Made by a program: the position numbers and the translations under genes. The notes under the pieces are model-generated. The model saw only the letters and a list, made by a program, of their open reading frames with translations, did no database searches and was not told the origin of the DNA. A stretch of DNA of 64,000 nucleotides from Prolixibacteraceae bacterium. GTDB taxonomy: Bacteria; Bacteroidota; Bacteroidia; Bacteroidales; Prolixibacteraceae. The stretch is from NCBI GenBank assembly GCA_034003625.1, contig JAVEYG010000015.1:22726-86725 (forward strand), read 5' to 3'. Of the stretch, positions 1 through 64,000 are shown piece by piece. The number at the start of each line of letters is the position of its first letter. Position 1 is the first letter of the stretch.

Positions 1-1
1 A

Positions 2-136
2 CGGGTTTACCAACAAAAGGCCAACGAAATCATCGACCAAAACATGGACCAGATATCGGAAGCTGCCATGAAGGAGGTATATTCTATGTTGCGTATTGTA
101 AAATTTGTAAAAGGACTCGACGATGACAAAGCTTAA
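2..136 (+). CDS. 3' end of an upstream CDS (partial), probably the type III-B large subunit Cas10/Cmr2 by position
   Basis: Frame 2 is open from the window edge to TAA at 134-136 (..NEIIDQNMDQISEAAMKEVYSMLRIVKFVKGLDDDKA*). It overlaps the cmr3 ATG by 14 nt. Identity is inferred only from the canonical cmr2-cmr3-cmr4-cmr5-cmr6 order. Confidence 0.35.
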   Translation, partial: RVYQQKANEIIDQNMDQISEAAMKEVYSMLRIVKFVKGLDDDKA

Positions 137-1238
137 ATACTTAATTAAAATGATCCCGCTAAATACCTATTTCTTTGGCGGCGAAAAGACGTTTACTACT
201 GCAAGTGGCGAAACCAATTATTTCGCACGGTCGAACCAATGGCCGCAACAAACCACCGTATTGGGATTGCTGCGATATTTAATTGGCAAAACCTGCGGAT
301 TCGATCCTACTCAAATTGGCAAGCACAGTTTTATTGCCAATGCCGATGATAACGAGTTTGGTATAATTACAAATCTATCGCCTGTATTTTTGATTGATGC
401 TGACGGTAATTATTTGCTCGAAGCCGGAACCGACCACCAAAAGAATAAGAAAACAGAGAAGGTGGAACGGTTTAATTTAAAACCATCGGATAATGGACCT
501 GTGAATTTTGGAGTTTATGATACAGCCTATAGGGGCGTTAGTGATGCTCCAAATTTGACCTTCGATTACAAAGAATACTTGGTTTCTGCCTTGCGCAACA
601 ATGGTAACCCTGACTCCGATCTGGTTAATCCCGAAAAAGTATTTCACGAGCACCATCAGGTGGGGAATAAAAAAAACTATTCGGGCGGCACTGACGAAGA
701 AGCATTTTTCAAACAGATATTTTACCGTTTGGAAAAGAATTATGCTTTCGCGGTGATTGTAGAAACATCAGCGAATTTGCCTTTTTCTGTCGAAATTGAG
801 ACCATGGGGGCCGACCAATCACTTTTTAGGGTTGAAGCTGAATTACTTAAAGATGAGGATACTGTATTTGATGAAATTGAAAAGGAAAACCTTTCGGAAA
901 CAGGCTACCAACGCATTGTTTTATTGAGCGATGCTTATGTCGACTTCCCTGTAATCGAAAAATGCAACTTCGCTGTTTGCGAAACCAACGATTTCAGAAA
1001 CATTGTTACCCATGCCATTGACAATGGAGATGCAAAAAAAACAAGGAATTTTCATCGAATGAAAGTGGAGCACAAGGAACCAGAGAAAGTGAATGATACG
1101 GCAACTAAATCTGTAAAATTTAATCTTTTACGTCGTGGTTCGGTGCTATTTCCCGACAATGTACAGGATTTAGTACCACACCTCAACAACCCTGTTTTTA
1201 AAACTATCGGTTACAATTATTTTCAACTAACCAAATAA
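123..1238 (+). CDS. cmr3: Type III-B CRISPR RAMP protein Cmr3
   Basis: 371-aa ORF directly upstream of cmr4/5/6. The N-terminus (IPLNTYFFGGEKTF) matches the Cmr3-type start. Tight operon packing with 14-nt and 11-nt junctions. Confidence 0.7.
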   Translation: MTKLKYLIKMIPLNTYFFGGEKTFTTASGETNYFARSNQWPQQTTVLGLLRYLIGKTCGFDPTQIGKHSFIANADDNEFGIITNLSPVFLIDADGNYLLEAGTDHQKNKKTEKVERFNLKPSDNGPVNFGVYDTAYRGVSDAPNLTFDYKEYLVSALRNNGNPDSDLVNPEKVFHEHHQVGNKKNYSGGTDEEAFFKQIFYRLEKNYAFAVIVETSANLPFSVEIETMGADQSLFRVEAELLKDEDTVFDEIEKENLSETGYQRIVLLSDAYVDFPVIEKCNFAVCETNDFRNIVTHAIDNGDAKKTRNFHRMKVEHKEPEKVNDTATKSVKFNLLRRGSVLFPDNVQDLVPHLNNPVFKTIGYNYFQLTK

Positions 1239-1249
1239 AAATCATTAAT

Positions 1250-2113
1250 ATGAAACCAGAATTATACATTATCGAATGCAAAAGCAACCTGCACGTAGGT
1301 AGCGGCGACAGTAACTACGGTGTGATAGACAAATTAATCCAACGCGATACAACCGACCAATTGCCCTGTATTTACTCATCGAGCCTTAAAGGCGCTTTCT
1401 GTGAGTATTTTGAGGAAGTTATCGAAAAGGACAAAGAAAAAGGAAAGAAAGAACTTTCGGACCTTATTTTCGGAGGCGGGGATAATAAAAAATCAAGTAA
1501 ACTTTCTAAGGGATCGCACATCTTCCACCAGGCTTTTCTGCTGTCAATACCGTTGCGGTCGAACCGGAGAACACATTACAATTCGATAGCCCCAATGATG
1601 GCAGGCCAGTTGCTCGAAATGTCCAAACTTTTTACCTATGAGCTTCCCGATAATTTGAAAAAGGAACTTGAATTTGTGAAAGCGCTTCAACCTAAAGACG
1701 GCAAACCAATCGTATTTGAAAATAAGAAAGATCTGGAAATTGAAGATTTCGTTGAGGAGGATTTTGTTGTTGTTGATGCTATTGTAACACCGCTTCCTAA
1801 GCTTAAAGAAATCATCGGCGACGAGGTGATTATTTTAAGTGACAGCGATATGAAGCGCTTGACCAACGATTACCACCTCCCCATCATTGCCCGGAACAAA
1901 CTGGAAAATGGAAAAAGCCAAAACCTTTGGTACGAACAGGTACTCCCACGGAAAAGTGTTTTTACTGCATTTGTGGTAAATGGTAGCAAAGATCAGACGA
2001 AAGATGACTTCAAAGCCAACGTTGAAGGTAAAACCGTTCAGATTGGTGGCGACTCGTCAGTAGGATACGGCTATTGCCATGTTTATTCATTACCTAAAAC
2101 TGTTCAGCCATGA
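1250..2113 (+). CDS. cmr4: Type III-B backbone RAMP (Cas7-like) Cmr4
   Basis: N-terminal SNLHVGSGDSNYGVIDKLIQRD followed by SSSLKGAF (RAMP G-rich and SxxKG motifs typical of Cmr4). The C-terminus has GGDSSVGYGY. The stop overlaps the cmr5 start by 4 nt. Confidence 0.85.
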   Translation: MKPELYIIECKSNLHVGSGDSNYGVIDKLIQRDTTDQLPCIYSSSLKGAFCEYFEEVIEKDKEKGKKELSDLIFGGGDNKKSSKLSKGSHIFHQAFLLSIPLRSNRRTHYNSIAPMMAGQLLEMSKLFTYELPDNLKKELEFVKALQPKDGKPIVFENKKDLEIEDFVEEDFVVVDAIVTPLPKLKEIIGDEVIILSDSDMKRLTNDYHLPIIARNKLENGKSQNLWYEQVLPRKSVFTAFVVNGSKDQTKDDFKANVEGKTVQIGGDSSVGYGYCHVYSLPKTVQP

Positions 2114-2520
2114 CACACCGTAGCCAAATAGATGCTTTGCTGAAAAGCGCAGATGAAGCATTAATAAAAACAAAGATTGTTGAAAACGGGGTAGTCAATG
2201 ATGGCTACGATAGCGCGATTGCTGCCTTTGGGCCCATTGTTACCCTTAGCGGCCTGATGCCTGCCATGGCTTTTTATTGTGCAACAGGTAAAGACGATAA
2301 ACGAAAAACCGATAAAAGCAAAGTTATTACGGCTATTGCCCTGACCCTTTTATCGAAATACAACAAAAACGACGAAAAGGCTTTGTTCTCTTTTTGTCTG
2401 GAAAACGACAACAATAGAAGTATCTCTGCAAGGCTAAGGGACGACATTGTAAATGCCTCCATTGCATTAAAAATTATGGTACGAACCTATAAAATTCCTG
2501 AAGGCGATGGACAAGAATAG
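2110..2520 (+). CDS. cmr5: Type III-B small subunit Cmr5
   Basis: 136-aa helical protein between cmr4 and cmr6 (AAFGPIVTLSGLMPAMAFY). Size and position match Cmr5. It is translationally coupled on both sides. Confidence 0.7.
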   Translation: MTHRSQIDALLKSADEALIKTKIVENGVVNDGYDSAIAAFGPIVTLSGLMPAMAFYCATGKDDKRKTDKSKVITAIALTLLSKYNKNDEKALFSFCLENDNNRSISARLRDDIVNASIALKIMVRTYKIPEGDGQE

Positions 2521-3427
2521 AAAGATCAGAAGTTTGTCGGATTTGGGAGCTGCTTTCGGAATCCAGGCAAGAAACATGGATAGTCTCGGAAACACTACCA
2601 GAATGACATCGAAAACCTTGAATACAACTTGTACTCCAAATATGGGATGGTTGTTTTACAAAGACTATTTCAGAAATGTGAGATTCGATTATGTGTTGGA
2701 TGACGACCAAAAGCAAATTAAAGCAGAGAATGCCAGGATCATTAAAGAAAAAAACCGCAAACTCATTGAAAAAACGAAGCTGGTTGTGATTAATGACGGT
2801 CTCGGTATTCCCGATCAAAAAATAGAAGTGCAAGTCTGTTATCCCGGGCTTATTACAGGGACAGGTATTACCCACGAAGCAGGGATTGAAGGGGAATTTA
2901 AACTTGGACTTCATTTCGATTATACGTATGGAATGCCAGTTATTCATGGTTCATCGGTAAAAGGCTTGCTTCGGAGTGTTTTCCCAAAAGGAATAAAAGA
3001 TAAATATGCCAAAGCAAAGCTCGATTACCTTATTAAACTCTTAAACGACAAATTCTCATTGGTCGCCGATCAGAAGATGATAAAACAAATTGAAGATGAA
3101 ATCTTTGAGGGCAAGAAAAGCAATGGGACACGTATTGATATTTATCATCGGGATATTTTCTTCGATGCCATTGTCGTTAAGCCCGATTATCAAGGAAGAA
3201 TTGTTGAAAGTGATGCAATTACCCCTCATAATAAGAATCCGTTAAAGAACCCTGTCCCAATACCTTTTCTAAAGATAAGCCCCGGATGTACCATACAGTT
3301 CCGCTTTGACTTAAAGAAAGGTGAAGTATTGGATATCCATCAGAAATGGGAATTCTTCCAGGAAATCCTCAAAACCCTCGGTATTGGCGCCAAAACCAAT
3401 GTTGGTTACGGGCAATTTGAACCCTAA
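2507..3427 (+). CDS. cmr6: Type III-B RAMP protein Cmr6
   Basis: HGSSVKGLLRS motif and C-terminal GAKTNVGYGQFEP glycine-rich loop. 306 aa, last gene of the cmr string. Confidence 0.85.
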   Translation: MDKNRKIRSLSDLGAAFGIQARNMDSLGNTTRMTSKTLNTTCTPNMGWLFYKDYFRNVRFDYVLDDDQKQIKAENARIIKEKNRKLIEKTKLVVINDGLGIPDQKIEVQVCYPGLITGTGITHEAGIEGEFKLGLHFDYTYGMPVIHGSSVKGLLRSVFPKGIKDKYAKAKLDYLIKLLNDKFSLVADQKMIKQIEDEIFEGKKSNGTRIDIYHRDIFFDAIVVKPDYQGRIVESDAITPHNKNPLKNPVPIPFLKISPGCTIQFRFDLKKGEVLDIHQKWEFFQEILKTLGIGAKTNVGYGQFEP

Positions 3428-3500
3428 AATAACACAATAAAAACCCCCCGCTTCCCGGGGCGGGGGATCAGCTAACATGTATAATTTTAATTTTTTACTT

Positions 3501-3977
3501 ATGAACAACAAAGTAGACAAACAATTATCAGATGAGGAAAAAACGGAAATCCTCCAGCTGATAGCCACCCTGCGCGGTAAAATGCCGTTCCTGATCAAGC
3601 TCAGTAACGACGAGCGTAAAACCATGGTATTTATGGACGATGGCCGTAAGCCTTTCGCCAATAAATCGTTCGATTATGCAGCGCGGAACAGTGAACTAAG
3701 CCCCGGCGCCGAAATGGTCGCTTCAGGGGCGCGCGACCTCAACCTGTTCTCGTTCCTTTCGGTTGCCGAAAGCGAACTGGGGCAACTGTACGAAATGGTG
3801 CGCGACACCAAACAGGCTGCCGGAAGCGAAGCTTTCGAAGTAGCCCGGTTCATTTACAAAAAAGCAAAGATGGCCCTCGAAATGGGCATGCCCGGTATGC
3901 AGACCATTGTCGACGACCTGGGCAAGCTCTTTAAATCCACTCCGTCATCCAACGGTGGTAATCCTGATCCCAGATAA
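3501..3977 (+). CDS. Hypothetical protein co-transcribed with cmr3-6
   Basis: ORF 3477-3977. The likely start is ATG 3501 (MNNKVDKQLSDEEK..). It lies 70 nt after cmr6 on the same strand and is followed by a strong terminator at 3993-4021. No motif recognised. Confidence 0.55.
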   Translation: MNNKVDKQLSDEEKTEILQLIATLRGKMPFLIKLSNDERKTMVFMDDGRKPFANKSFDYAARNSELSPGAEMVASGARDLNLFSFLSVAESELGQLYEMVRDTKQAAGSEAFEVARFIYKKAKMALEMGMPGMQTIVDDLGKLFKSTPSSNGGNPDPR

Positions 3978-3992
3978 AAATCACAAAGTCTT

Positions 3993-4021
3993 GTCCTGCC
4001 GGGAACGGACAGGGCTTTTTT
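3993..4021 (+). terminator. Rho-independent terminator ending the cmr operon
   Basis: GTCCTGCC..GGACAGGGC hairpin followed by TTTTTTT. Confidence 0.7.
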
Positions 4022-4073
4022 ACACGTTCATTGAATTACTGTTTGATCTTTGTACATCAGCCCCGATGAACTG

Positions 4074-4343
4074 CATATCAATAGTGATGTTCTGCACACC
4101 GGTAGCGATACTCTGCACATCGGCATCCATATTTCAAACATCGGTCACGATGTTCCACGCATCGGCCACCGGACCCCGGAACATCGGTCACGGTGTGCCA
4201 CACATCGGCCACCGGACCCCGGAACATCGGTCACGGTGTGCCACACATCGGCCACCGGACCCCGGAACATCGGTCACGGTGTGCCACACATCGGTATCGG
4301 ACCCCCGAATATCGGCCACGATATCCCGCGCATCGACTATCGG
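4074..4343. repeat. Degenerate 21.5-bp periodic array of (C/T)ATCGG boxes, including 3 perfect 43-bp units
   Basis: CATCGG-like boxes start at 4097, 4118, 4139, 4160, 4182, 4203, 4225, 4246, 4268, 4289, 4310 and 4331, so spacing is 21-22 nt. Identical 43-bp units start at 4161, 4204 and 4247. Confidence 0.85.
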
Positions 4344-4384
4344 ATACTGAAGCATTGGTAACGATACGCCACGCATCAGCACCT

Positions 4385-5125
4385 TAAACCTACCCTGAAA
4401 GGGTATTCGCGATAACACAGTGCCCTGCTCTGTGCATAAGGGCAGAACATCATTACTAACCCTGAAAGGGTAATGGTAACAACACCGGGCCTCGCCCTGT
4501 GCATAAGGAGAGGACATCATTACTAACCCTGAAAGGGTAATGGCAACAACACCGGGCCTCGCCCTGTGCATAAGGGCAGAACATCATTACTAACCCTGAA
4601 AGGGTATTCGCAACAACACCGGGCCTCGCCCTAAGTATAAGGGCAGAACATCATTACTAACCCTGAAAGGGTAATGGCAACAACACCGGGCCTCGCCCTA
4701 AGTATAAGGGCAGAACATCATTACTAACCCTGAAAGGGTATTCGCAACAACACCGGGCCTCGCCCTGAGCATAAGGGCAGAACATCATTACTAACCCTGA
4801 AAGGGTAATGGCAACAACACTGGGCCTCGCCCTGAGCATAAGGGCAGAACATCATTACTAACCCCAAAGGGTAATGGTAACAACACTGGGTACCGCCCTG
4901 AGCATAAGGGCAGAACATCATTACTAACCCTGAAAGGGTAATGGCAACAACACCGGGCCTCGCCCTGAGCATAAGGGCAGAACATCATTACTAACCCTGA
5001 AAGGGTAATGGTAACAACACCGGGCCTCGCCCTGTGCATAAGGGCAGAACATCATTACTAACCCTGAAAGGGTATTCGCAACAACACCGGGCCTCGCCCT
5101 GTGTATAAGAACAAAAACACCATTA
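4385..5125. repeat. Tandem REP-like array, 67-bp unit x11
   Basis: The unit is TAACCCTGAAAGGGTAATGGCAACAACACCGGGCCTCGCCCTGTGCATAAGGGCAGAACATCATTAC. Copies start at 4390, 4457, 4524, 4591, 4658, 4725, 4792, 4859, 4926, 4993 and 5060. Each unit holds two hairpins (ACCCT-GAA-AGGGT and GCCCT-gtgcata-AGGGC). Confidence 0.9.
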
Positions 5126-5158
5126 ATAAGCCCTGTAAGGGCGCAAACAAATAAAACC

Positions 5159-5611
5159 ATGTCGCAATCATTATCGAAAATCTACGTACACATTACTTTC
5201 AGCACTAAGAACCGCCGGCATATCATTGATGAAGCCATTAATACCCGGTTGTACGATTATTTGGGCGGGATTTGCAAAGGGCTCGGATGCAACCCGGTAC
5301 GGATAGGCGGCCATACCGATCATGTACACATCCTGTGCCTTATGTCGCGTAAAATAGCCCCGATGCAGTTGTTGGAACAAGTAAAAAAGCGGTCCTCAAA
5401 ATGGGTCAAAACACAAGGAGAGAAGTATGCTGCTTTTTACTGGCAGGACGGATATGGGATATTTTCTGTTAATCCGGCTGAGACCAGTACGGTTGTTGAG
5501 TATATCAACCGGCAGGCAGCGCACCATCAAAAACGTACTTTTCAGGACGAATACAGGGCATTTCTCAAAAAATATGCTGTTGATTACGACGAACGGTATG
5601 TATGGGATTAG
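5159..5611 (+). CDS. rayT: REP-associated tyrosine transposase (RAYT / IS200-like Y1 HUH transposase)
   Basis: 150 aa. It has an HUH motif (HTDHVHIL) and a C-terminal catalytic Tyr context (VVEYINRQAAHH), with the typical start IYVHITFSTKNR. REP arrays flank it on both sides. Confidence 0.8.
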   Translation: MSQSLSKIYVHITFSTKNRRHIIDEAINTRLYDYLGGICKGLGCNPVRIGGHTDHVHILCLMSRKIAPMQLLEQVKKRSSKWVKTQGEKYAAFYWQDGYGIFSVNPAETSTVVEYINRQAAHHQKRTFQDEYRAFLKKYAVDYDERYVWD

Positions 5612-5915
5612 GCTTTCGCCCTTTCAGTGCTTATTTCATTGGCGGATTGACCATCAGGCATCGGGCGTTGCCCGTTGCTTTTGCCCTCGCCCCGTTGGGG
5701 CTTGCATCAATAAAGGGCCTGATGCACCGTGTACCGATTATCCAAGACTTACCCTGAAAGGGTAATGCCCTTTCAGTGCTTATTTCATTGGTGGGTTGGC
5801 CATCAGGCATCGGGCGTTGCCCGTTGCATTTGCCCGTGCCCCGTTGGGGCTTGCATCAATAAAGGGCTTGATGCACTGTGTACCGATTATCCAAGACTTA
5901 CCCTGAAAGGGTATT
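5612..5915. repeat. 149-bp tandem repeat x2, GC-rich hairpin-dense, ending in the REP hairpin
   Basis: CTTTCAGTGCTTATTTCATTGG.. occurs at 5621 and 5770. It contains CGGGC-gtt-GCCCG and GCCCC-gtt-GGGGC hairpins, and each unit ends with TACCCTGAAAGGGTA. Confidence 0.85.
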
Positions 5916-6078
5916 AGCAATAACACTGGGCATCGCCCTGTACATAAGGAGAGAACATTATTACTTACCCTGAAAGGGTAATGGCAACAACACCGGGCAT
6001 CGCCCTGTGTATAAGAACAAAAACACCATTAATAAGCCCTGTAAGGGCGCAAACAAATAAAACCATGTCGCAATCATT
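5916..6078. repeat. Two further REP units plus a 78-bp perfect duplicate of the RAYT 5' region
   Basis: 6001-6078 is identical to 5095-5172, including ATGTCGCAATCATT (the RAYT start). The second copy then stops after 9 codons. Confidence 0.9.
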
Positions 6079-6104
6079 TTTGCACAAAACATAAACAACA
6101 ACCA

Positions 6105-7049
6105 ATGATCAATCTTTTCTTTCTCCAATACCTCCGGTTTGTCCGGTTGAGGGTACAGTTCGAGGCCCTCGAAACCATTGTGTTGCCCGAATATAAAGGA
6201 TCCGCATTTCGGGGGTGCATAGGTGAGTCACTGCGGGACGAAGTATGTAAATACTCCGGCCTCGATTGCCAAAAGTGCGGGGAACGGTATTCCTGTCCCT
6301 TTTCGCAGTTGTTCAACAGTTTTGTAGAGCCTGCCCATCCGCATCACGGCAAGTACCCGAAATGCCCGCACCCGTATATTATCGATCCGGGGAACGACCG
6401 GCGTACTGTTTTAAACCCGGGCGACAGTTTTGGGTTCGATATCACGCTTGTCGGGAATGCAGAAGCCCGGCTTCCTTTGCTGCTCCGTGTTTTTGAGCTG
6501 ATGGGAGGAACAGGCATCGGTAAGGGACATGCACGCTTCAGGGCAACGGGCCTGCTGTCCATGCGCCCGGATACCCGTTACGTCCCCGTCCTGTTGTTTG
6601 GCCAGCCCGACCGCATTAGCCTGAACGGTTTGCCAACGCCTGTGATTGGTAATACGGTCACATTGAAATTAGAAACCCCTTTGCGGATGAAGGGAAAGGG
6701 CAGATTATTGCATTCCCCGCCTGCTTTTGGCCTGTTCGCCGAAAGGTTGGCACAGAGGCTTGGCTTGCTGGCCCATTTCCATTGCGGCGCCCCATGGCTC
6801 GGGGAAGATGCCCGTTTTTCGGAAGGTGCTGAGACCATCCATATCTGTCGGGCAGATGTGCAAATGGCCGATTGGCGGCGGTATTCGGGCACGCAGGACA
6901 CCCGCATGAACTTCGACGGGTTGACCGGCAGTATCACGTACGAAGGGGAGGGTTTAAATCGTTGGGTACCCTTGCTCGCGATGGGCGTATGGCTGCATGC
7001 CGGGTCAACGGCCACCTTCGGGTTGGGGAAATACCGCATTGACGGGTAG
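6105..7049 (+). CDS. cas6: CRISPR pre-crRNA endoribonuclease Cas6 (variant with a 4-Cys cluster)
   Basis: 314 aa. RAMP-type C-terminal glycine loop (GSTATFGLGKYRI), an internal GTGIGKGHARF, and a CX6CX2CX5C cluster at aa 48-64. It lies between the cmr module and cas2-CRISPR. Confidence 0.7.
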   Translation: MINLFFLQYLRFVRLRVQFEALETIVLPEYKGSAFRGCIGESLRDEVCKYSGLDCQKCGERYSCPFSQLFNSFVEPAHPHHGKYPKCPHPYIIDPGNDRRTVLNPGDSFGFDITLVGNAEARLPLLLRVFELMGGTGIGKGHARFRATGLLSMRPDTRYVPVLLFGQPDRISLNGLPTPVIGNTVTLKLETPLRMKGKGRLLHSPPAFGLFAERLAQRLGLLAHFHCGAPWLGEDARFSEGAETIHICRADVQMADWRRYSGTQDTRMNFDGLTGSITYEGEGLNRWVPLLAMGVWLHAGSTATFGLGKYRIDG

Positions 7050-7065
7050 CCCCGTACACGGCAAA

Positions 7066-7612
7066 ACGTTCATTGACATGCTGGGAAAATATCTACATCT
7101 CAATTCCGTCCGGGAAAAAGGCATTATCCTTGAAAAACATTTTCTCGCGGACGGATTGCTTTCGTTACTTCCGGCCCGGGGCGGCTCCCGGTAAAAAACC
7201 GGTCTTGCCCCGGGCTATTGACAGCTTGCCCTTTCAGGGTAAAAACAATGGCTTTCAAATGTTTTCCCGGTTATTCTTATCCGGGCTGCATCAATGATGC
7301 TGAGGGGCTAAGTAATATTTGTAATCCTTTTACGGGTAAGCCTCAAGCGACCAGAGTACTGGCTGCTTCATTCATCATTCAAAATTCATCATTCAACATT
7401 GTTTTTTATGGGTGGCCCTTGGGCGACGAGGACGTTTATTTCAAAATTTACATCCCAATTCCGTCCGGGAAAAAGGCATTATCCTTGAAAAACATTTTCT
7501 CGCGGCGGGTTGCTTTCGTTACTTCCGGCCCGGGGCGGCTCCCGGTAAAAAACCGGCCTTCCCCGGGCTATTGACAGATTACCCTTCAGGGTAAAAACAA
7601 TGGCTTTCAAAT
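7066..7612. repeat. About 1.5 copies of a ~356-bp tandem repeat (family also at 9359-9790)
   Basis: CAATTCCGTCCGGGAAAAAGGCATTATCC.. occurs at 7101 and 7456, and the same unit recurs after the CRISPR array. The overlapping ORFs 7073-7297 and 7218-7574 are translations of this repeat. Confidence 0.9.
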
Positions 7613-7647
7613 TGCATTGTCAACAGAGTGTTGTATCAGGCGTACGT

Positions 7648-7723
7648 TGTCACCCTGAACGTAGTGAAGGGTCTTACGTTTTGCGCTATTCACAACAGAT
7701 GCTTCACTACGTTCAGCATGACA
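7648..7723. mobile_element. MITE/REP-like hairpin element (copy 1)
   Basis: Perfect 15-bp inverted arms CTGAACGTAGTGAAG (7655-7669) and CTTCACTACGTTCAG (7702-7716). A related copy lies at 14953-15027. Confidence 0.6.
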
Positions 7724-7956
7724 AAACAATGTTGGCACAACATTAGGTCCGGGATAAAAATTTACTTGTACCTCATGGTTTTAACTACCCCATCCCCATC
7801 CCTTCCCCAGTCCGGAAAGGGAGTTTGGCTTGTGAGTTTGCCAATGTCCGTTCAATAATTATAAAACCATGTGCAGGCCAAAAGTCCCCCGATTTGGGGG
7901 ATTAGGGGGCACATATTTAAACAACCTGGTATAAAAATATTTCTAAATCAAATAAA

Positions 7957-8235
7957 GTGAAACAATTTGTAGTAGTGGCCTACGATGTTGCCGACGACCG
8001 GCGCCGCCAGAAAATAGCCAAAGTATTGGTTGGGTACGGTATCCGATGCAACGAAAGCGTTTTCGAGTGCCTGTTGACAGAACCGAAAATACGCAATATG
8101 CAGCAGCAACTGTTAAAACTGGCCGATGAAAGCGAAGACATTATCCTGTATTATTTCCTGTGCAAACCTTGTGTGATGAAACGCGAAAGCGTTGGCCGGA
8201 GAACTGGCTTTGAACCCGAAATCATTATGGTTTAG
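7957..8235 (+). CDS. cas2: CRISPR adaptation protein Cas2 (GTG start)
   Basis: 92 aa with VVVAYDVADDRRRQKIAKVLVGYGIRCNESVFEC, a classic Cas2 ferredoxin-fold N-terminus. It sits directly upstream of the leader and array. Confidence 0.85.
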   Translation: MKQFVVVAYDVADDRRRQKIAKVLVGYGIRCNESVFECLLTEPKIRNMQQQLLKLADESEDIILYYFLCKPCVMKRESVGRRTGFEPEIIMV

Positions 8236-8690
8236 ATAAAAACCATTTGCGAAAATCTTGTCAAAGCAATGTGGCTGATACTCCGGTGGTTGAAATAACG
8301 CTTGCCAGGGCAGGCAATAAATCCGGTTCGCAAATAGCGCCTTTTGGGCTTACCCTGTTTCTCATTTGCGAAAACCGGGCTTGGGGCTTTTTGCTAATGT
8401 GCTGGATGACAACAGGTATAAAAAACAGCAATCCGGGCTATTTCCGAAAATGCTGTTTTTGGGCGTTCGTGTAAACCATTTGCGAAAAATTGGTTCTGCG
8501 TAAAGAGCTGACAGGTAGTAATATATCCCGAAAGAAACACAAGCGGTCGGGGAGTGGGGCAATATTTGTCCGCTCATTTTCGAAATTTTTAGCGGGTATG
8601 CTTCTATATCGCTGATTTATTGTCGTATATTGCAAGCTGAAAGGAAAAAGAAAGAAGCGCCGGCAGGATTAATTGGCTGATAACCTGCCT
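8236..8690 (+). promoter_or_regulatory. CRISPR leader region
   Basis: 455 nt between cas2 and the first repeat. It carries three CATTTGCGAAAA boxes at 8244, 8363 and 8477. ORFs here (8247-8474 and others) have no support. Confidence 0.55.
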
Positions 8691-9358
8691 ATTCCTTTAT
8701 AAGTGAGCCTTCGGGCGACTGAGACCCATAGGATGGTGTATAACCATAATATCCATTATCAATTCCTTTATAAGTGAGCCTTCGGGCGACTGAGACAAGC
8801 TTGTATGGTATAACCCATTTATCGTTCGTAAATTTATTCCTTTATAAGTGAGCCTTCGGGCGACTGAGACAAATAGCTTTATTATAAGAAACCTTAGATT
8901 CTCCTGTATTCCTTTATAAGTGAGCCTTCGGGCGACTGAGACGTCCTTGTGGTAAACAGTGCGAGCCGGTGTAATATTCCTTTATAAGTGAGCCTTCGGG
9001 CGACTGAGACAAATATTCCAGCATCATCTTGCCCAACTGCTAAATAAAATTCCTTTATAAGTGAGCCTTCGGGCGACTGAGACCTTCTTCCTTCGATAAA
9101 GTATTGGCACCTTCTTCATTCCTTTATAAGTGAGCCTTCGGGCGGCTGAGACAAATTACACTTTTGTAAGATGATTCCGTAAACTATTCCTTTATAAGTG
9201 AGCCTTCGGGCGGCTGAGACACATGAGAAGCTTGCTCATTTTCTTCACCAGCTATTCCTTTATAAGTGAGCCTTCGGGCGGCTGAGACGAAGTGTTTCTT
9301 TTATCAAATCAACGATTCCCTGTATTATTCCTTTATAAGTGAGCCTTCGGGCGGCTGA
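8691..9358 (+). CRISPR. CRISPR array with 10 repeats (35 nt) and 9 spacers (33-39 nt); the last repeat is truncated
   Basis: The repeat is ATTCCTTTATAAGTGAGCCTTCGGGCGACTGAGAC, at 8691, 8762, 8836, 8908, 8976, 9049, 9118, 9186, 9254 and 9327. Repeats 7-10 carry an A>G change (GGGCGGCTGAGAC). Repeat 10 ends after ..GGCTGA at 9358. The internal hairpin is GCC-TTCG-GGC. Orientation follows from the cas2/leader side and the distal variants. Confidence 0.95.
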
Positions 9359-9790
9359 ATGTTGGCTGCTTCATTCATCATTCAAAATTCATCATTCAAC
9401 ATTGTTTTTTATGGGTGGCTCTTGGGCGACGAGGACGTTTATTTCAAAATTTACATCCCAATTCCGTCCGGGAAAAAGGCATTATCCTTGAAAAACATTT
9501 TCTCGCGGACGGATTGCTTTCGTTATTTCCGGCCCGGGGCGGCTCCCGGTAAAAAACCGGTCTTGCCCCGGGCTATTGACAGCTTGCCCTTTCAGGGTAA
9601 AAACAATGGCTTTCAAATGTTTTCCCGGTTATTCTTATCCGGGCTGCATCAATGATGATGAAGGACTAAGTAGTATTTGTAATCCCTTTACGGGTAAGCC
9701 TCAAGCGACCAGAGTACTGGCTGCTTCATTCATCATTCAAAATTTATCATTCATCATTCGATTCATGGGTGGCCTTCGGGTGACCGGAAA
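9359..9790. repeat. About 1.2 copies of the ~356-bp tandem repeat abutting the truncated CRISPR repeat
   Basis: GGCTGCTTCATTCATCATTCAAAATT.. occurs at 9364 and 9721. The sequence is near-identical to 7361-7612 plus 7101-7360. Confidence 0.9.
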
Positions 9791-9943
9791 CCTTATGGGT
9801 GATGCGATTTTTAATCGCGATTGAAAATCAGTTACCCGGTTTGTAAATAAAATAACATGGAGCTGCTGCAAAAAAGTCTCTCTGTTTGGAAGGGTTGGGG
9901 GGCTTTTCATTATCTTGCTTCGGTTTTATCGACACCGATGCAC

Positions 9944-12841
9944 ATGAAGAAAATACTATACTTTCTGGCTCTCGCGTTTATCCTGCCGGTTGCCGCATTT
10001 TCCCAGTATTTTGAAACCGGGCAGGACCCGGCGGGTATCCGTTGGCGGCAGATCAACACGCCAAATTTCCAGCTTATTTTTCCTGAAGATTTTGAACCTC
10101 AGGCCCAACGTGTGGCCTACATTTTTGAAAAAGTGTACGATTATTCGTTAGAAAATTTGGGACGGGCCCCCCGGAAAATATCGGTGATACTGCACACCCA
10201 CACCGTGAAGTCGAATGCGCTGGTGGCCTGGGCGCCCCGGCGTGTCGAATTTTTTACCACGCCCCATCAGCAGGTTTATGCACAGGACTGGCTTGAACAA
10301 CTGGCCATTCACGAGTTTGCCCACGTAGTGCAAATGGACCGTGTGCAACAGGAACTGCCCAGGCTCTTTACCCTTTTGTTAGGCGAACAGGCTGCTGCTG
10401 CCGTAGTGGGGGCTTACCTTCCGTTCTGGCTCCTCGAAGGCGACGCAGTGAGCAACGAAACGGCTTTTACGCGGGCCGGCCGCGGCCGTTTGCCTTCATT
10501 TCTGATGGAGAACAAAGCCCTCGCGCTTGAAAAAAGAAACTATTCGCTGAATAAATTATATCTTGGTTCGTACAAAGAGTATGTCCCCGATCATTATTCT
10601 TTGGGCTATTGGTTTGCAGGAAAAGTGAAGGAGAAATACGGTGCAGAAATATGGAATACCGCGATGAGCAGTGCTGCCCGTAAACCGCTTTTGCTGCGGC
10701 CTGTCCATTCGGCGCTGAAAAAAGAAACCGGGATGGGGCAGGAGGCTCTTTTTAAACAGGTGTTTTCAGAATTAAAGGAAGAGTGGCAGCAGGAACTTGC
10801 CGATGCCGGGGTGCGCGGTTACCCGGTAATTTCGCCTGCCAAAAAATATTTTGCCAGTTACCTGTATGCCCATCCGTACAAAGGGAACCTGTATGCCCTG
10901 CGGGAATCGCTCGACGATATTCCCCGCATCGTGCGCATCGACAGCCTGAAAAACGAACAAGTGGTACACACGCCTGCATGGCTTTTCAGGGAATCGTTTT
11001 CCGGCGAAAAGAACCTGTTGATTTGGTCCGAAAACCAGCCCGACATCCGCTGGACGCATTCCGACCGTTCGGTAATCGGTATTTTTGACCTCGAATCGGG
11101 GGCGAAAAGAAGGCTCCGTACCGAAAATAAACTGTTTGCCCCCCAAATATCGCCCGGCCTATCGACTTTTGCGGCGGTTGAAATAGATTCCCGCAACCGC
11201 TATTTTTTGTCTGTATTTGATCTGAAAACGGGCGAACGGAAACTGCAATACGCGGCACCTGATAACCAGTTATTTTTTACGCCCTGCTGGGACGAAACCG
11301 GCGACCGCCTGTTTTTTGTTGCCCTGAAACCGGAAGGGAAATACATGGCCTCGCTGAAAATAGGGGAAGAGCGGCATGTAGTGCTTTCCGAAGCATCATT
11401 TGCAAATATTAAAAACCCGGTGTATCATTCAGGAAAACTATATTTTGTGGGAAGTTATTCGGGAATCGACAACCTTTACGCGATTGATTTGATGAGCCGG
11501 AATAAATACCAGCTGACATCAGTAAAATTCGGGGCCGATTATCCTGTTGTTTCTGAAAAGGATGGTGAAATTATTTTCAGTAATTATTCGTCGAACGGTT
11601 TTGTGCTGGCCAAACTGGCCAACCAGCCGGAAAACTGGCAGAAGTTGGATGATTTTCCGGATAGAAAATTTGAATTGGCTGAAAACCTGTCGGCACAAAT
11701 GAAGGGCCGTCTGGAGCTGCAAAAGCCCGATTCGGTGGCATACCCCTCGAAAAAGTATAGTAAATTAGGCCATGCCCTGAATTTTCACAGTTGGGCTCCG
11801 CTTTTTGTCGATTCCGACGAGTACGGGATCAGGCCGGGCGTTTCGCTGTTTTCGCAAAATAAATTAGGGACGGCAGTGCTAAAATTGGGGTACGACTACG
11901 ACCGCTCCCAAAAAACAGGGAAGTTCGTCACAGGGCTTACCTATTCGGGCTGGTACCCCGTTCTCGAGGCTGGCCTGAAAGTCGGAAAAAGCGCTTCGGA
12001 GTATTACCAGATCACGCAGACAGTGAACCAGCAGGGACAGGTAATCAAACAGGATACGGTGGTAAAGCGTTTTCTCTGGAACGAGCAGGAACTGAACCTG
12101 AACACGAACCTTCCGCTGAACCTGAGTTCGGGCCGATACCTCCGCTTGTTGCAGCCGGAGGTGATATATGAATACACAAAGGTGGCACACGAGCGCAGTA
12201 CGCCCGATAATTTTTTTAGCGGGAATTACCAGACCCTTAGCTACCGTTTGTATTTTCATAACCTGCACCGGATGTCTCACCAGGATATTCAACACGACTG
12301 GGGACAGATTGTGGAACTGGTTTACCGTCATTCGCCGTTTGGGAATATGGATTTCGGGGACCTTGTGGCTGCTCAGTCATATTTATATTTTCCCGGATTG
12401 GCAAAAAATCACGGCTTCCGCTTTTACAACGGGATACAGGAAAAAACCATGGCAGGCCGGAATTCCTTTTCGAACGTGATCCGTACCCCGCGCGGTTACC
12501 ACAGTATGCAGAATACCCGGTTTTATTCGTTTGCCGGCGATTACCGGTTTCCGATTGCCTGTCCCGACATAGGCATTGGCAAATGGGCGTACATCAAGCG
12601 GGTCAAAGCCTCGCTGTTTTACGACTATGGCAGTTTGCAGGCGCCAGTGTTCAACGATGACGGAAAATACCTGTACAGTGTAGGGCATACCATGCAGTCG
12701 GCAGGTGTTGAATTCCGGTCTGATTTGCATGTATTGCGTTTCTTCGCACCCATAGAGGCAGGCATTCGCACTACTTACCGACCTGATTTTCAGGATGTGC
12801 AGTTTGAATTACTGTTTTCGGTCGATTTCTCTGGTTTTTAA
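9944..12841 (+). CDS. Secreted or outer-membrane multidomain protein: gluzincin-like HExxH region, TolB-like beta-propeller repeats and a C-terminal beta-barrel-like region
   Basis: The likely start is ATG 9944 (MKKILYFLALAFILPVAAFSQ signal peptide); the ORF-track start 9857 is probably too early. HEFAHVVQ is followed by LLEGDA about 40 aa later. There are repeated propeller-like segments (FAPQISPG.., FFTPCWDETGDRLFF, LYFVGSYSGIDNLYAIDL). The C-terminal residue is aromatic (..DFSGF). Confidence 0.6.
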   Translation: MKKILYFLALAFILPVAAFSQYFETGQDPAGIRWRQINTPNFQLIFPEDFEPQAQRVAYIFEKVYDYSLENLGRAPRKISVILHTHTVKSNALVAWAPRRVEFFTTPHQQVYAQDWLEQLAIHEFAHVVQMDRVQQELPRLFTLLLGEQAAAAVVGAYLPFWLLEGDAVSNETAFTRAGRGRLPSFLMENKALALEKRNYSLNKLYLGSYKEYVPDHYSLGYWFAGKVKEKYGAEIWNTAMSSAARKPLLLRPVHSALKKETGMGQEALFKQVFSELKEEWQQELADAGVRGYPVISPAKKYFASYLYAHPYKGNLYALRESLDDIPRIVRIDSLKNEQVVHTPAWLFRESFSGEKNLLIWSENQPDIRWTHSDRSVIGIFDLESGAKRRLRTENKLFAPQISPGLSTFAAVEIDSRNRYFLSVFDLKTGERKLQYAAPDNQLFFTPCWDETGDRLFFVALKPEGKYMASLKIGEERHVVLSEASFANIKNPVYHSGKLYFVGSYSGIDNLYAIDLMSRNKYQLTSVKFGADYPVVSEKDGEIIFSNYSSNGFVLAKLANQPENWQKLDDFPDRKFELAENLSAQMKGRLELQKPDSVAYPSKKYSKLGHALNFHSWAPLFVDSDEYGIRPGVSLFSQNKLGTAVLKLGYDYDRSQKTGKFVTGLTYSGWYPVLEAGLKVGKSASEYYQITQTVNQQGQVIKQDTVVKRFLWNEQELNLNTNLPLNLSSGRYLRLLQPEVIYEYTKVAHERSTPDNFFSGNYQTLSYRLYFHNLHRMSHQDIQHDWGQIVELVYRHSPFGNMDFGDLVAAQSYLYFPGLAKNHGFRFYNGIQEKTMAGRNSFSNVIRTPRGYHSMQNTRFYSFAGDYRFPIACPDIGIGKWAYIKRVKASLFYDYGSLQAPVFNDDGKYLYSVGHTMQSAGVEFRSDLHVLRFFAPIEAGIRTTYRPDFQDVQFELLFSVDFSGF

Positions 12842-12873
12842 ACTTTTTCACGCGAAACCGCGAAGCTGCAAAA

Positions 12874-13464
12874 TTATTCTTTCACCTCTTCGTATTCGGT
12901 ATCGACTACCCCGGGGTTTTGTTTTGCCTGTATTTGTCGTAGTTTACGGATTTTAAACGACCACAACAGCTCGCCAAGCCCGTATACAAACACCACGATG
13001 CCGAAAAGTACCAACACGGCCCGGGCGCTTTCAAACGGGTGGGCGATCAAAATGATACCAGCCACCAATGAAACCATCGAAATGACCAGCATTGGCCACG
13101 AAAAACCGATCCGTCCCCTTGTGCCAAGCAGGTTCATCAGTTGCGAAGCCCCGGCCAGCACCAATAACAGGCCGATCACAAAAACAAATACATTTACTAA
13201 AAGCGTTGGGAAAACAACCAGGATGAAGCCGATCACTAAATTGGAAACGCCTCTTGGCACAATCGGGAGTACCTTCCTTTGTTTGGTGCTGAAATAATCA
13301 GTCAGAAAGGCGATAAGGCCGTCGGCCAGCAATACAATTCCCAGAAACTGCATCAATGTTTTCAGGGAGAAACCGGGGACCGCCACCACTGTGATCCCGG
13401 CCAGCATGGCCAGAATCCCCCGTAATAAAAGGCGGTTGGGATTTGCAGAGGTAAAAAGTATCAT
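12874..13464 (-). CDS. Small polytopic membrane protein (HdeD/DUF308-like)
   Basis: 196 aa with about 6 hydrophobic segments and a repeated G-rich TM pattern (LRGILAMLAGITVVAVPG, LGIVLLADGLIAF). Confidence 0.45.
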   Translation of the reverse strand: MILFTSANPNRLLLRGILAMLAGITVVAVPGFSLKTLMQFLGIVLLADGLIAFLTDYFSTKQRKVLPIVPRGVSNLVIGFILVVFPTLLVNVFVFVIGLLLVLAGASQLMNLLGTRGRIGFSWPMLVISMVSLVAGIILIAHPFESARAVLVLFGIVVFVYGLGELLWSFKIRKLRQIQAKQNPGVVDTEYEEVKE

Positions 13465-13534
13465 GTGTTTTGTTTTTTAAGCAAGTATAAATATACCACC
13501 ATTCCGGCAATTAGCTCATTCTTTGGGAAAAATA

Positions 13535-14746
13535 CTATTGTTTTCGGCGGATTGTGATCTTTGTAATTTCAGGCCGCATTTCTACCCGCCCTGCAAAACC
13601 GATGGTCCCCAGCCCCCGGTTCACATACAGAAACCGGTTATCCTGGCGGTACAGGCCTCCCCAGTGCTTCTGGATAAAAAACATGGGGCTGAACTCAATC
13701 CCGGCCAGACGGAAGCCAAATTGCAGGCCGTGTGTATGCCCTGCCAGGGTAAGCAGGATGTTGGTATGCGGGATCACCTGTGCCTGCCAATGGGCCGGGT
13801 CGTGGCTCATCAAAATTGAAAAAGCGCCCGGAGGGATCCCTGCCGTAGCTTTGTCTATGTCGGCATACTGTGGGAACGGGTCGTGCCCCCAGTTTTCGAC
13901 GCCAATGATGTAAAGGGTTGTATCGCCGATCACAATACGGCGGTTTTCGTTCAGCAGTAAATCAAAACCCATTTCCCGGATCGAATCGCGGATGGCAGCC
14001 AGGTTTTCTGTCCGTTCTCCCGGCGACCTCCATTGGTAATAATCACCGTAATCGTGGTTCCCGGTGATGGCCAGCTTGCCATAATCGGCCTTCATTTCCC
14101 TGAAATAACGGACGTACCCTTCGGTTTCCGGGCTGAAATTATTCACCATGTCGCCGGTAAAAAGCAACAAGCCGGGTTTTAGTTTCTCAATGATTTTGCA
14201 GGTTTTTCGCACAATTGCCTTGTCCCCGTTCAGGCTTCCAAGGTGAATATCCGAAATCTGGACGATCGTTAATCCGTCGAGTTGTTCCGGCAGGGAATCG
14301 AACGAGAGGGAAATTTCTTCTACCCGGATTTGCTTTTTATCTGCCAGCACACTGTATGCCATGGTCAGCATTACCCCGAGGACAATAATTAAACCCGAAG
14401 TAAATATAACTTGTCCGATATATTTATTAATCAGCGAAATAATTCCTGTAATAATCGTGAATAAACTCAGGATGGCTTTGGGGACAAGGTTGAAAAAAGT
14501 AAGTACCAGCACAAAATTGAAATATCCGTAACTGGTCGTATTTTTCAGCCGTTCGGGGTTGGCAAAAGTGTATAAAAATGCAGCAACAATGTACAACGCG
14601 ACGGCCCAGTACAGAATGCTGAAGGTCACTTTTTGCCGTCGCGTTGATCGGGACATGGAACGATATAAACCTGTAAACGAAATGATTTCGATGCCGATGT
14701 ATACCAGCATAAAGATGAAAAAAACAGAAACAGGCAGGCCACGCAT
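13535..14746 (-). CDS. Membrane-anchored metallophosphoesterase
   Basis: The N-terminus has TM helices. These are followed by calcineurin-like motifs DIHLG, GDMVN, GNHDY and GHTHG. Confidence 0.8.
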   Translation of the reverse strand: MRGLPVSVFFIFMLVYIGIEIISFTGLYRSMSRSTRRQKVTFSILYWAVALYIVAAFLYTFANPERLKNTTSYGYFNFVLVLTFFNLVPKAILSLFTIITGIISLINKYIGQVIFTSGLIIVLGVMLTMAYSVLADKKQIRVEEISLSFDSLPEQLDGLTIVQISDIHLGSLNGDKAIVRKTCKIIEKLKPGLLLFTGDMVNNFSPETEGYVRYFREMKADYGKLAITGNHDYGDYYQWRSPGERTENLAAIRDSIREMGFDLLLNENRRIVIGDTTLYIIGVENWGHDPFPQYADIDKATAGIPPGAFSILMSHDPAHWQAQVIPHTNILLTLAGHTHGLQFGFRLAGIEFSPMFFIQKHWGGLYRQDNRFLYVNRGLGTIGFAGRVEMRPEITKITIRRKQ

Positions 14747-14952
14747 AAAATGTATTGTTCGTTATCAGGACAAATTCCTGGCGTAAAAATAAGAAAATTG
14801 AATATCCTCAAGTTACCTGATGCCATTCAATTTTGGAACGATAACATCATCTTTTTGAAAGATATAAACGAAATGGGTATAATGGTTTTCTACATTCGTT
14901 GCGACAATAAATGAAAAGAGTCTGTCCAACAAGTTCTAAAATTCGCAATTCT

Positions 14953-15027
14953 TGTCACCCTGACATAGTGAAGGGTCTCCTGTTTTGCGCTATACACAAC
15001 AGATGCCTCGCTATGTTCAGCATGACA
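14953..15027. mobile_element. MITE/REP-like hairpin element (copy 2, diverged)
   Basis: TGTCACCCTGACATAGTGAAGG....CCTCGCTATGTTCAGCATGACA, the same family as 7648-7723. Confidence 0.5.
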
Positions 15028-15116
15028 AAACAATATTGGTACAACACGAAGCTTTTGGAACAGCCTCTTTTTATTTTGATTTTGAGTGGCGATGCGTCAA
15101 TCGCCTTTTTGTAAAA

Positions 15117-15190
15117 ATCAAAGTGCAGATACGTTGTAGTTTACAGGCTTTTGTTTTTCAGCACTTTGACACTTGGTGATCCCACCGGAG
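15117..15190 (+). repeat. Left copy of a ~73-nt direct repeat with an internal 12-bp hairpin, ending in a tRNA acceptor-like GTGATCCCACCGG
   Basis: By hand alignment, 63 of 73 positions are identical to 51228-51300. The internal stem is TCAAAGTGCAGA / TCAGCACTTTGA. Confidence 0.75.
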
Positions 15191-15195
15191 AAATG

Positions 15196-15378
15196 TCGAA
15201 TTTTTTACTTGAAGTTAGGAACCCGATGGTATTGATCGCAAGAGATGGATTAAGTAACGAAACATTCAATCAGATTTTTATTATACCGTCTAATGGTAGG
15301 GAGTCAGTGAAGCTTACCGGTTCTGCCACCAGGGTTGAACAATTTTCATGGAGCCCTGATTTTTTTTTTAAACATTAA
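15196..15378 (+). pseudogene. Possible remnant of a beta-propeller (TolB/DPP-IV-like) gene
   Basis: Short ORF with ..LIARDGLSNE..VKLTGSATRVEQFSWSPD. There is no proper N-terminus and it ends in a poly-T tract. Confidence 0.2.
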
Positions 15379-15553
15379 TTACTAACTTGCTCGAAAATCA
15401 AAAATCAATGAATAGGTCTTGCAACTTATACTTATCTTTTTGTAAAGGGTCTTTGTGTCAGTTTGTTATTGATGCCGGATCAGGGATAAAAGAGCCAACA
15501 TTGCAAATCCTGACAAGGATTTCGGCCTTTCATGTTAACCATTCTTTAAAAGT

Positions 15554-17173
15554 ATGAACCTCCTTCAGTTTCTTCAAAAGGAGTCTGATAAGCCTTTATT
15601 AAAGCTGGCTTTATTTACTGCGTTGTCCGGTCTTTCAAGTACGGGTGTGATCGCCTTGGTCAACATTGCAGCGATAAAAGGCACCACACAAACGGTCAGT
15701 TTCAGTCATTTTTTAATGTTCCTCGTTGTGGTAGGGATCTTCATTACCACACAAAAATATATTCTCACAGAAGGGGTCGTCCTTATTGAAGACATTCTCA
15801 ACAAAATCAGGTTAAGACTTTCGGACAAGATCCGGCGGGCAGATCTTCTGAACATCGAGAGAATAGGGAATGCCAAGATTTACAACCGGTTGACACAGGA
15901 ATTGGTGTTCATCTCCCAAATGTCGGTTTACCTGATCACGGCTTTGCAGTCGGCAATTATGCTCATCTTTATTTTTGGTTATATCGCCTTTTTGAACTTC
16001 GTCGCTGCAATCATCCTGCTGGTTATTTTATTGATCGGAGTGATGCTTTTCAACAAAAACAATAAAAAAGTGTATGCCAAACTGGATGAAACAAACAAGG
16101 CCGAACTCGACTATTTCAGGTCGCTGACAGACATTTTGGACGGATTGAAGGAAATCAAACTGAACAGAAAAAAAAGCAATGATTTGTATGCAAGCCACAA
16201 CCAGATTTCTTCGGTGTTAAAAAAACTGAAAGTCGCCACCGGATATCTTTTTTCAAAGAATATGGTTTTTTCGCAAGCGTTCATTTACATTGTACTGGGA
16301 GCTATCGTGTTTGTGCTACCTCAACTGAAACCCGACTTTTCGAAAGAAATAATCAGCACGACTACTGCCATGTTGTTCGCCATCGGGCCCTTGTCATCGC
16401 TGGTGTCGATGATCCCGCAGTATGAGCAGCTCAATCTGTCCGTCAGAAATATAAATTTGCTGGAAGAAGAGTTGGACCAGTATATGAACCTGGACGAAGT
16501 GCAACAGCCTGAAGGGGAAAACCGCTTTCTCCATTTCAGTAAAATTGAATTGAGGGGGCTTCGCTTTCAGTTCAGGAATGGCGAAAACTCAGACGCGTTT
16601 GCAATCGGTCCGCTGGATTTGACCATCAACCGGGGAGAAACTATCTTTTTGATTGGCGGCAACGGAAGCGGTAAAACCACGCTGTTAAAAGCGCTCACAT
16701 TGCTTTACAGCAAACTGGATTCCGGTAATATATATGTGGACAACAGGCTCGTGGACAATACCAGTTATCTGGAATACCGGGAGCTTTATTCCGCGGTTTT
16801 TTACGATTTTCACCTTTTTGATAAATTGTACGGTCTGGAACAGGTTGATCCCGCCAGGGTAAACGAGCTATTGAAACTGATGCAGATTGAGCATAAGACA
16901 GAGTTCCGCGATAACCGGTTTACCAGGCAGAACCTGTCTACCGGACAAAGAAAGCGCCTGGCATTGATTGTTACATTGCTCGAGGATAAACCGATCTTTA
17001 TTTTCGACGAATGGGCTGCCGATCAGGATCCGCAGTTTAAAGACTACTTCTATGATGTTTTATTGAAAAAACTAAAAGCTGAAGGGAAAACAGTTATCGC
17101 TGTCAGCCACGACGACCGGTATTTCCATGTAGCCGACAGAGTGATTAAAATGGATTACGGTAACTTTGTATAA
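15554..17173 (+). CDS. Cyclic-peptide/siderophore-type ABC exporter (fused TMD-NBD, SyrD/PvdE-like)
   Basis: 539 aa. An N-terminal 6-TM region is followed by Walker A (GGNGSGKTT), the ABC signature (LSTGQRKRLAL) and Walker B (IFIFDEWAADQD). It lies adjacent to the NRPS cluster. Confidence 0.8.
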   Translation: MNLLQFLQKESDKPLLKLALFTALSGLSSTGVIALVNIAAIKGTTQTVSFSHFLMFLVVVGIFITTQKYILTEGVVLIEDILNKIRLRLSDKIRRADLLNIERIGNAKIYNRLTQELVFISQMSVYLITALQSAIMLIFIFGYIAFLNFVAAIILLVILLIGVMLFNKNNKKVYAKLDETNKAELDYFRSLTDILDGLKEIKLNRKKSNDLYASHNQISSVLKKLKVATGYLFSKNMVFSQAFIYIVLGAIVFVLPQLKPDFSKEIISTTTAMLFAIGPLSSLVSMIPQYEQLNLSVRNINLLEEELDQYMNLDEVQQPEGENRFLHFSKIELRGLRFQFRNGENSDAFAIGPLDLTINRGETIFLIGGNGSGKTTLLKALTLLYSKLDSGNIYVDNRLVDNTSYLEYRELYSAVFYDFHLFDKLYGLEQVDPARVNELLKLMQIEHKTEFRDNRFTRQNLSTGQRKRLALIVTLLEDKPIFIFDEWAADQDPQFKDYFYDVLLKKLKAEGKTVIAVSHDDRYFHVADRVIKMDYGNFV

Positions 17174-17199
17174 TTGGACGACGCTAATTATTAACGCGA

Positions 17200-18081
17200 A
17201 TGAGCTTGAAAATTAAAGAAATATTCAGAGAAACCGGCAGGCAATTCAACGAATTGAAAAAAGGAATTGCCCGGTTTTGGGACAAACACACCATGGGAAT
17301 AACCATGACCTTGTTAGTCTTTGTTTTTTTCGTCGCGCTTTTCTGGAACCGCATTTTTATTTCTATCGATTCCGGAGAGCAGGGAATCCGTTGGTCGCGT
17401 ATTAGCGGTACCCGCCTTGACGAACAGTATGGAGAAGGATTGCACATCATTTGGCCTTGGGACAAAATGTATATCTACACGACACGTATCCAGACAAAAG
17501 GCGGAACCATGCAAATCCTTACGTCGGAAGGGCTTTCGATAAACGTTGAATTTATTTACCGGTTTTATGCCATCAGGGATTCTATTCCGGTCATTCATAA
17601 AAATCTGGGAGTGAACTATGCTGAAACATTTGTGGCTCCTGAGGTGGAAGCCGCTTCAATGTCAATTATCGGTAATTATTCACCGGAAGAACTCTACAAG
17701 GTTTCATCGCTCGTTGTCCAGTCCACCATCAAATATTACCTGAATAAGCAATTGATAGCGCGTAATATTGTCGTAGACGATTACCTGATTAAAAAAATCA
17801 GCCTCCCCGACATTGTTTCTCAGTCCATTGAAAAGAAAATTGTGGCCGAACAATTATCGTATGAGTTTGACTACAAGATTATAACTGAAGAGAAAGAGAA
17901 AAAGCGGAAAGCCATTGAAGCGGAGGGGATTAAAAATTTCGAAGAAATTTCGAACATCCCCATCCTGAAATGGAAAGGATTGGAAGTGACATCGGATTTT
18001 GCCAAATCACAGAACGCCAAAATCATTATCATGGGAACCGGTGATAAGGATTTGCCATTATTATTAAATACAGAAAAATGA
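17200..18081 (+). CDS. SPFH/band-7 (prohibitin/HflC-like) membrane protein
   Basis: One N-terminal TM, then GIRWSRISG..GEGLHIIWPWDKMYIY and a C-terminal coiled-coil (EEKEKKRKAIEAEGI). The stop overlaps the next gene by 4 nt. Confidence 0.7.
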   Translation: MSLKIKEIFRETGRQFNELKKGIARFWDKHTMGITMTLLVFVFFVALFWNRIFISIDSGEQGIRWSRISGTRLDEQYGEGLHIIWPWDKMYIYTTRIQTKGGTMQILTSEGLSINVEFIYRFYAIRDSIPVIHKNLGVNYAETFVAPEVEAASMSIIGNYSPEELYKVSSLVVQSTIKYYLNKQLIARNIVVDDYLIKKISLPDIVSQSIEKKIVAEQLSYEFDYKIITEEKEKKRKAIEAEGIKNFEEISNIPILKWKGLEVTSDFAKSQNAKIIIMGTGDKDLPLLLNTEK

Positions 18082-19061
18082 AAATACTCCTTTTCATCTT
18101 TTTGTCTTTGTCATTCTCACCATTTTGCCTGTCTCAACAGAAACAGTTGAAAAAGGTAAACTTTCTGCCATCATGGGTGGCACAGTCTCAATTTGCCGGG
18201 TATTATATGGCTAAGGAGAAAGGGATCTATGAAAAGTATGGGATGGATGTTACTATTATCAGCGGGGGCTACGATAAACAGGTTAGTGAATATTTAAAAG
18301 AAGGTAAGGCCGATTTTGGAACAATGTACCTGACATCCGCAATAAAGGAGCGTGCAGACAGTATCAATCTTGTCAACATTGGGCAGGTTTTCCAGCAAAG
18401 CGGTATCATGTTCGTTGCCAAAAAAGAGTCGGGTATAGACCGGATCGAAGATTTTTCGGGAAAAAAAATTGCCGTATGGCGGACAGTCCTGGAAGAAATG
18501 ACCGTTGGTTTTCTGAATAAAAACCACATAAACGCCGACGTGATCCGCATCAATGAAGGGGTAAATATTTTTCTGAAAAATGCGGTAGATATCTGTGTGG
18601 GCATGTCCTATAATGAATATAACCGTCTGGTTAATTTTGGGATGAATCGCGACGAGCTGAGTGTTTTTTGTCTGAAAGATTTTGAAATGGGTTTTCCCGA
18701 AGACGGTATTTATTGTATGGAGGAAACGATTCAGGAAGATCCCGTTTTATGTGAAAATTTCGTTAAGGCCTCGATGGAAGGTTGGGAATATGCATTTTCG
18801 CATCGGGAAGAAACCGTACAGGTATTACGTAAAATTCAGAAGCAGGAAAATATATCGGACAACCTGACGCATTTGACATGGATGCTTGATGGAGTCCAAC
18901 AACTTATAAAACCAGCCGGGGAAAAAAATGTCGACGAGGGGGAGCTGTTGAAAACGGATTATGAAAAAGCAGTCAAATTTTTGCTGGATGAAAAGGTGAT
19001 CGATATGGAAACGGAATTTAATAATTTTTACAGAGGTTTCGTAAAAAATGGACAACGGTAA
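18078..19061 (+). CDS. NMT1/THI5-like periplasmic substrate-binding protein (stand-alone)
   Basis: Signal peptide, then LPSWVAQSQFAGYYMAKEKGIYEKYGMDVTIISGG, typical of the nitrate/sulfonate/bicarbonate SBP fold. Confidence 0.6.
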   Translation: MKILLFIFLSLSFSPFCLSQQKQLKKVNFLPSWVAQSQFAGYYMAKEKGIYEKYGMDVTIISGGYDKQVSEYLKEGKADFGTMYLTSAIKERADSINLVNIGQVFQQSGIMFVAKKESGIDRIEDFSGKKIAVWRTVLEEMTVGFLNKNHINADVIRINEGVNIFLKNAVDICVGMSYNEYNRLVNFGMNRDELSVFCLKDFEMGFPEDGIYCMEETIQEDPVLCENFVKASMEGWEYAFSHREETVQVLRKIQKQENISDNLTHLTWMLDGVQQLIKPAGEKNVDEGELLKTDYEKAVKFLLDEKVIDMETEFNNFYRGFVKNGQR

Positions 19062-19992
19062 AAACAATTTAAAAAAGGCATTGTTGGGAATGGTAATCAT
19101 CCTTTCCATCATTCTGGGTTTTTTCCTGGTCTATTACGCCGGGGAAAAAGCTTATAAGGCAATTTTTAAGAAAAAAATCAGGATTGAATATTTCAGCGAT
19201 CGGCTAATTTCAGAAGTAAAAAGAATGAATACCGTAATTAGTGCTGCCCAAAATACTCCTGTCGATTTGGCAACTATTCTTGAATTTCATCCGACCTCGG
19301 AGGAGGAGATGAAAATCCTGCTCCGGTCTGTATTGTTCAATAACGAAGAAATATGTGGTAGCGCCGTGGCTTATGAACCATTTAATTATAACAAAGATTC
19401 GTTGTATTATTCTTTTTATGCATACCGAAGTAATGATTCAGTGACGTTCAGCAATCTGAACGGCCCGGTCTATAACTATTTTTATAAAGACTGGTACCTG
19501 ATTCCCAAAACATTAAAACAGCCCGTCTGGAGTGAGCCTTATTTTGACGAAGGCGGAGGCAATCTTCTGATGTCAACTTATTCCGTTCCATTCTACCAGT
19601 TTTTGGAAAACGGAGAAGAATTTGCCGGGATAGTGACCATCGATGTGTCCATCGAATGGCTTGCCGACGCAGTTGCCTCGGTTGGCAGTATCCTGCATTC
19701 AAGGGCGGCGCTGATTTCCGAGAACGGAACCATTCTGGCCGCTCCTAATCGCGAACTGGTATACAACGAAACCATATTCACCATAGCTGAAGAAAGAAAA
19801 TTACCGGTTTTGCGGGATATTGGCAGAGAATTGCAGCAAGGGAAATCCGGATTCAAAAAAGGGACCGATGAAGGAAAGGTCTGGTACATTTTCTATTCTG
19901 TAATGCCTACAAACGGGTGGGGGATAATTTTATTCGTTTCAGAAGATGAATTGATGGAACGGGAAACAACTTCTTTAAAAGAATTATTGTAA
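19048..19992 (+). CDS. Membrane-anchored Cache-domain protein without an output domain
   Basis: N-terminal TM (ALLGMVIILSIILGFFLVYYAG), then a Cache-like core (VAYEPFNY..DWYLIPK..PVWSEPYFDEGGGNLLMSTYSVPFY..VTIDVS). It ends right after the sensor fold. Confidence 0.6.
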   Translation: MDNGKNNLKKALLGMVIILSIILGFFLVYYAGEKAYKAIFKKKIRIEYFSDRLISEVKRMNTVISAAQNTPVDLATILEFHPTSEEEMKILLRSVLFNNEEICGSAVAYEPFNYNKDSLYYSFYAYRSNDSVTFSNLNGPVYNYFYKDWYLIPKTLKQPVWSEPYFDEGGGNLLMSTYSVPFYQFLENGEEFAGIVTIDVSIEWLADAVASVGSILHSRAALISENGTILAAPNRELVYNETIFTIAEERKLPVLRDIGRELQQGKSGFKKGTDEGKVWYIFYSVMPTNGWGIILFVSEDELMERETTSLKELL

Positions 19993-20011
19993 ATTTTTTA
20001 AACTAAATTGT

Positions 20012-20194
20012 ATGTTTATTCTAATAGCTTATGTCTTTCTTGCATTTGTAGTGGGATTTCTGGGAAGAAGAACTTACCTGGGGTTTTGGGCAAACTTCAT
20101 ATTTGCGCTTTTTTTTACCCCGATTCTTCCGCTGATTTACATTCTGATTGCAAACTACAAAAATAAAAAGGAAGGAACTACCCTTTATAAATAG
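20012..20194 (+). CDS. Small two-TM membrane protein
   Basis: 60-aa hydrophobic ORF that is last in the plus-strand operon. It overlaps the convergent PPTase 3' end by 17 nt. Confidence 0.3.
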   Translation: MFILIAYVFLAFVVGFLGRRTYLGFWANFIFALFFTPILPLIYILIANYKNKKEGTTLYK

Positions 20195-20828
20195 GTTTGA
20201 TTTCAATCAGTTCAACAGTTTCCTGTTTAAGCCCGGAGGCGATGCAACAGGAAATCGAAGGATCGAAACTGAGATGTTGGGAAAACCACCGTTTCCCGTT
20301 AATGATGACTTGTCCGTCTTTTACTTTTACATGGTTTGAAGAAAGCAACGGAAGCCCCCTTCCATCAGCTTTTACAGCGCTTTCCAAAAGCGTCCAATGC
20401 GAATAAAAAGTTTCGGTCGGTTCAACAGAAGTTTCAATTTCTGTCCACACTTCTTCCGGGAAAACGGTTTTAAAATCAGCAAGATCAACAGTTTTTATTT
20501 TTTCAATATCGATACCCACCCGGCAGTTGGTTGAAAAAGCTACCGCCGCACAATAATCTGTATGTGAAATACTGAAGTCGAACGGAGAACCAGGGAAAAA
20601 TGGTTTTCCTGCCTGAGTATATTGAAGGTTTTTAAGCCGATAATCCGGATATCCGTTTTTCGCCAGGGCTTCTTTCAACAAATACGAAGCGGTCAGCAGC
20701 AGCAACCGATCTTCTTCTTTTTTGAAGCCGGCCAGTCGCGATTTCACTTGTTCTGAAAGCGGTTTTACCAGCTCGTTCAATTCGGCCTCTGCAACATACT
20801 CCGTATATGCGTAATAAACTTTAATCAT
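20178..20828 (-). CDS. Sfp-type 4'-phosphopantetheinyl transferase
   Basis: GKPFF..FDFSISHTDYCAAVAFS..VGIDIEKI..WTLLESAVKADG, covering PPTase motifs 1-3. Confidence 0.85.
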   Translation of the reverse strand: MIKVYYAYTEYVAEAELNELVKPLSEQVKSRLAGFKKEEDRLLLLTASYLLKEALAKNGYPDYRLKNLQYTQAGKPFFPGSPFDFSISHTDYCAAVAFSTNCRVGIDIEKIKTVDLADFKTVFPEEVWTEIETSVEPTETFYSHWTLLESAVKADGRGLPLLSSNHVKVKDGQVIINGKRWFSQHLSFDPSISCCIASGLKQETVELIEIKPIYKG

Positions 20829-21519
20829 GTTTTACAAAAGAAAGGCATCTTTCCCGAATCAGCTTACAAATTTCCGGAGTTCGTTCGTAAATGAAAAAAT
20901 GGCCACCTTCGAACCAAAATACTTCTGTTTCTTTTATGGTTTCTTCCTGCCAGCGGCCGGCGTCATCAGCGCTGACTTTTTCCTGTCGTCCAAGCAAAAC
21001 CACAACAGGTACTTCCAGCGGAGGTTCATACCGGTACCGGTAGTTGGCAATCGCCTGAAAATCGGCTTTCACAATCGGAAGGTAGAAATCGAGAAACTCT
21101 TTTTCAGCCAGCAGTTCCTCGGGTGTGCCTTCCATCTCCCGCAATATTTCAATAAACTGATCATCCGGTAAAAGATACCGGTTGTCAGGTTTAACCGAAG
21201 AAGGGGCTGTTTGTCCGGAAACAAAAAGGAGGGAGGGCAACGGTTTTCCCAAACTCCGGATTTCCCTGGTGAGCGTAAAAGCCAGCAAAGCGCCCAGGCT
21301 GTGCCCGAAAAGTGCATATTCACCATTTAATTCCGGTTCGATCTGCCGGAATAAGTCTTCAGTCATTTCGTCAATCGAATAAAGCAGCGGCTCGGTAATC
21401 CTTGTTCCATGGCCCGGCAGTTCCAAATTGAAAAACCGGATGTTGCCGGGCAGTTGTTTTTGGAAGGCTGAATAGGAATAGGCGTTGCCGCCGGAAAAAG
21501 GAATGCAAAACAGGTTCAT
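20821..21519 (-). CDS. Type II (editing) thioesterase
   Basis: 232 aa with LFCIPFSGGNAYSY, GHSLGALLAF (GxSxG) and a C-terminal GGHFF. It overlaps the PPTase start by 8 nt. Confidence 0.85.
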   Translation of the reverse strand: MNLFCIPFSGGNAYSYSAFQKQLPGNIRFFNLELPGHGTRITEPLLYSIDEMTEDLFRQIEPELNGEYALFGHSLGALLAFTLTREIRSLGKPLPSLLFVSGQTAPSSVKPDNRYLLPDDQFIEILREMEGTPEELLAEKEFLDFYLPIVKADFQAIANYRYRYEPPLEVPVVVLLGRQEKVSADDAGRWQEETIKETEVFWFEGGHFFIYERTPEICKLIRERCLSFVKHD

Positions 21520-21598
21520 ATAATGTTTTTAAATTAGTCGATATATAATTTACAATAACTGCTCACTGATAACTGCCACTGGGCACTGCGACTTTTTA

Positions 21599-24500
21599 TT
21601 ATTTCATCAAACGCCTGATGATCCGGTTCGTCAGCCTAGCGTTTTTCTCTATGTTTGGCTGTTTCAGCATGTCCATGTGGCCGCCAAAACCTTCGAAGGT
21701 TTCGTAGGTCGGGCACAGCTCACTCCACGCGCTCCGGCTGATTTTTCGCCCAAAATCAGTGATCTCGTCGTCGGCTTCAATCTGAACAACCGGACAGTTC
21801 AAAAAGCCGGTTTCTGCCCGGGCATTCAGATAACGCCGGTAAGCGACTATTTTTTGCAGCGCCGCATCCTTGATCTCCTCATCCAAAAATTCGGCATGAT
21901 TCTGCTCGATGTACAGCACCGCGTCGTTGAGGTATTCGTTCTCGCTCCATTCAATCACTTCCAGTTGCCGGTAGCTGTCCAGCAGCACGATACCGCCGAC
22001 CGGCTTTCCTCTTTGCTGAAGTTCGAGCGCCACATCGAATGCCATGTTGCCGCCGGCCGAATGCCCAAACAAATAAAAAGCGCCGTCTTTTTGCATGTCG
22101 ATCAGAATGTCGGCCATCGATTTTGCAGGCGTTGCCGACTCGATAAAATTCAATCCGCAAATGGCAAACCGGTCAAAATATTTCGCATATTCCATGTAAG
22201 CGAATGAATAACCAATCCCCGGAGGCATAAAAAAGATTTTCTTTTTCTGTTTCGGGTTGAATAAAATGTAATCAGTCTCCAGATTTTTCAGTCGTTCGTC
22301 TGTTTCCCGGATGACATGGGCCATTTGCCTGATGGTAGGTTGTTCGAAAACCAGGTTCAGGTACGTTTTTTTACCCAGCCGCTTCTGGACTTTCGACATC
22401 AGTTGGATAGCCTTGATGGAATTCCCGCCAGTCTCAAAGAAATTGTCTGTGGCGCCGATCTTTCCCCTTCCAAGAATTTCCTGCCACACTTCGGCAATCG
22501 CTTTTTCTGTCTCGCCTTCGGGTTCCGCATAGTCAAAATGGCCGGCATGGTCCTGTGATCCCGGCTCGGGCAGAGAGCGCAGATCGGCTTTGCCGCTCGG
22601 CGTGCGCGGGAACTGTTCGAGTTTCACAAAATAAGCCGGAATCATGTAAGCGGGAAGCTGGCCTGCTAAATAATTTTTCAGGATAGCAGAGTCCGCCTCG
22701 CCTGAAGTTGTAAAATAAGCAGCAATCTCCTTGTTCTCATCTTCGCCAACCAGTTTTACGGCTGCTTCCTTTATATCAGGATGTTTTTGCAGGCATGATT
22801 CGATTTCGCCCAATTCAATCCGGAAGCCGCGTACTTTCACTTGTCCGTCGTCCCGGCCCAAAAACTCCAGTTCGCCGTTAAAGTTCCATCGTGCCAAATC
22901 GCCGCTTTTATACAACTTCCCATTACCGAACGGGTTGTCAATGAAACGTTCCCGCGTCAAATCCGGTTTGTTCAGATAGCCGTTGGCTACGTTGAAACCT
23001 CCAATGTACAAGTCGCCGGGCAAACCCACCGGGACAGGTTCCATTTTTGCGTCAAGCAGGAAAATTTGGGTATTGTTGATCGGACGGCCGGCGGGAATTT
23101 TCACCGGCTGATTTTTATCTTTTCCGGAGAAAATAAAAGAAGTCACCACGTGGGTTTCCGAAGGGCCGTACTGATTATGGAACCGGAGATGAGGGAACTT
23201 TTTTAATAAACGGACCAGATTTTCATTCATAAAGGGCTGTTCCCCCGAAGTGATCAAATGTTTGAGCGACCGCAGCTGACCCGGGTTTTCCAACCCGCTC
23301 AAAAACACGTTGAGCGCGCTGTAAGGCATGGTCAGGATTTCAATCGATTCCCGTTCGATTATCTCTGCAATCAGGCTCATCTTGTACCGCGTTTCATTTT
23401 CGATCAGGTACAAGGCGCCTGCAGTCGCCATTGAAAACAACATTTCCTGCACCGACACGTCAAAACTATGTGGTGCAAACTGAAGCGTTTTCAATTGTCC
23501 TTCAATAGTTTCCGATTGCCATTCAACCAGATTCAGCAAACATTGGTGCGTGCCCAAAACACCTTTGGGCATTCCCGTCGATCCGGAAGTGTAAATAACA
23601 TAGGCGTTGGCGTTTGGCGCAACAGAAATATCGATATTTGGATCCTCCGAAGCATACTGTCCGAGCATCTCCTCCAACGTTTCTGTTTCAAGAAGCCGTT
23701 CAGGAGAAAACGGAATCGTGCCTTTTAGTTTTTTTGAAGTGATAAGCAGTTTGCACCGGCTGTCTTTTAAAATATATTCAATACGGTTTTGCGGATAATT
23801 TGGATCGACCGGAACATAAACGGCTCCTGCTTTCAGGATCGCCAGCAGCGAAATTACCGACCATTCCGAACGATCTGACAACACGCCGATAAAATCTTCG
23901 GGACAGATGCCCCTTTCGATCATCATGTGGGCCAGCCGGTTGGCCTTTGCATTCAACTCTGCATAATTCAGTTTCCTGCGTTTAAACACGATGGCGGTAC
24001 GATCTGCATTTTGAGCAGCTTGCTTCTCAATCAGCGATACGACGGAGCGGTTTAGCAATTTCCGTTCAATGCCTTTCGACAGGTCCATCAAAGCTGTCTT
24101 TTCTTCGGAAGAGGCGATAGTCAGTTGAGATATTGGTTTTTCCTCGTTGCTCAGGATACCTTCAACCAAAACGGCAAAATGATCGAACATCCGGCGAATC
24201 CGTTCCAGCCGGTACAACGAAGTATTGTACTCGAAGAAATATTTCAGGCAATTTCCGTCGTCATAATAACTAATGGAAAGATCGAACTTACTAAGCGGAT
24301 AATCGTATTCTGCAGGTTCCATTTGCAGGCCGGAGCTTACTTTTACGCTTTCACCAGCCGGCGTTTGGGCGATGAGCATCACATCGAACAGCGGCGAGCG
24401 CGAGAGGTCCCGGTTGAGCTGTAAATCATCCACCAGCATATCGAACGGATACAACTGGTGACTGAACGCTGCAAGCACATTTTCCCGCACTTTCTTCAGA

Positions 24501-27500
24501 AACGATTTAAAACTTTCCTGCTGGTCACATTTATTACGTAAGGCAAGTGTGTTGAGGAAAAAACCGATCTGGTCCTGAATGTCCGGGTGATCGCGGTTGG
24601 CGACCGGCGTTCCAATTACCAAATCGTTTTGTTTGGCATATTTCGAAAAAAGAACATGAAACAACGCCAGCGACGTGATAAACATCGTGGAATGATTGCC
24701 GGCGCTCAACTTTCGGAGCCCTTCAGACAATGAAGCCGGAAGAGCAAACGCTTCAGTCTTTCCTTCGAATGTCTTCACTTTCGGGCGCGGGAAATCGGCC
24801 GGCAAATCCAGCACCGGAACCGGGTCGTTAAATTGTCCGAGCCAATAGTTTTTGTGTTCAACCGCTTGTTCAATCTGTACGTTTTGCCAATGCGCAAATT
24901 CTTTGTATTGAACGGCAGCCGGCGCAAAAATACGTTCATCTTTGGCGATTTTTATTCCGGCAAAATGATCGTAAAATATACCCAGGCGTTTTGCCAGAAT
25001 ATCGATCGACCATTCATCCAGAATAATGTGATGCACGTTGATAACCAGCAAATACTCCGTCCCGTTTTGGTTTTTGATCAAATCCACCCTCATTAGCGGC
25101 GCTTGCGACAGGTCAAAAGGTCGGGTGATAGCATTTTGAATGATGCCGTCCGATTCTTCGGCAAAGTCCTTTTTGCCAGTTATTTCTGAAATTGTGATGG
25201 CAAAACCGGTTTCATCCAAAATCACTTGTTTGGGCTCTCCGTCAATTTCAATAAAGCACGTACGGAGCGATTCATATTTCCTGATCAACGCCTTGAAAGC
25301 TTTTTCCAGGGCTTCCACTTTGATCCCGGATTTCACCGAAAAAACTACCGGGATGTTGTATGCGACCGGATTTTTCTCCACCCGGTTGAAAGTCCACATC
25401 CGACGCTGCGCATGTGAAACATCGTAATATGCTGCACGCGGAAGCGGAGAAAGCGATTGCCGGCTGCCGCTTTCGGCGTTTTTCATAAAAGTTGCAAAAC
25501 GGGCAACCGAAGGATGTTCAAATATCACGGTCAGTGCAAAATCCTGCTTCATCTCCCGGTTGATCTGCGAAATAAGCCGGAGCGCTTTCAGGCTGTGCCC
25601 GCCCAAATCGAAGAAGCTGTCGTATTTGCTGAGCCTTTCCAGGCCAAGCGTCTGTTTCCAGATGGCTGCCAGTTTTTCTTCGGTGGCATCCAGAATTTCG
25701 ATTTCGGCTTCCGCCATCGATCCACCAGTTGTTTCCGGGCCGGGCAGCGCCTTTACATCCACTTTGCCGTTGGGTGTCAGCGGTATGCTGTCTATCTGCA
25801 CAAAATATTGGGGAACCATGTAAGCAGGCATGATTTTTCCCAGGTATTCTTTTAAGTCGTTAACGTCGGTTTCGGGCGCTGTAACCAAGTAGGCTGCAAT
25901 ATTACGGGTTTCGTCTTTTTCTGAAGCGATCACCACTGCATTCTCAACGCCCGGATATCGCCGGATATTGGTTTCAATTTCTCCCAGTTCAATCCGGAAT
26001 CCCCTGATCTTCACCTGCCGATCGATACGCCCCAGGTATTCGAGGTCGCCGGTTTCCGTCCAGCGGCCGAGGTCGCCGGTCCGGTATAATTTTCCCTTTC
26101 CGAACGGGCTTGGCACAAATTTTTCGTTCGTTAACTCTTCTTTGAACAAATAGCCTTTGGCCAACCCGTCGCCTGTGATACAAATTTCGCCCGAATGACC
26201 TGGAGGAACCAGCTTCAGTTTCGGGTCGGTAATATAGACCTGCGTATTCGAAACAGGCTTTCCAATCAGCACTTTTTTATTTTTATTGCTGAAGCGGTAA
26301 ACGGTAGAATAGGTCGTGTCTTCGGAAGGGCCGTACAAATTACGGACTTCAATCCGGTCGCAGTCAATCGCTTCAACCAGCGCCAGTGGAATCTGTTCAC
26401 CTGCCAGGTTGATCGCCGTCAAATGGCTGAAATCATCCGGATTTAGGTCGTCTTTGATGGCAGCCAGCAATGAAGGCACAGTATTGATCAGTACCTTCTC
26501 ATCGTTGGCCAGCCAGTCCGGGATTTCAAGCGCCGATTTCAGCACCCGGATCGTTTTACCGGCAACCAACGAATAAAATATTTCAAATACCGAGAGGTCG
26601 AAACAATACGAAGTGGCGGCATAAACAAGTTCAAAAGGCGTTGTTTTAAACTCAATTCTGCACCATTGCAAAAAGACCGAAAGGTTTTTGTGGGTAATCA
26701 CCACGCCTTTGGGCTGACCGGTACTTCCCGATGTGTAAATAACGTATGCCGGGTCATCCGGGGTGTTGATCACGGATGGATGCTGAGCAGAGAATTTTTG
26801 CAACGCCGGATCATGGATATCCACAATCCGGAATTCCGTCCCTGTTGTTTTGGGCTGAAGTTCTTTTGTCGTAATCAGCGCTTTGGCGCGGCTGTCATTC
26901 AGGATGTAATCAATTCGTTGCTGCGGGTAAGCCGGGTCGATGCCTACATAAGCCGCACCGCTTTTCAGGACGCCCAGCATGGCCACGATCATCGACTCGT
27001 CGCGATCGAGTATAATGCCGATCCGGTCGCCAAATTTTGCAGAACAGGTTTTCCGGAGGAAGTTTGCCAGCCGGTTGGATTTTTCGTCCAGTTCTGCGTA
27101 ACTCATGCTCTTTCCTTTGTACAAAAGCGCTGTTTTTTCCCGGCTTGCCGTGAATGAATTCTGCAACAAATCAAAAACAGAAACGCCTTTGTTAACCTCC
27201 TCATATTGTTGGTTGAAAGTATGGAACAGCTTTTTTTCCGCAGGTAGCAGGAAATCGAGATCACCTATGCGGGCCGAGCGGTTGTTTTTCGTAATAAATT
27301 CAGCCGTTTTAATAAAATGCCCTGCAAAACGTTCGATGCTTTCTTTTTTGAAAAGTGACTTTTTGTATTTAACGGTAATGAAAATTTTGTCCTGCGCTTC
27401 CAAACCGTAAAGCATCAGGTCGTATTCCGACGACAAGATAGTTTCGGCTTTGTAGTCCGAAAGTTGCAGGTCGCCGCCCCGAACTTCCGACAGTTCAAAA

Positions 27501-30500
27501 TTCATATAGGAAAATACGATGTCGAGCAAAGGCGAACGGTTCAGGTCCCGCTTCAGATTCAGGTTTTCAACCAGTTCGTCAAACGGGTAATCCTGGTTTG
27601 CGAAAGCCTGCGCTGCCGTTTCCCGGACTTCACTCAGAAAATCGTTTATCCGTTTGTTCTCCTTCGGAAATACCCTGACAGGAAGGTTGTTGACAAACAT
27701 ACCCAGCAAACCGGACAGATCATCGTCGCCACGGCCCGTGGTGGTCACGCCAATTACCAGATCTTCCTGTTGTGTGTATTTGTGCATCACCATTTGATAA
27801 ACGGCCAACAGGATCATGAAAGTGGAAAGCCCCTCGCCGGACGACATTTTTTTGATCCCGGCGGTCAATGTTTCATCCAGAGCGAACGAAACCACGCCTG
27901 CTTCAGCCGACTGGCCGGCGCTGCGCGGAAAATCCAGCGGGAGGTTGATAACCGGTACTTCCTCCCGGAATTGTTCCATCCACCATTCTTTTTGGCGGCT
28001 GATTTCTTCTTTTTTTAAGGCGCTGTTTTGCCAGATAGCGTAATCTTTATACTGGATTCTGAGCGGTTCAGGAGTTTTCCCATCGTAGAAACCGAAAAGT
28101 TCCTTTTTCAAAATTTCCATGGAAAAAGCATCGATTACAATGTGATGCGCATCAAACAATACCAGGTGTTGGTCTGGCGAAAGTTCGATGATTGCTGACC
28201 GGAAGAGTGGCGCTTTACCGAGATCGAATGGTTGAATAAAGCTGCGGATATAATTCCTGGCTTCTTTTTCCGTCATTTTCAGAACGGGAATATTAAGCTC
28301 CACCTGCTCGTGCACAATTTGTACCGGCATATCGTCCACCAAATCGAACGAGGTTCGCAAAATTTCATGGCGTTCGGCGAGCCGGCGAAATGCCTGAATC
28401 AGCGCATCCACCCGGAGATTTCCTTTGATATTCCAGATTTCCGGGATGTGGTAGCTGAGCTTGTCTGTAGTCAGTTGATCGAGGATGAACAGCCGGCGCT
28501 GTGCGGCAGAAACCGGGTACCAGTCGCTTTTTTTCGCAGGAACAATGGCAGTTATTTCTGTCTTCGGCGCTTTCGCTGTTTTTCCCTCCAGGAAAGCCGC
28601 CAGTTCAGCAATCGTCAGGTAGTTAAATAAATCGCCGATGCTCACCTGAAGCCGTTGTTTTTCAAGCAGGCTGCTGATTTTGATGGCATGAATGGAATCG
28701 CCGCCCAAATCATAATAATTGTCGTTGATGTTGAGTTCAGTATAACCCAAAACGTTTCCCCAAATTTCGGCGATTATTTTTTCATAGTCTGAATAGTTCC
28801 CGTTTTCCCTTCCTGAAAGCGCTATTTTGCCTTCGGTTTCGATGATGTTTTGTTGGATTTTTGCAGATGGCGTAATAATTTCATTTTCAAAAAAGAACGG
28901 CAATCCGGCCGATAAATCCAGTCGGCTCAAATCCGTTTCTCCCAAAATAACGGATGTTTTGCCCGACAACAGGATTTTTCCGATGGCATCGACTGCTTCG
29001 CGGGGAGCGATGGATTTGAAAACACCGTCGTCGGCAACACGGTGCTCGAAAGCCATCCCGGTTTCTTTCCAGGCCGTCAGGTTGATGCTGAGCACATTCA
29101 TGCCCGATCGCTTCAGTTCGTGGCAAACCGCGTCCAAAAAGTTATTGGCTGCCGTATAGTCGCTTTGCCCGGAGGTGGGCAAAATGGCTGTCAATGCTGA
29201 AGTCATCAGGAAAAAATCAGGTTTTTCATCAGGCAACAGCCTGCAAAGATTAATCGTTCCATGAATTTTGGGGCGGATAACTTCCCTGAAAACCCCCAAA
29301 TCCTTTTTATGGATCAGCCCCTCGCCCGGAACCCCGGCAGCATGGATTACGCCGCGGATAGCGCCCAATGATTTGATATTTTCAATTGTCTGTTTCAGCG
29401 CGTTAAAATCGGCGACATCTGCCTTGTGAAAAGATACTTCTGCGCCTTTATCTTCGATGGATTGGATTTTCTCGATTTTCCGGCAAAGTTTTTCATCCGT
29501 TCTTTCCTGTAAAAGCCGGTTCCAATGCTCCCGCGGGGGGAATGCCGAACGGTTCAGGAGCGCCAGTTTTACCTTTGCACTCGTGGCCAGGAATTCCGCC
29601 ATTTCCAGCCCTATTCCACCAGTCCCTCCGGTAATTACATACAAACCGTCCCGCAGCGTTTTCGGTTGTTGCCCGTTCAAATGAATGAGTTTGATTTCCC
29701 GGATAAACCGTTCGCCATTCCGGATAGCGCGATAATACCAGGATTCGTCGAAACCCACCCGAACTTCATCTAAAATTTCTGAAACCGAAGTATGTTCATC
29801 CACATCCAGAAACCGGCATCTGACATTGGGATTTTCCTGCCCGATAACCTGTCCGAGGCCGGCGACAGAGTTGTAAAGGGAATTCAGATATTTTTCGTTC
29901 CCGCTGACTTCATGAACATTTTTCCCCACCAGGAGCAGATCGGTTTTTGAAGCCAAATGGCCTGAAATATATTTCGCCAAATTGAAAACACTGTACAAAG
30001 AAGCGCTCAGCCGGTCTTCCAAAGTAACTTCGTCCGTGGTTTCCGGAAGAAGGAAAATAAGCTCTTCCGGAAAACCATTCAAGAATATTTCAGCGAAATT
30101 ATCCTGACTGATTTCCAACGTTGTCGCACCTGCCGACCGGAAGGCTCCGACGGTTTCCGGTGCACTGCCGTGATTAAACAGGACAACCGGAAATCCTTTT
30201 GTTTCCGGACCCGGTTTTTGCAGTGGCCAGGTTTTCCACACCAGTTCGTGGAATATTTTTTTGCTCTGCGCCGCTTTTTTTAGGGTGAAATTTTTGAAGG
30301 TAGCAACGGCTTCTCCACTTTCGTCCGTGAACACGACATCAAAGCTGCGGGTTTCAGGTGTGCTGTTTTGAATTTTAACGTAACTGAACAGTTTGTTTCC
30401 CGCTTTTTTCCGCAATTGCACCATTCCGAACGACCACGGCAAAAAGCCCGGTTCATCGAGGGCGAAACTCAGGGCGGCATCAGCCAGCGGCGGATACAGG

Positions 30501-33500
30501 TAAAAACCGGCAGCCAGCTGTTCATCTTCCGGAGGTACAGCCAATTCAGCCAGTTGTTCCGTTTCGTTCCACCAGATTTTTTGCAGGCAGTTCCATTTTT
30601 TGCTGACTTGCACGATTTCTCCCGCAGGGAAATTTTCCTCGTGTTTGATTTCGCGGGAAAGCGGCATGGTCGCACGGATTGCCCCAAGGTCGAGCTGTTC
30701 CGGCTGCTTTTTTAAAACAGGGCCGACCTTGAATTTGGCATATTCCGGCCAGTGACCGTCATCCGGTTTGGAATGAACCCGGACGTCAAGTTGATTTTCA
30801 TCGGTTTTATTTGCCGTGATTATCACCTCCGTTTCCTTTTTTTCGGTGACTGTCAGAGGTTGCAACAGGTAAAAATCCTTTATCTGAAGCGAGTCGCTCT
30901 TGAAATGGTTTCTCCCGGCTTCCCAGGCCATTTGCAAATAGGAAACACCCACCAGGGTTGGCTGTCCCATTACCCGGTGTTCGTTCAGCAACCAGTTTTT
31001 ATCATCGAAAATACGGCTGTAAACAGCAGCGGCCGGTGTATCCAACAGGCAGCGGTCCAGAAAAATGCGTTCATACTTTTTGCCGTACCACCTCAAAACC
31101 GGTTCTTTTTCTGCCTTTTTAAGCTGAACCCAGCACCTTTTTTTCTCAAAAGGATAACCGGGTAGCGAAACCTTTGCAACGCCCGATGATGCGAAATAAT
31201 CCTCCCACAGCACCGTCGCCCCTTTTACATAAGCTTCTGCCACTTTTTTGCCGAGGCTATTTGCCCCCCGTTTAATTTGCGAATTAATCTCCCTGCTGAT
31301 TTCCCGGATTTCATTCTCGGTCAGTTCATCCGCAAGCAATTCTTTTTTGGAAGCGGAAACAGCTTTTGTATGTTGGAAGAAAATATTCTCATCCTTCGCA
31401 GAAACCGGTCCCTGTTTAGTGATAAGGTCGAGTTTTTGCAGAAGTTCTTCTTCATTTTTAAAAAGAACAGCCAGCCGGTGCGTATTATGCCCCCTGCCGG
31501 TGGCCAGCGTATAGCAAAGATTTTCCAGAGAGATGCCCGGGTTTCTCTGGATATGTTCTTTAATGTTCTGAACGTATTCCACCAGACCTTCCTTGCTTCG
31601 CGACGACAAAACAAACAGATGTGTTTCGTCCGATTTCCGCGTAGCTTCCCGGGTTGTCGGGGCTTCTTCCAAAACCACATGGCAATTGGTGCCGCTCAAA
31701 CCGAAAGAGCTTACCCCGCAACGAAGCGGGCTGCCGTTGTTGTTCCAGCTTGCCAATTTTTTGTTGATGTAAGCCGCGCTGTCATCAAAATTGATGTTCC
31801 GGTTCGGCGTTTTAAAATGGACGAGCGGTGTGAGTTGTTTGTGTTTCAAACTGAAAATGGCCTTCAGAACCCCGGCGAGACCGGCAACAGTATCCAGGTG
31901 GCCGATGTTGGCTTTGACTGCCCCAACAGCGCAGAACCTTTTTTCAGGAGTATATCTTTTGAATGCTTTGGTGATACCGTCGATTTCAATAGGATCGCCT
32001 AATTTGGTCGCCGTTCCGTGCGTTTCGATGAAAGTGACCGTGCGCGGATTGATGCCGGCATCCTGCCAGGAAGCATCGATAACATCAGCCTGGGCATCGG
32101 CATTAGGCGCTGTGATGCCATTAGAGTTGCCGTCCTGGTTCATGGCGCTTCCCTTAATGACAGCATAAATATTGTCGCTATCTTGCACAGCTTTTTCCAG
32201 CGGTTTGATCAGCAGGGCAATGACGCCCTCGCCGCCACCTGTTCCATTGGCAGAGTCATCGAAACTATGTGCACGGGCGTCTTCCGAGTCAATTTCCATA
32301 CGTGCACCGGAGTCGAAAGGAAGCAGGTGCAGTTTGGTTCCGCCGACGATTGCTGCATCGATTTTTCCTTCGCGGATGGACTGGCACGCCAGGTGCAAAG
32401 CCACCAACGAGGAGGAGCAAGCGGTGTCTATCAGCAGTGCCGGCCCTTTCAGATTAAAATGATACGACAACCGGCTGGCCAGGATCGAAGGTGTTTGAGC
32501 CGCAAACAGCAGGTTGGGATCCGGGTTTTCACTGGCTTCGACAAATTTTGAATATTCCCCCAGATTGTCGCTGGCGCCAATAAAAACACCGGTGCGGCTT
32601 CCCCAGAGTTTCGTACCGCCATAGCCCGCATCTTCCATCGCGTGGTAAGCGGTCTCCATAAACAGCCGTTGTCCCGGATCAATAACGGAAGCTTCCGACG
32701 GTGATAATTTGAAGAAACCGTAATCGAACTTATCGACTTCCGGCAGATAGCAATATTCCCTGAACCTCAGCCTTTCCGGGTCAAAATCGTGAAGCGCCGC
32801 AAGATTCTGAATATCCGGAATTCTTTCAGCAGGCATAGGTCTGATAAAGTCGGTTCCATTGCACAATTCTTTCCAAAAGTCTTCGGGCGTTTCGCAGGCT
32901 CCGATCCGGGAAGCTATCCCGACAATAGCAATGTCGTGTAATTTTTCCGCTTCGCGTTGATTTTGTTTTGAATGTGTTTCCGCTTCGGCATCTGTTTTTT
33001 GAGCAATGCAGGCCGCCTGTTCTGCTATTTTACTTTTTGAAAAGAGGTCGGTGATTTCCAGCGCTCCGGGGTACCGTTCATTGATTTTCCCGTGGAGTTT
33101 CACCAGAAGTATGGAGTTACCGCCGATGTCAAAAAAATTATCGTAAATACTGATATTTTCTACCGCTAAAACTTCCTGCCACAGCTCGAGCAGGCTTGCT
33201 TCAATTTTGGTTTCCGGGGTTTGAAACACCGCTCCTGTCGCTATATTTTGAATGGCGGGTGGAAGCGCTTTTTTATCCAGTTTTCCGTTGGTTGTCAGTG
33301 GAATTTTTTCCAGTTGGATGAAGAAAGACGGAACCATGTAAGCCGGTAACGAGGAGGAAAGAAAACTTTTCAATTCATTGATTTTCACTTCTTCCTTTGC
33401 AACCAGATAGGCAGCCAGTTCTTTGGTGCCTTCTTTATCGACGGCGATCACCACTGTGTCGGAGACGGCAGGGTGTTGCCGAAGCTGCATTTCAATCTCT

Positions 33501-36500
33501 GCTGTTTCCACGCGGAAACCTCGTATTTGCACTTGGTTGTCGCTGCGGTCGAGGTATTCCATTGTCCCGTCGAAAAGCCACCGGCCCACATCGCCGCTTT
33601 TGTACATCTTTTCGTTGTTTTCGAACGGATTGTCGATAAACCGTTCTGCCGTCAGTTCCGGCCGGTTCAGATAGCCTTTGCCTAAGCCCGTACCGGCCAC
33701 ATAAATTTCGCCATAAACTCCGGCAGGCGCCGGTTGCAGCGCTTCATCCAAAATATACACCCTTGTTTCCGGGAGTGGGACGCCGATGTTGCTGCTGCCG
33801 TCGTTATTTAAAATTTCTTCGTCTGTCAGACGGTGATAGGTAACGTGGATGGTTGTTTCCGTGATGCCGTACATGTTGATCAGCCGTACTTTTTCTGCCG
33901 GATAGGTATTGATCCATTTCACCAGCTTTGAAGGATCCAGCTTATCACCCCCAAAAATGACATAACGAAGATCCAGGGTTTTTCCCGGAATCCTGAGTAC
34001 TGTGTCGATAAATTTGTAAAAAGCACCCGGTGTCTGGTTTAGCACGGTAACCCGGTGCCGGTTCACCAGCCTGACAAAAGCGGAAATGTCGCGGACATCA
34101 TTCCTGTCCGGAACTATCAGTTTTCCACCAAATAACAAGGCGCCGTACATTTCCCAAACCGAAAAATCGAAACAATAGGAATGCGCCATAATCCAGATGT
34201 CGGAAGGTCCGAAATCGAAGTGCGATCGGTCATTCACAAACAGGCGCACTAAATTGCGGTGGCTAATCGGACAACCTTTGGGTTTTCCGGTGGAGCCGGA
34301 AGTAAAAATCACATAAGCGGTGGTGTCAGGCCCGGAATAGCGGCTAACCGGCAGGTTGTCTGTTGCGGCATCATCTGTCGTTTGTTCAATATTATAAATA
34401 CGGCACGCAGGGAAATCCCGGCAAATGGTCTGAAGCCTGTCATATTCTTTATTCTCTGCGAGGATCAGGTTCATTTTGCTTTCCGAAAGAATATGCCCGA
34501 TCCGTTCATCGGGATATTCGGGGTCGATGGGAACATAAGCCCCACCCGCTTTCAGTATGGCCAGTAAAACAACCGGTATGTTTTCCGAAGGTGAAACCAG
34601 TACGCCAACCGGTTCGCCGGGTTCAACCGGATAGTGACTGAGAATGGCGCCCGCCATCTTTTCAGCCCGGGCATTCAATTCTGCATAAGTCAGGCTTCTT
34701 CCATTATAAACCACGGCAACGTTCGAAGGATATTTTGCTGCGGTTTCTTCAAACAGGTCGATAATGGTTTTTTCTTCCGGATAGGAGGTTTTGGTATCGT
34801 TGTATTTCACCAACAGGTTTTCTTTTTCACTATCGCTTAAAATGTTGACAGAGCGGACGCTTTGAGTAGGATTGGCGATCGCCTCCTGCAATAAAACCAG
34901 CAGATGGGAAGCCATTTGTTCGATCCGTTCTTTCCTGAACAGGCGTGTGTTGTATTCAATCAGCAAATCCAGGTTTTCACCGCTGTCGTTAAAGTTGAAG
35001 GTCAGGTCGAATTTACTGATGCTCATCGGTATCCGCAGAGGTTCCACCCGGCTGAATGTTTCACGAAAAGTTAAATCGGTATTTTGCAGGACAATCATCA
35101 CATCAAAAAGCGGAGAGCGGCTGGTGTCGCGCGGGAGTTTCAGTTCTTCCACCAGTTTGTCGAATGGGTACATCTGATGGGAGTAAGCATCGGTTGCCGT
35201 TTCTTTGACCTGTTCCAGGAATCCGGCAAATGATTTTTTCGGATTGATGTGGTCGCGCAGGGCCAGCGTGTTGACGTAATAACCTACCTGATCCTCCAGA
35301 TCGGGATGGTTTCTCCCTGCGACCGGTGTGCCAATTACGATTTCTTCTTTCGCGGTATAGCGATAGAGCAAAACTTTCAGAGCGGCGGTCAGGGTCATAA
35401 ACAAACTGCTCCGTTTTTCGGAACTAAAAACATCGAGCTTCTTTTTTATCTCCGGAGGAAAAGTAAACCAGTTTGAATCGCCTTCATAGGTTTTGACCGG
35501 CGGCCGGGCAAAATCACACGGCAGATCCAATGGCGTGATTTCACCGTCCAGCTTTTGCAGCCAGTAGTTTCGGTCGTCCGTGCTATTCGTGCCGGCAACT
35601 TTTTCGTTCAGCCAGGAAGCGTAATCTTTGTAATGTATGGCAAGCCTGCCGGGCAAGACCGGTTCCCGGTTCAAATGTTTCTTGTATCCGCCAAACAACT
35701 CATCCACCATTATATTGACCGACCAGCCATCGCACACAATGTGGTGGATATTGATGAACAGGATCTGTTTTCGGGCAGCAGTGCGAATGACAGCCAACCG
35801 AATCAACGGAGACTCATCCAGGTTGAAAGGGCGGTGGGCTTCTTCAACTACAAAATCAAAGGCCATTGCATCCGGATCATTCTCCTTTGAAAAGTCAACA
35901 ATCTGCACCGGAATATGTTGTGCAGCTATAACTTTTTGATACGGAGTACCGTCGATTTCGATAAAAGCCGTTCGCAACGACTCGTGCCGTTGGATCATAT
36001 CGTCAAAAGAAGATTGAAGGGCTTCGATATCCAGCTCGTCATAAATGGTAACTGCCAGCGGAATATTGTAAGTTGATTGCGACTTTTCGATTTTATTAAG
36101 CACCCACAGGCGTTTTTGCGCATGCGAAAGTTCATAATATTCAGCTTCGGGCACGAGTGGGATAACACCGAGCGTTTCTTTCTTTTTGTTTCGAATGATT
36201 TTTTCGAGGGCAAGAATGTCGGAAGCCGCAAAAAACTCCTTCAGGCTAAGTTTTACCGACAGCTCTTTCTGAATAGCCGAAACCGCGCGGATGGCTTTCA
36301 AACTGTGCCCTCCCATGCTGAAAAAACCGGCGTTCACCGGAACCAGTTTCCTATCGAGAATTTCGCCAAAAATCTTCGCCAGTGCTTTTTGGGTTTGGCC
36401 GGAAGCGGCAACCCCGCCCGGCGATTCTTCCGTCCGGTTTTCCGGTTTTGGCAACGCTTTGGTATCGACTTTCCCGTTCTGGTTGAGGGGCAACTCTTTC

Positions 36501-39400
36501 ATTCGGACAAAATAATCAGGGAGCATGTACTCAGGGAGCAACCGGCTGAGATGTTCTTTGATCTCATCTGGTCCGGTTTCGCTTTCGGCTGTAAAATAAA
36601 GTGCCAGTTGTTTCCCGTCTTGTTCCTGAATAACAATCACTTTTGCCTGCGAAACACCGGAACATGTTTCCGCCGTATTTTCAATCTCCCCGGTTTCAAT
36701 CCGGAACCCTCTGATTTTTAGCTGGTCGTCATTTCTGCCCAGAAAATGAATGTTTCCTTCTTCATCCCACTGCGCCAAATCTCCCGTACGATATAGTTTT
36801 TCACCCGGCACAAACGGATTTTCGATAAAACTTTTCCGGTTCAAATCCGGGCGGTTCACATAGCCGCGTGAAACACCTACGCCTCCTGTACAAAGTTCGC
36901 CGGGCACCCCGATCGGGCAAAGGTTGTCCTGCCCGTCCAGGATGTAAACTGTTGTGTTGGCTACAGGATTGCCTATAGGAATATCCTCCTGAAATTCCCT
37001 GTTAATCCGGAAAGTTGTAGTGAAAGTCGTGTTTTCGGTTGGGCCGTATACATTGCTAAAAACGACCTCCGGATAATTTGAAACAAAAAGATTGGAAATG
37101 TGCGGAGGCATTTTGTCCCCTCCTGAAAGGACCTCTTTTATCCCTTCGAAAAGTTTTAGCTGATGCTGCAAATCCGCTTCGAGGGCGCGGCTGAAAAAGC
37201 CGGTTGAAAACAATACTTTATTGATTCGGTAGGTGGAAAAGTAATTTTTCAGTTTTTCAGGATCAAGGTAGTCTTCCGTGTTTTCGAGGAAAAGTGTCCC
37301 GCCGTTCAGCAGGGACCCCCAAATGTCCATCGTGGTTGCATCGAAGGAAACGGACGACGTAGAGAAAATCCGGTCTGTTTCACTGAAATGCGTATAGTTG
37401 GTGTTGCGCACCAGGCGAACGACGGATTTATCTTCAATCATGCTGCCTTTCGGTTTGCCTGTTGAACCGGAAGTATAAAGAATATAAGCCAAACCTGAAG
37501 ATTTTTTCTCATGCTGCACAGGCTGAAAATCCGCTGCCTTGCCGAACAGTTTTTGGTTAACGGAAATGGTGTGGGCAACGTCAAATTGAGTTTCACGGTG
37601 ATCGTCGGTCAGCAGAATTCTGACCCGGGCGTCTTCAAAAATCGTTCTGATCCGCTCATCCGGGAATTTGGAATCGAGCGGCAGGTATGCGCCTCCTGCT
37701 TTAAGCACGGCCAAAATCGAGATAATAAGTTCATGCGAACGCTCCATCAAAACGGCGACCGGTTCTTCAGGTTGTAAACCCCTTTCCTGCAGGATTCCGG
37801 CCAGAACATTGGCTTTTTTGTTTAGTTCGGTATAACTGAGCGGCTTCCCCTGGTAAACGACAGCCGGCTTTTCCGGATATTTTTGTGTAATTTCTTCAAA
37901 CAAAGCGGCAATGGTTTTGTCGTTCGGGAATTCACGCTGTGTGTCGTTAAACTCAGTCAGAATCTGTTGCTTTTCCTTTTCAGTAATGATTTCAATCCTG
38001 CCGGTTTTTTTATCCGGTTCATTCAAAATATTCTGAAGCAGTTGCAGGAAATGTTTTCCCAATCGTTCTATGCGCCCGACGCTGTAGAGGTCGGGATTGT
38101 AAATCAATCCCAGTTTTATTCCCGAATCAGATTCTTCAAAATTAAAATGAAGGTCCATTTTACTGAAGGTGATTTCGGGTTTAATGGCCGTGGTTTTGAC
38201 GCCCCCGAACGGGAAGAAACCGTCATCTGAATCCTGCAGCGAAACCATAATTTCGAACAATGGGTTCCGGCTGGTATCGCGTTCCAGGTTTAAATCCTCA
38301 ACCAGCAGATCGAAGGGATAAATCTGGTGATCATACGCTTCGATACAATTGTGCTTCACCTGTGTCAGAAAATCACGGAACGATATCGCAGGGGCCACTT
38401 CATTCCGCAGTGAAATGGTGTTGACATAAAAACCGACCTGGTCTTCCAAATTTTTTTGCTCCCTTCCCGAAACGGGCGAACCGATCGTCAGGCGGCTTTT
38501 CCCGGTATATTTATTCAGCAAAATATTCACCGCAGAAACAAGAAACATAAACAGGCTGGTATTATTTTGGCTGATCAATTTACTGATCCGGTCATGGAGC
38601 GATCCTTCAATTTCTATTTCGTGCAGCCTGCCGTTAAAGGTTTTATATGAAGGCCGTTTTCTGTCGGGCGGCAATTCTGAAATATCCTGTTCTCCTCCGA
38701 GTTTTTCGATCCAATAGTTTTTATATTTTTCAGCTTTTGCGCTGTTCAGGAGTTGTTCGTGCCGGCGCACAAAGTCTTTATACTGAAATTTCAGCGCAGG
38801 CAACGGATTGGGTTGTCCTTTGCAAAAGGCGTTGTAAAGTCGGGTCAGTTCCGAAATCAGCACCCCGATCGACCATCCGTCGCTGATGATGTGGTGCATG
38901 TTGAACAGCAACAGGTACTTTTCTTCCTGTAACTTCAGAAGCCGGCTGGTTAAAAGGGGTGCAACGGAAAGGTCGAAACAACGATTGGTTTCTTCCTGCG
39001 TTAAGGTTGAAACTTTTTGTTGCTGTTCCGGATCATTGCTCAGGTTTGTTACCGGCAGACTGAAATCGATGCGGTCAAATATTTTCTGATATGGCGCCCC
39101 ATCGGTTTCGACAAAGCTGGTCCGCAGTATTTCGTGGCGCCGGATAATTTCCCGGAAAGCTTTTTCCAGCGCCTCCACGTTTAGTTTTCCTTCAAAAACC
39201 AGGGAGGCCGGTAAATTGTAGGCCGGTGAGCGATCCATCTTGTCGATAAACCAAAGCCGCCGCTGTGCGTATGAAGCCGGCGCCACACTGTATTTCGATT
39301 TGTTGCCCGACAAAACGCCCGTCTGCCTCAATTCTTCGAGGGCAGACAGATCGCCGGCCAACGCTCTTTGTTTTAACTCCTTGATTTTATTCGTCTTCAT
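21599..39400 (-). CDS. Hybrid NRPS-PKS megasynthase: C-A-T, C-A-T, KS-DH-KR-ACP, C-A-T, C-A-T-TE
   Basis: The likely start is ATG 39398-39400 (MKTNKIKELK..), which overlaps the upstream NRPS stop by 14 nt. The ORF-track start 39487 lies inside that gene. C-domain HHxxxDG motifs are at 38891, 35741, 28142 and 25028. A3 motifs are LAYILYTSGSTGKPKG, TAYVIFTSGSTGKPKG, PAYVIYTSGSTGQPKG and NAYVIYTSGSTGMPKG. Carrier GGxS sites are FFSMGGHS, FFDIGGNS, YYDLGGDS, FFDLGGHS and FFETGGNS. KS, KR and TE motifs are listed as separate features. Confidence 0.95.
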   Translation of the reverse strand: MKTNKIKELKQRALAGDLSALEELRQTGVLSGNKSKYSVAPASYAQRRLWFIDKMDRSPAYNLPASLVFEGKLNVEALEKAFREIIRRHEILRTSFVETDGAPYQKIFDRIDFSLPVTNLSNDPEQQQKVSTLTQEETNRCFDLSVAPLLTSRLLKLQEEKYLLLFNMHHIISDGWSIGVLISELTRLYNAFCKGQPNPLPALKFQYKDFVRRHEQLLNSAKAEKYKNYWIEKLGGEQDISELPPDRKRPSYKTFNGRLHEIEIEGSLHDRISKLISQNNTSLFMFLVSAVNILLNKYTGKSRLTIGSPVSGREQKNLEDQVGFYVNTISLRNEVAPAISFRDFLTQVKHNCIEAYDHQIYPFDLLVEDLNLERDTSRNPLFEIMVSLQDSDDGFFPFGGVKTTAIKPEITFSKMDLHFNFEESDSGIKLGLIYNPDLYSVGRIERLGKHFLQLLQNILNEPDKKTGRIEIITEKEKQQILTEFNDTQREFPNDKTIAALFEEITQKYPEKPAVVYQGKPLSYTELNKKANVLAGILQERGLQPEEPVAVLMERSHELIISILAVLKAGGAYLPLDSKFPDERIRTIFEDARVRILLTDDHRETQFDVAHTISVNQKLFGKAADFQPVQHEKKSSGLAYILYTSGSTGKPKGSMIEDKSVVRLVRNTNYTHFSETDRIFSTSSVSFDATTMDIWGSLLNGGTLFLENTEDYLDPEKLKNYFSTYRINKVLFSTGFFSRALEADLQHQLKLFEGIKEVLSGGDKMPPHISNLFVSNYPEVVFSNVYGPTENTTFTTTFRINREFQEDIPIGNPVANTTVYILDGQDNLCPIGVPGELCTGGVGVSRGYVNRPDLNRKSFIENPFVPGEKLYRTGDLAQWDEEGNIHFLGRNDDQLKIRGFRIETGEIENTAETCSGVSQAKVIVIQEQDGKQLALYFTAESETGPDEIKEHLSRLLPEYMLPDYFVRMKELPLNQNGKVDTKALPKPENRTEESPGGVAASGQTQKALAKIFGEILDRKLVPVNAGFFSMGGHSLKAIRAVSAIQKELSVKLSLKEFFAASDILALEKIIRNKKKETLGVIPLVPEAEYYELSHAQKRLWVLNKIEKSQSTYNIPLAVTIYDELDIEALQSSFDDMIQRHESLRTAFIEIDGTPYQKVIAAQHIPVQIVDFSKENDPDAMAFDFVVEEAHRPFNLDESPLIRLAVIRTAARKQILFINIHHIVCDGWSVNIMVDELFGGYKKHLNREPVLPGRLAIHYKDYASWLNEKVAGTNSTDDRNYWLQKLDGEITPLDLPCDFARPPVKTYEGDSNWFTFPPEIKKKLDVFSSEKRSSLFMTLTAALKVLLYRYTAKEEIVIGTPVAGRNHPDLEDQVGYYVNTLALRDHINPKKSFAGFLEQVKETATDAYSHQMYPFDKLVEELKLPRDTSRSPLFDVMIVLQNTDLTFRETFSRVEPLRIPMSISKFDLTFNFNDSGENLDLLIEYNTRLFRKERIEQMASHLLVLLQEAIANPTQSVRSVNILSDSEKENLLVKYNDTKTSYPEEKTIIDLFEETAAKYPSNVAVVYNGRSLTYAELNARAEKMAGAILSHYPVEPGEPVGVLVSPSENIPVVLLAILKAGGAYVPIDPEYPDERIGHILSESKMNLILAENKEYDRLQTICRDFPACRIYNIEQTTDDAATDNLPVSRYSGPDTTAYVIFTSGSTGKPKGCPISHRNLVRLFVNDRSHFDFGPSDIWIMAHSYCFDFSVWEMYGALLFGGKLIVPDRNDVRDISAFVRLVNRHRVTVLNQTPGAFYKFIDTVLRIPGKTLDLRYVIFGGDKLDPSKLVKWINTYPAEKVRLINMYGITETTIHVTYHRLTDEEILNNDGSSNIGVPLPETRVYILDEALQPAPAGVYGEIYVAGTGLGKGYLNRPELTAERFIDNPFENNEKMYKSGDVGRWLFDGTMEYLDRSDNQVQIRGFRVETAEIEMQLRQHPAVSDTVVIAVDKEGTKELAAYLVAKEEVKINELKSFLSSSLPAYMVPSFFIQLEKIPLTTNGKLDKKALPPAIQNIATGAVFQTPETKIEASLLELWQEVLAVENISIYDNFFDIGGNSILLVKLHGKINERYPGALEITDLFSKSKIAEQAACIAQKTDAEAETHSKQNQREAEKLHDIAIVGIASRIGACETPEDFWKELCNGTDFIRPMPAERIPDIQNLAALHDFDPERLRFREYCYLPEVDKFDYGFFKLSPSEASVIDPGQRLFMETAYHAMEDAGYGGTKLWGSRTGVFIGASDNLGEYSKFVEASENPDPNLLFAAQTPSILASRLSYHFNLKGPALLIDTACSSSLVALHLACQSIREGKIDAAIVGGTKLHLLPFDSGARMEIDSEDARAHSFDDSANGTGGGEGVIALLIKPLEKAVQDSDNIYAVIKGSAMNQDGNSNGITAPNADAQADVIDASWQDAGINPRTVTFIETHGTATKLGDPIEIDGITKAFKRYTPEKRFCAVGAVKANIGHLDTVAGLAGVLKAIFSLKHKQLTPLVHFKTPNRNINFDDSAAYINKKLASWNNNGSPLRCGVSSFGLSGTNCHVVLEEAPTTREATRKSDETHLFVLSSRSKEGLVEYVQNIKEHIQRNPGISLENLCYTLATGRGHNTHRLAVLFKNEEELLQKLDLITKQGPVSAKDENIFFQHTKAVSASKKELLADELTENEIREISREINSQIKRGANSLGKKVAEAYVKGATVLWEDYFASSGVAKVSLPGYPFEKKRCWVQLKKAEKEPVLRWYGKKYERIFLDRCLLDTPAAAVYSRIFDDKNWLLNEHRVMGQPTLVGVSYLQMAWEAGRNHFKSDSLQIKDFYLLQPLTVTEKKETEVIITANKTDENQLDVRVHSKPDDGHWPEYAKFKVGPVLKKQPEQLDLGAIRATMPLSREIKHEENFPAGEIVQVSKKWNCLQKIWWNETEQLAELAVPPEDEQLAAGFYLYPPLADAALSFALDEPGFLPWSFGMVQLRKKAGNKLFSYVKIQNSTPETRSFDVVFTDESGEAVATFKNFTLKKAAQSKKIFHELVWKTWPLQKPGPETKGFPVVLFNHGSAPETVGAFRSAGATTLEISQDNFAEIFLNGFPEELIFLLPETTDEVTLEDRLSASLYSVFNLAKYISGHLASKTDLLLVGKNVHEVSGNEKYLNSLYNSVAGLGQVIGQENPNVRCRFLDVDEHTSVSEILDEVRVGFDESWYYRAIRNGERFIREIKLIHLNGQQPKTLRDGLYVITGGTGGIGLEMAEFLATSAKVKLALLNRSAFPPREHWNRLLQERTDEKLCRKIEKIQSIEDKGAEVSFHKADVADFNALKQTIENIKSLGAIRGVIHAAGVPGEGLIHKKDLGVFREVIRPKIHGTINLCRLLPDEKPDFFLMTSALTAILPTSGQSDYTAANNFLDAVCHELKRSGMNVLSINLTAWKETGMAFEHRVADDGVFKSIAPREAVDAIGKILLSGKTSVILGETDLSRLDLSAGLPFFFENEIITPSAKIQQNIIETEGKIALSGRENGNYSDYEKIIAEIWGNVLGYTELNINDNYYDLGGDSIHAIKISSLLEKQRLQVSIGDLFNYLTIAELAAFLEGKTAKAPKTEITAIVPAKKSDWYPVSAAQRRLFILDQLTTDKLSYHIPEIWNIKGNLRVDALIQAFRRLAERHEILRTSFDLVDDMPVQIVHEQVELNIPVLKMTEKEARNYIRSFIQPFDLGKAPLFRSAIIELSPDQHLVLFDAHHIVIDAFSMEILKKELFGFYDGKTPEPLRIQYKDYAIWQNSALKKEEISRQKEWWMEQFREEVPVINLPLDFPRSAGQSAEAGVVSFALDETLTAGIKKMSSGEGLSTFMILLAVYQMVMHKYTQQEDLVIGVTTTGRGDDDLSGLLGMFVNNLPVRVFPKENKRINDFLSEVRETAAQAFANQDYPFDELVENLNLKRDLNRSPLLDIVFSYMNFELSEVRGGDLQLSDYKAETILSSEYDLMLYGLEAQDKIFITVKYKKSLFKKESIERFAGHFIKTAEFITKNNRSARIGDLDFLLPAEKKLFHTFNQQYEEVNKGVSVFDLLQNSFTASREKTALLYKGKSMSYAELDEKSNRLANFLRKTCSAKFGDRIGIILDRDESMIVAMLGVLKSGAAYVGIDPAYPQQRIDYILNDSRAKALITTKELQPKTTGTEFRIVDIHDPALQKFSAQHPSVINTPDDPAYVIYTSGSTGQPKGVVITHKNLSVFLQWCRIEFKTTPFELVYAATSYCFDLSVFEIFYSLVAGKTIRVLKSALEIPDWLANDEKVLINTVPSLLAAIKDDLNPDDFSHLTAINLAGEQIPLALVEAIDCDRIEVRNLYGPSEDTTYSTVYRFSNKNKKVLIGKPVSNTQVYITDPKLKLVPPGHSGEICITGDGLAKGYLFKEELTNEKFVPSPFGKGKLYRTGDLGRWTETGDLEYLGRIDRQVKIRGFRIELGEIETNIRRYPGVENAVVIASEKDETRNIAAYLVTAPETDVNDLKEYLGKIMPAYMVPQYFVQIDSIPLTPNGKVDVKALPGPETTGGSMAEAEIEILDATEEKLAAIWKQTLGLERLSKYDSFFDLGGHSLKALRLISQINREMKQDFALTVIFEHPSVARFATFMKNAESGSRQSLSPLPRAAYYDVSHAQRRMWTFNRVEKNPVAYNIPVVFSVKSGIKVEALEKAFKALIRKYESLRTCFIEIDGEPKQVILDETGFAITISEITGKKDFAEESDGIIQNAITRPFDLSQAPLMRVDLIKNQNGTEYLLVINVHHIILDEWSIDILAKRLGIFYDHFAGIKIAKDERIFAPAAVQYKEFAHWQNVQIEQAVEHKNYWLGQFNDPVPVLDLPADFPRPKVKTFEGKTEAFALPASLSEGLRKLSAGNHSTMFITSLALFHVLFSKYAKQNDLVIGTPVANRDHPDIQDQIGFFLNTLALRNKCDQQESFKSFLKKVRENVLAAFSHQLYPFDMLVDDLQLNRDLSRSPLFDVMLIAQTPAGESVKVSSGLQMEPAEYDYPLSKFDLSISYYDDGNCLKYFFEYNTSLYRLERIRRMFDHFAVLVEGILSNEEKPISQLTIASSEEKTALMDLSKGIERKLLNRSVVSLIEKQAAQNADRTAIVFKRRKLNYAELNAKANRLAHMMIERGICPEDFIGVLSDRSEWSVISLLAILKAGAVYVPVDPNYPQNRIEYILKDSRCKLLITSKKLKGTIPFSPERLLETETLEEMLGQYASEDPNIDISVAPNANAYVIYTSGSTGMPKGVLGTHQCLLNLVEWQSETIEGQLKTLQFAPHSFDVSVQEMLFSMATAGALYLIENETRYKMSLIAEIIERESIEILTMPYSALNVFLSGLENPGQLRSLKHLITSGEQPFMNENLVRLLKKFPHLRFHNQYGPSETHVVTSFIFSGKDKNQPVKIPAGRPINNTQIFLLDAKMEPVPVGLPGDLYIGGFNVANGYLNKPDLTRERFIDNPFGNGKLYKSGDLARWNFNGELEFLGRDDGQVKVRGFRIELGEIESCLQKHPDIKEAAVKLVGEDENKEIAAYFTTSGEADSAILKNYLAGQLPAYMIPAYFVKLEQFPRTPSGKADLRSLPEPGSQDHAGHFDYAEPEGETEKAIAEVWQEILGRGKIGATDNFFETGGNSIKAIQLMSKVQKRLGKKTYLNLVFEQPTIRQMAHVIRETDERLKNLETDYILFNPKQKKKIFFMPPGIGYSFAYMEYAKYFDRFAICGLNFIESATPAKSMADILIDMQKDGAFYLFGHSAGGNMAFDVALELQQRGKPVGGIVLLDSYRQLEVIEWSENEYLNDAVLYIEQNHAEFLDEEIKDAALQKIVAYRRYLNARAETGFLNCPVVQIEADDEITDFGRKISRSAWSELCPTYETFEGFGGHMDMLKQPNIEKNARLTNRIIRRLMK
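21602..22300 (-). other. Terminal type I thioesterase (TE) domain
   Basis: FFMPPGIGYSF and GHSAGGNMAF (at about 22037-22066) lie at the extreme C-terminus, after the last T domain. Confidence 0.85.
28600..28860 (-). other. PKS acyl carrier protein (ACP) domain
   Basis: YYDLGGDSIHAIKISS, with the Ppant Ser codon at 28693-28695. Confidence 0.8.
28900..30240 (-). other. Ketoreductase (KR) domain with its structural subdomain
   Basis: Rossmann motif YVITGGTGGIG at about 29609-29645. The catalytic SDYTAANNF is at about 29138-29164. Confidence 0.8.
30270..31090 (-). other. Dehydratase-like (DH) domain
   Basis: LLNEHRVMGQPTLVG (HxxxG, His near 30975) sits about 60 aa after the YPFEKKRCWV post-KS linker. 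The boundaries are approximate. Confidence 0.55.
31655..32935 (-). other. Ketosynthase (KS) domain
   Basis: DIAIVGIASRIG at about 32921-32935. The active-site DTACSSS has its Cys codon at 32417-32419. Also ETHGTATKLGDPIE, GHLDTVAG and, at about 31655-31690, ..GTNCHVVLEEAP. Confidence 0.9.
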
Positions 39401-42400
39401 CTTCAAACTGTAATTCAGAAAGTAATTTAAGTTCTTCATCGGAGGCGGGAGCAATGGCCTGTGTTTCTTCTGTTGTTTCTTCCGCATCCACAGTGTCCAT
39501 GTTTTTTTTCACGGCTTCCGCCAAATCGGCCAGCACCGGGTGGTAAAAAATTTCCTTCAGCGGCAGATTCACATTTAGTTCTTTCTGAAGCCGCGAAATG
39601 AGCCGGACTGCGTTCAGGCTGTTGCCGCCGATCCCGAAGAAATTATCGTCCATGCTAATCTGCTCTTTTTGCAGGATTCCGTTGCAAATCCTTACGAGTA
39701 TGGCTTCGATTTCATCACCGGGAGCGCGGAAAGTCTCCTTTTTTAGCAAAGTCGAGGGATCAGGCAAGGCTTTTTTATCGATCTTGCCGTTGGACGAAAG
39801 CGGTATTTTTTCAAGTTGAATAAAACAAGACGGCACCATGTAATCGGGCAAAAACCGCCCCAGATGGTTTTTTAGCGCCGAAGTATCCACAGGCTTTTCG
39901 GCTGTAAACCATGCTGCCAGTTCCGTAGCGCCGTTTTCGCCAAAAAGGGCAACCGCACATTCGCCAACGCCTTCCATCCCGCTAAGGTGTTTTTCGATTT
40001 CCGGCAATTCAACCCGGTAGCCGCGGATTTTGACCTGTTCATCCATTCTTCCCAAAAATTCGATGTTGCCGTCAGGCCGAATTCGCCCGGCATCGCCGGT
40101 TTTGTATATTCGTGTTCCCGTGAGCGGGAATTGGATAAATTTCTCTGCCGATTTTTCCGGATCGTTCAGGTAAGCCCGCGCGAGGCCATTCCCGCCGATA
40201 CAAATTTCTCCCGGCACTCCCACCGGGCACACATTCAAATGCCGGTCGAGCACATAAATTTGCTGGTTCGGTGCCGGTTTGCCGATGGGCGCAATGTCCA
40301 CGTTTTCATTCATATCATCCGGATTAAAACGGAAAAATGACGACTCTACACAACATTCCGTCGGCCCGTAGAAATTGGTAACCCGTACCCCCCTGTTTGC
40401 TGAATTTTGATAAAAGTTGCGCACCAGTTTGTACGGTAAAGCTTCGGAACCCAGGAACAATTCTTTCAACCAGGGTTTCGCGGTTTCGCCAAAACCTTCT
40501 TCCAGCATCACTGCAAAAACAGACGGGGTGATATCGGCGATGTTGATTTTTTCATTCAGGATATAGTTTGAAATTTCCCGTGGATCAAGCCTTTTTTCAT
40601 TACTCAGGATATGCAGGATATTTCCGTTGCAGAGCGTAGCAAAAATTTGCTTCAGGGAGACATCGAATGCGAACGAACTGATCATTAATTCATTCAGAGG
40701 TTCCGGATACCGGGAATAAATATTGTAGTTCAGTGAGCCGATCAGGTTGCTCAATGCGCCATGTTCAACCATCACACCTTTAGGCGTTCCGGTAGATCCC
40801 GATGTGTAAATGACGTATGCAAGATTCCCGGCATTAATTTCCGGTTTTGTAAAAGATGAACTTTTTCCGGCAGTGCGGATGTCCAAAATGTTTGTTCCCG
40901 TCTCCGACAGATGGATTGTCCCGTCAGCCAGAACGGCTTTGGCGCGGCTGTCCCGGACAATAAATGCAGCCCTTTCCGGTGGCGTGTCTGTTGCCAGCGG
41001 CAGACAGGCGGCGCCTGATTTCATTATTCCAACAACCGCAGCAACCGACTGCACCGGATCATCCGTCATCACAACAATGATGTCTTCCCGTCCTGCATTC
41101 ACTTCTTCAATCAAAAGACCGGCAATGTTATCCGCCTGCAGGTTCAAATTACCATAACTCACTTTCCGGTCTTCATAAATCAATGCCGTTGCATCGGGAT
41201 GAACAGCGGCCTGTTCCTCAAATAATCCGGTGACATTTTTTCCCCGGGGCAGTTTTAACGCTGTTTTATTAAACTGAACCAGCAGTTGTTCTTTTTCTTT
41301 CTCCGGGAGAATGGAAAGAGCGCTAATCTTTTCCTCCGGCCCCGACAAGATACTTTCAATCAGTTGCCGGAAATGCTGCGCCATTCGTTCGATACGATTC
41401 TGCCTGAACAGGGATGTGTTGTATTCGATACTGAAAATGATTTCGCCTTTGCTTTCTTCGAACAGGAAAGTCAGGTCGAACATGCTCCGTGTGATGGGAA
41501 ATTCGATTCCTTTGGCGCTGACGCCACTGAATTCAAAATCCATTTCCATCCCGTTTTTGACCATCCAGGCCACCATCACGTCGAAAAGCGGGTTGCGGTT
41601 TTGCAGCCGCTCCACGTCCAGTTCGTCCACCAGCCGGTCAAACGGATACAATTGGTTGTCCAGTGCTTCATTCATGGTCTCGCTCACCTGCTGCAAAAAT
41701 TCCGGAAATGAATTTTCAGGCTGAACCTGGTTGCGAAGAACCAGCGTGTTGATGAAAAATCCGATTTGATTTTCCAGGTCATCATGCTGACGGCCGGCCA
41801 CCGGCGATCCGATAAGTATGTCTTCTTCTCCGGTATATTTGTAGAACAAAACATAAACGGCAGACAGCAAAGTCACAAACAGGCTGGCGTCCCGGCTGCG
41901 GCCCAGTTCGGCCAGCGCCCTTGTTTTTTCCAATCCCAACCGGAAATGAAGCAGGTTACCATCCAGTGGCAAATTTTCCGGACGTTTGTAATCGGTCGGC
42001 AGGTTGAGCAGCGGACGGGGTTTCTGCAGTTTGTTCAACCAGTAATCTTTAACGGATACAAGTGAACTTTCTTCCAGCATTTTATTTTGCCAGATCGCAT
42101 AATCTTTGTAGTGAATCCGCAACGGTCCAAGTGCAACTTCGGAATGGTTAAGATAAGCGTCGTATAAAATTTTCAGTTCTTTCAACATGTTGTCCAGCGA
42201 CCAGCCATCGCCGATAATATGGTGCATGTTGAACAGGAAAAGGTGTCGATCGGCTGAAAGACGGACGAGCCTGATCGCCATCAGCGGGAGTTTCGACAGG
42301 TCGAATTCTTTGTCAAACCAGGCAACGGCCAGTTCATTCAGGGTTTCCTTATTCCAATCACCACCGGCGTATTCCGCCGTTTCAATTTTAAAATCGAAAC

Positions 42401-45400
42401 GGGTTACTATTTTTTGAAAAGGCTCTCCGTCAATTTCGATAAAACAGGTTCTCAGCGATTCATGGCGCCGGACGATAGCGTTCCAGGCCTTTTCAAACAC
42501 AGCGACATCCAGATTCCCTTTCAAAAGCAAGGCGCCGGGCAGGTTGTACATGGCGCTTTGCCCCTCCAGTTTCGACAACATCCACATCCTGCGCTGGGCA
42601 TGGGAAAGCGGATAATAATCATTTTCTTCCGCCTTTTCAATCGGGTTGAAAAGAGAAGGATTTTTGGTTTTCAACAGTTTAGCGAGTGAAGCAACGGTTG
42701 CATGCCTGAACACTTCCCAAATAGTGACTTCGATATTAAACTCACGGTGAATCCTGGAAACCAGCCGAATGGCAATGAGGCTGTGCCCACCCAGTTTGAA
42801 AAAATTGTCGTTGGTATCAAGCTGTTCAACAGCCAGTAATTCTTTCCATATTTCACACAACTTTATTTCGAGTGCGTCGTCAATCCTGGAAATACCGCCG
42901 GCTTCCGGTGTTTTTTTCTGAGGAACCGGCAATGCTTTTTTATCTACTTTCCCATTGGCCGAAAGGGGAAGTTTTTCGAGTTCGGTGAACCAGGCCGGGA
43001 TCATATAATCAGGCAGATGCAGCGACAAAAATTGTCTCAGTTCGTCCGGATCGGTTTTAGACGAAACGGTGTAACAGGCCGCAAGTTCCTGATGGCTTCC
43101 TTCGCCGGTCAGGATAGCTGCAGCAGAATTTATCGTCGGATAATTCCGTATGCAGCTTTCAATTTCATTCAATTCGATCCTGAACCCGCGCAGTTTAACC
43201 TGGTCGTCAGCCCTTCCGGTGAGCAGGATGGCGCCGTCGTCCAGATAGCGGCCGATGTCGCCGGTGCGGTAAATCCGTTTTCCGGGAAGAAAATCCGTTT
43301 CGACGAATTTTTCGCGGGTCATTTCCGGCTGGTTCAGATAGCCTCTTGCCAGTCCTTCGCCGGCAATGCACAATTCGCCGTTCACTCCGGCAGGCGCCAT
43401 TTTCAAATTTTTATCCAGAATGAAAACCTGCACGTTGCCCAGCGGTTTTCCGACGGGAACGGCTTCAAAGCCGGATTGGTTTTGCAACGCAAATTCAGAA
43501 GTGATATTCAGAGAAGCGGATACGTCGCAGCATTCGGTGGGACCATATACGTTGCTGATCACGGGCGGCTGCTTGCCGGCCTGTTCAAACAATTTTTGTA
43601 CCGGACGCCACATGAGTTGCTGCCCGCCGATGACAAACCGCTGCGGCAAATAGTTCGGAACACCGGTCTGCAGTTCATCGAGCAGGATTTCCAAATGAAT
43701 TGGCGTGCCGTCGGAAACATCAATCCGGTGTGTTTTATAATATTCCAGCAGTTTTTTTCCGTTCAACCGGATATCATCGGGAACAATATCGAGGCAGTGG
43801 CCGGTTAACAGCGCATAAAAAATCTGTTTAACCGAGGCATCGAAAACAAACGGCGAAACCAAAGCTATATTTAAAGGCGCCGGAGGATTCCGATAAATTG
43901 CTGCATCGAGTCCGGCTACCAGGTTGCAGAGGCTGTGGTGCTCAACCATGACGCCTTTGGGCATTCCGGTTGACCCGGAAGTATATAAAACATAAGCCAG
44001 AGAAGACGCAGAAATGCTGACTGCGGGTAATCGACCCTCACTTTCATTTAATTTACCGGTATCGAGAACAGTAATACTTTCGCCGGCAATTTGCCGTGCC
44101 AACTTCATCAGGCTGTGGTCGGTCAGCAGCATTTTGCACCGGCTGTCTTTCAGCATAAAACGGAGGCGTTCCACAGGCAATTCGGGGCTGAGTGGCAAAT
44201 AAGCCCCGCCGGCTTTCAGGATACCGAAAATACCGATCACCATTTGTTCCGAACGCGGCAAAAGTAGAGCGACAATATCATCCGGTTCAATTCGATGCTT
44301 CAGGATCTCATGGGCAACAGCATTTGTTTTCCGGTCAAACTGGCTGTAAGTGAGCCTGGTGTTATTGAAAACCAGTGCAGTTTGTGATGGTGTTTTTCTG
44401 ACCTGTTTTTCAAACACTTCAGTTACAATCCTGTTGTCGATGCTGAGTTCGGGGCCGCACGCCATATGCCTCAGTGCCAGCTCTTCCGTGTGCTCCAGGA
44501 TGTTGATGTCCCGGATCGGAAGCCGGGGATTTTTTAGAACGGTATTCAGCAAGATATTCATGTGCCCGGTGAGCTTTTCGATCCGTTGCTGGTTAAATAA
44601 GTTGGTGTTGAAGCCAATGCAAAAATTTATTTTTTCGTCGTTTTCCGTGAATGTGAAAGTCAGGTCAAATTTGCTGATCGTAAAATCCACCGGATAAAAT
44701 GAAGCTTTGATTTCGTTCAGTCCCAAAGCAGTAACATCTTTGGTTTGATATTGCAGAAGTACATCGAAAAGGGGGGCGCGCGATGTATCACGTTCCAGGT
44801 CCAAATCCTGAACCAGTCGGTCGAACGGATAATTGCTGTTGGAGAAAGCCCCGGACGCGTTTACCTTCACTTCCTGCAAAAATTGCAGGAAAGTCTGTTC
44901 TGTTTTTATTTGATTTCGCAAAGCGACGGTGTTGAGGTACAAACCCACCTGGTTTTCCAGTTCGCGGCGGTTTCTTCCGGCCACGGGGGAGCCGATGAAA
45001 ATGTCTTCATCGGAAGTGTATTTATGAAGCAATACATTCACCGCCGCCAGCAGAATCATAAACGGGCTGACTTGTTGCTCTTTGCCGAAATTTTTCAGCC
45101 GGTGCCCGAGGGATTGATCCAGTTCGCTAAAAAGATATTTGCCCTCGTAAGTTTTTACAGCCGGGCGCATCCGGTCGGTTGGCAATTGCAGCGCGGGCAG
45201 GGGAGTTTTCAGGGTTTTCAGCCAAAATTCTTTTTCTTTCCTGAGCTTGCCGCTATCGAGTAGTTTTTTTTCATAATGGCAATAATCCTTGTACTGAAAA
45301 TGAAGAGGTTTCAGAATATCTTTTTGGATTTCAACAGAAAAAGAGTTATAAACCTTTGACAGTTCCTCCATGAGAATTCCGATGGAAAGCCCGTCGCCGA

Positions 45401-48400
45401 CAATGTGGTGGATGACAAGCAAAAAAAGATGTTTTTGAGGATTGATCCTTGCCAGATGCGCACGAAATGGGGTTTCATGACGGAGATCAAAAGGAGTCAT
45501 CACGGCTTTGTCGAATACTTTTTTAGCTTTAAATTCCCCATCGGTTCCTTTACTGAAATCGTAAAAATTGAATGGTACCGAAGGGTTGTTCAGCACCTTT
45601 TGAAACGGTTCGCCTTCCCGTTCGATAAAAATGGTGCGCAAAATTTCGTGCCGTTTTACAACGGCATAAATTGCATTTTCAAGTTTTATACGATCCAAAT
45701 TGCCCTCCAGCAAAAACGAAACCGGCATGTTGTAAACCGCCGCGTTTTTTTTGTCCTGTGATAAAACCCACAGGCGTTTCTGGGCATGTGACAACTGGTA
45801 AAATTCCTGCTCCGGCGCTTTTTGAATATCGTCTTCATCGTTGTTTTTGCCGGCCGCCAGTGCCGTTGCCACTCCCCGTACCGTCGGGTGATCAAAAACA
45901 GATTTGAAGTTAATTTCCAGTCCAAGTTCCCTTTTTATCCGTGTGATCAGACGGGCCGTTTTGAGGCTTTCGCCGCCCAGTTCAAAAAAGTTATCGTTTA
46001 CCTTCACCGGCGAATGGTTCAGCACATCTTCAAAAAGCGGGATTAATTTCAATTCCAGTGCAGTTGGTTCCGCTGCATCATCGACAACAGTCGCCCTTTT
46101 AAATGAAACCTGTTTCCGAAGTTCATTTTTATTGACTTTTCCATTTGGAGTGAGCGGAACTTTTTCAATAAAAACAAAATACTGCGGTACCATGTACTCT
46201 GGCAAAAATTCCAGCAAAAACTCTCTAAGCGCTGTTGTCGCCACTTCGCCGGAAGGAACGACAAATGCTGCAAGTTCTTTGCTGCCGCTCGTGTCTACAT
46301 CGAGAACCACAGTTTCTTTCACCAACTTGTGTTTGTGCAGGCGGTTTTCAATCTCTCCCAACTCGATGCGGTTTCCTTTGATTTTTACCTGGTCGTCGAG
46401 CCTGCCCAGAAATTCGATGTGGCCGTCGGGCAAAAAACGCGCTTTGTCGCCTGTCCGGTACATGTGCCGGTTTTTTTCAAAAGGGTCGGGGATAAATTTT
46501 TGAGCGGTCAGCGTTTCGTTGTTTAAATAGCCGCGGGCGAGACCGGGGCCGGAAATGAACAGTTCGCCTGCAAAACCGGCAGGCAACGGTTCGAGCTGTT
46601 CATTCAAAATATAAATGGAAGAACCCGGAACAGCTTTGCCGATGGGCAAAGTACCGGCATTTTCTGATTCCCTGCCAGCCTGAAACCATGAAGCACAAAC
46701 CGATGCTTCCGTAGGGCCGTAACCGTTGATATAGTTTTTTCTTTTTTTATAGAAGTCCACATCCGATGGAATGGCCGCTTCTCCGGCGGTAATCAATGTG
46801 TGCAGGTGCGGCAGTTCCGGTTTGTCGAGTGCATTCAGATAGGCCGGCGGCAGTGTGGCTACGCTGACCTTTTTATCATTCATATATTGAATGAATGTAG
46901 GTGGGTCCTGGATGGTTTCCCGGTCGGCGATAACCAGTGTTGCGCCTGTCAGCAGCGCCTGAAATATTTCGAAAACCGAAGCGTCAAAACCGGGAGAGGC
47001 AAACTGGAGCACGCGGTCGTCTTCGGTCACATGGTAGTTTTCGATCATATTTACAAACATGTGCATAAAACTACCATGTTCAATCATGACGCCTTTGGGC
47101 GCGCCCGTTGAGCCCGAAGTGTAAATGATATACGCCAGGTCGTTTTGTTTTATTTCTGCAGGAATATCGATATCACCCGAATCTTCCGTTTCATCCAGCG
47201 TGAATATATTTACCGGGAGCCCGGTATGTGCCGGATTGTCTGTTGCCAGCAATTTAGCGCGGCTGTTTTCGAGGATGAAGCTGAGCCTTTCGCGCGGCAA
47301 CCGGCCGTCAACCGGGAGATAAACAGCACCGGTTTTCATGATGCCGAGCATGGCGGCAATGGCGCGAGGCGTACGCTCGGCCGCCAGGCAAACGATATCC
47401 CCTTTTTTTACCTGATGCCGTTTGGCCAGATTGCCGGCAATCCGGTCCGATTCCCTGTTAAGAGCGGAATAGTTGATTGACTTTTCATGGTAAACGACGG
47501 CAGCTTTCTCCGGGAATAATTTCGCGCATGATTCGAACCGGGAAACAATGGTATCCTTTGTTTTTTTTACTTCGCCGGTTTGATTGAATACCTTCACTAT
47601 TTTGTGTTCTTCAAAAGGCGTCAGAAATTTTACTTCTGAAATTTTCTTTTCCGGGAAGTATATCAACTCAAAAAGAACCGTTTCAAAGCATCTGGCGAAT
47701 TGCATCATTTCCTGTTCAGAAAAAACAAGCGGGTTGTAATTGAAAAACAGGTTGACATTTTCCTCCTCGTCGTATTCATCGATTTCCAGGCTGATGCTTT
47801 CGGTACGGATTTGAGTATCCAGAGTCACAGATTGGAGTTTGGCTTCACCGAAGCGTTGTGAAAAATCCACTTTCCGGTAAATGACAGTTACATCGAAAAG
47901 CTCGTTCCGGAATCCGGGGTTGCCACGGAAATGTTTAAACGTTTCACTCAGCGGGAGTCGTTGATGTCGGTAACTTTCTTTTACCTCCAGTTTAATGGCA
48001 TTCAGGATATTGGCGAACGTCCAGTCTTGTTGCAGGCGAAGGCGGACCGGAATCATGTTCATAAACAGGCCGGGGGTATTGCGAAATTTATGATTGCTCC
48101 GGTTCAGCACCGGCATGCCGATGATGATGTCGCTTTTGCCGTAAATTTTATAGAACGTGGTGAATAAAATGCCCAAAAGCGTTTGAAAGGAAGAGACCCC
48201 TATTTCACCGGCAATCTTCAAAATGGATGCGTAACACATCCGGTGCAGGTTCAGGGTGATGCGTTCGGTGTGGAGCGATGCAGTTTTTAAACTGTATTTT
48301 TTTGAAGTAAAATCCATGGGTTCGGGCAGCGGGCTGAGTTTTTTCTGCCAAAACAAAGTGGAATCTTTGTAATACTCAGACTCCCGGTATTTCAGGTCGT

Positions 48401-48950
48401 CTTCCAGAAAATCCAGGTACGAACAGCCTTTGATTTCCGGGTAACCGCCTGTGGCCAATAAACTGTTGTAAGTATCTGAAAGGGCCTGATTGACAATGGA
48501 ACGGCCGTAAGCATCGTTTGAAAAATGATGAAATCTCGGAAACAGGATAAATTGTTTTTCAGCCGTTTGAAAGACCATTTCACGATACAACCGTACTTTT
48601 TCGAAAGGAAATGGTTTGGAATTTTCCTGAAGTAAAAATTGCATGGCGCTTTCGAAAGGATTCTTCTCCTGTCTGAGGTCAACGTATTCAATAATATCGG
48701 TTTCTGTTTCTGAATCAAAAGTCTGGAAAAGTTCGCCGTCTTTCGAAACAAATCTTTGCCGGAACACATCAAATTTACCTGTAATAAATTGGTAGGCTCG
48801 TCCGAGCAGTTCTACGTCCAGCGCCCCGTTCAGGATCAGGACGCCTCCCATGTTGTATTTGCTGTCGTTTCGATGAAGAAGATAGTCGTAGTAGAAAGTC
48901 CGCTGAGGCAAAGTCAGCGGGTATAAATGGTCGTCGTTACTATTTTGCAT
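39387..48950 (-). CDS. Three-module NRPS: Cstarter-A-T, C-A-T, C-A-T
   Basis: 3187 aa. The N-terminal C domain has HHFSNDAYG (48525-48530), with no preceding A or T. Further HHxxxDG motifs are at 45405 (HHIVGDGLS) and 42219 (HHIIGDGWS). A3 motifs are LAYIIYTSGSTGAPKG, LAYVLYTSGSTGMPKG and LAYVIYTSGSTGTPKG. T sites are FFELGGES, FFKLGGHS and FFGIGGNS. It ends in an acidic tail, LQFEDEDE. Confidence 0.95.
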   Translation of the reverse strand: MQNSNDDHLYPLTLPQRTFYYDYLLHRNDSKYNMGGVLILNGALDVELLGRAYQFITGKFDVFRQRFVSKDGELFQTFDSETETDIIEYVDLRQEKNPFESAMQFLLQENSKPFPFEKVRLYREMVFQTAEKQFILFPRFHHFSNDAYGRSIVNQALSDTYNSLLATGGYPEIKGCSYLDFLEDDLKYRESEYYKDSTLFWQKKLSPLPEPMDFTSKKYSLKTASLHTERITLNLHRMCYASILKIAGEIGVSSFQTLLGILFTTFYKIYGKSDIIIGMPVLNRSNHKFRNTPGLFMNMIPVRLRLQQDWTFANILNAIKLEVKESYRHQRLPLSETFKHFRGNPGFRNELFDVTVIYRKVDFSQRFGEAKLQSVTLDTQIRTESISLEIDEYDEEENVNLFFNYNPLVFSEQEMMQFARCFETVLFELIYFPEKKISEVKFLTPFEEHKIVKVFNQTGEVKKTKDTIVSRFESCAKLFPEKAAVVYHEKSINYSALNRESDRIAGNLAKRHQVKKGDIVCLAAERTPRAIAAMLGIMKTGAVYLPVDGRLPRERLSFILENSRAKLLATDNPAHTGLPVNIFTLDETEDSGDIDIPAEIKQNDLAYIIYTSGSTGAPKGVMIEHGSFMHMFVNMIENYHVTEDDRVLQFASPGFDASVFEIFQALLTGATLVIADRETIQDPPTFIQYMNDKKVSVATLPPAYLNALDKPELPHLHTLITAGEAAIPSDVDFYKKRKNYINGYGPTEASVCASWFQAGRESENAGTLPIGKAVPGSSIYILNEQLEPLPAGFAGELFISGPGLARGYLNNETLTAQKFIPDPFEKNRHMYRTGDKARFLPDGHIEFLGRLDDQVKIKGNRIELGEIENRLHKHKLVKETVVLDVDTSGSKELAAFVVPSGEVATTALREFLLEFLPEYMVPQYFVFIEKVPLTPNGKVNKNELRKQVSFKRATVVDDAAEPTALELKLIPLFEDVLNHSPVKVNDNFFELGGESLKTARLITRIKRELGLEINFKSVFDHPTVRGVATALAAGKNNDEDDIQKAPEQEFYQLSHAQKRLWVLSQDKKNAAVYNMPVSFLLEGNLDRIKLENAIYAVVKRHEILRTIFIEREGEPFQKVLNNPSVPFNFYDFSKGTDGEFKAKKVFDKAVMTPFDLRHETPFRAHLARINPQKHLFLLVIHHIVGDGLSIGILMEELSKVYNSFSVEIQKDILKPLHFQYKDYCHYEKKLLDSGKLRKEKEFWLKTLKTPLPALQLPTDRMRPAVKTYEGKYLFSELDQSLGHRLKNFGKEQQVSPFMILLAAVNVLLHKYTSDEDIFIGSPVAGRNRRELENQVGLYLNTVALRNQIKTEQTFLQFLQEVKVNASGAFSNSNYPFDRLVQDLDLERDTSRAPLFDVLLQYQTKDVTALGLNEIKASFYPVDFTISKFDLTFTFTENDEKINFCIGFNTNLFNQQRIEKLTGHMNILLNTVLKNPRLPIRDINILEHTEELALRHMACGPELSIDNRIVTEVFEKQVRKTPSQTALVFNNTRLTYSQFDRKTNAVAHEILKHRIEPDDIVALLLPRSEQMVIGIFGILKAGGAYLPLSPELPVERLRFMLKDSRCKMLLTDHSLMKLARQIAGESITVLDTGKLNESEGRLPAVSISASSLAYVLYTSGSTGMPKGVMVEHHSLCNLVAGLDAAIYRNPPAPLNIALVSPFVFDASVKQIFYALLTGHCLDIVPDDIRLNGKKLLEYYKTHRIDVSDGTPIHLEILLDELQTGVPNYLPQRFVIGGQQLMWRPVQKLFEQAGKQPPVISNVYGPTECCDVSASLNITSEFALQNQSGFEAVPVGKPLGNVQVFILDKNLKMAPAGVNGELCIAGEGLARGYLNQPEMTREKFVETDFLPGKRIYRTGDIGRYLDDGAILLTGRADDQVKLRGFRIELNEIESCIRNYPTINSAAAILTGEGSHQELAACYTVSSKTDPDELRQFLSLHLPDYMIPAWFTELEKLPLSANGKVDKKALPVPQKKTPEAGGISRIDDALEIKLCEIWKELLAVEQLDTNDNFFKLGGHSLIAIRLVSRIHREFNIEVTIWEVFRHATVASLAKLLKTKNPSLFNPIEKAEENDYYPLSHAQRRMWMLSKLEGQSAMYNLPGALLLKGNLDVAVFEKAWNAIVRRHESLRTCFIEIDGEPFQKIVTRFDFKIETAEYAGGDWNKETLNELAVAWFDKEFDLSKLPLMAIRLVRLSADRHLFLFNMHHIIGDGWSLDNMLKELKILYDAYLNHSEVALGPLRIHYKDYAIWQNKMLEESSLVSVKDYWLNKLQKPRPLLNLPTDYKRPENLPLDGNLLHFRLGLEKTRALAELGRSRDASLFVTLLSAVYVLFYKYTGEEDILIGSPVAGRQHDDLENQIGFFINTLVLRNQVQPENSFPEFLQQVSETMNEALDNQLYPFDRLVDELDVERLQNRNPLFDVMVAWMVKNGMEMDFEFSGVSAKGIEFPITRSMFDLTFLFEESKGEIIFSIEYNTSLFRQNRIERMAQHFRQLIESILSGPEEKISALSILPEKEKEQLLVQFNKTALKLPRGKNVTGLFEEQAAVHPDATALIYEDRKVSYGNLNLQADNIAGLLIEEVNAGREDIIVVMTDDPVQSVAAVVGIMKSGAACLPLATDTPPERAAFIVRDSRAKAVLADGTIHLSETGTNILDIRTAGKSSSFTKPEINAGNLAYVIYTSGSTGTPKGVMVEHGALSNLIGSLNYNIYSRYPEPLNELMISSFAFDVSLKQIFATLCNGNILHILSNEKRLDPREISNYILNEKINIADITPSVFAVMLEEGFGETAKPWLKELFLGSEALPYKLVRNFYQNSANRGVRVTNFYGPTECCVESSFFRFNPDDMNENVDIAPIGKPAPNQQIYVLDRHLNVCPVGVPGEICIGGNGLARAYLNDPEKSAEKFIQFPLTGTRIYKTGDAGRIRPDGNIEFLGRMDEQVKIRGYRVELPEIEKHLSGMEGVGECAVALFGENGATELAAWFTAEKPVDTSALKNHLGRFLPDYMVPSCFIQLEKIPLSSNGKIDKKALPDPSTLLKKETFRAPGDEIEAILVRICNGILQKEQISMDDNFFGIGGNSLNAVRLISRLQKELNVNLPLKEIFYHPVLADLAEAVKKNMDTVDAEETTEETQAIAPASDEELKLLSELQFEDEDE

Positions 48951-48978
48951 TGACTTAATGTTAAAAGCTTTTTGGATT

Positions 48979-49794
48979 TTACAGACTTATTTCAATCCCA
49001 ATATTTTGCGTGCTGTTATCGGGGATCAATCCAAGCAGTTTCAATTCCTTATCGTATCTATAATTGTATCCGGCAACCAAATTCACATGTTTCCAGAGGG
49101 CTACGGATAAATTCAGAAGATAGCCGTACCGGTACCTGTCCAGGTCGTTGATGTCCGTAAAATAATACACTTTGCCGGAGATGGATGCTTCGGGTGTAAT
49201 GGCGTACACAAAATCATGCACACTATAAAAAGCAGCATAAGGCTCTTTTATAACGTTCAGATTATCAACAGGGATAGTGTATTCCTGATTGATCCGGCCG
49301 GAAGCAACCAGCGATTTTAGCTTAAGTCTTTTTAACAGTGAGGTATTTAGTCCAATTCCCCCGTAAAAAGTATAGCGGTTTTGAAGCAACAGAGCATCGT
49401 CCCTTTCCCAGATAAGACCCCCTTCAACAAAAACGAATTTTGAGACATCGACATTGACATAATCTGTAAAGAACTGTGATTTTGTTGCATAGCTCAAATC
49501 GACGTAACTTTTCAGGTTCATGTTAAAATTATCGATGCCGTACCTGGAAAAATTGGTGCATACGCCTTTCCGAAGTACCAGTTCCAGGTTTCCGATACTC
49601 GTGTTGCCGCTAATGACGCCTTTCATCCGACTATAGCTGTACCTCGCACCGGCATGAACCTGCGGTTTGGTTACAGAATCAGCCAGGGAACTTTGTAACC
49701 ACCATTTTTCGGATGGCTGCGCGACTAAAAATAAAGAGTTTATGCCGATAAAAAAAAGCATAAAAAGAACCATCCGATAAAAATATTTTATCAT
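48979..49794 (-). CDS. Putative outer-membrane beta-barrel protein, first gene of the NRPS operon
   Basis: 271 aa with a signal-like N-terminus (VLFMLFFIGINSLFLVAQP), alternating beta-strand pattern and aromatic-rich strands. It lies 28 nt upstream of the NRPS start. Confidence 0.5.
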   Translation of the reverse strand: MIKYFYRMVLFMLFFIGINSLFLVAQPSEKWWLQSSLADSVTKPQVHAGARYSYSRMKGVISGNTSIGNLELVLRKGVCTNFSRYGIDNFNMNLKSYVDLSYATKSQFFTDYVNVDVSKFVFVEGGLIWERDDALLLQNRYTFYGGIGLNTSLLKRLKLKSLVASGRINQEYTIPVDNLNVIKEPYAAFYSVHDFVYAITPEASISGKVYYFTDINDLDRYRYGYLLNLSVALWKHVNLVAGYNYRYDKELKLLGLIPDNSTQNIGIEISL

Positions 49795-49953
49795 GACGCG
49801 ACGGTGATTTTAGTTGATTTTTGACTCTTTCACAACAATAAAATGCTGTGAATTTCGCTCAAGCAATGCTGTCAATAAAACCAGAATAGTGCAGGCAGAC
49901 CTAATTAAATAAATCCACCTGCACTAACTTGCACCTGATTTGAAAGCCCTTTA

Positions 49954-50463
49954 TCAGACAGTTTTCTTTGCTTTGTTATTTTCCATTTCTTTGGCGACAG
50001 CTTTACCTTCTTCGAACAGATCCTTGAAGTATTCTTTGACTTTTACCGGATCGAAATCAAGGAAAGTTCCGCCAGATTCAAAATGCTGGATGAAAGATTT
50101 TCCGATTGCGTAAGTTGCCGCGCCGGAAAATAAAGACATCGACACGCCGCCTAAAATTGTTCCTACAAGGGGGATCATTTTCAGTACGCTGCCCACACCA
50201 CCGCCAGCCAGTGAGTTGGGCACGATCGATCCCAAAAGGGCGCTGATAATGGCTTTTCCCCTGTTTTCACTAAACTTAACTTCGTAAAGTTTTGAAAGAT
50301 CGCTCAACATTTTGAGCTGAACGCCGGTCACCGCGGCCAAATCGACAAATGGAACAGGAATTAAGCCTGCGCCCATGGTCCACCACATCCATTTTTTTAC
50401 TAAGTCATTTGCTGAATCGAGTTTTGGCTGAGCGACTTCTTCTGTAACTTCTTTTTTTTCCAT
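49954..50463 (-). CDS. DUF697/YcjF-like small membrane protein
   Basis: 169 aa with WTMGAGLIPVPFVDLAAVTGVQLKMLSDLSKLY and glycine-rich TM segments. An 8-bp-stem hairpin (AGTGCAGG..CCTGCACT, about 49888-49927) lies downstream. Confidence 0.5.
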   Translation of the reverse strand: MEKKEVTEEVAQPKLDSANDLVKKWMWWTMGAGLIPVPFVDLAAVTGVQLKMLSDLSKLYEVKFSENRGKAIISALLGSIVPNSLAGGGVGSVLKMIPLVGTILGGVSMSLFSGAATYAIGKSFIQHFESGGTFLDFDPVKVKEYFKDLFEEGKAVAKEMENNKAKKTV

Positions 50464-50674
50464 AAAATAAAAATTAGTTGATAATATTGGTTGATTTTTT
50501 TTTAAACTTAATTATAGCTTTTACAGAAGCTATACAAATATAAGAAACCAATTTGGGAGATGGCCGATTTATTAAATAATAACACTATTGAACGAGTAAA
50601 AAAATAGAAGTTGGGGTTACTTCCCTCAGGTTTGGCCCCATATTGTAAGTTTGTTTTGTTAAGAAACTACAACA

Positions 50675-51150
50675 TGGGTAAAAATACAGAAATAAAATTT
50701 GTCGGACAGCCGATTTAAACAGGTAATAGACCGGTTGAAGGCGTTAATATTGAAAATGGAAACCGTTGGCAGTATTTTTGACCTTCCTGCAATAAAACCA
50801 ATGAAAGCCACGCTGGTTTTTACAGGATCAGGCTGGGTGATTACCGGTTGGGGGGTTGAACAAATTTCACAATCAGAAATATTGCTTATTCTGATTGCTC
50901 ACCGAAAAGATATTTATAAACGATTTCCGTAGTACAACCATACTTTTTAGTGCGCTCATGATCCCTGGTATTTTAGCGGTTTACAAACATGCCGCACTAA
51001 AACACCGGGGATTGGTGTTTTCTGACGGGAGGGTTATTCCAAAACTTAACTGTTTTGGAATCGACATGTGCAATCAGGTAAATATTGGCTTCGCCCGACT
51101 TGCTTAATGTCCCTTTGTCGATGAATACTTTCGGTATTAGCATTTCATTG
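50675..51150. pseudogene. Short frameshifted or truncated gene remnants (possibly a transposase N-terminus)
   Basis: ATG 50675 gives MGKNTEIKFVGQPI* and continues in another frame as ..FKQVIDRLKALIL... On the minus strand a 48-codon ORF (MLIPKVFIDKGTLSKSG..) ends prematurely. No intact gene is present. Confidence 0.25.
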
Positions 51151-51227
51151 AATGAATTAAGAATGAAAAAATCAATCTGAACGTTTTTAGAATGAATTTT
51201 TCCCCATTGAAATGCCCTTTTTGAAAA

Positions 51228-51313
51228 ATCAAAGTGCTGATAATTTGCAGCTTACAGGCTTTTATTTTTCAGCACTTTGAACCTTTGTGATCCCACCGGG
51301 AATCGAACCAACG
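51228..51313 (+). repeat. Right copy of the ~73-nt direct repeat, extended by a tRNA 3'-end-like fragment (minus strand)
   Basis: The hairpin is TCAAAGTGCTGA / TCAGCACTTTGA. The minus strand of 51288-51313 reads CGTTGGTTCGATTCCCGGTGGGATCA, which is a T-loop plus acceptor 3' strand. No complete cloverleaf is present. Confidence 0.7.
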
Positions 51314-51790
51314 TCCGTATCTGGCTGAACATCAATGTTTTACGAAGCACTTAGATTCAGGGGTCTCGATTTTGCCCCACAATGACTGTATATCAATACA
51401 TTATACAACAAATATACATAAATTTTATTGAGAATTCTCATACAAAAACCGAAAATTTATTACTTGAAAATAAAGAATATTTTACACTACCGTTTTAAAG
51501 AATCAATCAAGCCTCAACTCTTGCAGAATTAATTATTGTAATCTGGATTACAGTAATATTTATTGCAGTAAAAGACCTGAAAATAGATCTTTTAGCTCTT
51601 TAATATATTTTAATCATACTTATAATATGGCGAAACGAATAACTTTATTTGATTTGTGTTTTAAATCAAAGTTGATTGAACTTACTCATTGCATTGTCTT
51701 TTATTTCATCATACTGATTCTTTTATCCATCCAAAATTCTAAAGAATTCATTTTTGATTTACTAATCAGATAACTGACAGTTGTATTTCA

Positions 51791-51863
51791 TGAGCCGATT
51801 ATTTTCTGTATTCGGCTCAGATATAATAAAAATTTGAGCCGAATAATATCGGTATTTGGCTCA
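51791..51863. promoter_or_regulatory. Two inverted-repeat pairs of TGAGCCGA(A/T)T boxes upstream of the orphan operon
   Basis: TGAGCCGA 51791-51798 pairs with TCGGCTCA 51812-51819. TGAGCCGAATA 51835-51845 pairs with TATTTGGCTCA 51853-51863. They sit in a visibly AT-rich region about 140 nt before ATG 52000. Confidence 0.45.
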
Positions 51864-51999
51864 TCCGAATTAAAATGAATAGCACTGGATTGGTGAACAT
51901 CTACCCGGAAAAACAAGCCTGATCCGAAAAATCGGAAATCCTGTCTTTTTCTGTTTACCTGTAGTGTAAAGTGGGTAACTTAGCGGAAAATTTCTTACG

Positions 52000-53256
52000 A
52001 TGGATACAACTGAACTTTTTGTACCTGAAATAAATACGATTATCGAATTCGCTCAATCAAAAGGAAGCTTCATTTCAAATGATTCATATCTGAGATTGAA
52101 AGAAGTATATGAAATTTTCAGTTGTATAAAGCCAGCCGAAGATGATAAAAAAAGACATATCTGGATTGAAGTTTTAAGAGGGCCAATCTCTGTTTTTGGC
52201 GACTATGAAGAATACAGGGAAAGCGGAGAGGTTGAGACTTTCGAAGAGTTTGAACAGCTTTGGAAAGATTACTACCCGGAAGAAAGCAACTGGTATCGGC
52301 TTGATACTGCAGAATATCAGAACGAATTATTTTTCTATTTAGACGGGAAGCTCATTTGTTCGATTAGGCGAGATGACCCACCAGCAAAAGTTCCCGTTTT
52401 TGATTCCGATTATTTTGACCGGTTCACTGACTGGTTGCTCAGAAAAGTGGTAAGCGAAACAGGTGAACTAAAAAAAGATGAAGCTGCCTATAATCAATTT
52501 ATTGAGCAGAGTCTTCCCTGGTCGAAGCGATTCGGCAAAATAAAAAGGAGAGATTATTGGGATATCCAGGGTGATGAAGTTGTTCGCCTCGATAAGAATT
52601 TAGGTGATGAAAGCATTGAAAAGCTAAAAATAGTTGTTGAGAAAATTAAAAGTCAGGATATTCCTCTGTTAGAAAAGATGACCGCCGGTAAGTTTTTCAG
52701 GATTTGCGAAATTTGTTATGATGCCAACAGCTATTTCCGAAATTCACAGCTCCAATTGGTCCCAAAGGAAAAGTACCTGAAAATGGCTGACGGCAGGGAT
52801 GGCGGTTTACGCAAGCTTGAAGAAGATTCACCGTCGGCTTTTCAGGCATGGTACCATAGTTCGGTATGGATGGGCGGTCATCCCTGGGAAATATGCAGGG
52901 GCGGAAATTCAACTCATATTTCTCTTTATATTTCCGATATTCAGGGCAAATGGAAAGTTCGTCTGGCGGGGTCGAGTATTGTCAGGGTGGCGGAAACGGT
53001 AAAGATGGCTGTTGCACTTTACGACAATGAAATCCCTTTTGAACTGTCAGATGCAGAAAATATCCTACGCATGGTTACCGGGAATGATTATATCGGGATA
53101 GTTCCGGAGTATATTTTCCCCCGTTATTGCCATGGCCTATTCCCGAAAGAAGATCAGATCATTGATTTTATGAATCTGGAATATGACAAGGATAAAACCA
53201 TTAAAATAGTGGGAAAGACGCATTGGTACCCATTGGAATGGATTGCTCCAGCCTGA
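52000..53256 (+). CDS. Hypothetical protein (418 aa, no recognisable motif)
   Basis: Long uninterrupted ORF with normal-looking composition. It is the first of three same-strand genes. Confidence 0.6.
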   Translation: MDTTELFVPEINTIIEFAQSKGSFISNDSYLRLKEVYEIFSCIKPAEDDKKRHIWIEVLRGPISVFGDYEEYRESGEVETFEEFEQLWKDYYPEESNWYRLDTAEYQNELFFYLDGKLICSIRRDDPPAKVPVFDSDYFDRFTDWLLRKVVSETGELKKDEAAYNQFIEQSLPWSKRFGKIKRRDYWDIQGDEVVRLDKNLGDESIEKLKIVVEKIKSQDIPLLEKMTAGKFFRICEICYDANSYFRNSQLQLVPKEKYLKMADGRDGGLRKLEEDSPSAFQAWYHSSVWMGGHPWEICRGGNSTHISLYISDIQGKWKVRLAGSSIVRVAETVKMAVALYDNEIPFELSDAENILRMVTGNDYIGIVPEYIFPRYCHGLFPKEDQIIDFMNLEYDKDKTIKIVGKTHWYPLEWIAPA

Positions 53257-53318
53257 CTCTTACGGTTTCGCGTTGGGCTAAAATCTAGCTATTCAGGAAA
53301 TTAAATAATTGATTTACA

Positions 53319-53918
53319 ATGGGCTTAAGTTTTCATTACAGTGGCAGTATTGCCAAGCCGGAACTTTTACCGAAATTAATTGAAGAAGTTTTGGACATCG
53401 CCAAAATTTATGGCTGGAAAAATTCCATCTACGAAACTTCGTTCCCCAATAATTGCCTGTCGGGAATAACCGAATACAACGACACGATATTCGGCGTCAG
53501 CATTACCCCTCCCGCATGTGAAACAATCTTCTTTTGCTTTTTATCAAACGGAAGAATGAGCAGTCCGGCCCATTTGAAATTCTTTGGAAAATCTAAAGAT
53601 CAGGATGAAAGTCCCTTTCTATATTTGATTTCAGTAAAAACGCAGTTCAGCAATCCGTTGATTCATGCAACAATCATCCAAATCTTCAGGTATTTGAATC
53701 AACGCTATTTTTCAGATTTTCAGCTTTCGGACGAAGGGCAATACTGGGAAACCAATAATGAAGAAATCCTGAAGGCCAATTTTGCTAAATACGAGGCCTT
53801 GCTCGACAGCTTTTATCTTGGACTGGAAACTATACCAATGGAAGCGAACGAAAGTTTTGAAGACTATTTCAGGAGAATGTTTGAACTGATAGAAAAACGG
53901 GACAGAAATAACCAATAG
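53319..53918 (+). CDS. Hypothetical protein (199 aa)
   Basis: Same strand, 62 nt after the previous gene. No motif recognised. Confidence 0.55.
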   Translation: MGLSFHYSGSIAKPELLPKLIEEVLDIAKIYGWKNSIYETSFPNNCLSGITEYNDTIFGVSITPPACETIFFCFLSNGRMSSPAHLKFFGKSKDQDESPFLYLISVKTQFSNPLIHATIIQIFRYLNQRYFSDFQLSDEGQYWETNNEEILKANFAKYEALLDSFYLGLETIPMEANESFEDYFRRMFELIEKRDRNNQ

Positions 53919-53929
53919 CGAATTGAAAC

Positions 53930-54412
53930 ATGTTCGACGACGAAAAAGATATTGATCCATGCGACTTACCCATCTATAAAAAGGGTGAAGAAATATTCCA
54001 GGTAGTTAACCAGATATGTCAGCTTATTGACGATGAAGACCAGTACCTGGGGCATGTTAAAAGCATTATGCTCGAAGACGCCATGTTGCTAACGGTAAAA
54101 GTGGCCGGAGCTACCGGTGGTCAGTTATACGACATCAAAATGGAATGTGCAGCCATCATTCGCAAAGCTGCCAGAGAACTGATGATTCAGAACCATTCTC
54201 TGGAAATGTTTGGGTTCGAGCATGTGGAATATTACCAGATTGTGCAGAATTTAATTGAAGAATACCGCTTGCTGTTTATTGATTGGGTAGCCGGTTTTGA
54301 CAAGTGGGATTATATCATTGACCGGTGGGGACTTTTTAATCCACCGGGAGTTTCGCCCTTTGACAAGGATCCTGATGACGACATTCCTTATAATCCTGAC
54401 GAGGAATTTTGA
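53930..54412 (+). CDS. Hypothetical helical or acidic protein (160 aa)
   Basis: Starts 11 nt after the previous gene. It has an acidic C-terminal tail (DKDPDDDIPYNPDEEF). Confidence 0.55.
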   Translation: MFDDEKDIDPCDLPIYKKGEEIFQVVNQICQLIDDEDQYLGHVKSIMLEDAMLLTVKVAGATGGQLYDIKMECAAIIRKAARELMIQNHSLEMFGFEHVEYYQIVQNLIEEYRLLFIDWVAGFDKWDYIIDRWGLFNPPGVSPFDKDPDDDIPYNPDEEF

Positions 54413-54737
54413 TTTGAAGTTGAATTTTGTATTGTTGCGCGAAGACTAGAATGATTGATTTCAAGATTTTATTTCCATAATGCACTATTTTTGCTGCAAA
54501 ACAGAAATAGAATAAGTGAATTTCTGAAGTCTTAACAAAAAGAGAGATCAAAGCGATATAGCCTATCTTATAACTTCATTGTCAAACCCCTTTTACTTTA
54601 ACTCTCATTTAAACAGTGATTAATCGGAACCAGTCACGATAGTCCTATTCTTAAAAAGAATAATAAAAGTATTTATAGATAAAATATTAGCTATAAATAG
54701 TGTTTTTGATTATATTTGGATAATATTTTAACCAAAT

Positions 54738-55013
54738 ATGATGTATTCATTAGAACCAACTCCTCTGGAGGTAAGTAAAGCATTGGCTGAACGGCACCGT
54801 ACATTGCGAAAGCAGTTAAAAATGTCACAGGAAGAAATGGCCGAACGTTCAGGTGTATCCCTGGGCACTTTAAAGCGTTTTGAGAATACCGGGAAAATAT
54901 CGCTGGATTCATTACTGAAACTGATGCATCTTTTGGGACGTTTGGATGAATTTGACAAACTCCTGCTTCCAAAGGAAAATCTTGAGGATGTTAAGAAACT
55001 ATTTACAGAATAG
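54738..55013 (+). CDS. hipB: XRE-family HTH antitoxin (HipB-like)
   Basis: LRKQLKMSQEEMAERSGVSLGTLKRFENTGKISLDSLLKL. It ends 3 nt before the hipA-like gene. Confidence 0.75.
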   Translation: MMYSLEPTPLEVSKALAERHRTLRKQLKMSQEEMAERSGVSLGTLKRFENTGKISLDSLLKLMHLLGRLDEFDKLLLPKENLEDVKKLFTE

Positions 55014-55016
55014 ACA

Positions 55017-56246
55017 ATGGCTGGTATCAATAAATTATTTGTATCGCTGCTTCTCGAAGGAAACAGCTTTGAAGTTGGAGAACTGGTGCTTTCCTATCCA
55101 AAGATATATTTCAGGTACAATACTGATTTCCTCAAAACAGGACTTAATCTTTCGCCGATAAAGCTTCCATTTACTGATGATATAGTGAGCACCGACAAAC
55201 AACCATTTGACGGGTTGTTTGGGGTATTCAATGACTCATTACCTGACGGCTGGGGCAGGCTGTTGCTGGATCGCTCCTTATCTGCCAAAGGAATTGATAT
55301 TGCAAGGATAACACCGTTGGACCGGTTGGCATATGTCGGATCGCAAGGAATGGGGGCTCTTAGTTACAGACCTGAGATCAAGCCAGAAAAGACAACGGAA
55401 TTTGTTCCTGAACTGGACATCCTTGCTGCTGAAATGAACCACATACTACAAGGCACCAGCTCTGAGATTATCGAGGAATTGTTTATCCTGGGCGGTTCTT
55501 CCGGTGGCGCCAGACCCAAAATTTTTGCGGCTTACAATCCGGAGACCAACGATCTGTTACACGGTGTGGACAACATCCCTGAAGGTTATGAAGAATGGAT
55601 CATCAAATTTCCCTCATCTTCAGATAACAGGGAAATCGCCAATATCGAATTTGCTTACCACAAAATGGCACTTCTGGCTGGCATAGAAATGAGTGCATGT
55701 CGCCTTTTCAGGGGAAAATCAGGACAGGTATATTTTGGGACAAAGCGGTTTGACCGGGTCGCTGGTAAACGACTGCACACACATACCGCGTCAGGCCTTA
55801 TGCACGACAATTTCAGGATGAGTACAATGGATTACGGGCATCTGATGGATTGTGCTTTCCGCCTGGAAAAACACGTGAAAGCATACGAAAAAGTATTCAA
55901 GCTGGCAGCATTCAACGTGTATTCGCATAACCGGGACGACCATAGCAAGAACTTCTCATTCCTGATGGACGCCAAAGGCGAATGGCAGTTTGCCCCGGCA
56001 TACGACCTGACCTTTTCCTATTCCGGCTATGGGTTTCACAGTACCATGATTGCCGGGGAAAGTAAAAATCCGGGACGAAAGGAACTCATGAAACTAGCCA
56101 CACATTTCGGATTGAAAAATGCAAGCCTTATTATCGAAGAGGTTCAGGAGGCTATAAGCCAATGGGGAGCAATCGCTGGGGAATATGAAATAACAGGGGA
56201 AACAAGAAACGCTGTTCAGACAGCAATGGATAAGATCAGGGATTAA
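55017..56246 (+). CDS. hipA: HipA-family serine/threonine kinase toxin
   Basis: SLPDGWGRLLLDR (HipA N-terminal coupling motif), GGSSGGARPKI (P-loop-like) and the catalytic NRDDHSKNFSF. Confidence 0.85.
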   Translation: MAGINKLFVSLLLEGNSFEVGELVLSYPKIYFRYNTDFLKTGLNLSPIKLPFTDDIVSTDKQPFDGLFGVFNDSLPDGWGRLLLDRSLSAKGIDIARITPLDRLAYVGSQGMGALSYRPEIKPEKTTEFVPELDILAAEMNHILQGTSSEIIEELFILGGSSGGARPKIFAAYNPETNDLLHGVDNIPEGYEEWIIKFPSSSDNREIANIEFAYHKMALLAGIEMSACRLFRGKSGQVYFGTKRFDRVAGKRLHTHTASGLMHDNFRMSTMDYGHLMDCAFRLEKHVKAYEKVFKLAAFNVYSHNRDDHSKNFSFLMDAKGEWQFAPAYDLTFSYSGYGFHSTMIAGESKNPGRKELMKLATHFGLKNASLIIEEVQEAISQWGAIAGEYEITGETRNAVQTAMDKIRD

Positions 56247-56372
56247 TGAATTTCGCTTGCGTCCTTTTGTCCAACAAAACAACTTATGACAGTTAGTACA
56301 TTCTATAAATTGGCAGCAAACTGAAAATAGTGCCAAAAATTTGATCGTAATTATAAAAATTAGCGTTGCATT

Positions 56373-56404
56373 TTGTCCCGTTTTTTACGTAAAAAACGGG
56401 ACAA
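56373..56404. terminator. Bidirectional terminator between the convergent hipA genes
   Basis: Near-perfect palindrome TTGTCCCGTTTTTTACGTAAAAAACGGGACAA. Confidence 0.6.
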
Positions 56405-56741
56405 ACATACCTTCTCCTGATTGATCACGACAAGGATGATAAAGGCTATCTCAATGCAATAGATGTCTATTCAAGCAATTGATATTCAGCATTAATTGCA
56501 GAATAAAATAGTAACAGAACAACAGAATTTAAGAGTAATAGCACAGCCGAGGTATCACAAGTAATCGTGTTGGATCAAAAAGAGGTTTTCCCGCTCATCT
56601 TTTGATGTTCCTATTTCGAGACACAAGCATACTAACACATTTATTGCACAATATCATTGCAAATGTTATTGTGCATTTTCTATGATAACATATTGGAATA
56701 TAATACTTATAGTCAATAAAATTGACTATCGCCTTCAATCC

Positions 56742-57989
56742 TCATATCTTAAAGGCAGCTGACATCAGTATCTGCTCGCTACGCGTTATGCCGATGTGAT
56801 CGGCTAATCTTTGCCAGCCAGACACCACAGACTTTACCTCGTCCAGAATCACATCCGTTTCCTTTTCTCCCAGACGGAAATAAGGACCTACGCTTTTGGC
56901 AAGCTCAATATCAAGTATGTTGTTTTCCATATCGATATTCAATGCAAGTCCGTCTTTGTCAATTGACGGATTTATATCATAAGCCGGGGACAAACGCCAG
57001 CCTTCATTTGTCAGAATAAATCCGTGATTTCTTAAATGATCATCTGTGTTAGAGATGAGTATATTAAAAACAATCCTTCTCCAGAGTTGCCGCAGGTCTT
57101 CATCAACATGTGTTCCGGAGAATTGGATGAATTCTACAATGTCCAGATAGGAAGGAATATCGTCCCGGATAAGTTCTTCATTGTAGCCGGTCATTGTCAT
57201 TGCCGAAGCAAAGTGAATACGCTGTTGTTTATCCCGGTCAAATCGTTTGGTGAAAAACGTATCGTATTTCCCGGCAACATGTTCCAATCTGGATTCAGCC
57301 ATTTCGATGCCAGCATCAACAGCAAGCCGGTAAGCCAAGTATTCCCATGCTGCTTTGTTGATTGTGTCATTCTTCGAAGGAAATTTTGCAATCCACAGGT
57401 GACCATCCATATCCAAAATATTGGCTTTCGGCCTGGCACCTCCAAGTGAAGATCCGGGAGCCATCAGCATGGCCAGCCATTTTTTAATCTCTGATGTATT
57501 GATGTCGGATTCTATCAACTCTGCACTGTGCTGTAATTCCCTGATGCTCGTCCATGGTGGCGTTGGTGAAACCGGATCATTGTCAAGAAATTCCCCTTCG
57601 GGGTCTCTTTTAAACCGTAAAGCTCCCATCCTGCACAAATCATGTACTCCCAATAAATAATCGATATCATACAATGTAGGTGCAAGGCGACCTTCCTCTG
57701 TTGCATAGATTGCACTGCGCCTTTTCATTAGTGTTCGTCCCCATGTATCGGGCATGGAATCCAAGAATACGCCAAAATTATCCTTCCCATTTGGATATTG
57801 GCGCCCTTTATACCATGCAATGTCTGGATCGAGAAGTATTTGCTCCTGTGAGTTAATCCAGTCAGCATTGTACTCGAAACTATAGGCTTTTCGTCCTTTG
57901 GCCTGCTGTGCTGATAAAATTCCGACACATCTTGGGGAGGCTATACCTTTCCAATCAGCATATATCCAAATATCTGTTCTATCTGCCAT
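56742..57989 (-). CDS. hipA: HipA-family kinase toxin (second, diverged copy)
   Basis: SMPDTWGRTLMKRR, GSSLGGARPKA and NTDDHLRNHGF. Confidence 0.85.
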   Translation of the reverse strand: MADRTDIWIYADWKGIASPRCVGILSAQQAKGRKAYSFEYNADWINSQEQILLDPDIAWYKGRQYPNGKDNFGVFLDSMPDTWGRTLMKRRSAIYATEEGRLAPTLYDIDYLLGVHDLCRMGALRFKRDPEGEFLDNDPVSPTPPWTSIRELQHSAELIESDINTSEIKKWLAMLMAPGSSLGGARPKANILDMDGHLWIAKFPSKNDTINKAAWEYLAYRLAVDAGIEMAESRLEHVAGKYDTFFTKRFDRDKQQRIHFASAMTMTGYNEELIRDDIPSYLDIVEFIQFSGTHVDEDLRQLWRRIVFNILISNTDDHLRNHGFILTNEGWRLSPAYDINPSIDKDGLALNIDMENNILDIELAKSVGPYFRLGEKETDVILDEVKSVVSGWQRLADHIGITRSEQILMSAAFKI

Positions 57990-57992
57990 AGC

Positions 57993-58286
57993 TTATTTCC
58001 CCATTAACTTCAAGTCCTGCAATTTTCTTCCAAACTCATCATCGGCTGCCAGTTTCAGAAAGTCGTCCTGCAAGCCCAATACCCGGATAACATTGAAGTA
58101 TGCCCCCAATGCAACACTGGGGGTTCCCTTTTCAATGTGATAGAGTGTTGAGCGGTTTATACCAGCCCGTTCTGCAACCTGTATTGCTGTCAGATTCCGG
58201 CGCTTCCTCGCAAGTTTAATATTTTCACCCATCTGTTCCAGTATCTTCTGAAATTTCGGAAGTAAAATTTGTTTCTTTGTTTTCAT
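57993..58286 (-). CDS. hipB: XRE-family HTH antitoxin (HipB-like, second copy)
   Basis: RKRRNLTAIQVAERAGINRSTLYHIEKGTPSVALGAYFNVIRVLG. It ends 3 nt before its hipA-like gene. Confidence 0.75.
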   Translation of the reverse strand: MKTKKQILLPKFQKILEQMGENIKLARKRRNLTAIQVAERAGINRSTLYHIEKGTPSVALGAYFNVIRVLGLQDDFLKLAADDEFGRKLQDLKLMGK

Positions 58287-58546
58287 TAAATGTTGCTTAT
58301 TATCAACAAATATAAATGAAATGTATTAAATAAACAACACTAGACGAAACTTCCGATCATGAGTACCTTTTATTTTCTTTGCCAATTTCATTGAAACAGT
58401 TCTGGAATAGTAATTTTCACAAGTGGTAGTAAATTGCACTATTCTTAAAGTAAAAAGTATAATATTCGGTCAAAACTATTTCTACTTAATAATCAATCAA
58501 ATAGTAACTACCAGAACCGAAAAATCATTTTCTCTTCCGGATTGCT

Positions 58547-60133
58547 TTATTCCTTCGAAACAGATTCAATTTCAATCTTCAGAAACCGGAATGCTTCTTT
58601 TTTTAATGATCCCGGGAAACGCCTGATGATGGTCGAATTGACTATGATTGCACCACCTGCATTCAGGGAACAGGTTACTGGGTTGCAATTCTCAACAATG
58701 GTTATTCGTTCATTTTCACTGTGCTGCTTTTTGTGCGATCCCGGAATAATCTGCATTGAAAGCTGCTTTATTTTTGGTTGAGAAAGAAGAACAATCAATT
58801 CGAGCTTAGAATTCCCATATTGGTTAAACTCGCAGAAATGCTCAGGTATTTTCTCGTAGTAATTCACTGCATTTATCGTAAATGAGCCAACCAATTGGTT
58901 GACAACTTTCTCTACAGAAGGAGTAAAAAGTATTGATCTTATGCTTTTATCAATACCAACATCAATCACCTTTGGCTCCACCGAAGCATTGACAGGAAAA
59001 TCAGTTTTTGATAATGCCAGGGCCAGTTGGTTTATGCTTCTCCTGGAATAGAGTTGATTCACCGTGCAAAATCCGTTTTGAGCATATTTTCTGCCAAGCG
59101 ACACAATTCCTTTCTCGGTAATCGATGTATTGTACAAATCGAGGGCATTGGTCAACCTTTCAGTGATATTCGCCCGCAGGCGGTCAGGTGAAAGAACAAC
59201 AACTCCATCGCCCAACCCCAGAATTTCCTTTTCCAGTTCAAAATTGTGTTGAACTTCCAGCGAAACAGTGATTCCATATTCGTTGTCATCAATCAGCTTC
59301 TGCGAAGGATGCAACGGTTTGGTCAGCACATAGGGAGCATGTTTTCGGGTAACAAACAGCACGATATTTTCAGCTTTAGCACCATGATTCACCGTTACGC
59401 CAATTACATTTTTATAATACACTTCAGCATCAAAAACAATTTCATCAGTAAACACTTTCTCTGTATTTCGGACTTCAATAATCCGGTCGATGGCTAGGTT
59501 AAACAGGGGATGAGCATTGTTCTTTGAGCCAATCAGGAACCAACGGTTGCGGAACTCCTTTAAAAGATAAGGGTAAAACGCAAAAGTACCTGCCTGCCGG
59601 GCAGTAAATGACTGGTAGGTGATTTCGAGTATGTTCTTTCGGATAATAGCCTGGTAAAGCTTTTCAAGGAATTCAATTCCCTTTAAATCTTCGTTTTTTT
59701 CGAAGTCAATAACCGGCTTGCGGTTTACTTTCTGCGAGTAAATATGGTCTTCAAGCTTTTGTACCATCGATTCCAGTTCCCTGAAATGAGAGAATCCCTT
59801 GAACTGCTTCAGGAAATCAACTGTCTCTGTTAATTTATCCAGATCGCCTTCCGAAAGCGGGATATTCATAATACTATAGTTTGCGTCTTCGTAGGTATAG
59901 TATTTTTTCTCTGAAATCACTATCGGGGCATTGTAACCCAGCTTATCGCTCCGCATTAACTGAATATCCATCTGAACAGTTCGCCTGCTCACTCCTTTAT
60001 CGATTCCTTCATATTCATACAAAGCGTCCGAACAGGCATCTATTAAATCGTCCAAGGTCCATCTCCGGTAACGGTTCTGAAGGCATAAATCAATGGTTTT
60101 GTATCGTATAAGCGCATTTCGATTGACTGGCAT
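58547..60133 (-). CDS. HTH-WYL domain transcriptional regulator with an extra ~190-aa C-terminal domain
   Basis: The likely start is ATG 60131-60133 (MPVNRNALIRYKTIDLCLQNRYRRWTLDDL..). A winged HTH is followed by a WYL-like core (FAFYPYLLKEFRNRWFLIG). The C-terminal extension contains IIPGSHKK. The ORF-track start 60214 would cover the promoter palindromes. Confidence 0.75.
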   Translation of the reverse strand: MPVNRNALIRYKTIDLCLQNRYRRWTLDDLIDACSDALYEYEGIDKGVSRRTVQMDIQLMRSDKLGYNAPIVISEKKYYTYEDANYSIMNIPLSEGDLDKLTETVDFLKQFKGFSHFRELESMVQKLEDHIYSQKVNRKPVIDFEKNEDLKGIEFLEKLYQAIIRKNILEITYQSFTARQAGTFAFYPYLLKEFRNRWFLIGSKNNAHPLFNLAIDRIIEVRNTEKVFTDEIVFDAEVYYKNVIGVTVNHGAKAENIVLFVTRKHAPYVLTKPLHPSQKLIDDNEYGITVSLEVQHNFELEKEILGLGDGVVVLSPDRLRANITERLTNALDLYNTSITEKGIVSLGRKYAQNGFCTVNQLYSRRSINQLALALSKTDFPVNASVEPKVIDVGIDKSIRSILFTPSVEKVVNQLVGSFTINAVNYYEKIPEHFCEFNQYGNSKLELIVLLSQPKIKQLSMQIIPGSHKKQHSENERITIVENCNPVTCSLNAGGAIIVNSTIIRRFPGSLKKEAFRFLKIEIESVSKE

Positions 60134-60141
60134 AATATTTT

Positions 60142-60192
60142 TGCATAAAAATATGCACTTTTTTTCTACTGCGCAAAAAGACTGCGCAGTAG
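60142..60192. promoter_or_regulatory. Divergent promoter/operator region: a TAnnTTTG-like -7 box and two palindromes
   Basis: TATTTTTG at 60136-60143 (plus strand). Palindrome 1 is TGCATA-aaaa-TATGCA at 60142-60157. Palindrome 2 is CTACTGCGCA-n7-TGCGCAGTAG at 60166-60192. Confidence 0.45.
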
Positions 60193-60397
60193 AGTTCCAC
60201 CTTTGTTCCATCAATTGATGACAACAAGTTCTTTGAACAATTAAGATACAGTGCTGCCGGCACTAAAAATCTTCCTGAAAAGGGAGCGCGGTGAAAAGCC
60301 AAAGGTAAAAGACCGGACGTGGGTTTCCATACAGCCCCGTAGTGCGGTATTCAATCGAATAACCGTATGCTGCTTTGCCCCAGGTTGTTTTACACCA

Positions 60398-60462
60398 CTT
60401 GTCTGTTGGAGGTTCGAATCCTCCTCCCCTGTAACGGGATAACTCAACGGTAGAGTAACAAG
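60398..60462 (+). ncRNA. Circularly permuted tRNA-like module (YrlA/Y-RNA-like tRNA mimic)
   Basis: CTTGT (60398-60402) pairs with ACAAG (60458-60462). Next comes a 5-nt variable-like CTGTT. The T-arm is GGAGG-TTCGAAT-CCTCC (60408-60424). The capped acceptor-like stem is TCCC-ctgtaac-GGGA (60425-60439). TA sits at the U8/A9 position. The D-arm is ACTC-aacGGta-GAGT (60442-60456), followed by A at position 26. The full transcript ends are unknown. Confidence 0.6.
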
Positions 60463-60644
60463 CACCACCCAGGAACTGCGTCTGGTAAACGCAATGGAGT
60501 TAGATTCCAAAAAAGAAGAAGGTCGCTTCTGAAAAAGACTGCAGAGAGTTGTGCCGGGAAGCCCGCTGTTTAGCCCGTTCCAAATGGCTAAATGGCAATT
60601 TTGAAATGCCTGAAAACAGGACCCAACCTATAACATCATTTGCT

Positions 60645-60709
60645 TTTGGGTGAAGCATCTGCATCGGGGAGTTTTAACAGAAACGCCTGATGCTGCCCCT
60701 ACACCCAAA
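60645..60709 (+). ncRNA. Second structured element in the rtcB-operon leader
   Basis: The outer 8-bp stem is TTTGGGTG (60645-60652) with CACCCAAA (60702-60709). The inner stem is GCATCGGG (60661-60668) with CCTGATGC (60686-60693). A duplicated GCATC (60655 and 60661) competes for the single GATGC. Confidence 0.35.
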
Positions 60710-60819
60710 CTGATTGATTGTGAACGCGAATAGCCCTGTCTTTCCGCTATGGAGAAATGGTTTTCCCGGCAAGCTTTCTTTAAAAGAAATAAGATTTAAT
60801 AATAATAAAAACCAAAACA

Positions 60820-61920
60820 ATGAAAAGACAAAGAATCAACAGAGGAACAGTCGGATTGGTATTCCGAAAAGGCGACTACAAACGCATCATCACCGAAGGA
60901 TTACATTGGTTAGGATTCAATGAAGAGGTGAAAGTCTATAACTTAGCCAAACCTTTTACTCCTGAAGTTGAATTAAACCTGTTACTGAAAGATGCTGAAT
61001 TGGCTGAACGTTTAACTGTAGTTGAAGTAAAAGACCATGAAATAGCTCTTCAGTTTATCGAAGGAAACTTCAAAAATGTGCTTACCCCAGGTCGTTATGC
61101 CTTCTGGAAAGGAATAACCAATTACACATTTACAACGGTTGATTTAAGCAAAATTGAAATTTCGGAAAATATACCCATTCAACTGTTGCACAAAGCAGAA
61201 GTTTTGCAATATGTACGGGTTTATGTGGTTGAATCATACGAAAAAGGAGTTTTGATGATTAACGGGAAAGCTGAGAAGGTTTTGGAAAAAGGAGTTTACT
61301 ACTTCTGGAAAAACCCAATCCCAATTTCAGTAATCAAAACCGATTTGCGACAATTGCAGTTGGAAATATCAGGACAGGAAATCCTGACCAAAGACAAGGC
61401 AGCATTACGGGTAAATTTCTTTGTCCGTTACAAAACGGTTGATATTGACAAAGCTTTGTTTGAAAACAAAGAATTCGATAAGCAACTTTACGTGATGGTT
61501 CAGTTGGCCATCCGTGAATTTATCGGGACGAACACATTGGACGAACTGCTTGAGCTAAAAATATCGGTTTCAGAATCTATCCTGATGGCGATCACTCCTA
61601 AAACAGCCGAAATTGGCGTGGAAATTTTGGACTGCGGTATTCGTGATATTATTTTGCCCGGCGAGGTGAAAGACATCATGAACCAGGTGCTTGTTGCCGA
61701 GAAGAAGGCACAGGCCAACATCATTACCAGAAGGGAGGAAACAGCCTCAACCCGGAGTTTGCTGAATACCGCCAAACTCATGGAAGAAAACGCCATGCTT
61801 TTTAAGCTCAAAGAAATGGAGTATCTGGAACGGATTACCGAAAAGGTTAACAATATTTCGCTTTCCGGCGGAGGGCTTGTGCTGGACCAGTTGAAAGGAC
61901 TGTTCGTTTCTCAAAAGTAA
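60820..61920 (+). CDS. Soluble SPFH/band-7 (slipin-like) protein
   Basis: 366 aa with no N-terminal TM. The SPFC-like core includes LTKDKAALRVNFFVRYK and IREFIGTNTLDELL. It is followed by GIRDIILPGEVKDIMNQVLVAEKKAQANIITRREE, the band-7 C-terminal helix. Confidence 0.7.
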   Translation: MKRQRINRGTVGLVFRKGDYKRIITEGLHWLGFNEEVKVYNLAKPFTPEVELNLLLKDAELAERLTVVEVKDHEIALQFIEGNFKNVLTPGRYAFWKGITNYTFTTVDLSKIEISENIPIQLLHKAEVLQYVRVYVVESYEKGVLMINGKAEKVLEKGVYYFWKNPIPISVIKTDLRQLQLEISGQEILTKDKAALRVNFFVRYKTVDIDKALFENKEFDKQLYVMVQLAIREFIGTNTLDELLELKISVSESILMAITPKTAEIGVEILDCGIRDIILPGEVKDIMNQVLVAEKKAQANIITRREETASTRSLLNTAKLMEENAMLFKLKEMEYLERITEKVNNISLSGGGLVLDQLKGLFVSQK

Positions 61921-61938
61921 ACGTATTATTTTCTTAAT

Positions 61939-63120
61939 TTGACGATTATGAAACAAGTTATATCAGAGGGATGCAAAGTCCCGATAAAAATGTGGTTAAG
62001 CGATGTTGAAGAGAATGCGTTGGCTCAGGCCCGAAACCTGGCCAACCTTCCTTTCGTTTTTAAACATGTAGCTTTAATGCCCGACTGCCACTCCGGGTAC
62101 GGAATGCCTATTGGCGGGGTTATTGCTACGAGAGGAGTGATAATTCCCAATGCGGTTGGCGTTGATATTGGTTGCGGCATGTGTGCGGTGAAAACATCGC
62201 TCAACGAAATACAAACCGACGGGATCAAGAAAATCATGTCGGGTATCCGGGAGTTGATACCACTTGGATTTGACCATCACAAAGAAGCTCAGGATGAACA
62301 TTTGATGCCTTTGCTGGATAAAGTCCCTGAAAATGGAATTGTTCGTCGCCAATATACCGCAGCTAAAAAGCAGATTGGCACGCTGGGCGGTGGTAATCAT
62401 TTTATTGAAATACAGAAAGGGTCCGATAAGCATATCTGGATAATGATCCATTCAGGAAGCCGGAATATCGGGCTGAAAGTTGCCGAACACTATAACAAAC
62501 AGGCGATTCTGCTTAATGAGCGCTGGCATTCGTCGGTTGATAAAAAACAGGATTTGGCATTCCTGCCTATCGAAACTCAGGAAGCGAAAGACTATTTTGC
62601 CGAAATGCAATATTGTGTCGATTTTGCTTTTGCCAACCGGTTACTGATGATGGAGCGAATTAAATCAGTGTTTTTCGAGGTAATCGGCGAAAACTTCTCT
62701 GCCGTTGAGTTTATCAATATTGCCCATAACTATGCCAGATGGGAATCACATTTCGGGACAAATGTCATTGTTCACCGGAAAGGGGCAACCAGCGCCCGCG
62801 AAGGTGAGATTGGCATTATTCCAGGCTCCCAGGGAACGAAAAGCTACATCGTTCGGGGAAAAGGAAATGTTGAAAGTTTTGAGAGCTGCTCACACGGTGC
62901 TGGCCGACTTTTGGGACGGAAACAGGCGCAACGAGAATTGGTACTGGAAGAAGAAATCAAAAAGCTCAACAATCAGGGCATTGTTCACTCCATCCGAAAT
63001 ACCAAAGACCTAGACGAGGCTCCCGGTGCATATAAAAACATTGATGTGGTTATGGAAAATCAATCTGATCTGGTTGACATTTTAGTTGAACTGGCCCCAT
63101 TGGCTGTGATAAAAGGATAA
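61939..63120 (+). CDS. rtcB: RNA 3'-phosphate/2',3'-cyclic phosphate ligase RtcB
   Basis: MPDCHSGYGMPIGGV, GCGM, GGGNHFIE, HSGSRNIG, AHNYA, HRKGAT, PGSQGTKSY and SCSHGAGR. The full set of RtcB metal and GMP-His motifs is present. Confidence 0.9.
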   Translation: MTIMKQVISEGCKVPIKMWLSDVEENALAQARNLANLPFVFKHVALMPDCHSGYGMPIGGVIATRGVIIPNAVGVDIGCGMCAVKTSLNEIQTDGIKKIMSGIRELIPLGFDHHKEAQDEHLMPLLDKVPENGIVRRQYTAAKKQIGTLGGGNHFIEIQKGSDKHIWIMIHSGSRNIGLKVAEHYNKQAILLNERWHSSVDKKQDLAFLPIETQEAKDYFAEMQYCVDFAFANRLLMMERIKSVFFEVIGENFSAVEFINIAHNYARWESHFGTNVIVHRKGATSAREGEIGIIPGSQGTKSYIVRGKGNVESFESCSHGAGRLLGRKQAQRELVLEEEIKKLNNQGIVHSIRNTKDLDEAPGAYKNIDVVMENQSDLVDILVELAPLAVIKG

Positions 63121-63134
63121 GTTAACGACTAAAA

Positions 63135-63160
63135 AATAGGGAGGCAATGCCTCCCTATTT
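63135..63160. terminator. Bidirectional terminator after rtcB
   Basis: AATAGGGAGGC-aat-GCCTCCCTATT followed by TT. Confidence 0.7.
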
Positions 63161-63520
63161 TCAGAATTTGATCTGATCTTCAACTTCTTTGATCTTTTCA
63201 TCCAAAGTGGATTTGATCTCATCCATCACAGCTGATACAACAGGTGTATTGGAAGTTTTAAACTCCTTACCTGAAGCATCCCGAAGGAATACAGTAGCAC
63301 CCATCCCGTCAGTACCCAACGAAAAGGTCTGAAGGTTTCTGCGGGTGTCGGTCAGCTTGCGCCACTTTTCAATGAGCATGCTCAAATCTTCAACCTTCTG
63401 GATGCGCTTTTCCAATGAAGGAATTTCAACAACTGCTTTTTCATCTTTCTTTACTACTTCCAAAGAAGCTTTCGGTTGTTCGGCACCTTCTGAATCAAGT
63501 TTTTTAGCTGCATTATTCAT
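63161..63520 (-). CDS. Hypothetical coiled-coil protein
   Basis: 119-aa charged ORF convergent with rtcB. No motif recognised. Confidence 0.45.
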   Translation of the reverse strand: MNNAAKKLDSEGAEQPKASLEVVKKDEKAVVEIPSLEKRIQKVEDLSMLIEKWRKLTDTRRNLQTFSLGTDGMGATVFLRDASGKEFKTSNTPVVSAVMDEIKSTLDEKIKEVEDQIKF

Positions 63521-63815
63521 TGTTATTTACTGCTGCCTTGCAGATTTATTTTGGCATCAGGCTCGCCGGTTAAAATTTCGGCGTAACCGACATTGAGCTG
63601 TCCCGGATAAGGTCAACGGGGTGCATGTCAGTTTCATACCAAAGATGGGCAACCCATGAAACTGAACGCATCTGAAAGACGGTTGCTTTTCTGTTTTTAA
63701 AAGCAACCGCCCCTTTACCGTTCCGGGAAGCGATCAATAACTTTGCTGCAATTTTAAATGGAGTGGTTTTACCTTTCAAAATACTTGAAACGAACAAAAA
63801 GGGGCATTCCTGCCC

Positions 63816-63998
63816 CTAGAATTCAAACATCAACTGCTGAGTTACTTTTGGTGCCGGTGTTTGTTGGACAACGAGTTCCTGTTTCTTTTCCGGTAATCTT
63901 AAAACCATATAGCTTTCAGATTCTGATATTTCCCTGATGTACGGAACTCCATGTTCCGGATGAAGTTCAATTCTCCATCCGGCGTAAAAGCGGTTCAT
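63816..63998 (-). CDS. Hypothetical small protein (may extend beyond the window)
   Basis: 60-aa ORF at the window edge. A hairpin AGGGGCA-ttcc-TGCCCCT (63800-63817) plus a T-run on the minus strand overlaps its stop. Confidence 0.35.
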   Translation of the reverse strand: MNRFYAGWRIELHPEHGVPYIREISESESYMVLRLPEKKQELVVQQTPAPKVTQQLMFEF

Positions 63999-64000
63999 CA

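Follow-up and report, generated by a model that had tools for sequence, protein, structure and literature searches.

Organization and integrity of the locus

The 64-kb stretch of DNA analyzed here (the window), from a Prolixibacteraceae (Bacteroidota) genome, carries on its minus strand two giant genes of a non-ribosomal peptide synthetase (NRPS)/polyketide synthase (PKS) assembly line. Gene 1 (39387..48950, 3187 aa) encodes three Condensation, three AMP-binding and three PP-binding domains, recognized by Pfam and by their motifs. Gene 2 lies in an ORF at 21599..39487 (5962 aa counted from the first ATG); read from the ATG at 39400 (MKTNK...), where its homologs in relatives also start, it spans 21599..39400, encodes 5933 aa and overlaps gene 1 by 14 nt, the overlap given in a first-pass annotation of this DNA. 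By Pfam, gene 2 reads C-A-T, C-A-T, KS-DH-KR-ACP, C-A-T, C-A-T-TE, bringing the two NRPS genes to seven C, seven A and seven T domains, and both the domain string and the operon structure proposed at first pass are confirmed by Pfam and by motif positions.

All NRPS core motifs were located (C3 HHxxxD, A3, A4, A5, A7, A10 and the T-domain GGxS serine), and the motifs of all C, A, T, KS, DH, KR, ACP and TE domains are present in both megasynthase genes. The HHxxxD motifs fall at residues 141, 1181 and 2243 of gene 1 and at residues 198, 1248, 3781 and 4819 of the gene 2 ORF, with spacings of 1040, 1062, 1109, 1050, 2533 and 1038 aa, the 1109-aa value spanning the junction between the genes and being derived from nucleotide distance. 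These are the values that had been stated (1038-1109 aa, and 2533 aa over the PKS insert), and the accompanying claim that no room is left for epimerization (E), methylation (MT) or oxidation (Ox) domains also holds: Pfam finds no epimerase, methyltransferase or oxidase domain in gene 2, and no E, MT or Ox domain was found in either synthase, with module lengths of 1038-1062 aa and no extra Pfam domain. A dual E/C motif (a second HH[I/L]xxxxGD near the C-domain N-terminus) was not found either, and on module lengths, Pfam content and this missing motif we rejected E and dual E/C domains.

The locus is an intact, so far uncharacterized gene cluster. Chain release and priming are both encoded, by a C-terminal PF00975 thioesterase (TE, GHSAG) and by a PF01648/PF22624 phosphopantetheinyl transferase (PPTase) at 20178..20828. 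Frameshifts or missing catalytic residues had been named as the signs of a decayed cluster; we found no frameshift and no missing catalytic motif, and rejected pseudogenization since both giant ORFs are uninterrupted and every motif is intact. An Rfam scan of the 64-kb window at gathering cut-offs gave no match.

Smaller genes flank the megasynthases. A type II stand-alone thioesterase (20821..21519, minus strand, 232 aa; PF00975, E=1.8e-45), which shares 58% identity with the gene that follows the NRPS in related locus L001, overlaps by 8 nt with the gene for the Sfp-type 4'-phosphopantetheinyl transferase (20178..20828, minus strand, 216 aa; PF01648 (ACPS) and PF22624 (AASDHPPT_N)), and these two genes close the operon, as had been annotated. 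The PPTase is of Sfp size, with weak NCBIfam matches to HetI, AcpT and AusB; its gene was not found in the relatives' loci, and an exact look-up in the gene-position collection gave no match. At the other end, gene 1 starts 28 nt past the stop of a DUF481 gene (48979..49794, minus strand, 271 aa; PF04338, E=2.8e-8), which encodes a predicted outer-membrane beta-barrel with a signal-like N-terminal segment and is 41-76% identical to the gene immediately upstream of the NRPS in L006-L015 and L018. The first-pass annotation is silent on this gene, which lies inside its coordinates. Next comes a gene for a DUF697 membrane protein (49954..50463, minus strand; PF05128, E=2.6e-15), 65-90% identical to NRPS-flanking genes in L001, L003, L005, L007-L011 and L013-L017, and followed by a terminator-like hairpin and T-run (49926-49887).

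Convergent with the NRPS operon, a plus-strand ABC-SPFH(-NMT1) operon runs from 15554 to 19061. Its first gene (15554..17173) encodes a cyclic-peptide export ABC transporter with fused permease and ATPase, which passes the TIGR01194 cut-off (315.5 bits against 286.2) and is 68-69% identical to the NRPS-adjacent gene in L002 and L005, with counterparts in L003 and L001. An SPFH/Band-7 membrane protein follows (17200..18081; PF01145), 72% identical to its counterpart behind the ABC gene in L002 and 74% identical to the one in L005, and then an NMT1/SsuA-like binding protein (18078..19061; PF09084), whose gene overlaps the SPFH gene by 4 nt and matches the gene that comes next in L002 at 62% identity. 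Judged by this conservation, the DUF697 gene, the ABC exporter, the SPFH gene and, probably, the NMT1-like gene are syntenic partners, and the predicted cluster covers about 15554-50463. The extent given before, 20178-49794, does contain the core genes and is too narrow, as the DUF697 gene and the convergent operon are conserved partners. The last gene of the convergent operon, encoding a Cache/PDC sensor-domain protein (19048..19992, plus strand; PF22673, PF02743), lies beyond the reach of every related locus and is an uncertain member of the cluster.

Modules, predicted substrates and the N-terminal C domain

The modules follow one another on the minus strand. Module 1 (45831..48950) has a starter-position C domain (C1, HHFSNDAYG), A1 with an aromatic-type code and T1 (GGESL); module 2 (42645..45830) is C2-A2-T2, and module 3 (39387..42644) is C3-A3-T3 with a docking-like tail. 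The C-terminus of the gene 1 product is acidic (LQFEDEDE, tail ...SDEELKLLSELQFEDEDE) and is kept in relatives, while module 4 (36188..39400, C4-A4-T4) opens gene 2 with a docking-like head, MKTNKIKELKQRALAGDLSALEELRQTG, basic/helical and likewise conserved. The earlier idea that LQFEDEDE could serve in docking gains support from this shared conservation of tail and head. Module 5 (33038..36187, C5-A5-T5) precedes the PKS module (28538..33037); module 6 (25388..28537; C6 with HHIVIDAFS, A6, T6) is placed to accept from the PKS ACP, and module 7 (21599..25387) is C7-A7-T7-TE, with TE motifs GHSAG and GGHMDM. The terminal TE is of the PF00975 type, and its sequence has no feature that discriminates between modes of release. 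C2, C4 and C6 are nearest to TycC6 (2JGP), an LCL-type C domain.

Ten-residue specificity codes, extracted by alignment, are DAFTIAGVCK (A1), DAKDVGVDVK (A2) and DVKDFGFVEK (A3) in gene 1, and DAMLLGVTFK (A4), DFWNIGMIHK (A5), DLFNNALTYK (A6) and DVQTISQVVK (A7) in gene 2. The partial codes read before (DA.F, DA.K, DV.K, DA.M, DF.W, DL.F, DV.Q) were all correct, and the full codes bear out the reading of DFW as Thr-, DVQ as Pro- and DAK as Glu-type. The predicted substrates of A1 to A7 are aromatic, Glu-like, Glu-like, aliphatic, Thr, Ala-like and Pro-like, the codes of modules 1-4, 6 and 7 having been typed by comparison with reference codes rather than by a predictor. Among published assignments, DFWNIGMVHK is a Thr-activating code, Val236/Gln239 marks Pro, and Asp235/Leu236/Asn278 marks the Ala type (PMC12283262). 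When the full text of the literature was searched for the exact codes, six window codes had no match and that for Thr was the sole standard code matched; the assignments to Phe, Glu, Ala and Pro are therefore based on comparison with the customary reference codes and on the generalities of PMC12283262. The codes are conserved across about ten related loci, with modules 3, 5 and 7 invariant or nearly so: the module 3 code is identical in eight loci and differs at one position in one, the module 5 code is invariant in the family, and that of module 7 is nearly invariant. The module 4 code is variable.

C1 begins at residue 8 of gene 1 with no A-T upstream, an arrangement shared by the relatives, and its HHxxxD motif is intact and conserved in the family. 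It is only 21-26% identical to C2-C7 and has almost no relatives beyond its own small family; the closest outside it (about 30-32% identity) are likewise N-terminal C domains. By PDB E-values, none of the solved starter C domains (RzmA Cs 1.8e-25, CDA C1 2.5e-18, SrfAA Cs 7e-13) is nearer to it than TycC6 (2.8e-27), and its scores against starter C domains are similar to those against aryl-accepting ones (VibH, EntF, MxcG). Neither in the window nor in the upstream DNA of relatives was a gene for an FAAL, an acyl-CoA/AMP ligase or a free ACP found. In characterized systems, an N-terminal C domain with no carrier ahead of it acts as an N-acylating starter domain, and many characterized lipoinitiation systems draw acyl-CoA or acyl-ACP from primary metabolism. 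The previous description of the product as a lipopeptide has as its sole basis the N-terminal position of this very divergent domain; no acyl-activating enzyme or carrier protein is present.

An AT-less PKS module in a family of loci

The PKS module is complete and carries no integrated acyltransferase (AT). Pfam reads a KS (PF00109/PF02801), a DH (PF21089/PF14765), a KR (PF08659) and a PP-binding domain, with linkers after the KS matching PF22621 (CurL-like) and PF22336 (RhiE-like). The motifs are DTACSS, ETHGT and NIGH in the KS, which keeps the Cys-His-His triad of an elongating domain, HRVMGQP and DAALS in the DH, GGTGGIG and YTAAN in the KR, which lacks a clean LDD motif (VPGEG instead), and GGDSI in the ACP; they are conserved in six family members. 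Acyl_transf_1 (PF00698) is absent from gene 2 by Pfam, and we rejected a cis-AT PKS as there is no PF00698 and only about 220 aa lie between KS and DH. No AT gene was found in the 64 kb, either by Pfam of the flanking ORFs or by a tblastn search of the window with the AT of a relative, an absence on which the first-pass annotation was also silent. From this domain content, we assign the module to the trans-AT type.

A discrete AT gene (302-310 aa) lies between the DUF697 and DUF481 genes in eight related loci, and the three of these ATs scanned by Pfam all match PF00698. The AT-less loci are the window, L008, L011 and a Rikenellaceae locus (L012+L005), and both the window and the Rikenellaceae locus keep every PKS catalytic motif. 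Because no AT is encoded in the window, malonyl loading of its PKS module is a prediction. Two known systems show how such a module can be served: the KS-DH-KR-ACP module of barnesin is loaded by FabD and yields a vinylogous amino acid (PMC13096860), and the thalassospiramide lines have no nearby AT gene, yet work in a heterologous host (bioRxiv 10.1101/560987). By analogy, the AT for the window module may be supplied from elsewhere in the genome, most simply as FabD. The one inserted ketide unit claimed before is matched by a complete KS-DH-KR-ACP, with the necessary AT missing from the module and from the 64 kb and present beside the NRPS in most relatives.

The cluster is one member of a family of about 15 related loci, all from MAGs or metagenomes, in Bacteroidota (Prolixibacteraceae, Rikenellaceae and other Bacteroidales MAGs) and one Ignavibacteriota (a Melioribacteraceae MAG), with module order and specificity codes conserved. 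A genome-contig scan with the single PKS-module protein gave 0 loci, and an alignment-based rescan gave 5. We found no characterized Prolixibacteraceae or Bacteroidales NRPS/trans-AT product in the literature; the class Bacteroidia is considered to have little secondary metabolism, with a mean of about 1.15 BGCs per genome, and across Bacteroidota both trans-AT PKS clusters and hybrids are described as rare (PMC9248904). The rarity asserted at first pass is reasonable for characterized products (PMC9248904), although the cluster itself is one of some 15 uncharacterized loci. The cluster and its family are uncharacterized, the machinery is of a known kind, and the present understanding of how such assembly lines work is unchanged.

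Proposed product and comparison with known systems

On balance, we lean towards a functional cluster making a fatty-acylated heptapeptide with one C2 ketide after Thr, preferably closed into a 12-membered depsipeptide ring. For this pathway, we infer which substrates are used, which acyl group starts the chain, where the AT comes from, that a double bond forms, how the chain is released and any bioactivity. The PPTase would prime eight carrier domains, and the N-terminal C domain would acylate residue 1 with a group that is probably fatty and drawn from primary metabolism. Modules 1-5 would then incorporate an aromatic, two Glu-like and an aliphatic residue followed by Thr, and the KS-DH-KR-ACP module, loaded by an AT encoded elsewhere (most simply FabD), would add one malonyl unit to the Thr thioester, reduce it and dehydrate it to vinylogous Thr (4-amino-5-hydroxyhex-2-enoyl). 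After addition of an Ala-like and a Pro-like residue by modules 6 and 7, the TE would free the chain; in the preferred release, the Thr-derived hydroxyl would attack the Pro thioester to form a thalassospiramide-like 12-membered depsipeptide ring with an alpha,beta-unsaturated amide. Export may fall to the ABC transporter together with the SPFH, DUF697 and DUF481 proteins. By analogy, a ring with this Michael acceptor may act as a protease-inhibitor warhead.

A real, if somewhat unlikely, alternative is that the TE of the same assembly line hydrolyzes the chain to a linear N-acylated peptide with the vinylogous Thr inside it or, as a variant, cyclizes it through another nucleophile, such as a 3-hydroxy fatty acid or a Tyr side chain. 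PF00975-type terminal TEs perform hydrolysis or cyclization, the motifs and domains here do not discriminate between the two, and barnesin, from a related KS-DH-KR-ACP-TE ending, is linear (PMC13096860). Against hydrolysis, conservation in the family is highest in the last three building blocks of the line (Thr, C2, Pro-like), which match the ring-forming arrangement of thalassospiramide atom for atom, and the exporter is of the cyclic-peptide type (TIGR01194).

We consider it improbable that C1 uses another acyl or aryl donor, or is inactive, with a product that is no lipopeptide. The low identity of C1 to C2-C7, its near lack of relatives outside its own small family, its similar scores against aryl-accepting and starter C domains, and the absence of a nearby fatty-acid activating gene would all fit such a reading, whereas its HHxxxD motif is intact and conserved, and N-terminal C domains without an upstream carrier are established to N-acylate from primary-metabolism acyl-CoA or acyl-ACP, barnesin and thalassospiramide being examples. 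We give even less credence to a PKS module left unloaded in the AT-less version, and skipped or stalled, which would leave a (lipo)heptapeptide without the ketide, shunt products of truncated length or no product at all. The window does lack, over 64 kb, an AT that eight relatives encode beside the NRPS; however, AT-less members retain all PKS catalytic residues, at least four independent AT-less loci (the window, L008, L011, L012+L005) speak against recent decay, modules of this sort are supplied by FabD or host ATs in the making of barnesin and thalassospiramide (PMC13096860; bioRxiv 10.1101/560987), and C6 would need to take the chain from T5 over a 1500-aa insert.

The preferred ring-forming pathway is closest to that of the thalassospiramides, in which a Ser module with its T domain, a trans-AT PKS with DH, a Val module and a Tyr-TE module give an ester-closed 12-membered ring with a Michael acceptor, whose alpha,beta-unsaturated amide alkylates Cys115 of calpain (bioRxiv 10.1101/560987). 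Like the line described here, the Ttc/Ttm lines of Thalassospira and Tistrella (Rhodospirillaceae) are hybrid NRPS/trans-AT PKS lipopeptide lines with a starter C domain (assigned by position in our case), a hydroxy-amino-acid module, an AT-less PKS module with KR and DH, two NRPS modules and a TE; in both, an AT gene is absent near the cluster, and for Ttc/Ttm a primary-metabolism AT suffices. A vinylogous Thr-X-X here would give the same 12-membered ring, with Thr, Ala-like and Pro-like residues in place of Ser, Val and N-Me-Tyr. In contrast, Ttc/Ttm have non-linear features, among them pass-back iteration, and a cis-AT module; modules without an A domain, T domains in tandem, a last-module MT and a cis-AT module were all not found here, where each of the seven modules is complete, with one A and one T, and the line is strictly collinear. 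Ttc/Ttm come from a different phylum and are likened to our line by domain layout, and the DUF697, DUF481, SPFH and ABC exporter genes are not reported for ttc/ttm.

The barnesin A cluster brn of Sulfurospirillum barnesii shares a Cstarter NRPS that leads into an AT-less KS-DH-KR-ACP module, as well as a cyclic-peptide transporter and its own PPTase; there, in an anaerobe, the module turns the preceding amino acid into a vinylogous one, with FabD as the trans-AT and the AT outside the cluster (PMC13096860). Barnesin, however, is a linear lipodipeptide from a terminal PKS (KS-DH-KR-ACP-TE), whereas our heptapeptide line has an internal PKS with two NRPS modules after it, and the vinylogous residue is Arg in barnesin and would be Thr here. 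In syrbactins, PKS modules carry an integrated AT. These products (syringolin, syl; glidobactin, glb) are covalent proteasome inhibitors from NRPS-PKS hybrids that join an amino acid to one malonyl unit in a 12-membered ring with an alpha,beta-unsaturated amide (cited in PMC13096860); unlike the ester proposed here, they are macrolactams closed via the Lys side chain, and they come from far shorter lines in Proteobacteria. Within Bacteroidota, chitinopeptin-type cyclic lipopeptide lines are NRPS-only, without a PKS module, and their producers are aerobic Chitinophagia. The chitinopeptins of Chitinophaga nevertheless resemble the product predicted here as N-acylated non-ribosomal peptides of this phylum from a Cstarter-initiated NRPS (PMC9248904).

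It is tempting, if doubtful, to speculate that the whole family across Bacteroidota and Ignavibacteriota makes thalassospiramide- or syrbactin-like covalent inhibitors of proteases or the proteasome, with an N-acyl tetrapeptide tail on a 12-membered vinylogous-Thr/Ala/Pro depsi ring, that part of the family has lost a dedicated trans-AT which FabD replaces, and that a previously unrecognized DUF697/DUF481/SPFH/ABC set exports the product. The most conserved part of the family, the Thr-ketide-X-Pro ending, could form the electrophilic ring of this kind of cysteine protease or proteasome inhibitor. An intact family in two phyla, rather than a singleton, is a concrete target for heterologous expression, and the presence or absence of the AT gene among its members amounts to a natural experiment on the replacement of a pathway-specific trans-AT by FabD.

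The two megasynthase genes and the extent of the cluster

The NRPS/PKS cluster is a real, intact, uncharacterised cluster of the trans-AT type, and a chance pattern is excluded. Gene 1, the first NRPS gene, is an uninterrupted ORF of 3187 aa on the minus strand (39387..48950), in which Pfam finds the Condensation, AMP-binding and PP-binding domains three times each. Gene 2, the NRPS/PKS gene (minus strand, ORF of 5962 aa, 21599..39487), was scanned with Pfam in seven pieces and reads C-A-T, C-A-T, KS, a CurL/RhiE-like linker, DH, KR, ACP, C-A-T, C-A-T-TE. With its start taken at ATG 39400, it overlaps gene 1 by 14 nt, as the first-pass annotation, made from the sequence alone, had stated. The intact ORFs and their Pfam domains likewise bear out the domain string proposed there, and the motif positions reproduce its HHxxxD spacings (1038-1109 aa and 2533 aa).

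All T and ACP serines are in place, as are the C-domain HHxxxD and A-domain core motifs, the KS Cys-His-His triad, the DH His and Asp, the KR NADPH and YxxxN motifs, and the TE motifs GHSAG/GGHMDM. Thus, the assembly line is not decayed: the missing catalytic residues or frameshifts that would mark a degenerate cluster were looked for, and none was found in either ORF. Pfam detected no epimerisation, methylation or oxidation domain in the line, in agreement with the earlier reading, and no dual E/C motif was found among the C domains. Nothing in the cluster departs from known assembly-line logic. On the 3' side of gene 2, two minus-strand ORFs of 232 aa (PF00975 thioesterase) and 216 aa (Sfp-size PPTase) correspond to the type II TE and Sfp-type PPTase previously placed at the end of the operon.

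The cluster had been delimited at 20178-49794. The genes in that interval do belong to it, but synteny indicates that the true span is most likely wider, at about 15554-50463. A DUF481 gene of 271 aa on the minus strand, 5' of gene 1 (48979..49794), lay within the earlier coordinates without being described; 11 relative loci carry it immediately upstream of the NRPS. Beyond it, a DUF697 gene (49954..50463) shares 65-90% identity with a gene flanking the NRPS, on either side, in 13 loci. Further upstream, the relatives carry unrelated genes, for example for glycoside hydrolases or PABA synthesis, which places the cluster boundary there, and no fatty-acid-activating gene is conserved among them. 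The opposite flank is formed by a compact operon on the plus strand, in convergent orientation to the NRPS genes. Its ABC protein (15554..17173) exceeds the curated cut-off of TIGR01194, a cyclic peptide export family, and is 68-69% identical to the product of a gene adjoining the NRPS in the related loci L002 and L005. It is followed by an SPFH gene (17200..18081; 72-74% identity to the gene after the ABC gene in L002 and L005), an NMT1-like gene (18078..19061; 62% identity to the next gene in L002) and, last, a Cache gene (19048..19992). The window holds a second SPFH/Band-7 gene besides this conserved partner, at 60820-61920, just upstream of RtcB (61939..63120), and the same pair occurs on a Logan contig, L019. 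This RtcB is 100% identical to a protein that NCBI assigns to a Prolixibacteraceae MAG (Bacteroidota, Bacteroidia, Marinilabiliales).

Related loci and the acyltransferase

The PKS module has its best relatives in MAGs of Prolixibacteraceae (64%), Melioribacteraceae (58%), Rikenellaceae (58%) and Bacteroidales (about 50%), all with identical module order; the Melioribacteraceae MAG belongs to Ignavibacteriota. The overlap of the two megasynthase genes is conserved in relatives. The acidic tail of gene 1 (LQFEDEDE), seen again in our translation, had been proposed as a docking element, and conservation supports such a role: relatives retain both the donor tail (...SDEELKLLSxLQF(D/E)D(D/E)E) and an acceptor head (M..IKELKQRALxGDLxALEELR), which may form a docking pair. 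In L001, the Prolixibacteraceae MAG locus, the A domain of module 5 is interrupted by a break in the reading frame between motifs A4 and A5 (3762-9218 / 9185-22954), either through an assembly frameshift or through a real disruption. No characterised homologue was present among the protein matches of the PKS module and of C1, the starter-position C domain of gene 1, and no characterised Prolixibacteraceae or Bacteroidales product of this type was found in the literature.

The first-pass annotation had counted one ketide unit. The KS-DH-KR-ACP module is present, but that reading overlooked that Pfam finds no AT domain in the module and no AT gene in any flanking ORF of the 64-kb window. Relatives of C1 are very few, and their contigs, together with 11 metagenome loci, reveal the cluster start in other organisms. 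Six loci (L007, L009, L010, L013, L014 and L015) have the order DUF697, discrete AT of 302-310 aa, DUF481, NRPS, and L016/L017 have DUF697, AT, NRPS; all three discrete ATs scanned match PF00698. No AT lies between DUF697 and the NRPS in the window, in its closest relative L008, in L011 or in the Rikenellaceae genome formed by L012 and L005 (100% identical where they overlap), nor elsewhere in their available sequence. The 160 nt that separate DUF697 from DUF481 in the window carry only a terminator-like hairpin (49926-49887). Because the discrete gene is present in some loci and absent from others, the family is a trans-AT system whose dedicated AT is missing from certain members. FabD serves as the trans-AT of the barnesin KS-DH-KR-ACP module, which makes a vinylogous arginine (PMC13096860), and the thalassospiramide cluster has no AT gene nearby, yet heterologous production works without a cognate AT (bioRxiv 10.1101/560987). 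These two characterised precedents show that an AT of primary metabolism can serve such a module.

Two close relatives of C1, P0121 and P0123, lie on short contigs labelled 'Methanococcaceae archaeon' and 'Candidatus Paceibacterota bacterium' in MAG records. These contigs are probably mis-binned, since the neighbourhood of these C1 relatives in L007 (DUF697-AT-DUF481-NRPS) is that of the Bacteroidales family. Compared with an average NRPS cluster, this one is of note because its host group is considered poor in clusters of this kind (PMC9248904). Two further points of note are that it is conserved in two phyla and that its AT gene is polymorphic, being present in some members and absent from others.

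Predicted substrates, starter and product

Specificity codes were read from the A4-A5 stretch of every A domain, aligned to a fragment of GrsA; as an internal check, this reference gives the published DAWTIAAIC code. All seven partial reads made earlier proved correct. Judged against reference codes, modules 1 (DAFTIAGVCK), 2 (DAKDVGVDVK), 3 (DVKDFGFVEK), 4 (DAMLLGVTFK) and 6 (DLFNNALTYK) are predicted to be aromatic-type, Glu-like, Glu-like, aliphatic and Ala-like, respectively. The module 5 code, DFWNIGMIHK, is Thr-type and matches the listed Thr-activating code DFWNIGMVHK at nine of ten positions, while that of module 7, DVQTISQVVK, is Pro-like and fits the Val236/Gln239 pair typical of Pro domains (PMC12283262). 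Across the family the module 5 code is invariant, modules 3 and 7 each deviate at one position in one locus, modules 1 and 2 are nearly invariant, module 6 is slightly variable and module 4 varies freely.

C1 shares 21-26% identity with C2-C7, the C domains of modules 2-7, which share 32-42% among themselves. When 1.84 billion representative proteins were searched exhaustively, only two clusters proved to belong to its own family. The next matches, at about 30-32% identity, are N-terminal C domains of other synthetases, which would fit a starter role for C1; among solved structures, known starter domains are no closer to it than TycC6. The closest structure to C2, C4 and C6 is TycC6 (2JGP), an LCL-type domain. 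Since the line also has no E domains, the peptide is by default predicted to be all-L.

In the best-supported model, the starter C domain would N-acylate residue 1, and five NRPS modules would build acyl-(aromatic)-(Glu-like)-(Glu-like)-(aliphatic)-Thr. The KS would condense the Thr-ended chain with malonyl-ACP, the ACP being loaded by an unlinked AT, and KR and DH would yield a 4-amino-5-hydroxyhex-2-enoyl unit, that is, a vinylogous Thr. C6 and C7 would then bring in the Ala-like and Pro-like residues before release by the TE. If the Thr-derived hydroxyl is the TE nucleophile, the ring would run through O, C5, C4, C3, C2, C1, N, Cα, C', N, Cα, C', which makes it 12-membered by atom count.

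We infer such a ring by analogy with the thalassospiramides, whose ring is formed from Ser-C2-Val-(NMe)Tyr and whose unsaturated amide alkylates the active-site cysteine of calpain; ring size and domain logic match those predicted here, and the building blocks that would form the ring are the most conserved of the family. Hydrolytic or other release by the TE, leaving the Thr hydroxyl out of ring closure, is a possible outcome that we consider rather unlikely. It is unlikely that C1 takes a non-fatty starter. Least probable is that the PKS module goes unloaded and is skipped; every PKS catalytic residue is retained in the members that lack the AT. An electrophilic ring, if formed through the Thr-derived hydroxyl, would plausibly add to the interest of the cluster.

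Genomic neighbourhood

The NRPS/PKS genes have 45-50% GC (20001-48000), against 36-44% in most flanking sequence, and defence or mobile-type genes abound nearby: CRISPR-Cas, HipA-like kinases and a WYL/WCX regulator. This GC contrast and these neighbours suggest that the region is variable or was acquired horizontally. The two HipA-like kinase genes lie at 55017..56246 (plus) and 56742..57989 (minus), and the regulator gene at 58547..60214 (minus). No Pfam match at E<=0.001 was obtained for a 994-aa ORF (9857-12841, plus) or for three consecutive ORFs of 418, 199 and 160 aa (52000-54412, plus).

Type III-B CRISPR-Cas genes occupy 123-7049, with Cmr3 at 123..1238, RAMP genes at 1250..2113 and 2507..3427, and Cas6 at 6105..7049. 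They are followed by a CRISPR-like array (8691-9365) of at least 10 repeats of about 35 nt, ATTCCTTTATAAGTGAGCCTTCGGGCGACTGAGAC, spaced at 68-74 nt. Amid the cas genes there are also spacer-less tandem repeats: a 67-nt unit in 11 head-to-tail copies (4398-5133), with two more at 5906-6039, and a 43-nt unit at 4137-4392. The GC content of these tandem repeats is about 0.50, compared with about 0.40 nearby.

Follow-up and report, generated by a model that had tools for sequence, protein, structure and literature searches.

The tRNA-mimic RNAs of bacterial RtcB operons have so far been studied only together with Ro/Rsr. In the abstract of a 2016 paper, Burroughs and Aravind reportedly described SPFH/Band-7 modules with a cognate, novel tRNA-like molecule. 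YrlA RNAs were defined, along with the Rsr motif GNCGAAN0-1G, by a search that covered only genomes with a TROVE gene, and nearly all of them lie within 4 kb of rsr and on the same strand (Chen et al. 2014, PMC4201824). The idea that YrlA is a decoy has been raised (Hughes et al. 2020, PMC7790460). According to Wang et al. [quoted passage not shown] An SPFH gene has also been found inside the rtc locus of Pseudomonas aeruginosa PA14 (PMC13086221).

[quoted passage not shown] The window analyzed is a 64,000 nt stretch of DNA from a Prolixibacteraceae bacterium (contig JAVEYG010000015.1). At 60398-60462 on the plus strand, 65 nt take the shape of a tRNA with its ends swapped, ahead of an RNA-repair operon. 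The module opens with CTTGT (60398-60402), the 5' strand of a closing helix, followed by the 5-nt variable loop ctgtt (60403-60407), the T-arm GGAGG-ttcgaat-CCTCC (60408-60424) and the hairpin TCCC-ctgtaac-GGGA (60425-60439), an acceptor of 4 bp capped by a 7-nt loop. Next come TA at the place of U8/A9 (60440-60441), the D-arm ACTC-aacggta-GAGT (60442-60456), A26 (60457), and ACAAG (60458-60462), the partner of CTTGT. The preliminary description had read the same tRNA elbow elements in permuted order and placed them some 360 nt upstream of an SPFH-rtcB pair; each element is where it had been read, and the gap to the SPFH start codon (60820) measures 357 nt, within a 686-nt intergenic region. 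The order is T, acceptor, D, as opposed to the order of a canonical tRNA gene (acceptor 5', D, anticodon, T, acceptor 3'), and there is no anticodon loop. Read in this way, the module would be an L-shaped tRNA body in which T-arm, D-arm and acceptor stem stack as in a tRNA, permuted and with the acceptor end capped by a loop. Lacking both a free 3' end and an anticodon loop, it could be neither charged nor cleaved by anticodon nucleases. The closing helix is only 5 bp long, and its flanks are not complementary. The proposed four-helix fold has the minimum free energy (−16.8 kcal/mol), with a z-score of −0.77 relative to shuffled sequences, so thermodynamics alone neither selects nor excludes it.

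Circularly permuted tRNA genes are known from Cyanidioschyzon merolae and other algae, where a circular intermediate is processed to a normal tRNA, complete with free CCA end and anticodon loop; a gene that matures in this way has a 7-bp acceptor stem with a junction that can be opened. The window module is like these genes in having the 3' half with the T-arm upstream of the 5' half with the D-arm, and in having the acceptor strands joined. Unlike them, it has a capped acceptor of 4 bp and no anticodon loop, and hence it cannot mature into a functional tRNA.

What does the module match in existing models? The preliminary description had assigned it the T-arm, capped acceptor, D-arm topology of the YrlA class and proposed a search with Rfam models. 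At relaxed thresholds, the best Rfam match in 60100-60900 (801 nt searched) is indeed YrlA (RF02553), whose covariance model aligns over the module at 60400-60461 with 35.8 bits (E = 5e-6), half of the YrlA gathering score of 69. Only model positions 23-86 of 114 align, corresponding to the tRNA-like domain; positions 1-22 and 87-114, the Ro-binding part with its terminal stem and Ro site, are unaligned. Each of the five relatives tested also has a match of the YrlA model to its module, at 33-38 bits and thus short of gathering, with alignments that span positions 23-85 or 23-86 in four of them and 1-114 in the fifth (L047). The claim that the locus lacks a Ro-binding helix and a TROVE/Rsr gene also holds up: GNCGAAN0-1G and GGUCCGA are both absent from the leader (60134-60819), there is no TROVE domain in the 14 scanned window open reading frames (ORFs) of at least 300 aa (a set that leaves out two giant ORFs), and four related contigs (L081-L084) have no such gene within 10 kb. 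A single-sequence fold suggested a long, Y-RNA-like stem around the module, formed by ACCGGACG (60312-60319) and CGUCUGGU (60480-60487). This was rejected because the 5' strand overlaps a covarying hairpin (P2, described below) and the 3' partner is present in the closest relatives only.

Conventional annotation is silent. ARAGORN finds no tRNA gene in the whole window, and Rfam at gathering thresholds reports no family there, tRNA included; this is expected, because the module is a permuted, loop-capped tRNA shape. Modules were re-permuted in silico, with the acceptor cut open at its loop and a 7-nt loop placed across the closing helix, and submitted to ARAGORN again. Those whose closing helix was good and whose acceptor was no shorter than 6 bp were then called as tRNA in 41 of 41 cases, as was the window module. 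The Pedo-repair RNA motif of Rfam occurs upstream of repair genes in Pedobacter. It was considered as an identity for the leader and rejected, with no match in 60100-60900 (E up to 10) or in two Pedobacter loci (L027 at gathering, L029 at E up to 0.01). No other Rfam family matches the leader. The module is thus currently missed by tRNA finders and by Rfam, and the family described below provides a clean alignment and a model for its annotation.

The window module and YrlA have the same order of T-arm, loop-capped acceptor and D-arm, with a helix replacing the anticodon stem. Both keep U8, A14, G18G19, the T-loop and the 15:48 Levitt pair, and both lie on the coding strand of an RtcB RNA-repair operon. 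YrlA is, in addition, bound by Rsr and carries pseudouridine 55 and dihydrouridine. There are also differences. First, the window module has no Rsr-binding motif, no long terminal stem and no TROVE gene nearby. Second, it has a 5-nt variable loop, whereas YrlA has a V stem-loop. Third, it is embedded in a leader of ~600 nt with further conserved domains. Fourth, its neighbors are SPFH and a WYL regulator, in contrast to the Rsr and RtcR of YrlA.

How widespread is the module? Close homologs of the SPFH protein number in the thousands in Bacteroidota, and searching a single genome of each species with an alignment of these homologs yielded 80 loci. A strict pattern found 95 modules in 67 loci and the window, often two in tandem, with 91 modules at 350-725 nt and four at 783-992 nt upstream of the SPFH start. 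The strict pattern itself required pairing, and the count was repeated with sequence-only anchors, which gave 103 modules in 70 sources. A covariance model, R1, was built from 48 first modules. In the window, the module is the sole significant match to R1 (65.4 bits); in the loci, there are 227 matches, every one of them on the SPFH strand. R1 reaches at least 42 bits in 75 of the 80 loci, which represent several Bacteroidota families, mostly at 350-720 nt upstream of SPFH. Among the five remaining loci, three are contigs cut off upstream, and two (L010 and L011) have a different leader. In three loci where RtcB sits elsewhere, beyond a tRNA array (L047, L049 and L053), the module stays beside SPFH. 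Judging from these loci, the permuted module is the rule in this SPFH clade, not the exception. Hundreds of Bacteroidota operons with SPFH in place of Ro retain this capped tRNA body under strong structural selection, which uncouples the tRNA-like domain from Ro binding.

The fold of the module is also conserved. In the alignment of 48 modules, 97% of cells pair, 16 of the 20 pairs have changes on both sides, and there are 216 double-change cells compared to 60 in shuffles. The covariation score is 0.64, relative to 0.23 for shuffled alignments (0 of 500 reach 0.64) and 0.09-0.18 when partners are slid, and all four helices covary. Counted with the sequence-only anchors, pairing is complete (100%) at the three variable (outer) positions of the T-stem, where shuffling leaves 43-84%. 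At acceptor pairs 1-5 it is 92-98%, compared to 45-75% for shuffled sequences, and every Watson-Crick type is represented; in the closing helix it is 58-86%, compared to 42-73% after shuffling, second modules included. Covariation extends to the tertiary structure: in 104 modules, Levitt pair 15:48 is G:C in 77, A:U in 23 and another combination in 4; for example, it is A15:U48 in the window and G15:C48 in the closest relative (L001). The T-loop is TTCGANT in 99 of the 104 modules and TTCAANN in four, and A26 is kept in 95. These patterns indicate that the module is a capped, anticodon-less tRNA body under purifying selection for its L-shape. Its recurrence with compensatory changes, along with the match to YrlA as an independent model, puts the pattern outside what chance would produce. 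A test of covariation and conservation in relatives had been proposed in the preliminary description, and its result is positive, with 75 of 80 loci, four helices and the Levitt pair in support. The same text had allowed for a scrambled remnant unique to this strain; that possibility fails, the module being conserved across Bacteroidota.

The genes around the module form a recurrent cassette. Upstream and divergent, on the minus strand, is a regulator gene (58547-60133) that encodes 528 aa from an in-frame ATG at 60133 (MPVNRNALIRYKT...). Its product matches the Pfam families WYL (1.1e-9) and WCX (1.7e-10) and the WYL model of PADLOC (2.4e-25), and it is a protein of the HTH-WYL-WCX type; a WYL homolog occupies the same divergent upstream position in about 40 related loci. 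Downstream, on the plus strand, the SPFH/Band-7 gene (60820-61920) encodes a slipin-type protein of 366 aa (Pfam Band_7, 2.3e-33), whose residues 133-344 match a PDB profile of stomatin (1.4e-24). Its AlphaFold model has Foldseek matches to cage-forming SPFH proteins, and is a low-confidence model (pLDDT 57) with no recognizable RNA-binding domain, in which only the stomatin-like part can be interpreted. By eye, the hydrophobic N-terminal hairpin appears to be absent. Translated from the ATG at 61948, as opposed to the TTG at 61939 given in the ORF list, the RtcB RNA ligase gene (61948-63120, plus strand) encodes 390 aa, the length of its orthologs, and matches both Pfam RtcB (3.4e-114) and the NCBIfam RtcB family. 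The cassette of WYL, leader, Band_7 and RtcB recurs in unrelated genomic surroundings. PADLOC lists no defense system here, the WYL domain being its sole match. The neighborhood within the window is rich in conflict genes, including HipA toxins and type III CRISPR.

Alignments indicate that the module is one domain of a conserved, structured leader of ~600 nt. The leaders of the window and of L001 are 87% identical, and in an alignment of ten species, blocks of conservation recur throughout the leader and as far as the start codon. All leader features are on the plus strand. At its 5' end is an operator-like repeat, CTACTGCGCAAAAAGACTGCGCAGTAG (60166-60192), with two ACTGCGCA units 13 nt apart, which is conserved in the alignment of the window with L001. 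The corresponding motif TGCGYA-N6-8-TGCGYA (ACTGCGCAAAAAGACTGCGCAGTAG) occurs once per source in most of 25 sources, mostly 625-940 nt upstream of SPFH. The Bacteroidota −7 promoter box has the consensus TAnnTTTG. A similar sequence, ACCTTTG, lies at 60199-60205, and its CTTTG is conserved at a roughly fixed spacing after the operator in most of the 25 sources. We infer that the repeat is a predicted operator of the WYL regulator that overlaps a Bacteroidota-type promoter, with a putative transcription start near 60213.

In the 150 nt before the module, RNAalifold predicts three hairpins from an alignment of 22 loci, with compensatory changes in 17 of 22 predicted pairs. P1 (CTTCC-tgaaaa-GGGAG, 60271-60286) has compensatory changes. 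P2 (60317-60340) has 8 bp, one bulged base and a 7-nt loop, UCNNNAU; its middle pair is AU in 8, GC in 7 and CG in 7 sequences, and the window has C-G where most loci have U-A. P3 (60342-60368) has a variable sequence over a conserved base, GU.../...AU, with 7-9 pairs, most of which change on both sides. A linker, GCTGCTT...GTTGTTTT (60369-60397), is conserved in sequence in two alignments and is apparently single-stranded. Two candidates in this region were rejected. For pairing of the linker sequence TGCTGCTTTGCC with the 3' half of the D-arm, the mean duplex energy is −7.8 kcal/mol compared to −6.1 kcal/mol for shuffled sequences, and GAAC-type D-stems are left uncompensated. A hammerhead-like CUGAUGAG within the 5' domain fails at the core positions, where the window and L001 have other bases.

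Several elements follow the module. A hairpin scan found an anticodon-arm-like hairpin of 5 bp with a 7-nt loop, TGCGT-CUGGUAA-ACGCA (60477-60493), which is identical in L001 and near-identical in L081, and sits where other loci have a second module. A weak hairpin, TGGA-gttagat-TCCA (60495-60509), is a degenerate copy, by the ten-species alignment, of a hairpin conserved in relatives, ATGGA-CUNNNAA-UCCAU. A small hairpin, AGAAG-gtcg-CTTCT (60518-60531), followed by a run of A, belongs to the block GAAG...CTTC-UAAAAAA of the same alignment and is not terminator-like. The conserved block CTTTCCGCTATGGAGAAATGGTTTTCCCGG (60740-60769), 50 nt before the SPFH start, is identical in L001, and its TTCCG is invariant in the ten species. 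On the plus strand, nothing resembling a terminator was found from the promoter region to SPFH. Nor was a switch between alternative structures found in the leader, where pairing of the linker with the D-arm was the sole candidate and failed.

Related loci add further tRNA-like elements. On the 3' side of the first module, relatives carry either a second module or the ATGGA-CUNNNAA-UCCAU hairpin, in which the “anticodon” is variable. Second modules are often followed by a full anticodon arm; when re-permuted, they read as tRNA-Lys(UUU) in 12 cases, tRNA-Met(CAU) in 3, tRNA-Asn(GUU) in 3, and others. In addition, genuine-looking tRNA genes in the same orientation lie just upstream in many of the loci. 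For example, tRNA-Tyr(GUA) alone occurs in 18 of 60 loci scanned, and several Flavobacteriaceae loci have arrays of 8-16 tRNAs. The upstream genes include those for Tyr, Asp, Asn, His, Gln, Lys and Glu tRNAs, which are classic targets of anticodon nucleases. L010 and L011 have the same operator and promoter, no module, and only a tRNA-Tyr-like gene, with 25 nt between its end and the SPFH start, so the system can do without the module.

How does the locus relate to b7a-tRNA? In the account of Wang et al. 2018 (bioRxiv 10.1101/312249), this is a predicted tRNA-like RNA beside Band-7/SPFH and RtcB, a placement that the window shares, and was proposed as the cognate RNA of an SPFH scaffold. That account likens b7a-tRNA to an authentic tRNA, whereas the window module is permuted, capped and without an anticodon loop, and is a tRNA to ARAGORN only after re-permutation. 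On this second-hand description, the tRNA-Tyr(GUA)-like gene of L010 and L011 is probably b7a-tRNA, and the window module is probably a case of “YrlA next to Band-7”. Going by the same account, the prediction of tRNA-like RNAs next to SPFH and RtcB genes dates from 2016, and the module is a further, well-supported example that had not been annotated; the structure and context given in the preliminary description are supported, and the idea has less novelty than was implied there. As far as the 2016 description is relayed there, the tandem capped tRNA bodies, the anticodon-arm mimics, the 5' three-hairpin domain and the WYL operator may go beyond it.

The rsr-yrlBA-rtcBA operon of Salmonella (Hughes et al. 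2020, PMC7790460) provides another comparison. It, too, is an RtcB operon with its own tRNA-mimic RNA, and it is damage-inducible and controlled by a ligand-sensing regulator. The regulators differ: Salmonella RtcR is a sigma-54 activator whose CARF domain senses tRNA fragments (PMC7790460), whereas the protein here is of the HTH-WYL-WCX type with a predicted operator over a Bacteroidota-type promoter. The accessory protein is Rsr in the Salmonella operon and SPFH here, and no RtcA was identified beside RtcB in the window.

What might the module do, given that its fold, conservation, position and strand, and linkage to SPFH are directly established, and that no Ro features were found? A possible role as a decoy, sensor ligand or scaffold was suggested in the preliminary description. 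Our preferred reading, to which we would give an even chance, is that the module is a Ro-independent counterpart of YrlA and the cognate tRNA-mimic RNA of an SPFH-RtcB repair complex. The WYL regulator would release an operator common to its own divergent gene, allowing the leader to be transcribed. The leader RNA would run on into SPFH and rtcB in a single transcript, and the tRNA-mimic RNA would be made only with the operon switched on. The continuous, conserved leader, the lack of a plus-strand terminator, the earlier proposal of SPFH/Band-7 with a tRNA-like RNA of its own, and the stomatin-like SPFH domain are counted in favor of this reading. Weighing against it are the operons of L010 and L011, which do without the module, the low-confidence SPFH model with no recognizable RNA-binding domain, and the chance of an rsr gene elsewhere in the genome. 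The tRNA body could then dock on proteins that recognize the tRNA elbow, which might be the SPFH oligomer, RtcB, or both, and would serve them as a scaffold or cofactor, as YrlA does for Rsr. SPFH, RtcB and the WYL regulator are directly testable candidate partners of the tRNA-like domain, and the family links the module to a conserved operator, inducible tRNA genes and anticodon-arm mimics. The result is solid and testable, and specialists are unlikely to be surprised by it.

There are several alternatives to a Ro-independent counterpart of YrlA. The first is that the leader is a cis-acting sensor, in which the tRNA-like body and the anticodon-arm-like hairpins serve as bait that attracts nucleases directed at tRNA, or proteins that bind it. 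Once the leader was cleaved, or a bound repressor protein was titrated away by damaged tRNAs, SPFH-rtcB would change in translation or in stability. In E. coli, the leader of the thrS mRNA contains a tRNA-like operator to which ThrRS, the gene's own product, binds, and only the anticodon arm of one tRNA is mimicked there. Titration would resemble this case, and in both, tRNA mimicry within an mRNA leader offers a possible handle for a tRNA-binding protein; the differences are that the elbow, not the anticodon arm, is mimicked here, and that the partner in the thrS case is the gene's own synthetase. The distance of the module to SPFH is constrained, blocks are kept up to the start codon, and there is no terminator; conservation to the SPFH start codon and the missing terminator would fit a cis-acting leader at least as well as a cofactor in trans. 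Bait function is also consistent with the second modules of relatives that have a complete anticodon arm (Lys(UUU) 12, Met(CAU) 3, Asn(GUU) 3), with the freely varying “anticodon” of the ATGGA-CUNNNAA-UCCAU hairpin, and with upstream tRNA genes, in the same direction, of the classic anticodon-nuclease target types. However, the window module itself has no anticodon loop, the hairpins downstream of it are partly degenerate (60495-60509), and no alternative-structure switch was found, the pairing of the linker with the D-arm having failed. A cis-acting sensor is the less likely reading, and we regard it as a tentative second choice.

A broader version is that the whole leader of ~600 nt is a modular RNA for sensing tRNA damage, so far undescribed, which combines bait cleavage with a vault-like particle. 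Under a WYL-controlled promoter, and sometimes accompanied by spare tRNA genes, such a leader would be built of the three covarying 5' hairpins, between one and three capped tRNA bodies, and baits shaped like anticodon arms, whose “anticodons” differ between lineages. If an anticodon nuclease struck, the bait arms within the mRNA of the operon itself would be cleaved; the fragments might be the ligand of the WYL regulator, might unmask translation of SPFH-rtcB, or both, and the tRNA body would load onto a cage of the stomatin-like SPFH protein to form a vault-like repair particle. This scenario is doubtful.

It is rather unlikely that the module is a decoy in trans, an RNA that competitively ties up toxins directed at tRNA, or tRNA-modifying enzymes, during repair of the real tRNAs by RtcB. 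The preserved elbow and tertiary pairs would suit a decoy, as would the lack of a cleavable anticodon loop and a chargeable end, and the same idea has been put forward for YrlA (Hughes et al. 2020, PMC7790460); HipA toxins and type III CRISPR in the surroundings could supply a context. Nonetheless, many anticodon nucleases recognize the anticodon loop itself, which the window module is missing, and one copy embedded in a leader may be too scarce relative to the cellular pool of tRNA.

An ordinary, Ro-dependent YrlA, bound by an Rsr/TROVE protein that could be encoded elsewhere in the genome, is very improbable. The tRNA-like domain is of the YrlA type, but nothing beyond model positions 23-86 aligns in the window and the score is half of gathering; there is no GNCGAAN0-1G, GGUCCGA or long 5'/3' stem; and YrlA is nearly always less than 4 kb from rsr (PMC4201824), whereas no TROVE was found in the scanned window ORFs or within 10 kb in four relatives. 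Least credible of all is a decayed or scrambled tRNA remnant, or a junction of two former tandem tRNA genes, without a function of its own: the permuted order is what one would read across such a junction, from the T-arm of the first tRNA into the D-arm of the second, and R1 matches such junctions at 18-45 bits, but covariation and conservation refute this reading, because the segments that follow the T-arm and precede the D-arm pair with each other (92-98%, all Watson-Crick types), as is not expected between different tRNAs, the closing helix and the Levitt pair covary, and the module is at a fixed place across several Bacteroidota families. The weak R1 matches (18-45 bits) themselves fall at junctions of genuine tandem tRNA genes, as expected, and one related locus (L065) carries a run of tRNA genes that the Rfam tRNA model recognizes.

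Among the related SPFH loci from Bacteroidota (L001–L080), genuine-looking tRNA genes recur just upstream, in the same orientation. In 18 loci there is one tRNA-Tyr gene, which has a long variable arm and lies, in most cases, about 600–900 nt 5' of SPFH. The anticodon is GUA in L002, L006, L010, L011, L012, L019, L021, L023, L028, L032, L034, L040, L044, L051, L056 and L059, and AUA in L009. The gene lies after the operator/promoter and before leader hairpin P1, and hence the operon transcript would begin with tRNA-Tyr. In two loci (L010, 5840–5977; L011, 5833–5971), a tRNA-Tyr(GUA)-like gene is all that the same operator, TGCGCA-N7-TGCGCA, and promoter drive; this gene stops about 25 nt short of the SPFH start. 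The permuted tRNA-like module is absent from both. The tRNA-Tyr(GUA)-like gene of these two loci is probably the published “b7a-tRNA”, the band 7-associated tRNA predicted by Burroughs and Aravind 2016, as cited by Wang et al. 2018.

Larger sets of tRNA genes also occur next to the leader. In several Flavobacteriaceae, ARAGORN identifies arrays of 8–16 tRNA genes on the SPFH strand, directly 5' of the tRNA-like leader (L033, L037, L038, L039, L047, L049 and L053, at roughly 1700–5200), and the Rfam tRNA model detects a run of tRNA genes in a Chitinophaga contig (L065, 143–1403). The types present include Lys(UUU), Tyr, Asp, Asn, His, Gln, Glu, Arg, Leu and Ile(UAU), and the genes could be a supply of inducible spare tRNAs.

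The leader itself has further conserved parts. Its 5' domain (window 60265–60397) comprises three covarying hairpins, P1–P3, and a conserved U-rich linker, and a 30-nt block at 60740–60769, 50 nt 5' of the SPFH start, is identical in the related locus L001. The P1–P3 domain, the linker and the 30-nt block match no Rfam family. Other loci carry a hairpin of the form ATGGA-CUNNNAA-UCCAU (L006 5638, L007 5709, L008 5627, L009 5516, L014 5643, L047 5610 and others), in which the stem and loop frame are conserved while the three “anticodon” bases vary by lineage, with GAA, GUU, AAA, CAA and CAU all seen.

Two forms of RtcB are encoded 3' of SPFH among L002–L080: one of 390 aa, with 64–88% identity to the window RtcB, and one of 468–476 aa, with only about 36%. 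In some loci, a further ORF of about 174 aa separates SPFH from RtcB (e.g., L019, 7247–7771). In a Prolixibacteraceae genome, RtcB is called 3' of SPFH as two short fragments on each of two contigs (L083, 11131–11755; L084, 6967–7549; 128 + 69 aa and 114 + 92 aa), pointing to either gene disruption or a sequencing error. As for SPFH, residues 1–135 (window 60820–61230) appear by eye to form beta-rich N-terminal repeats at the expected place of the stomatin membrane hairpin, and the low-confidence model of the protein gives long but weak Foldseek alignments with major vault protein (E about 3e-8).

The region around the RNA-repair cassette is rich in conflict genes. Two HipA-family kinase genes (55017–56246 (+) and 56742–57989 (−)), one adjoined by an HTH (HipB-like) gene (57993–58286 (−)), lie immediately before the WYL regulator gene in window coordinates. 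ORFs of 994 aa (9857–12841 (+)) and 418 aa (52000–53256 (+)) have no Pfam match, and two giant ORFs encode 5962 and 3187 aa (21599–39487 (−) and 39387–48950 (−)). Type III-B CRISPR-Cas genes lie within 123–7049, namely those for Cmr3 (123–1238), a RAMP protein (2507–3427) and Cas6 (6105–7049).
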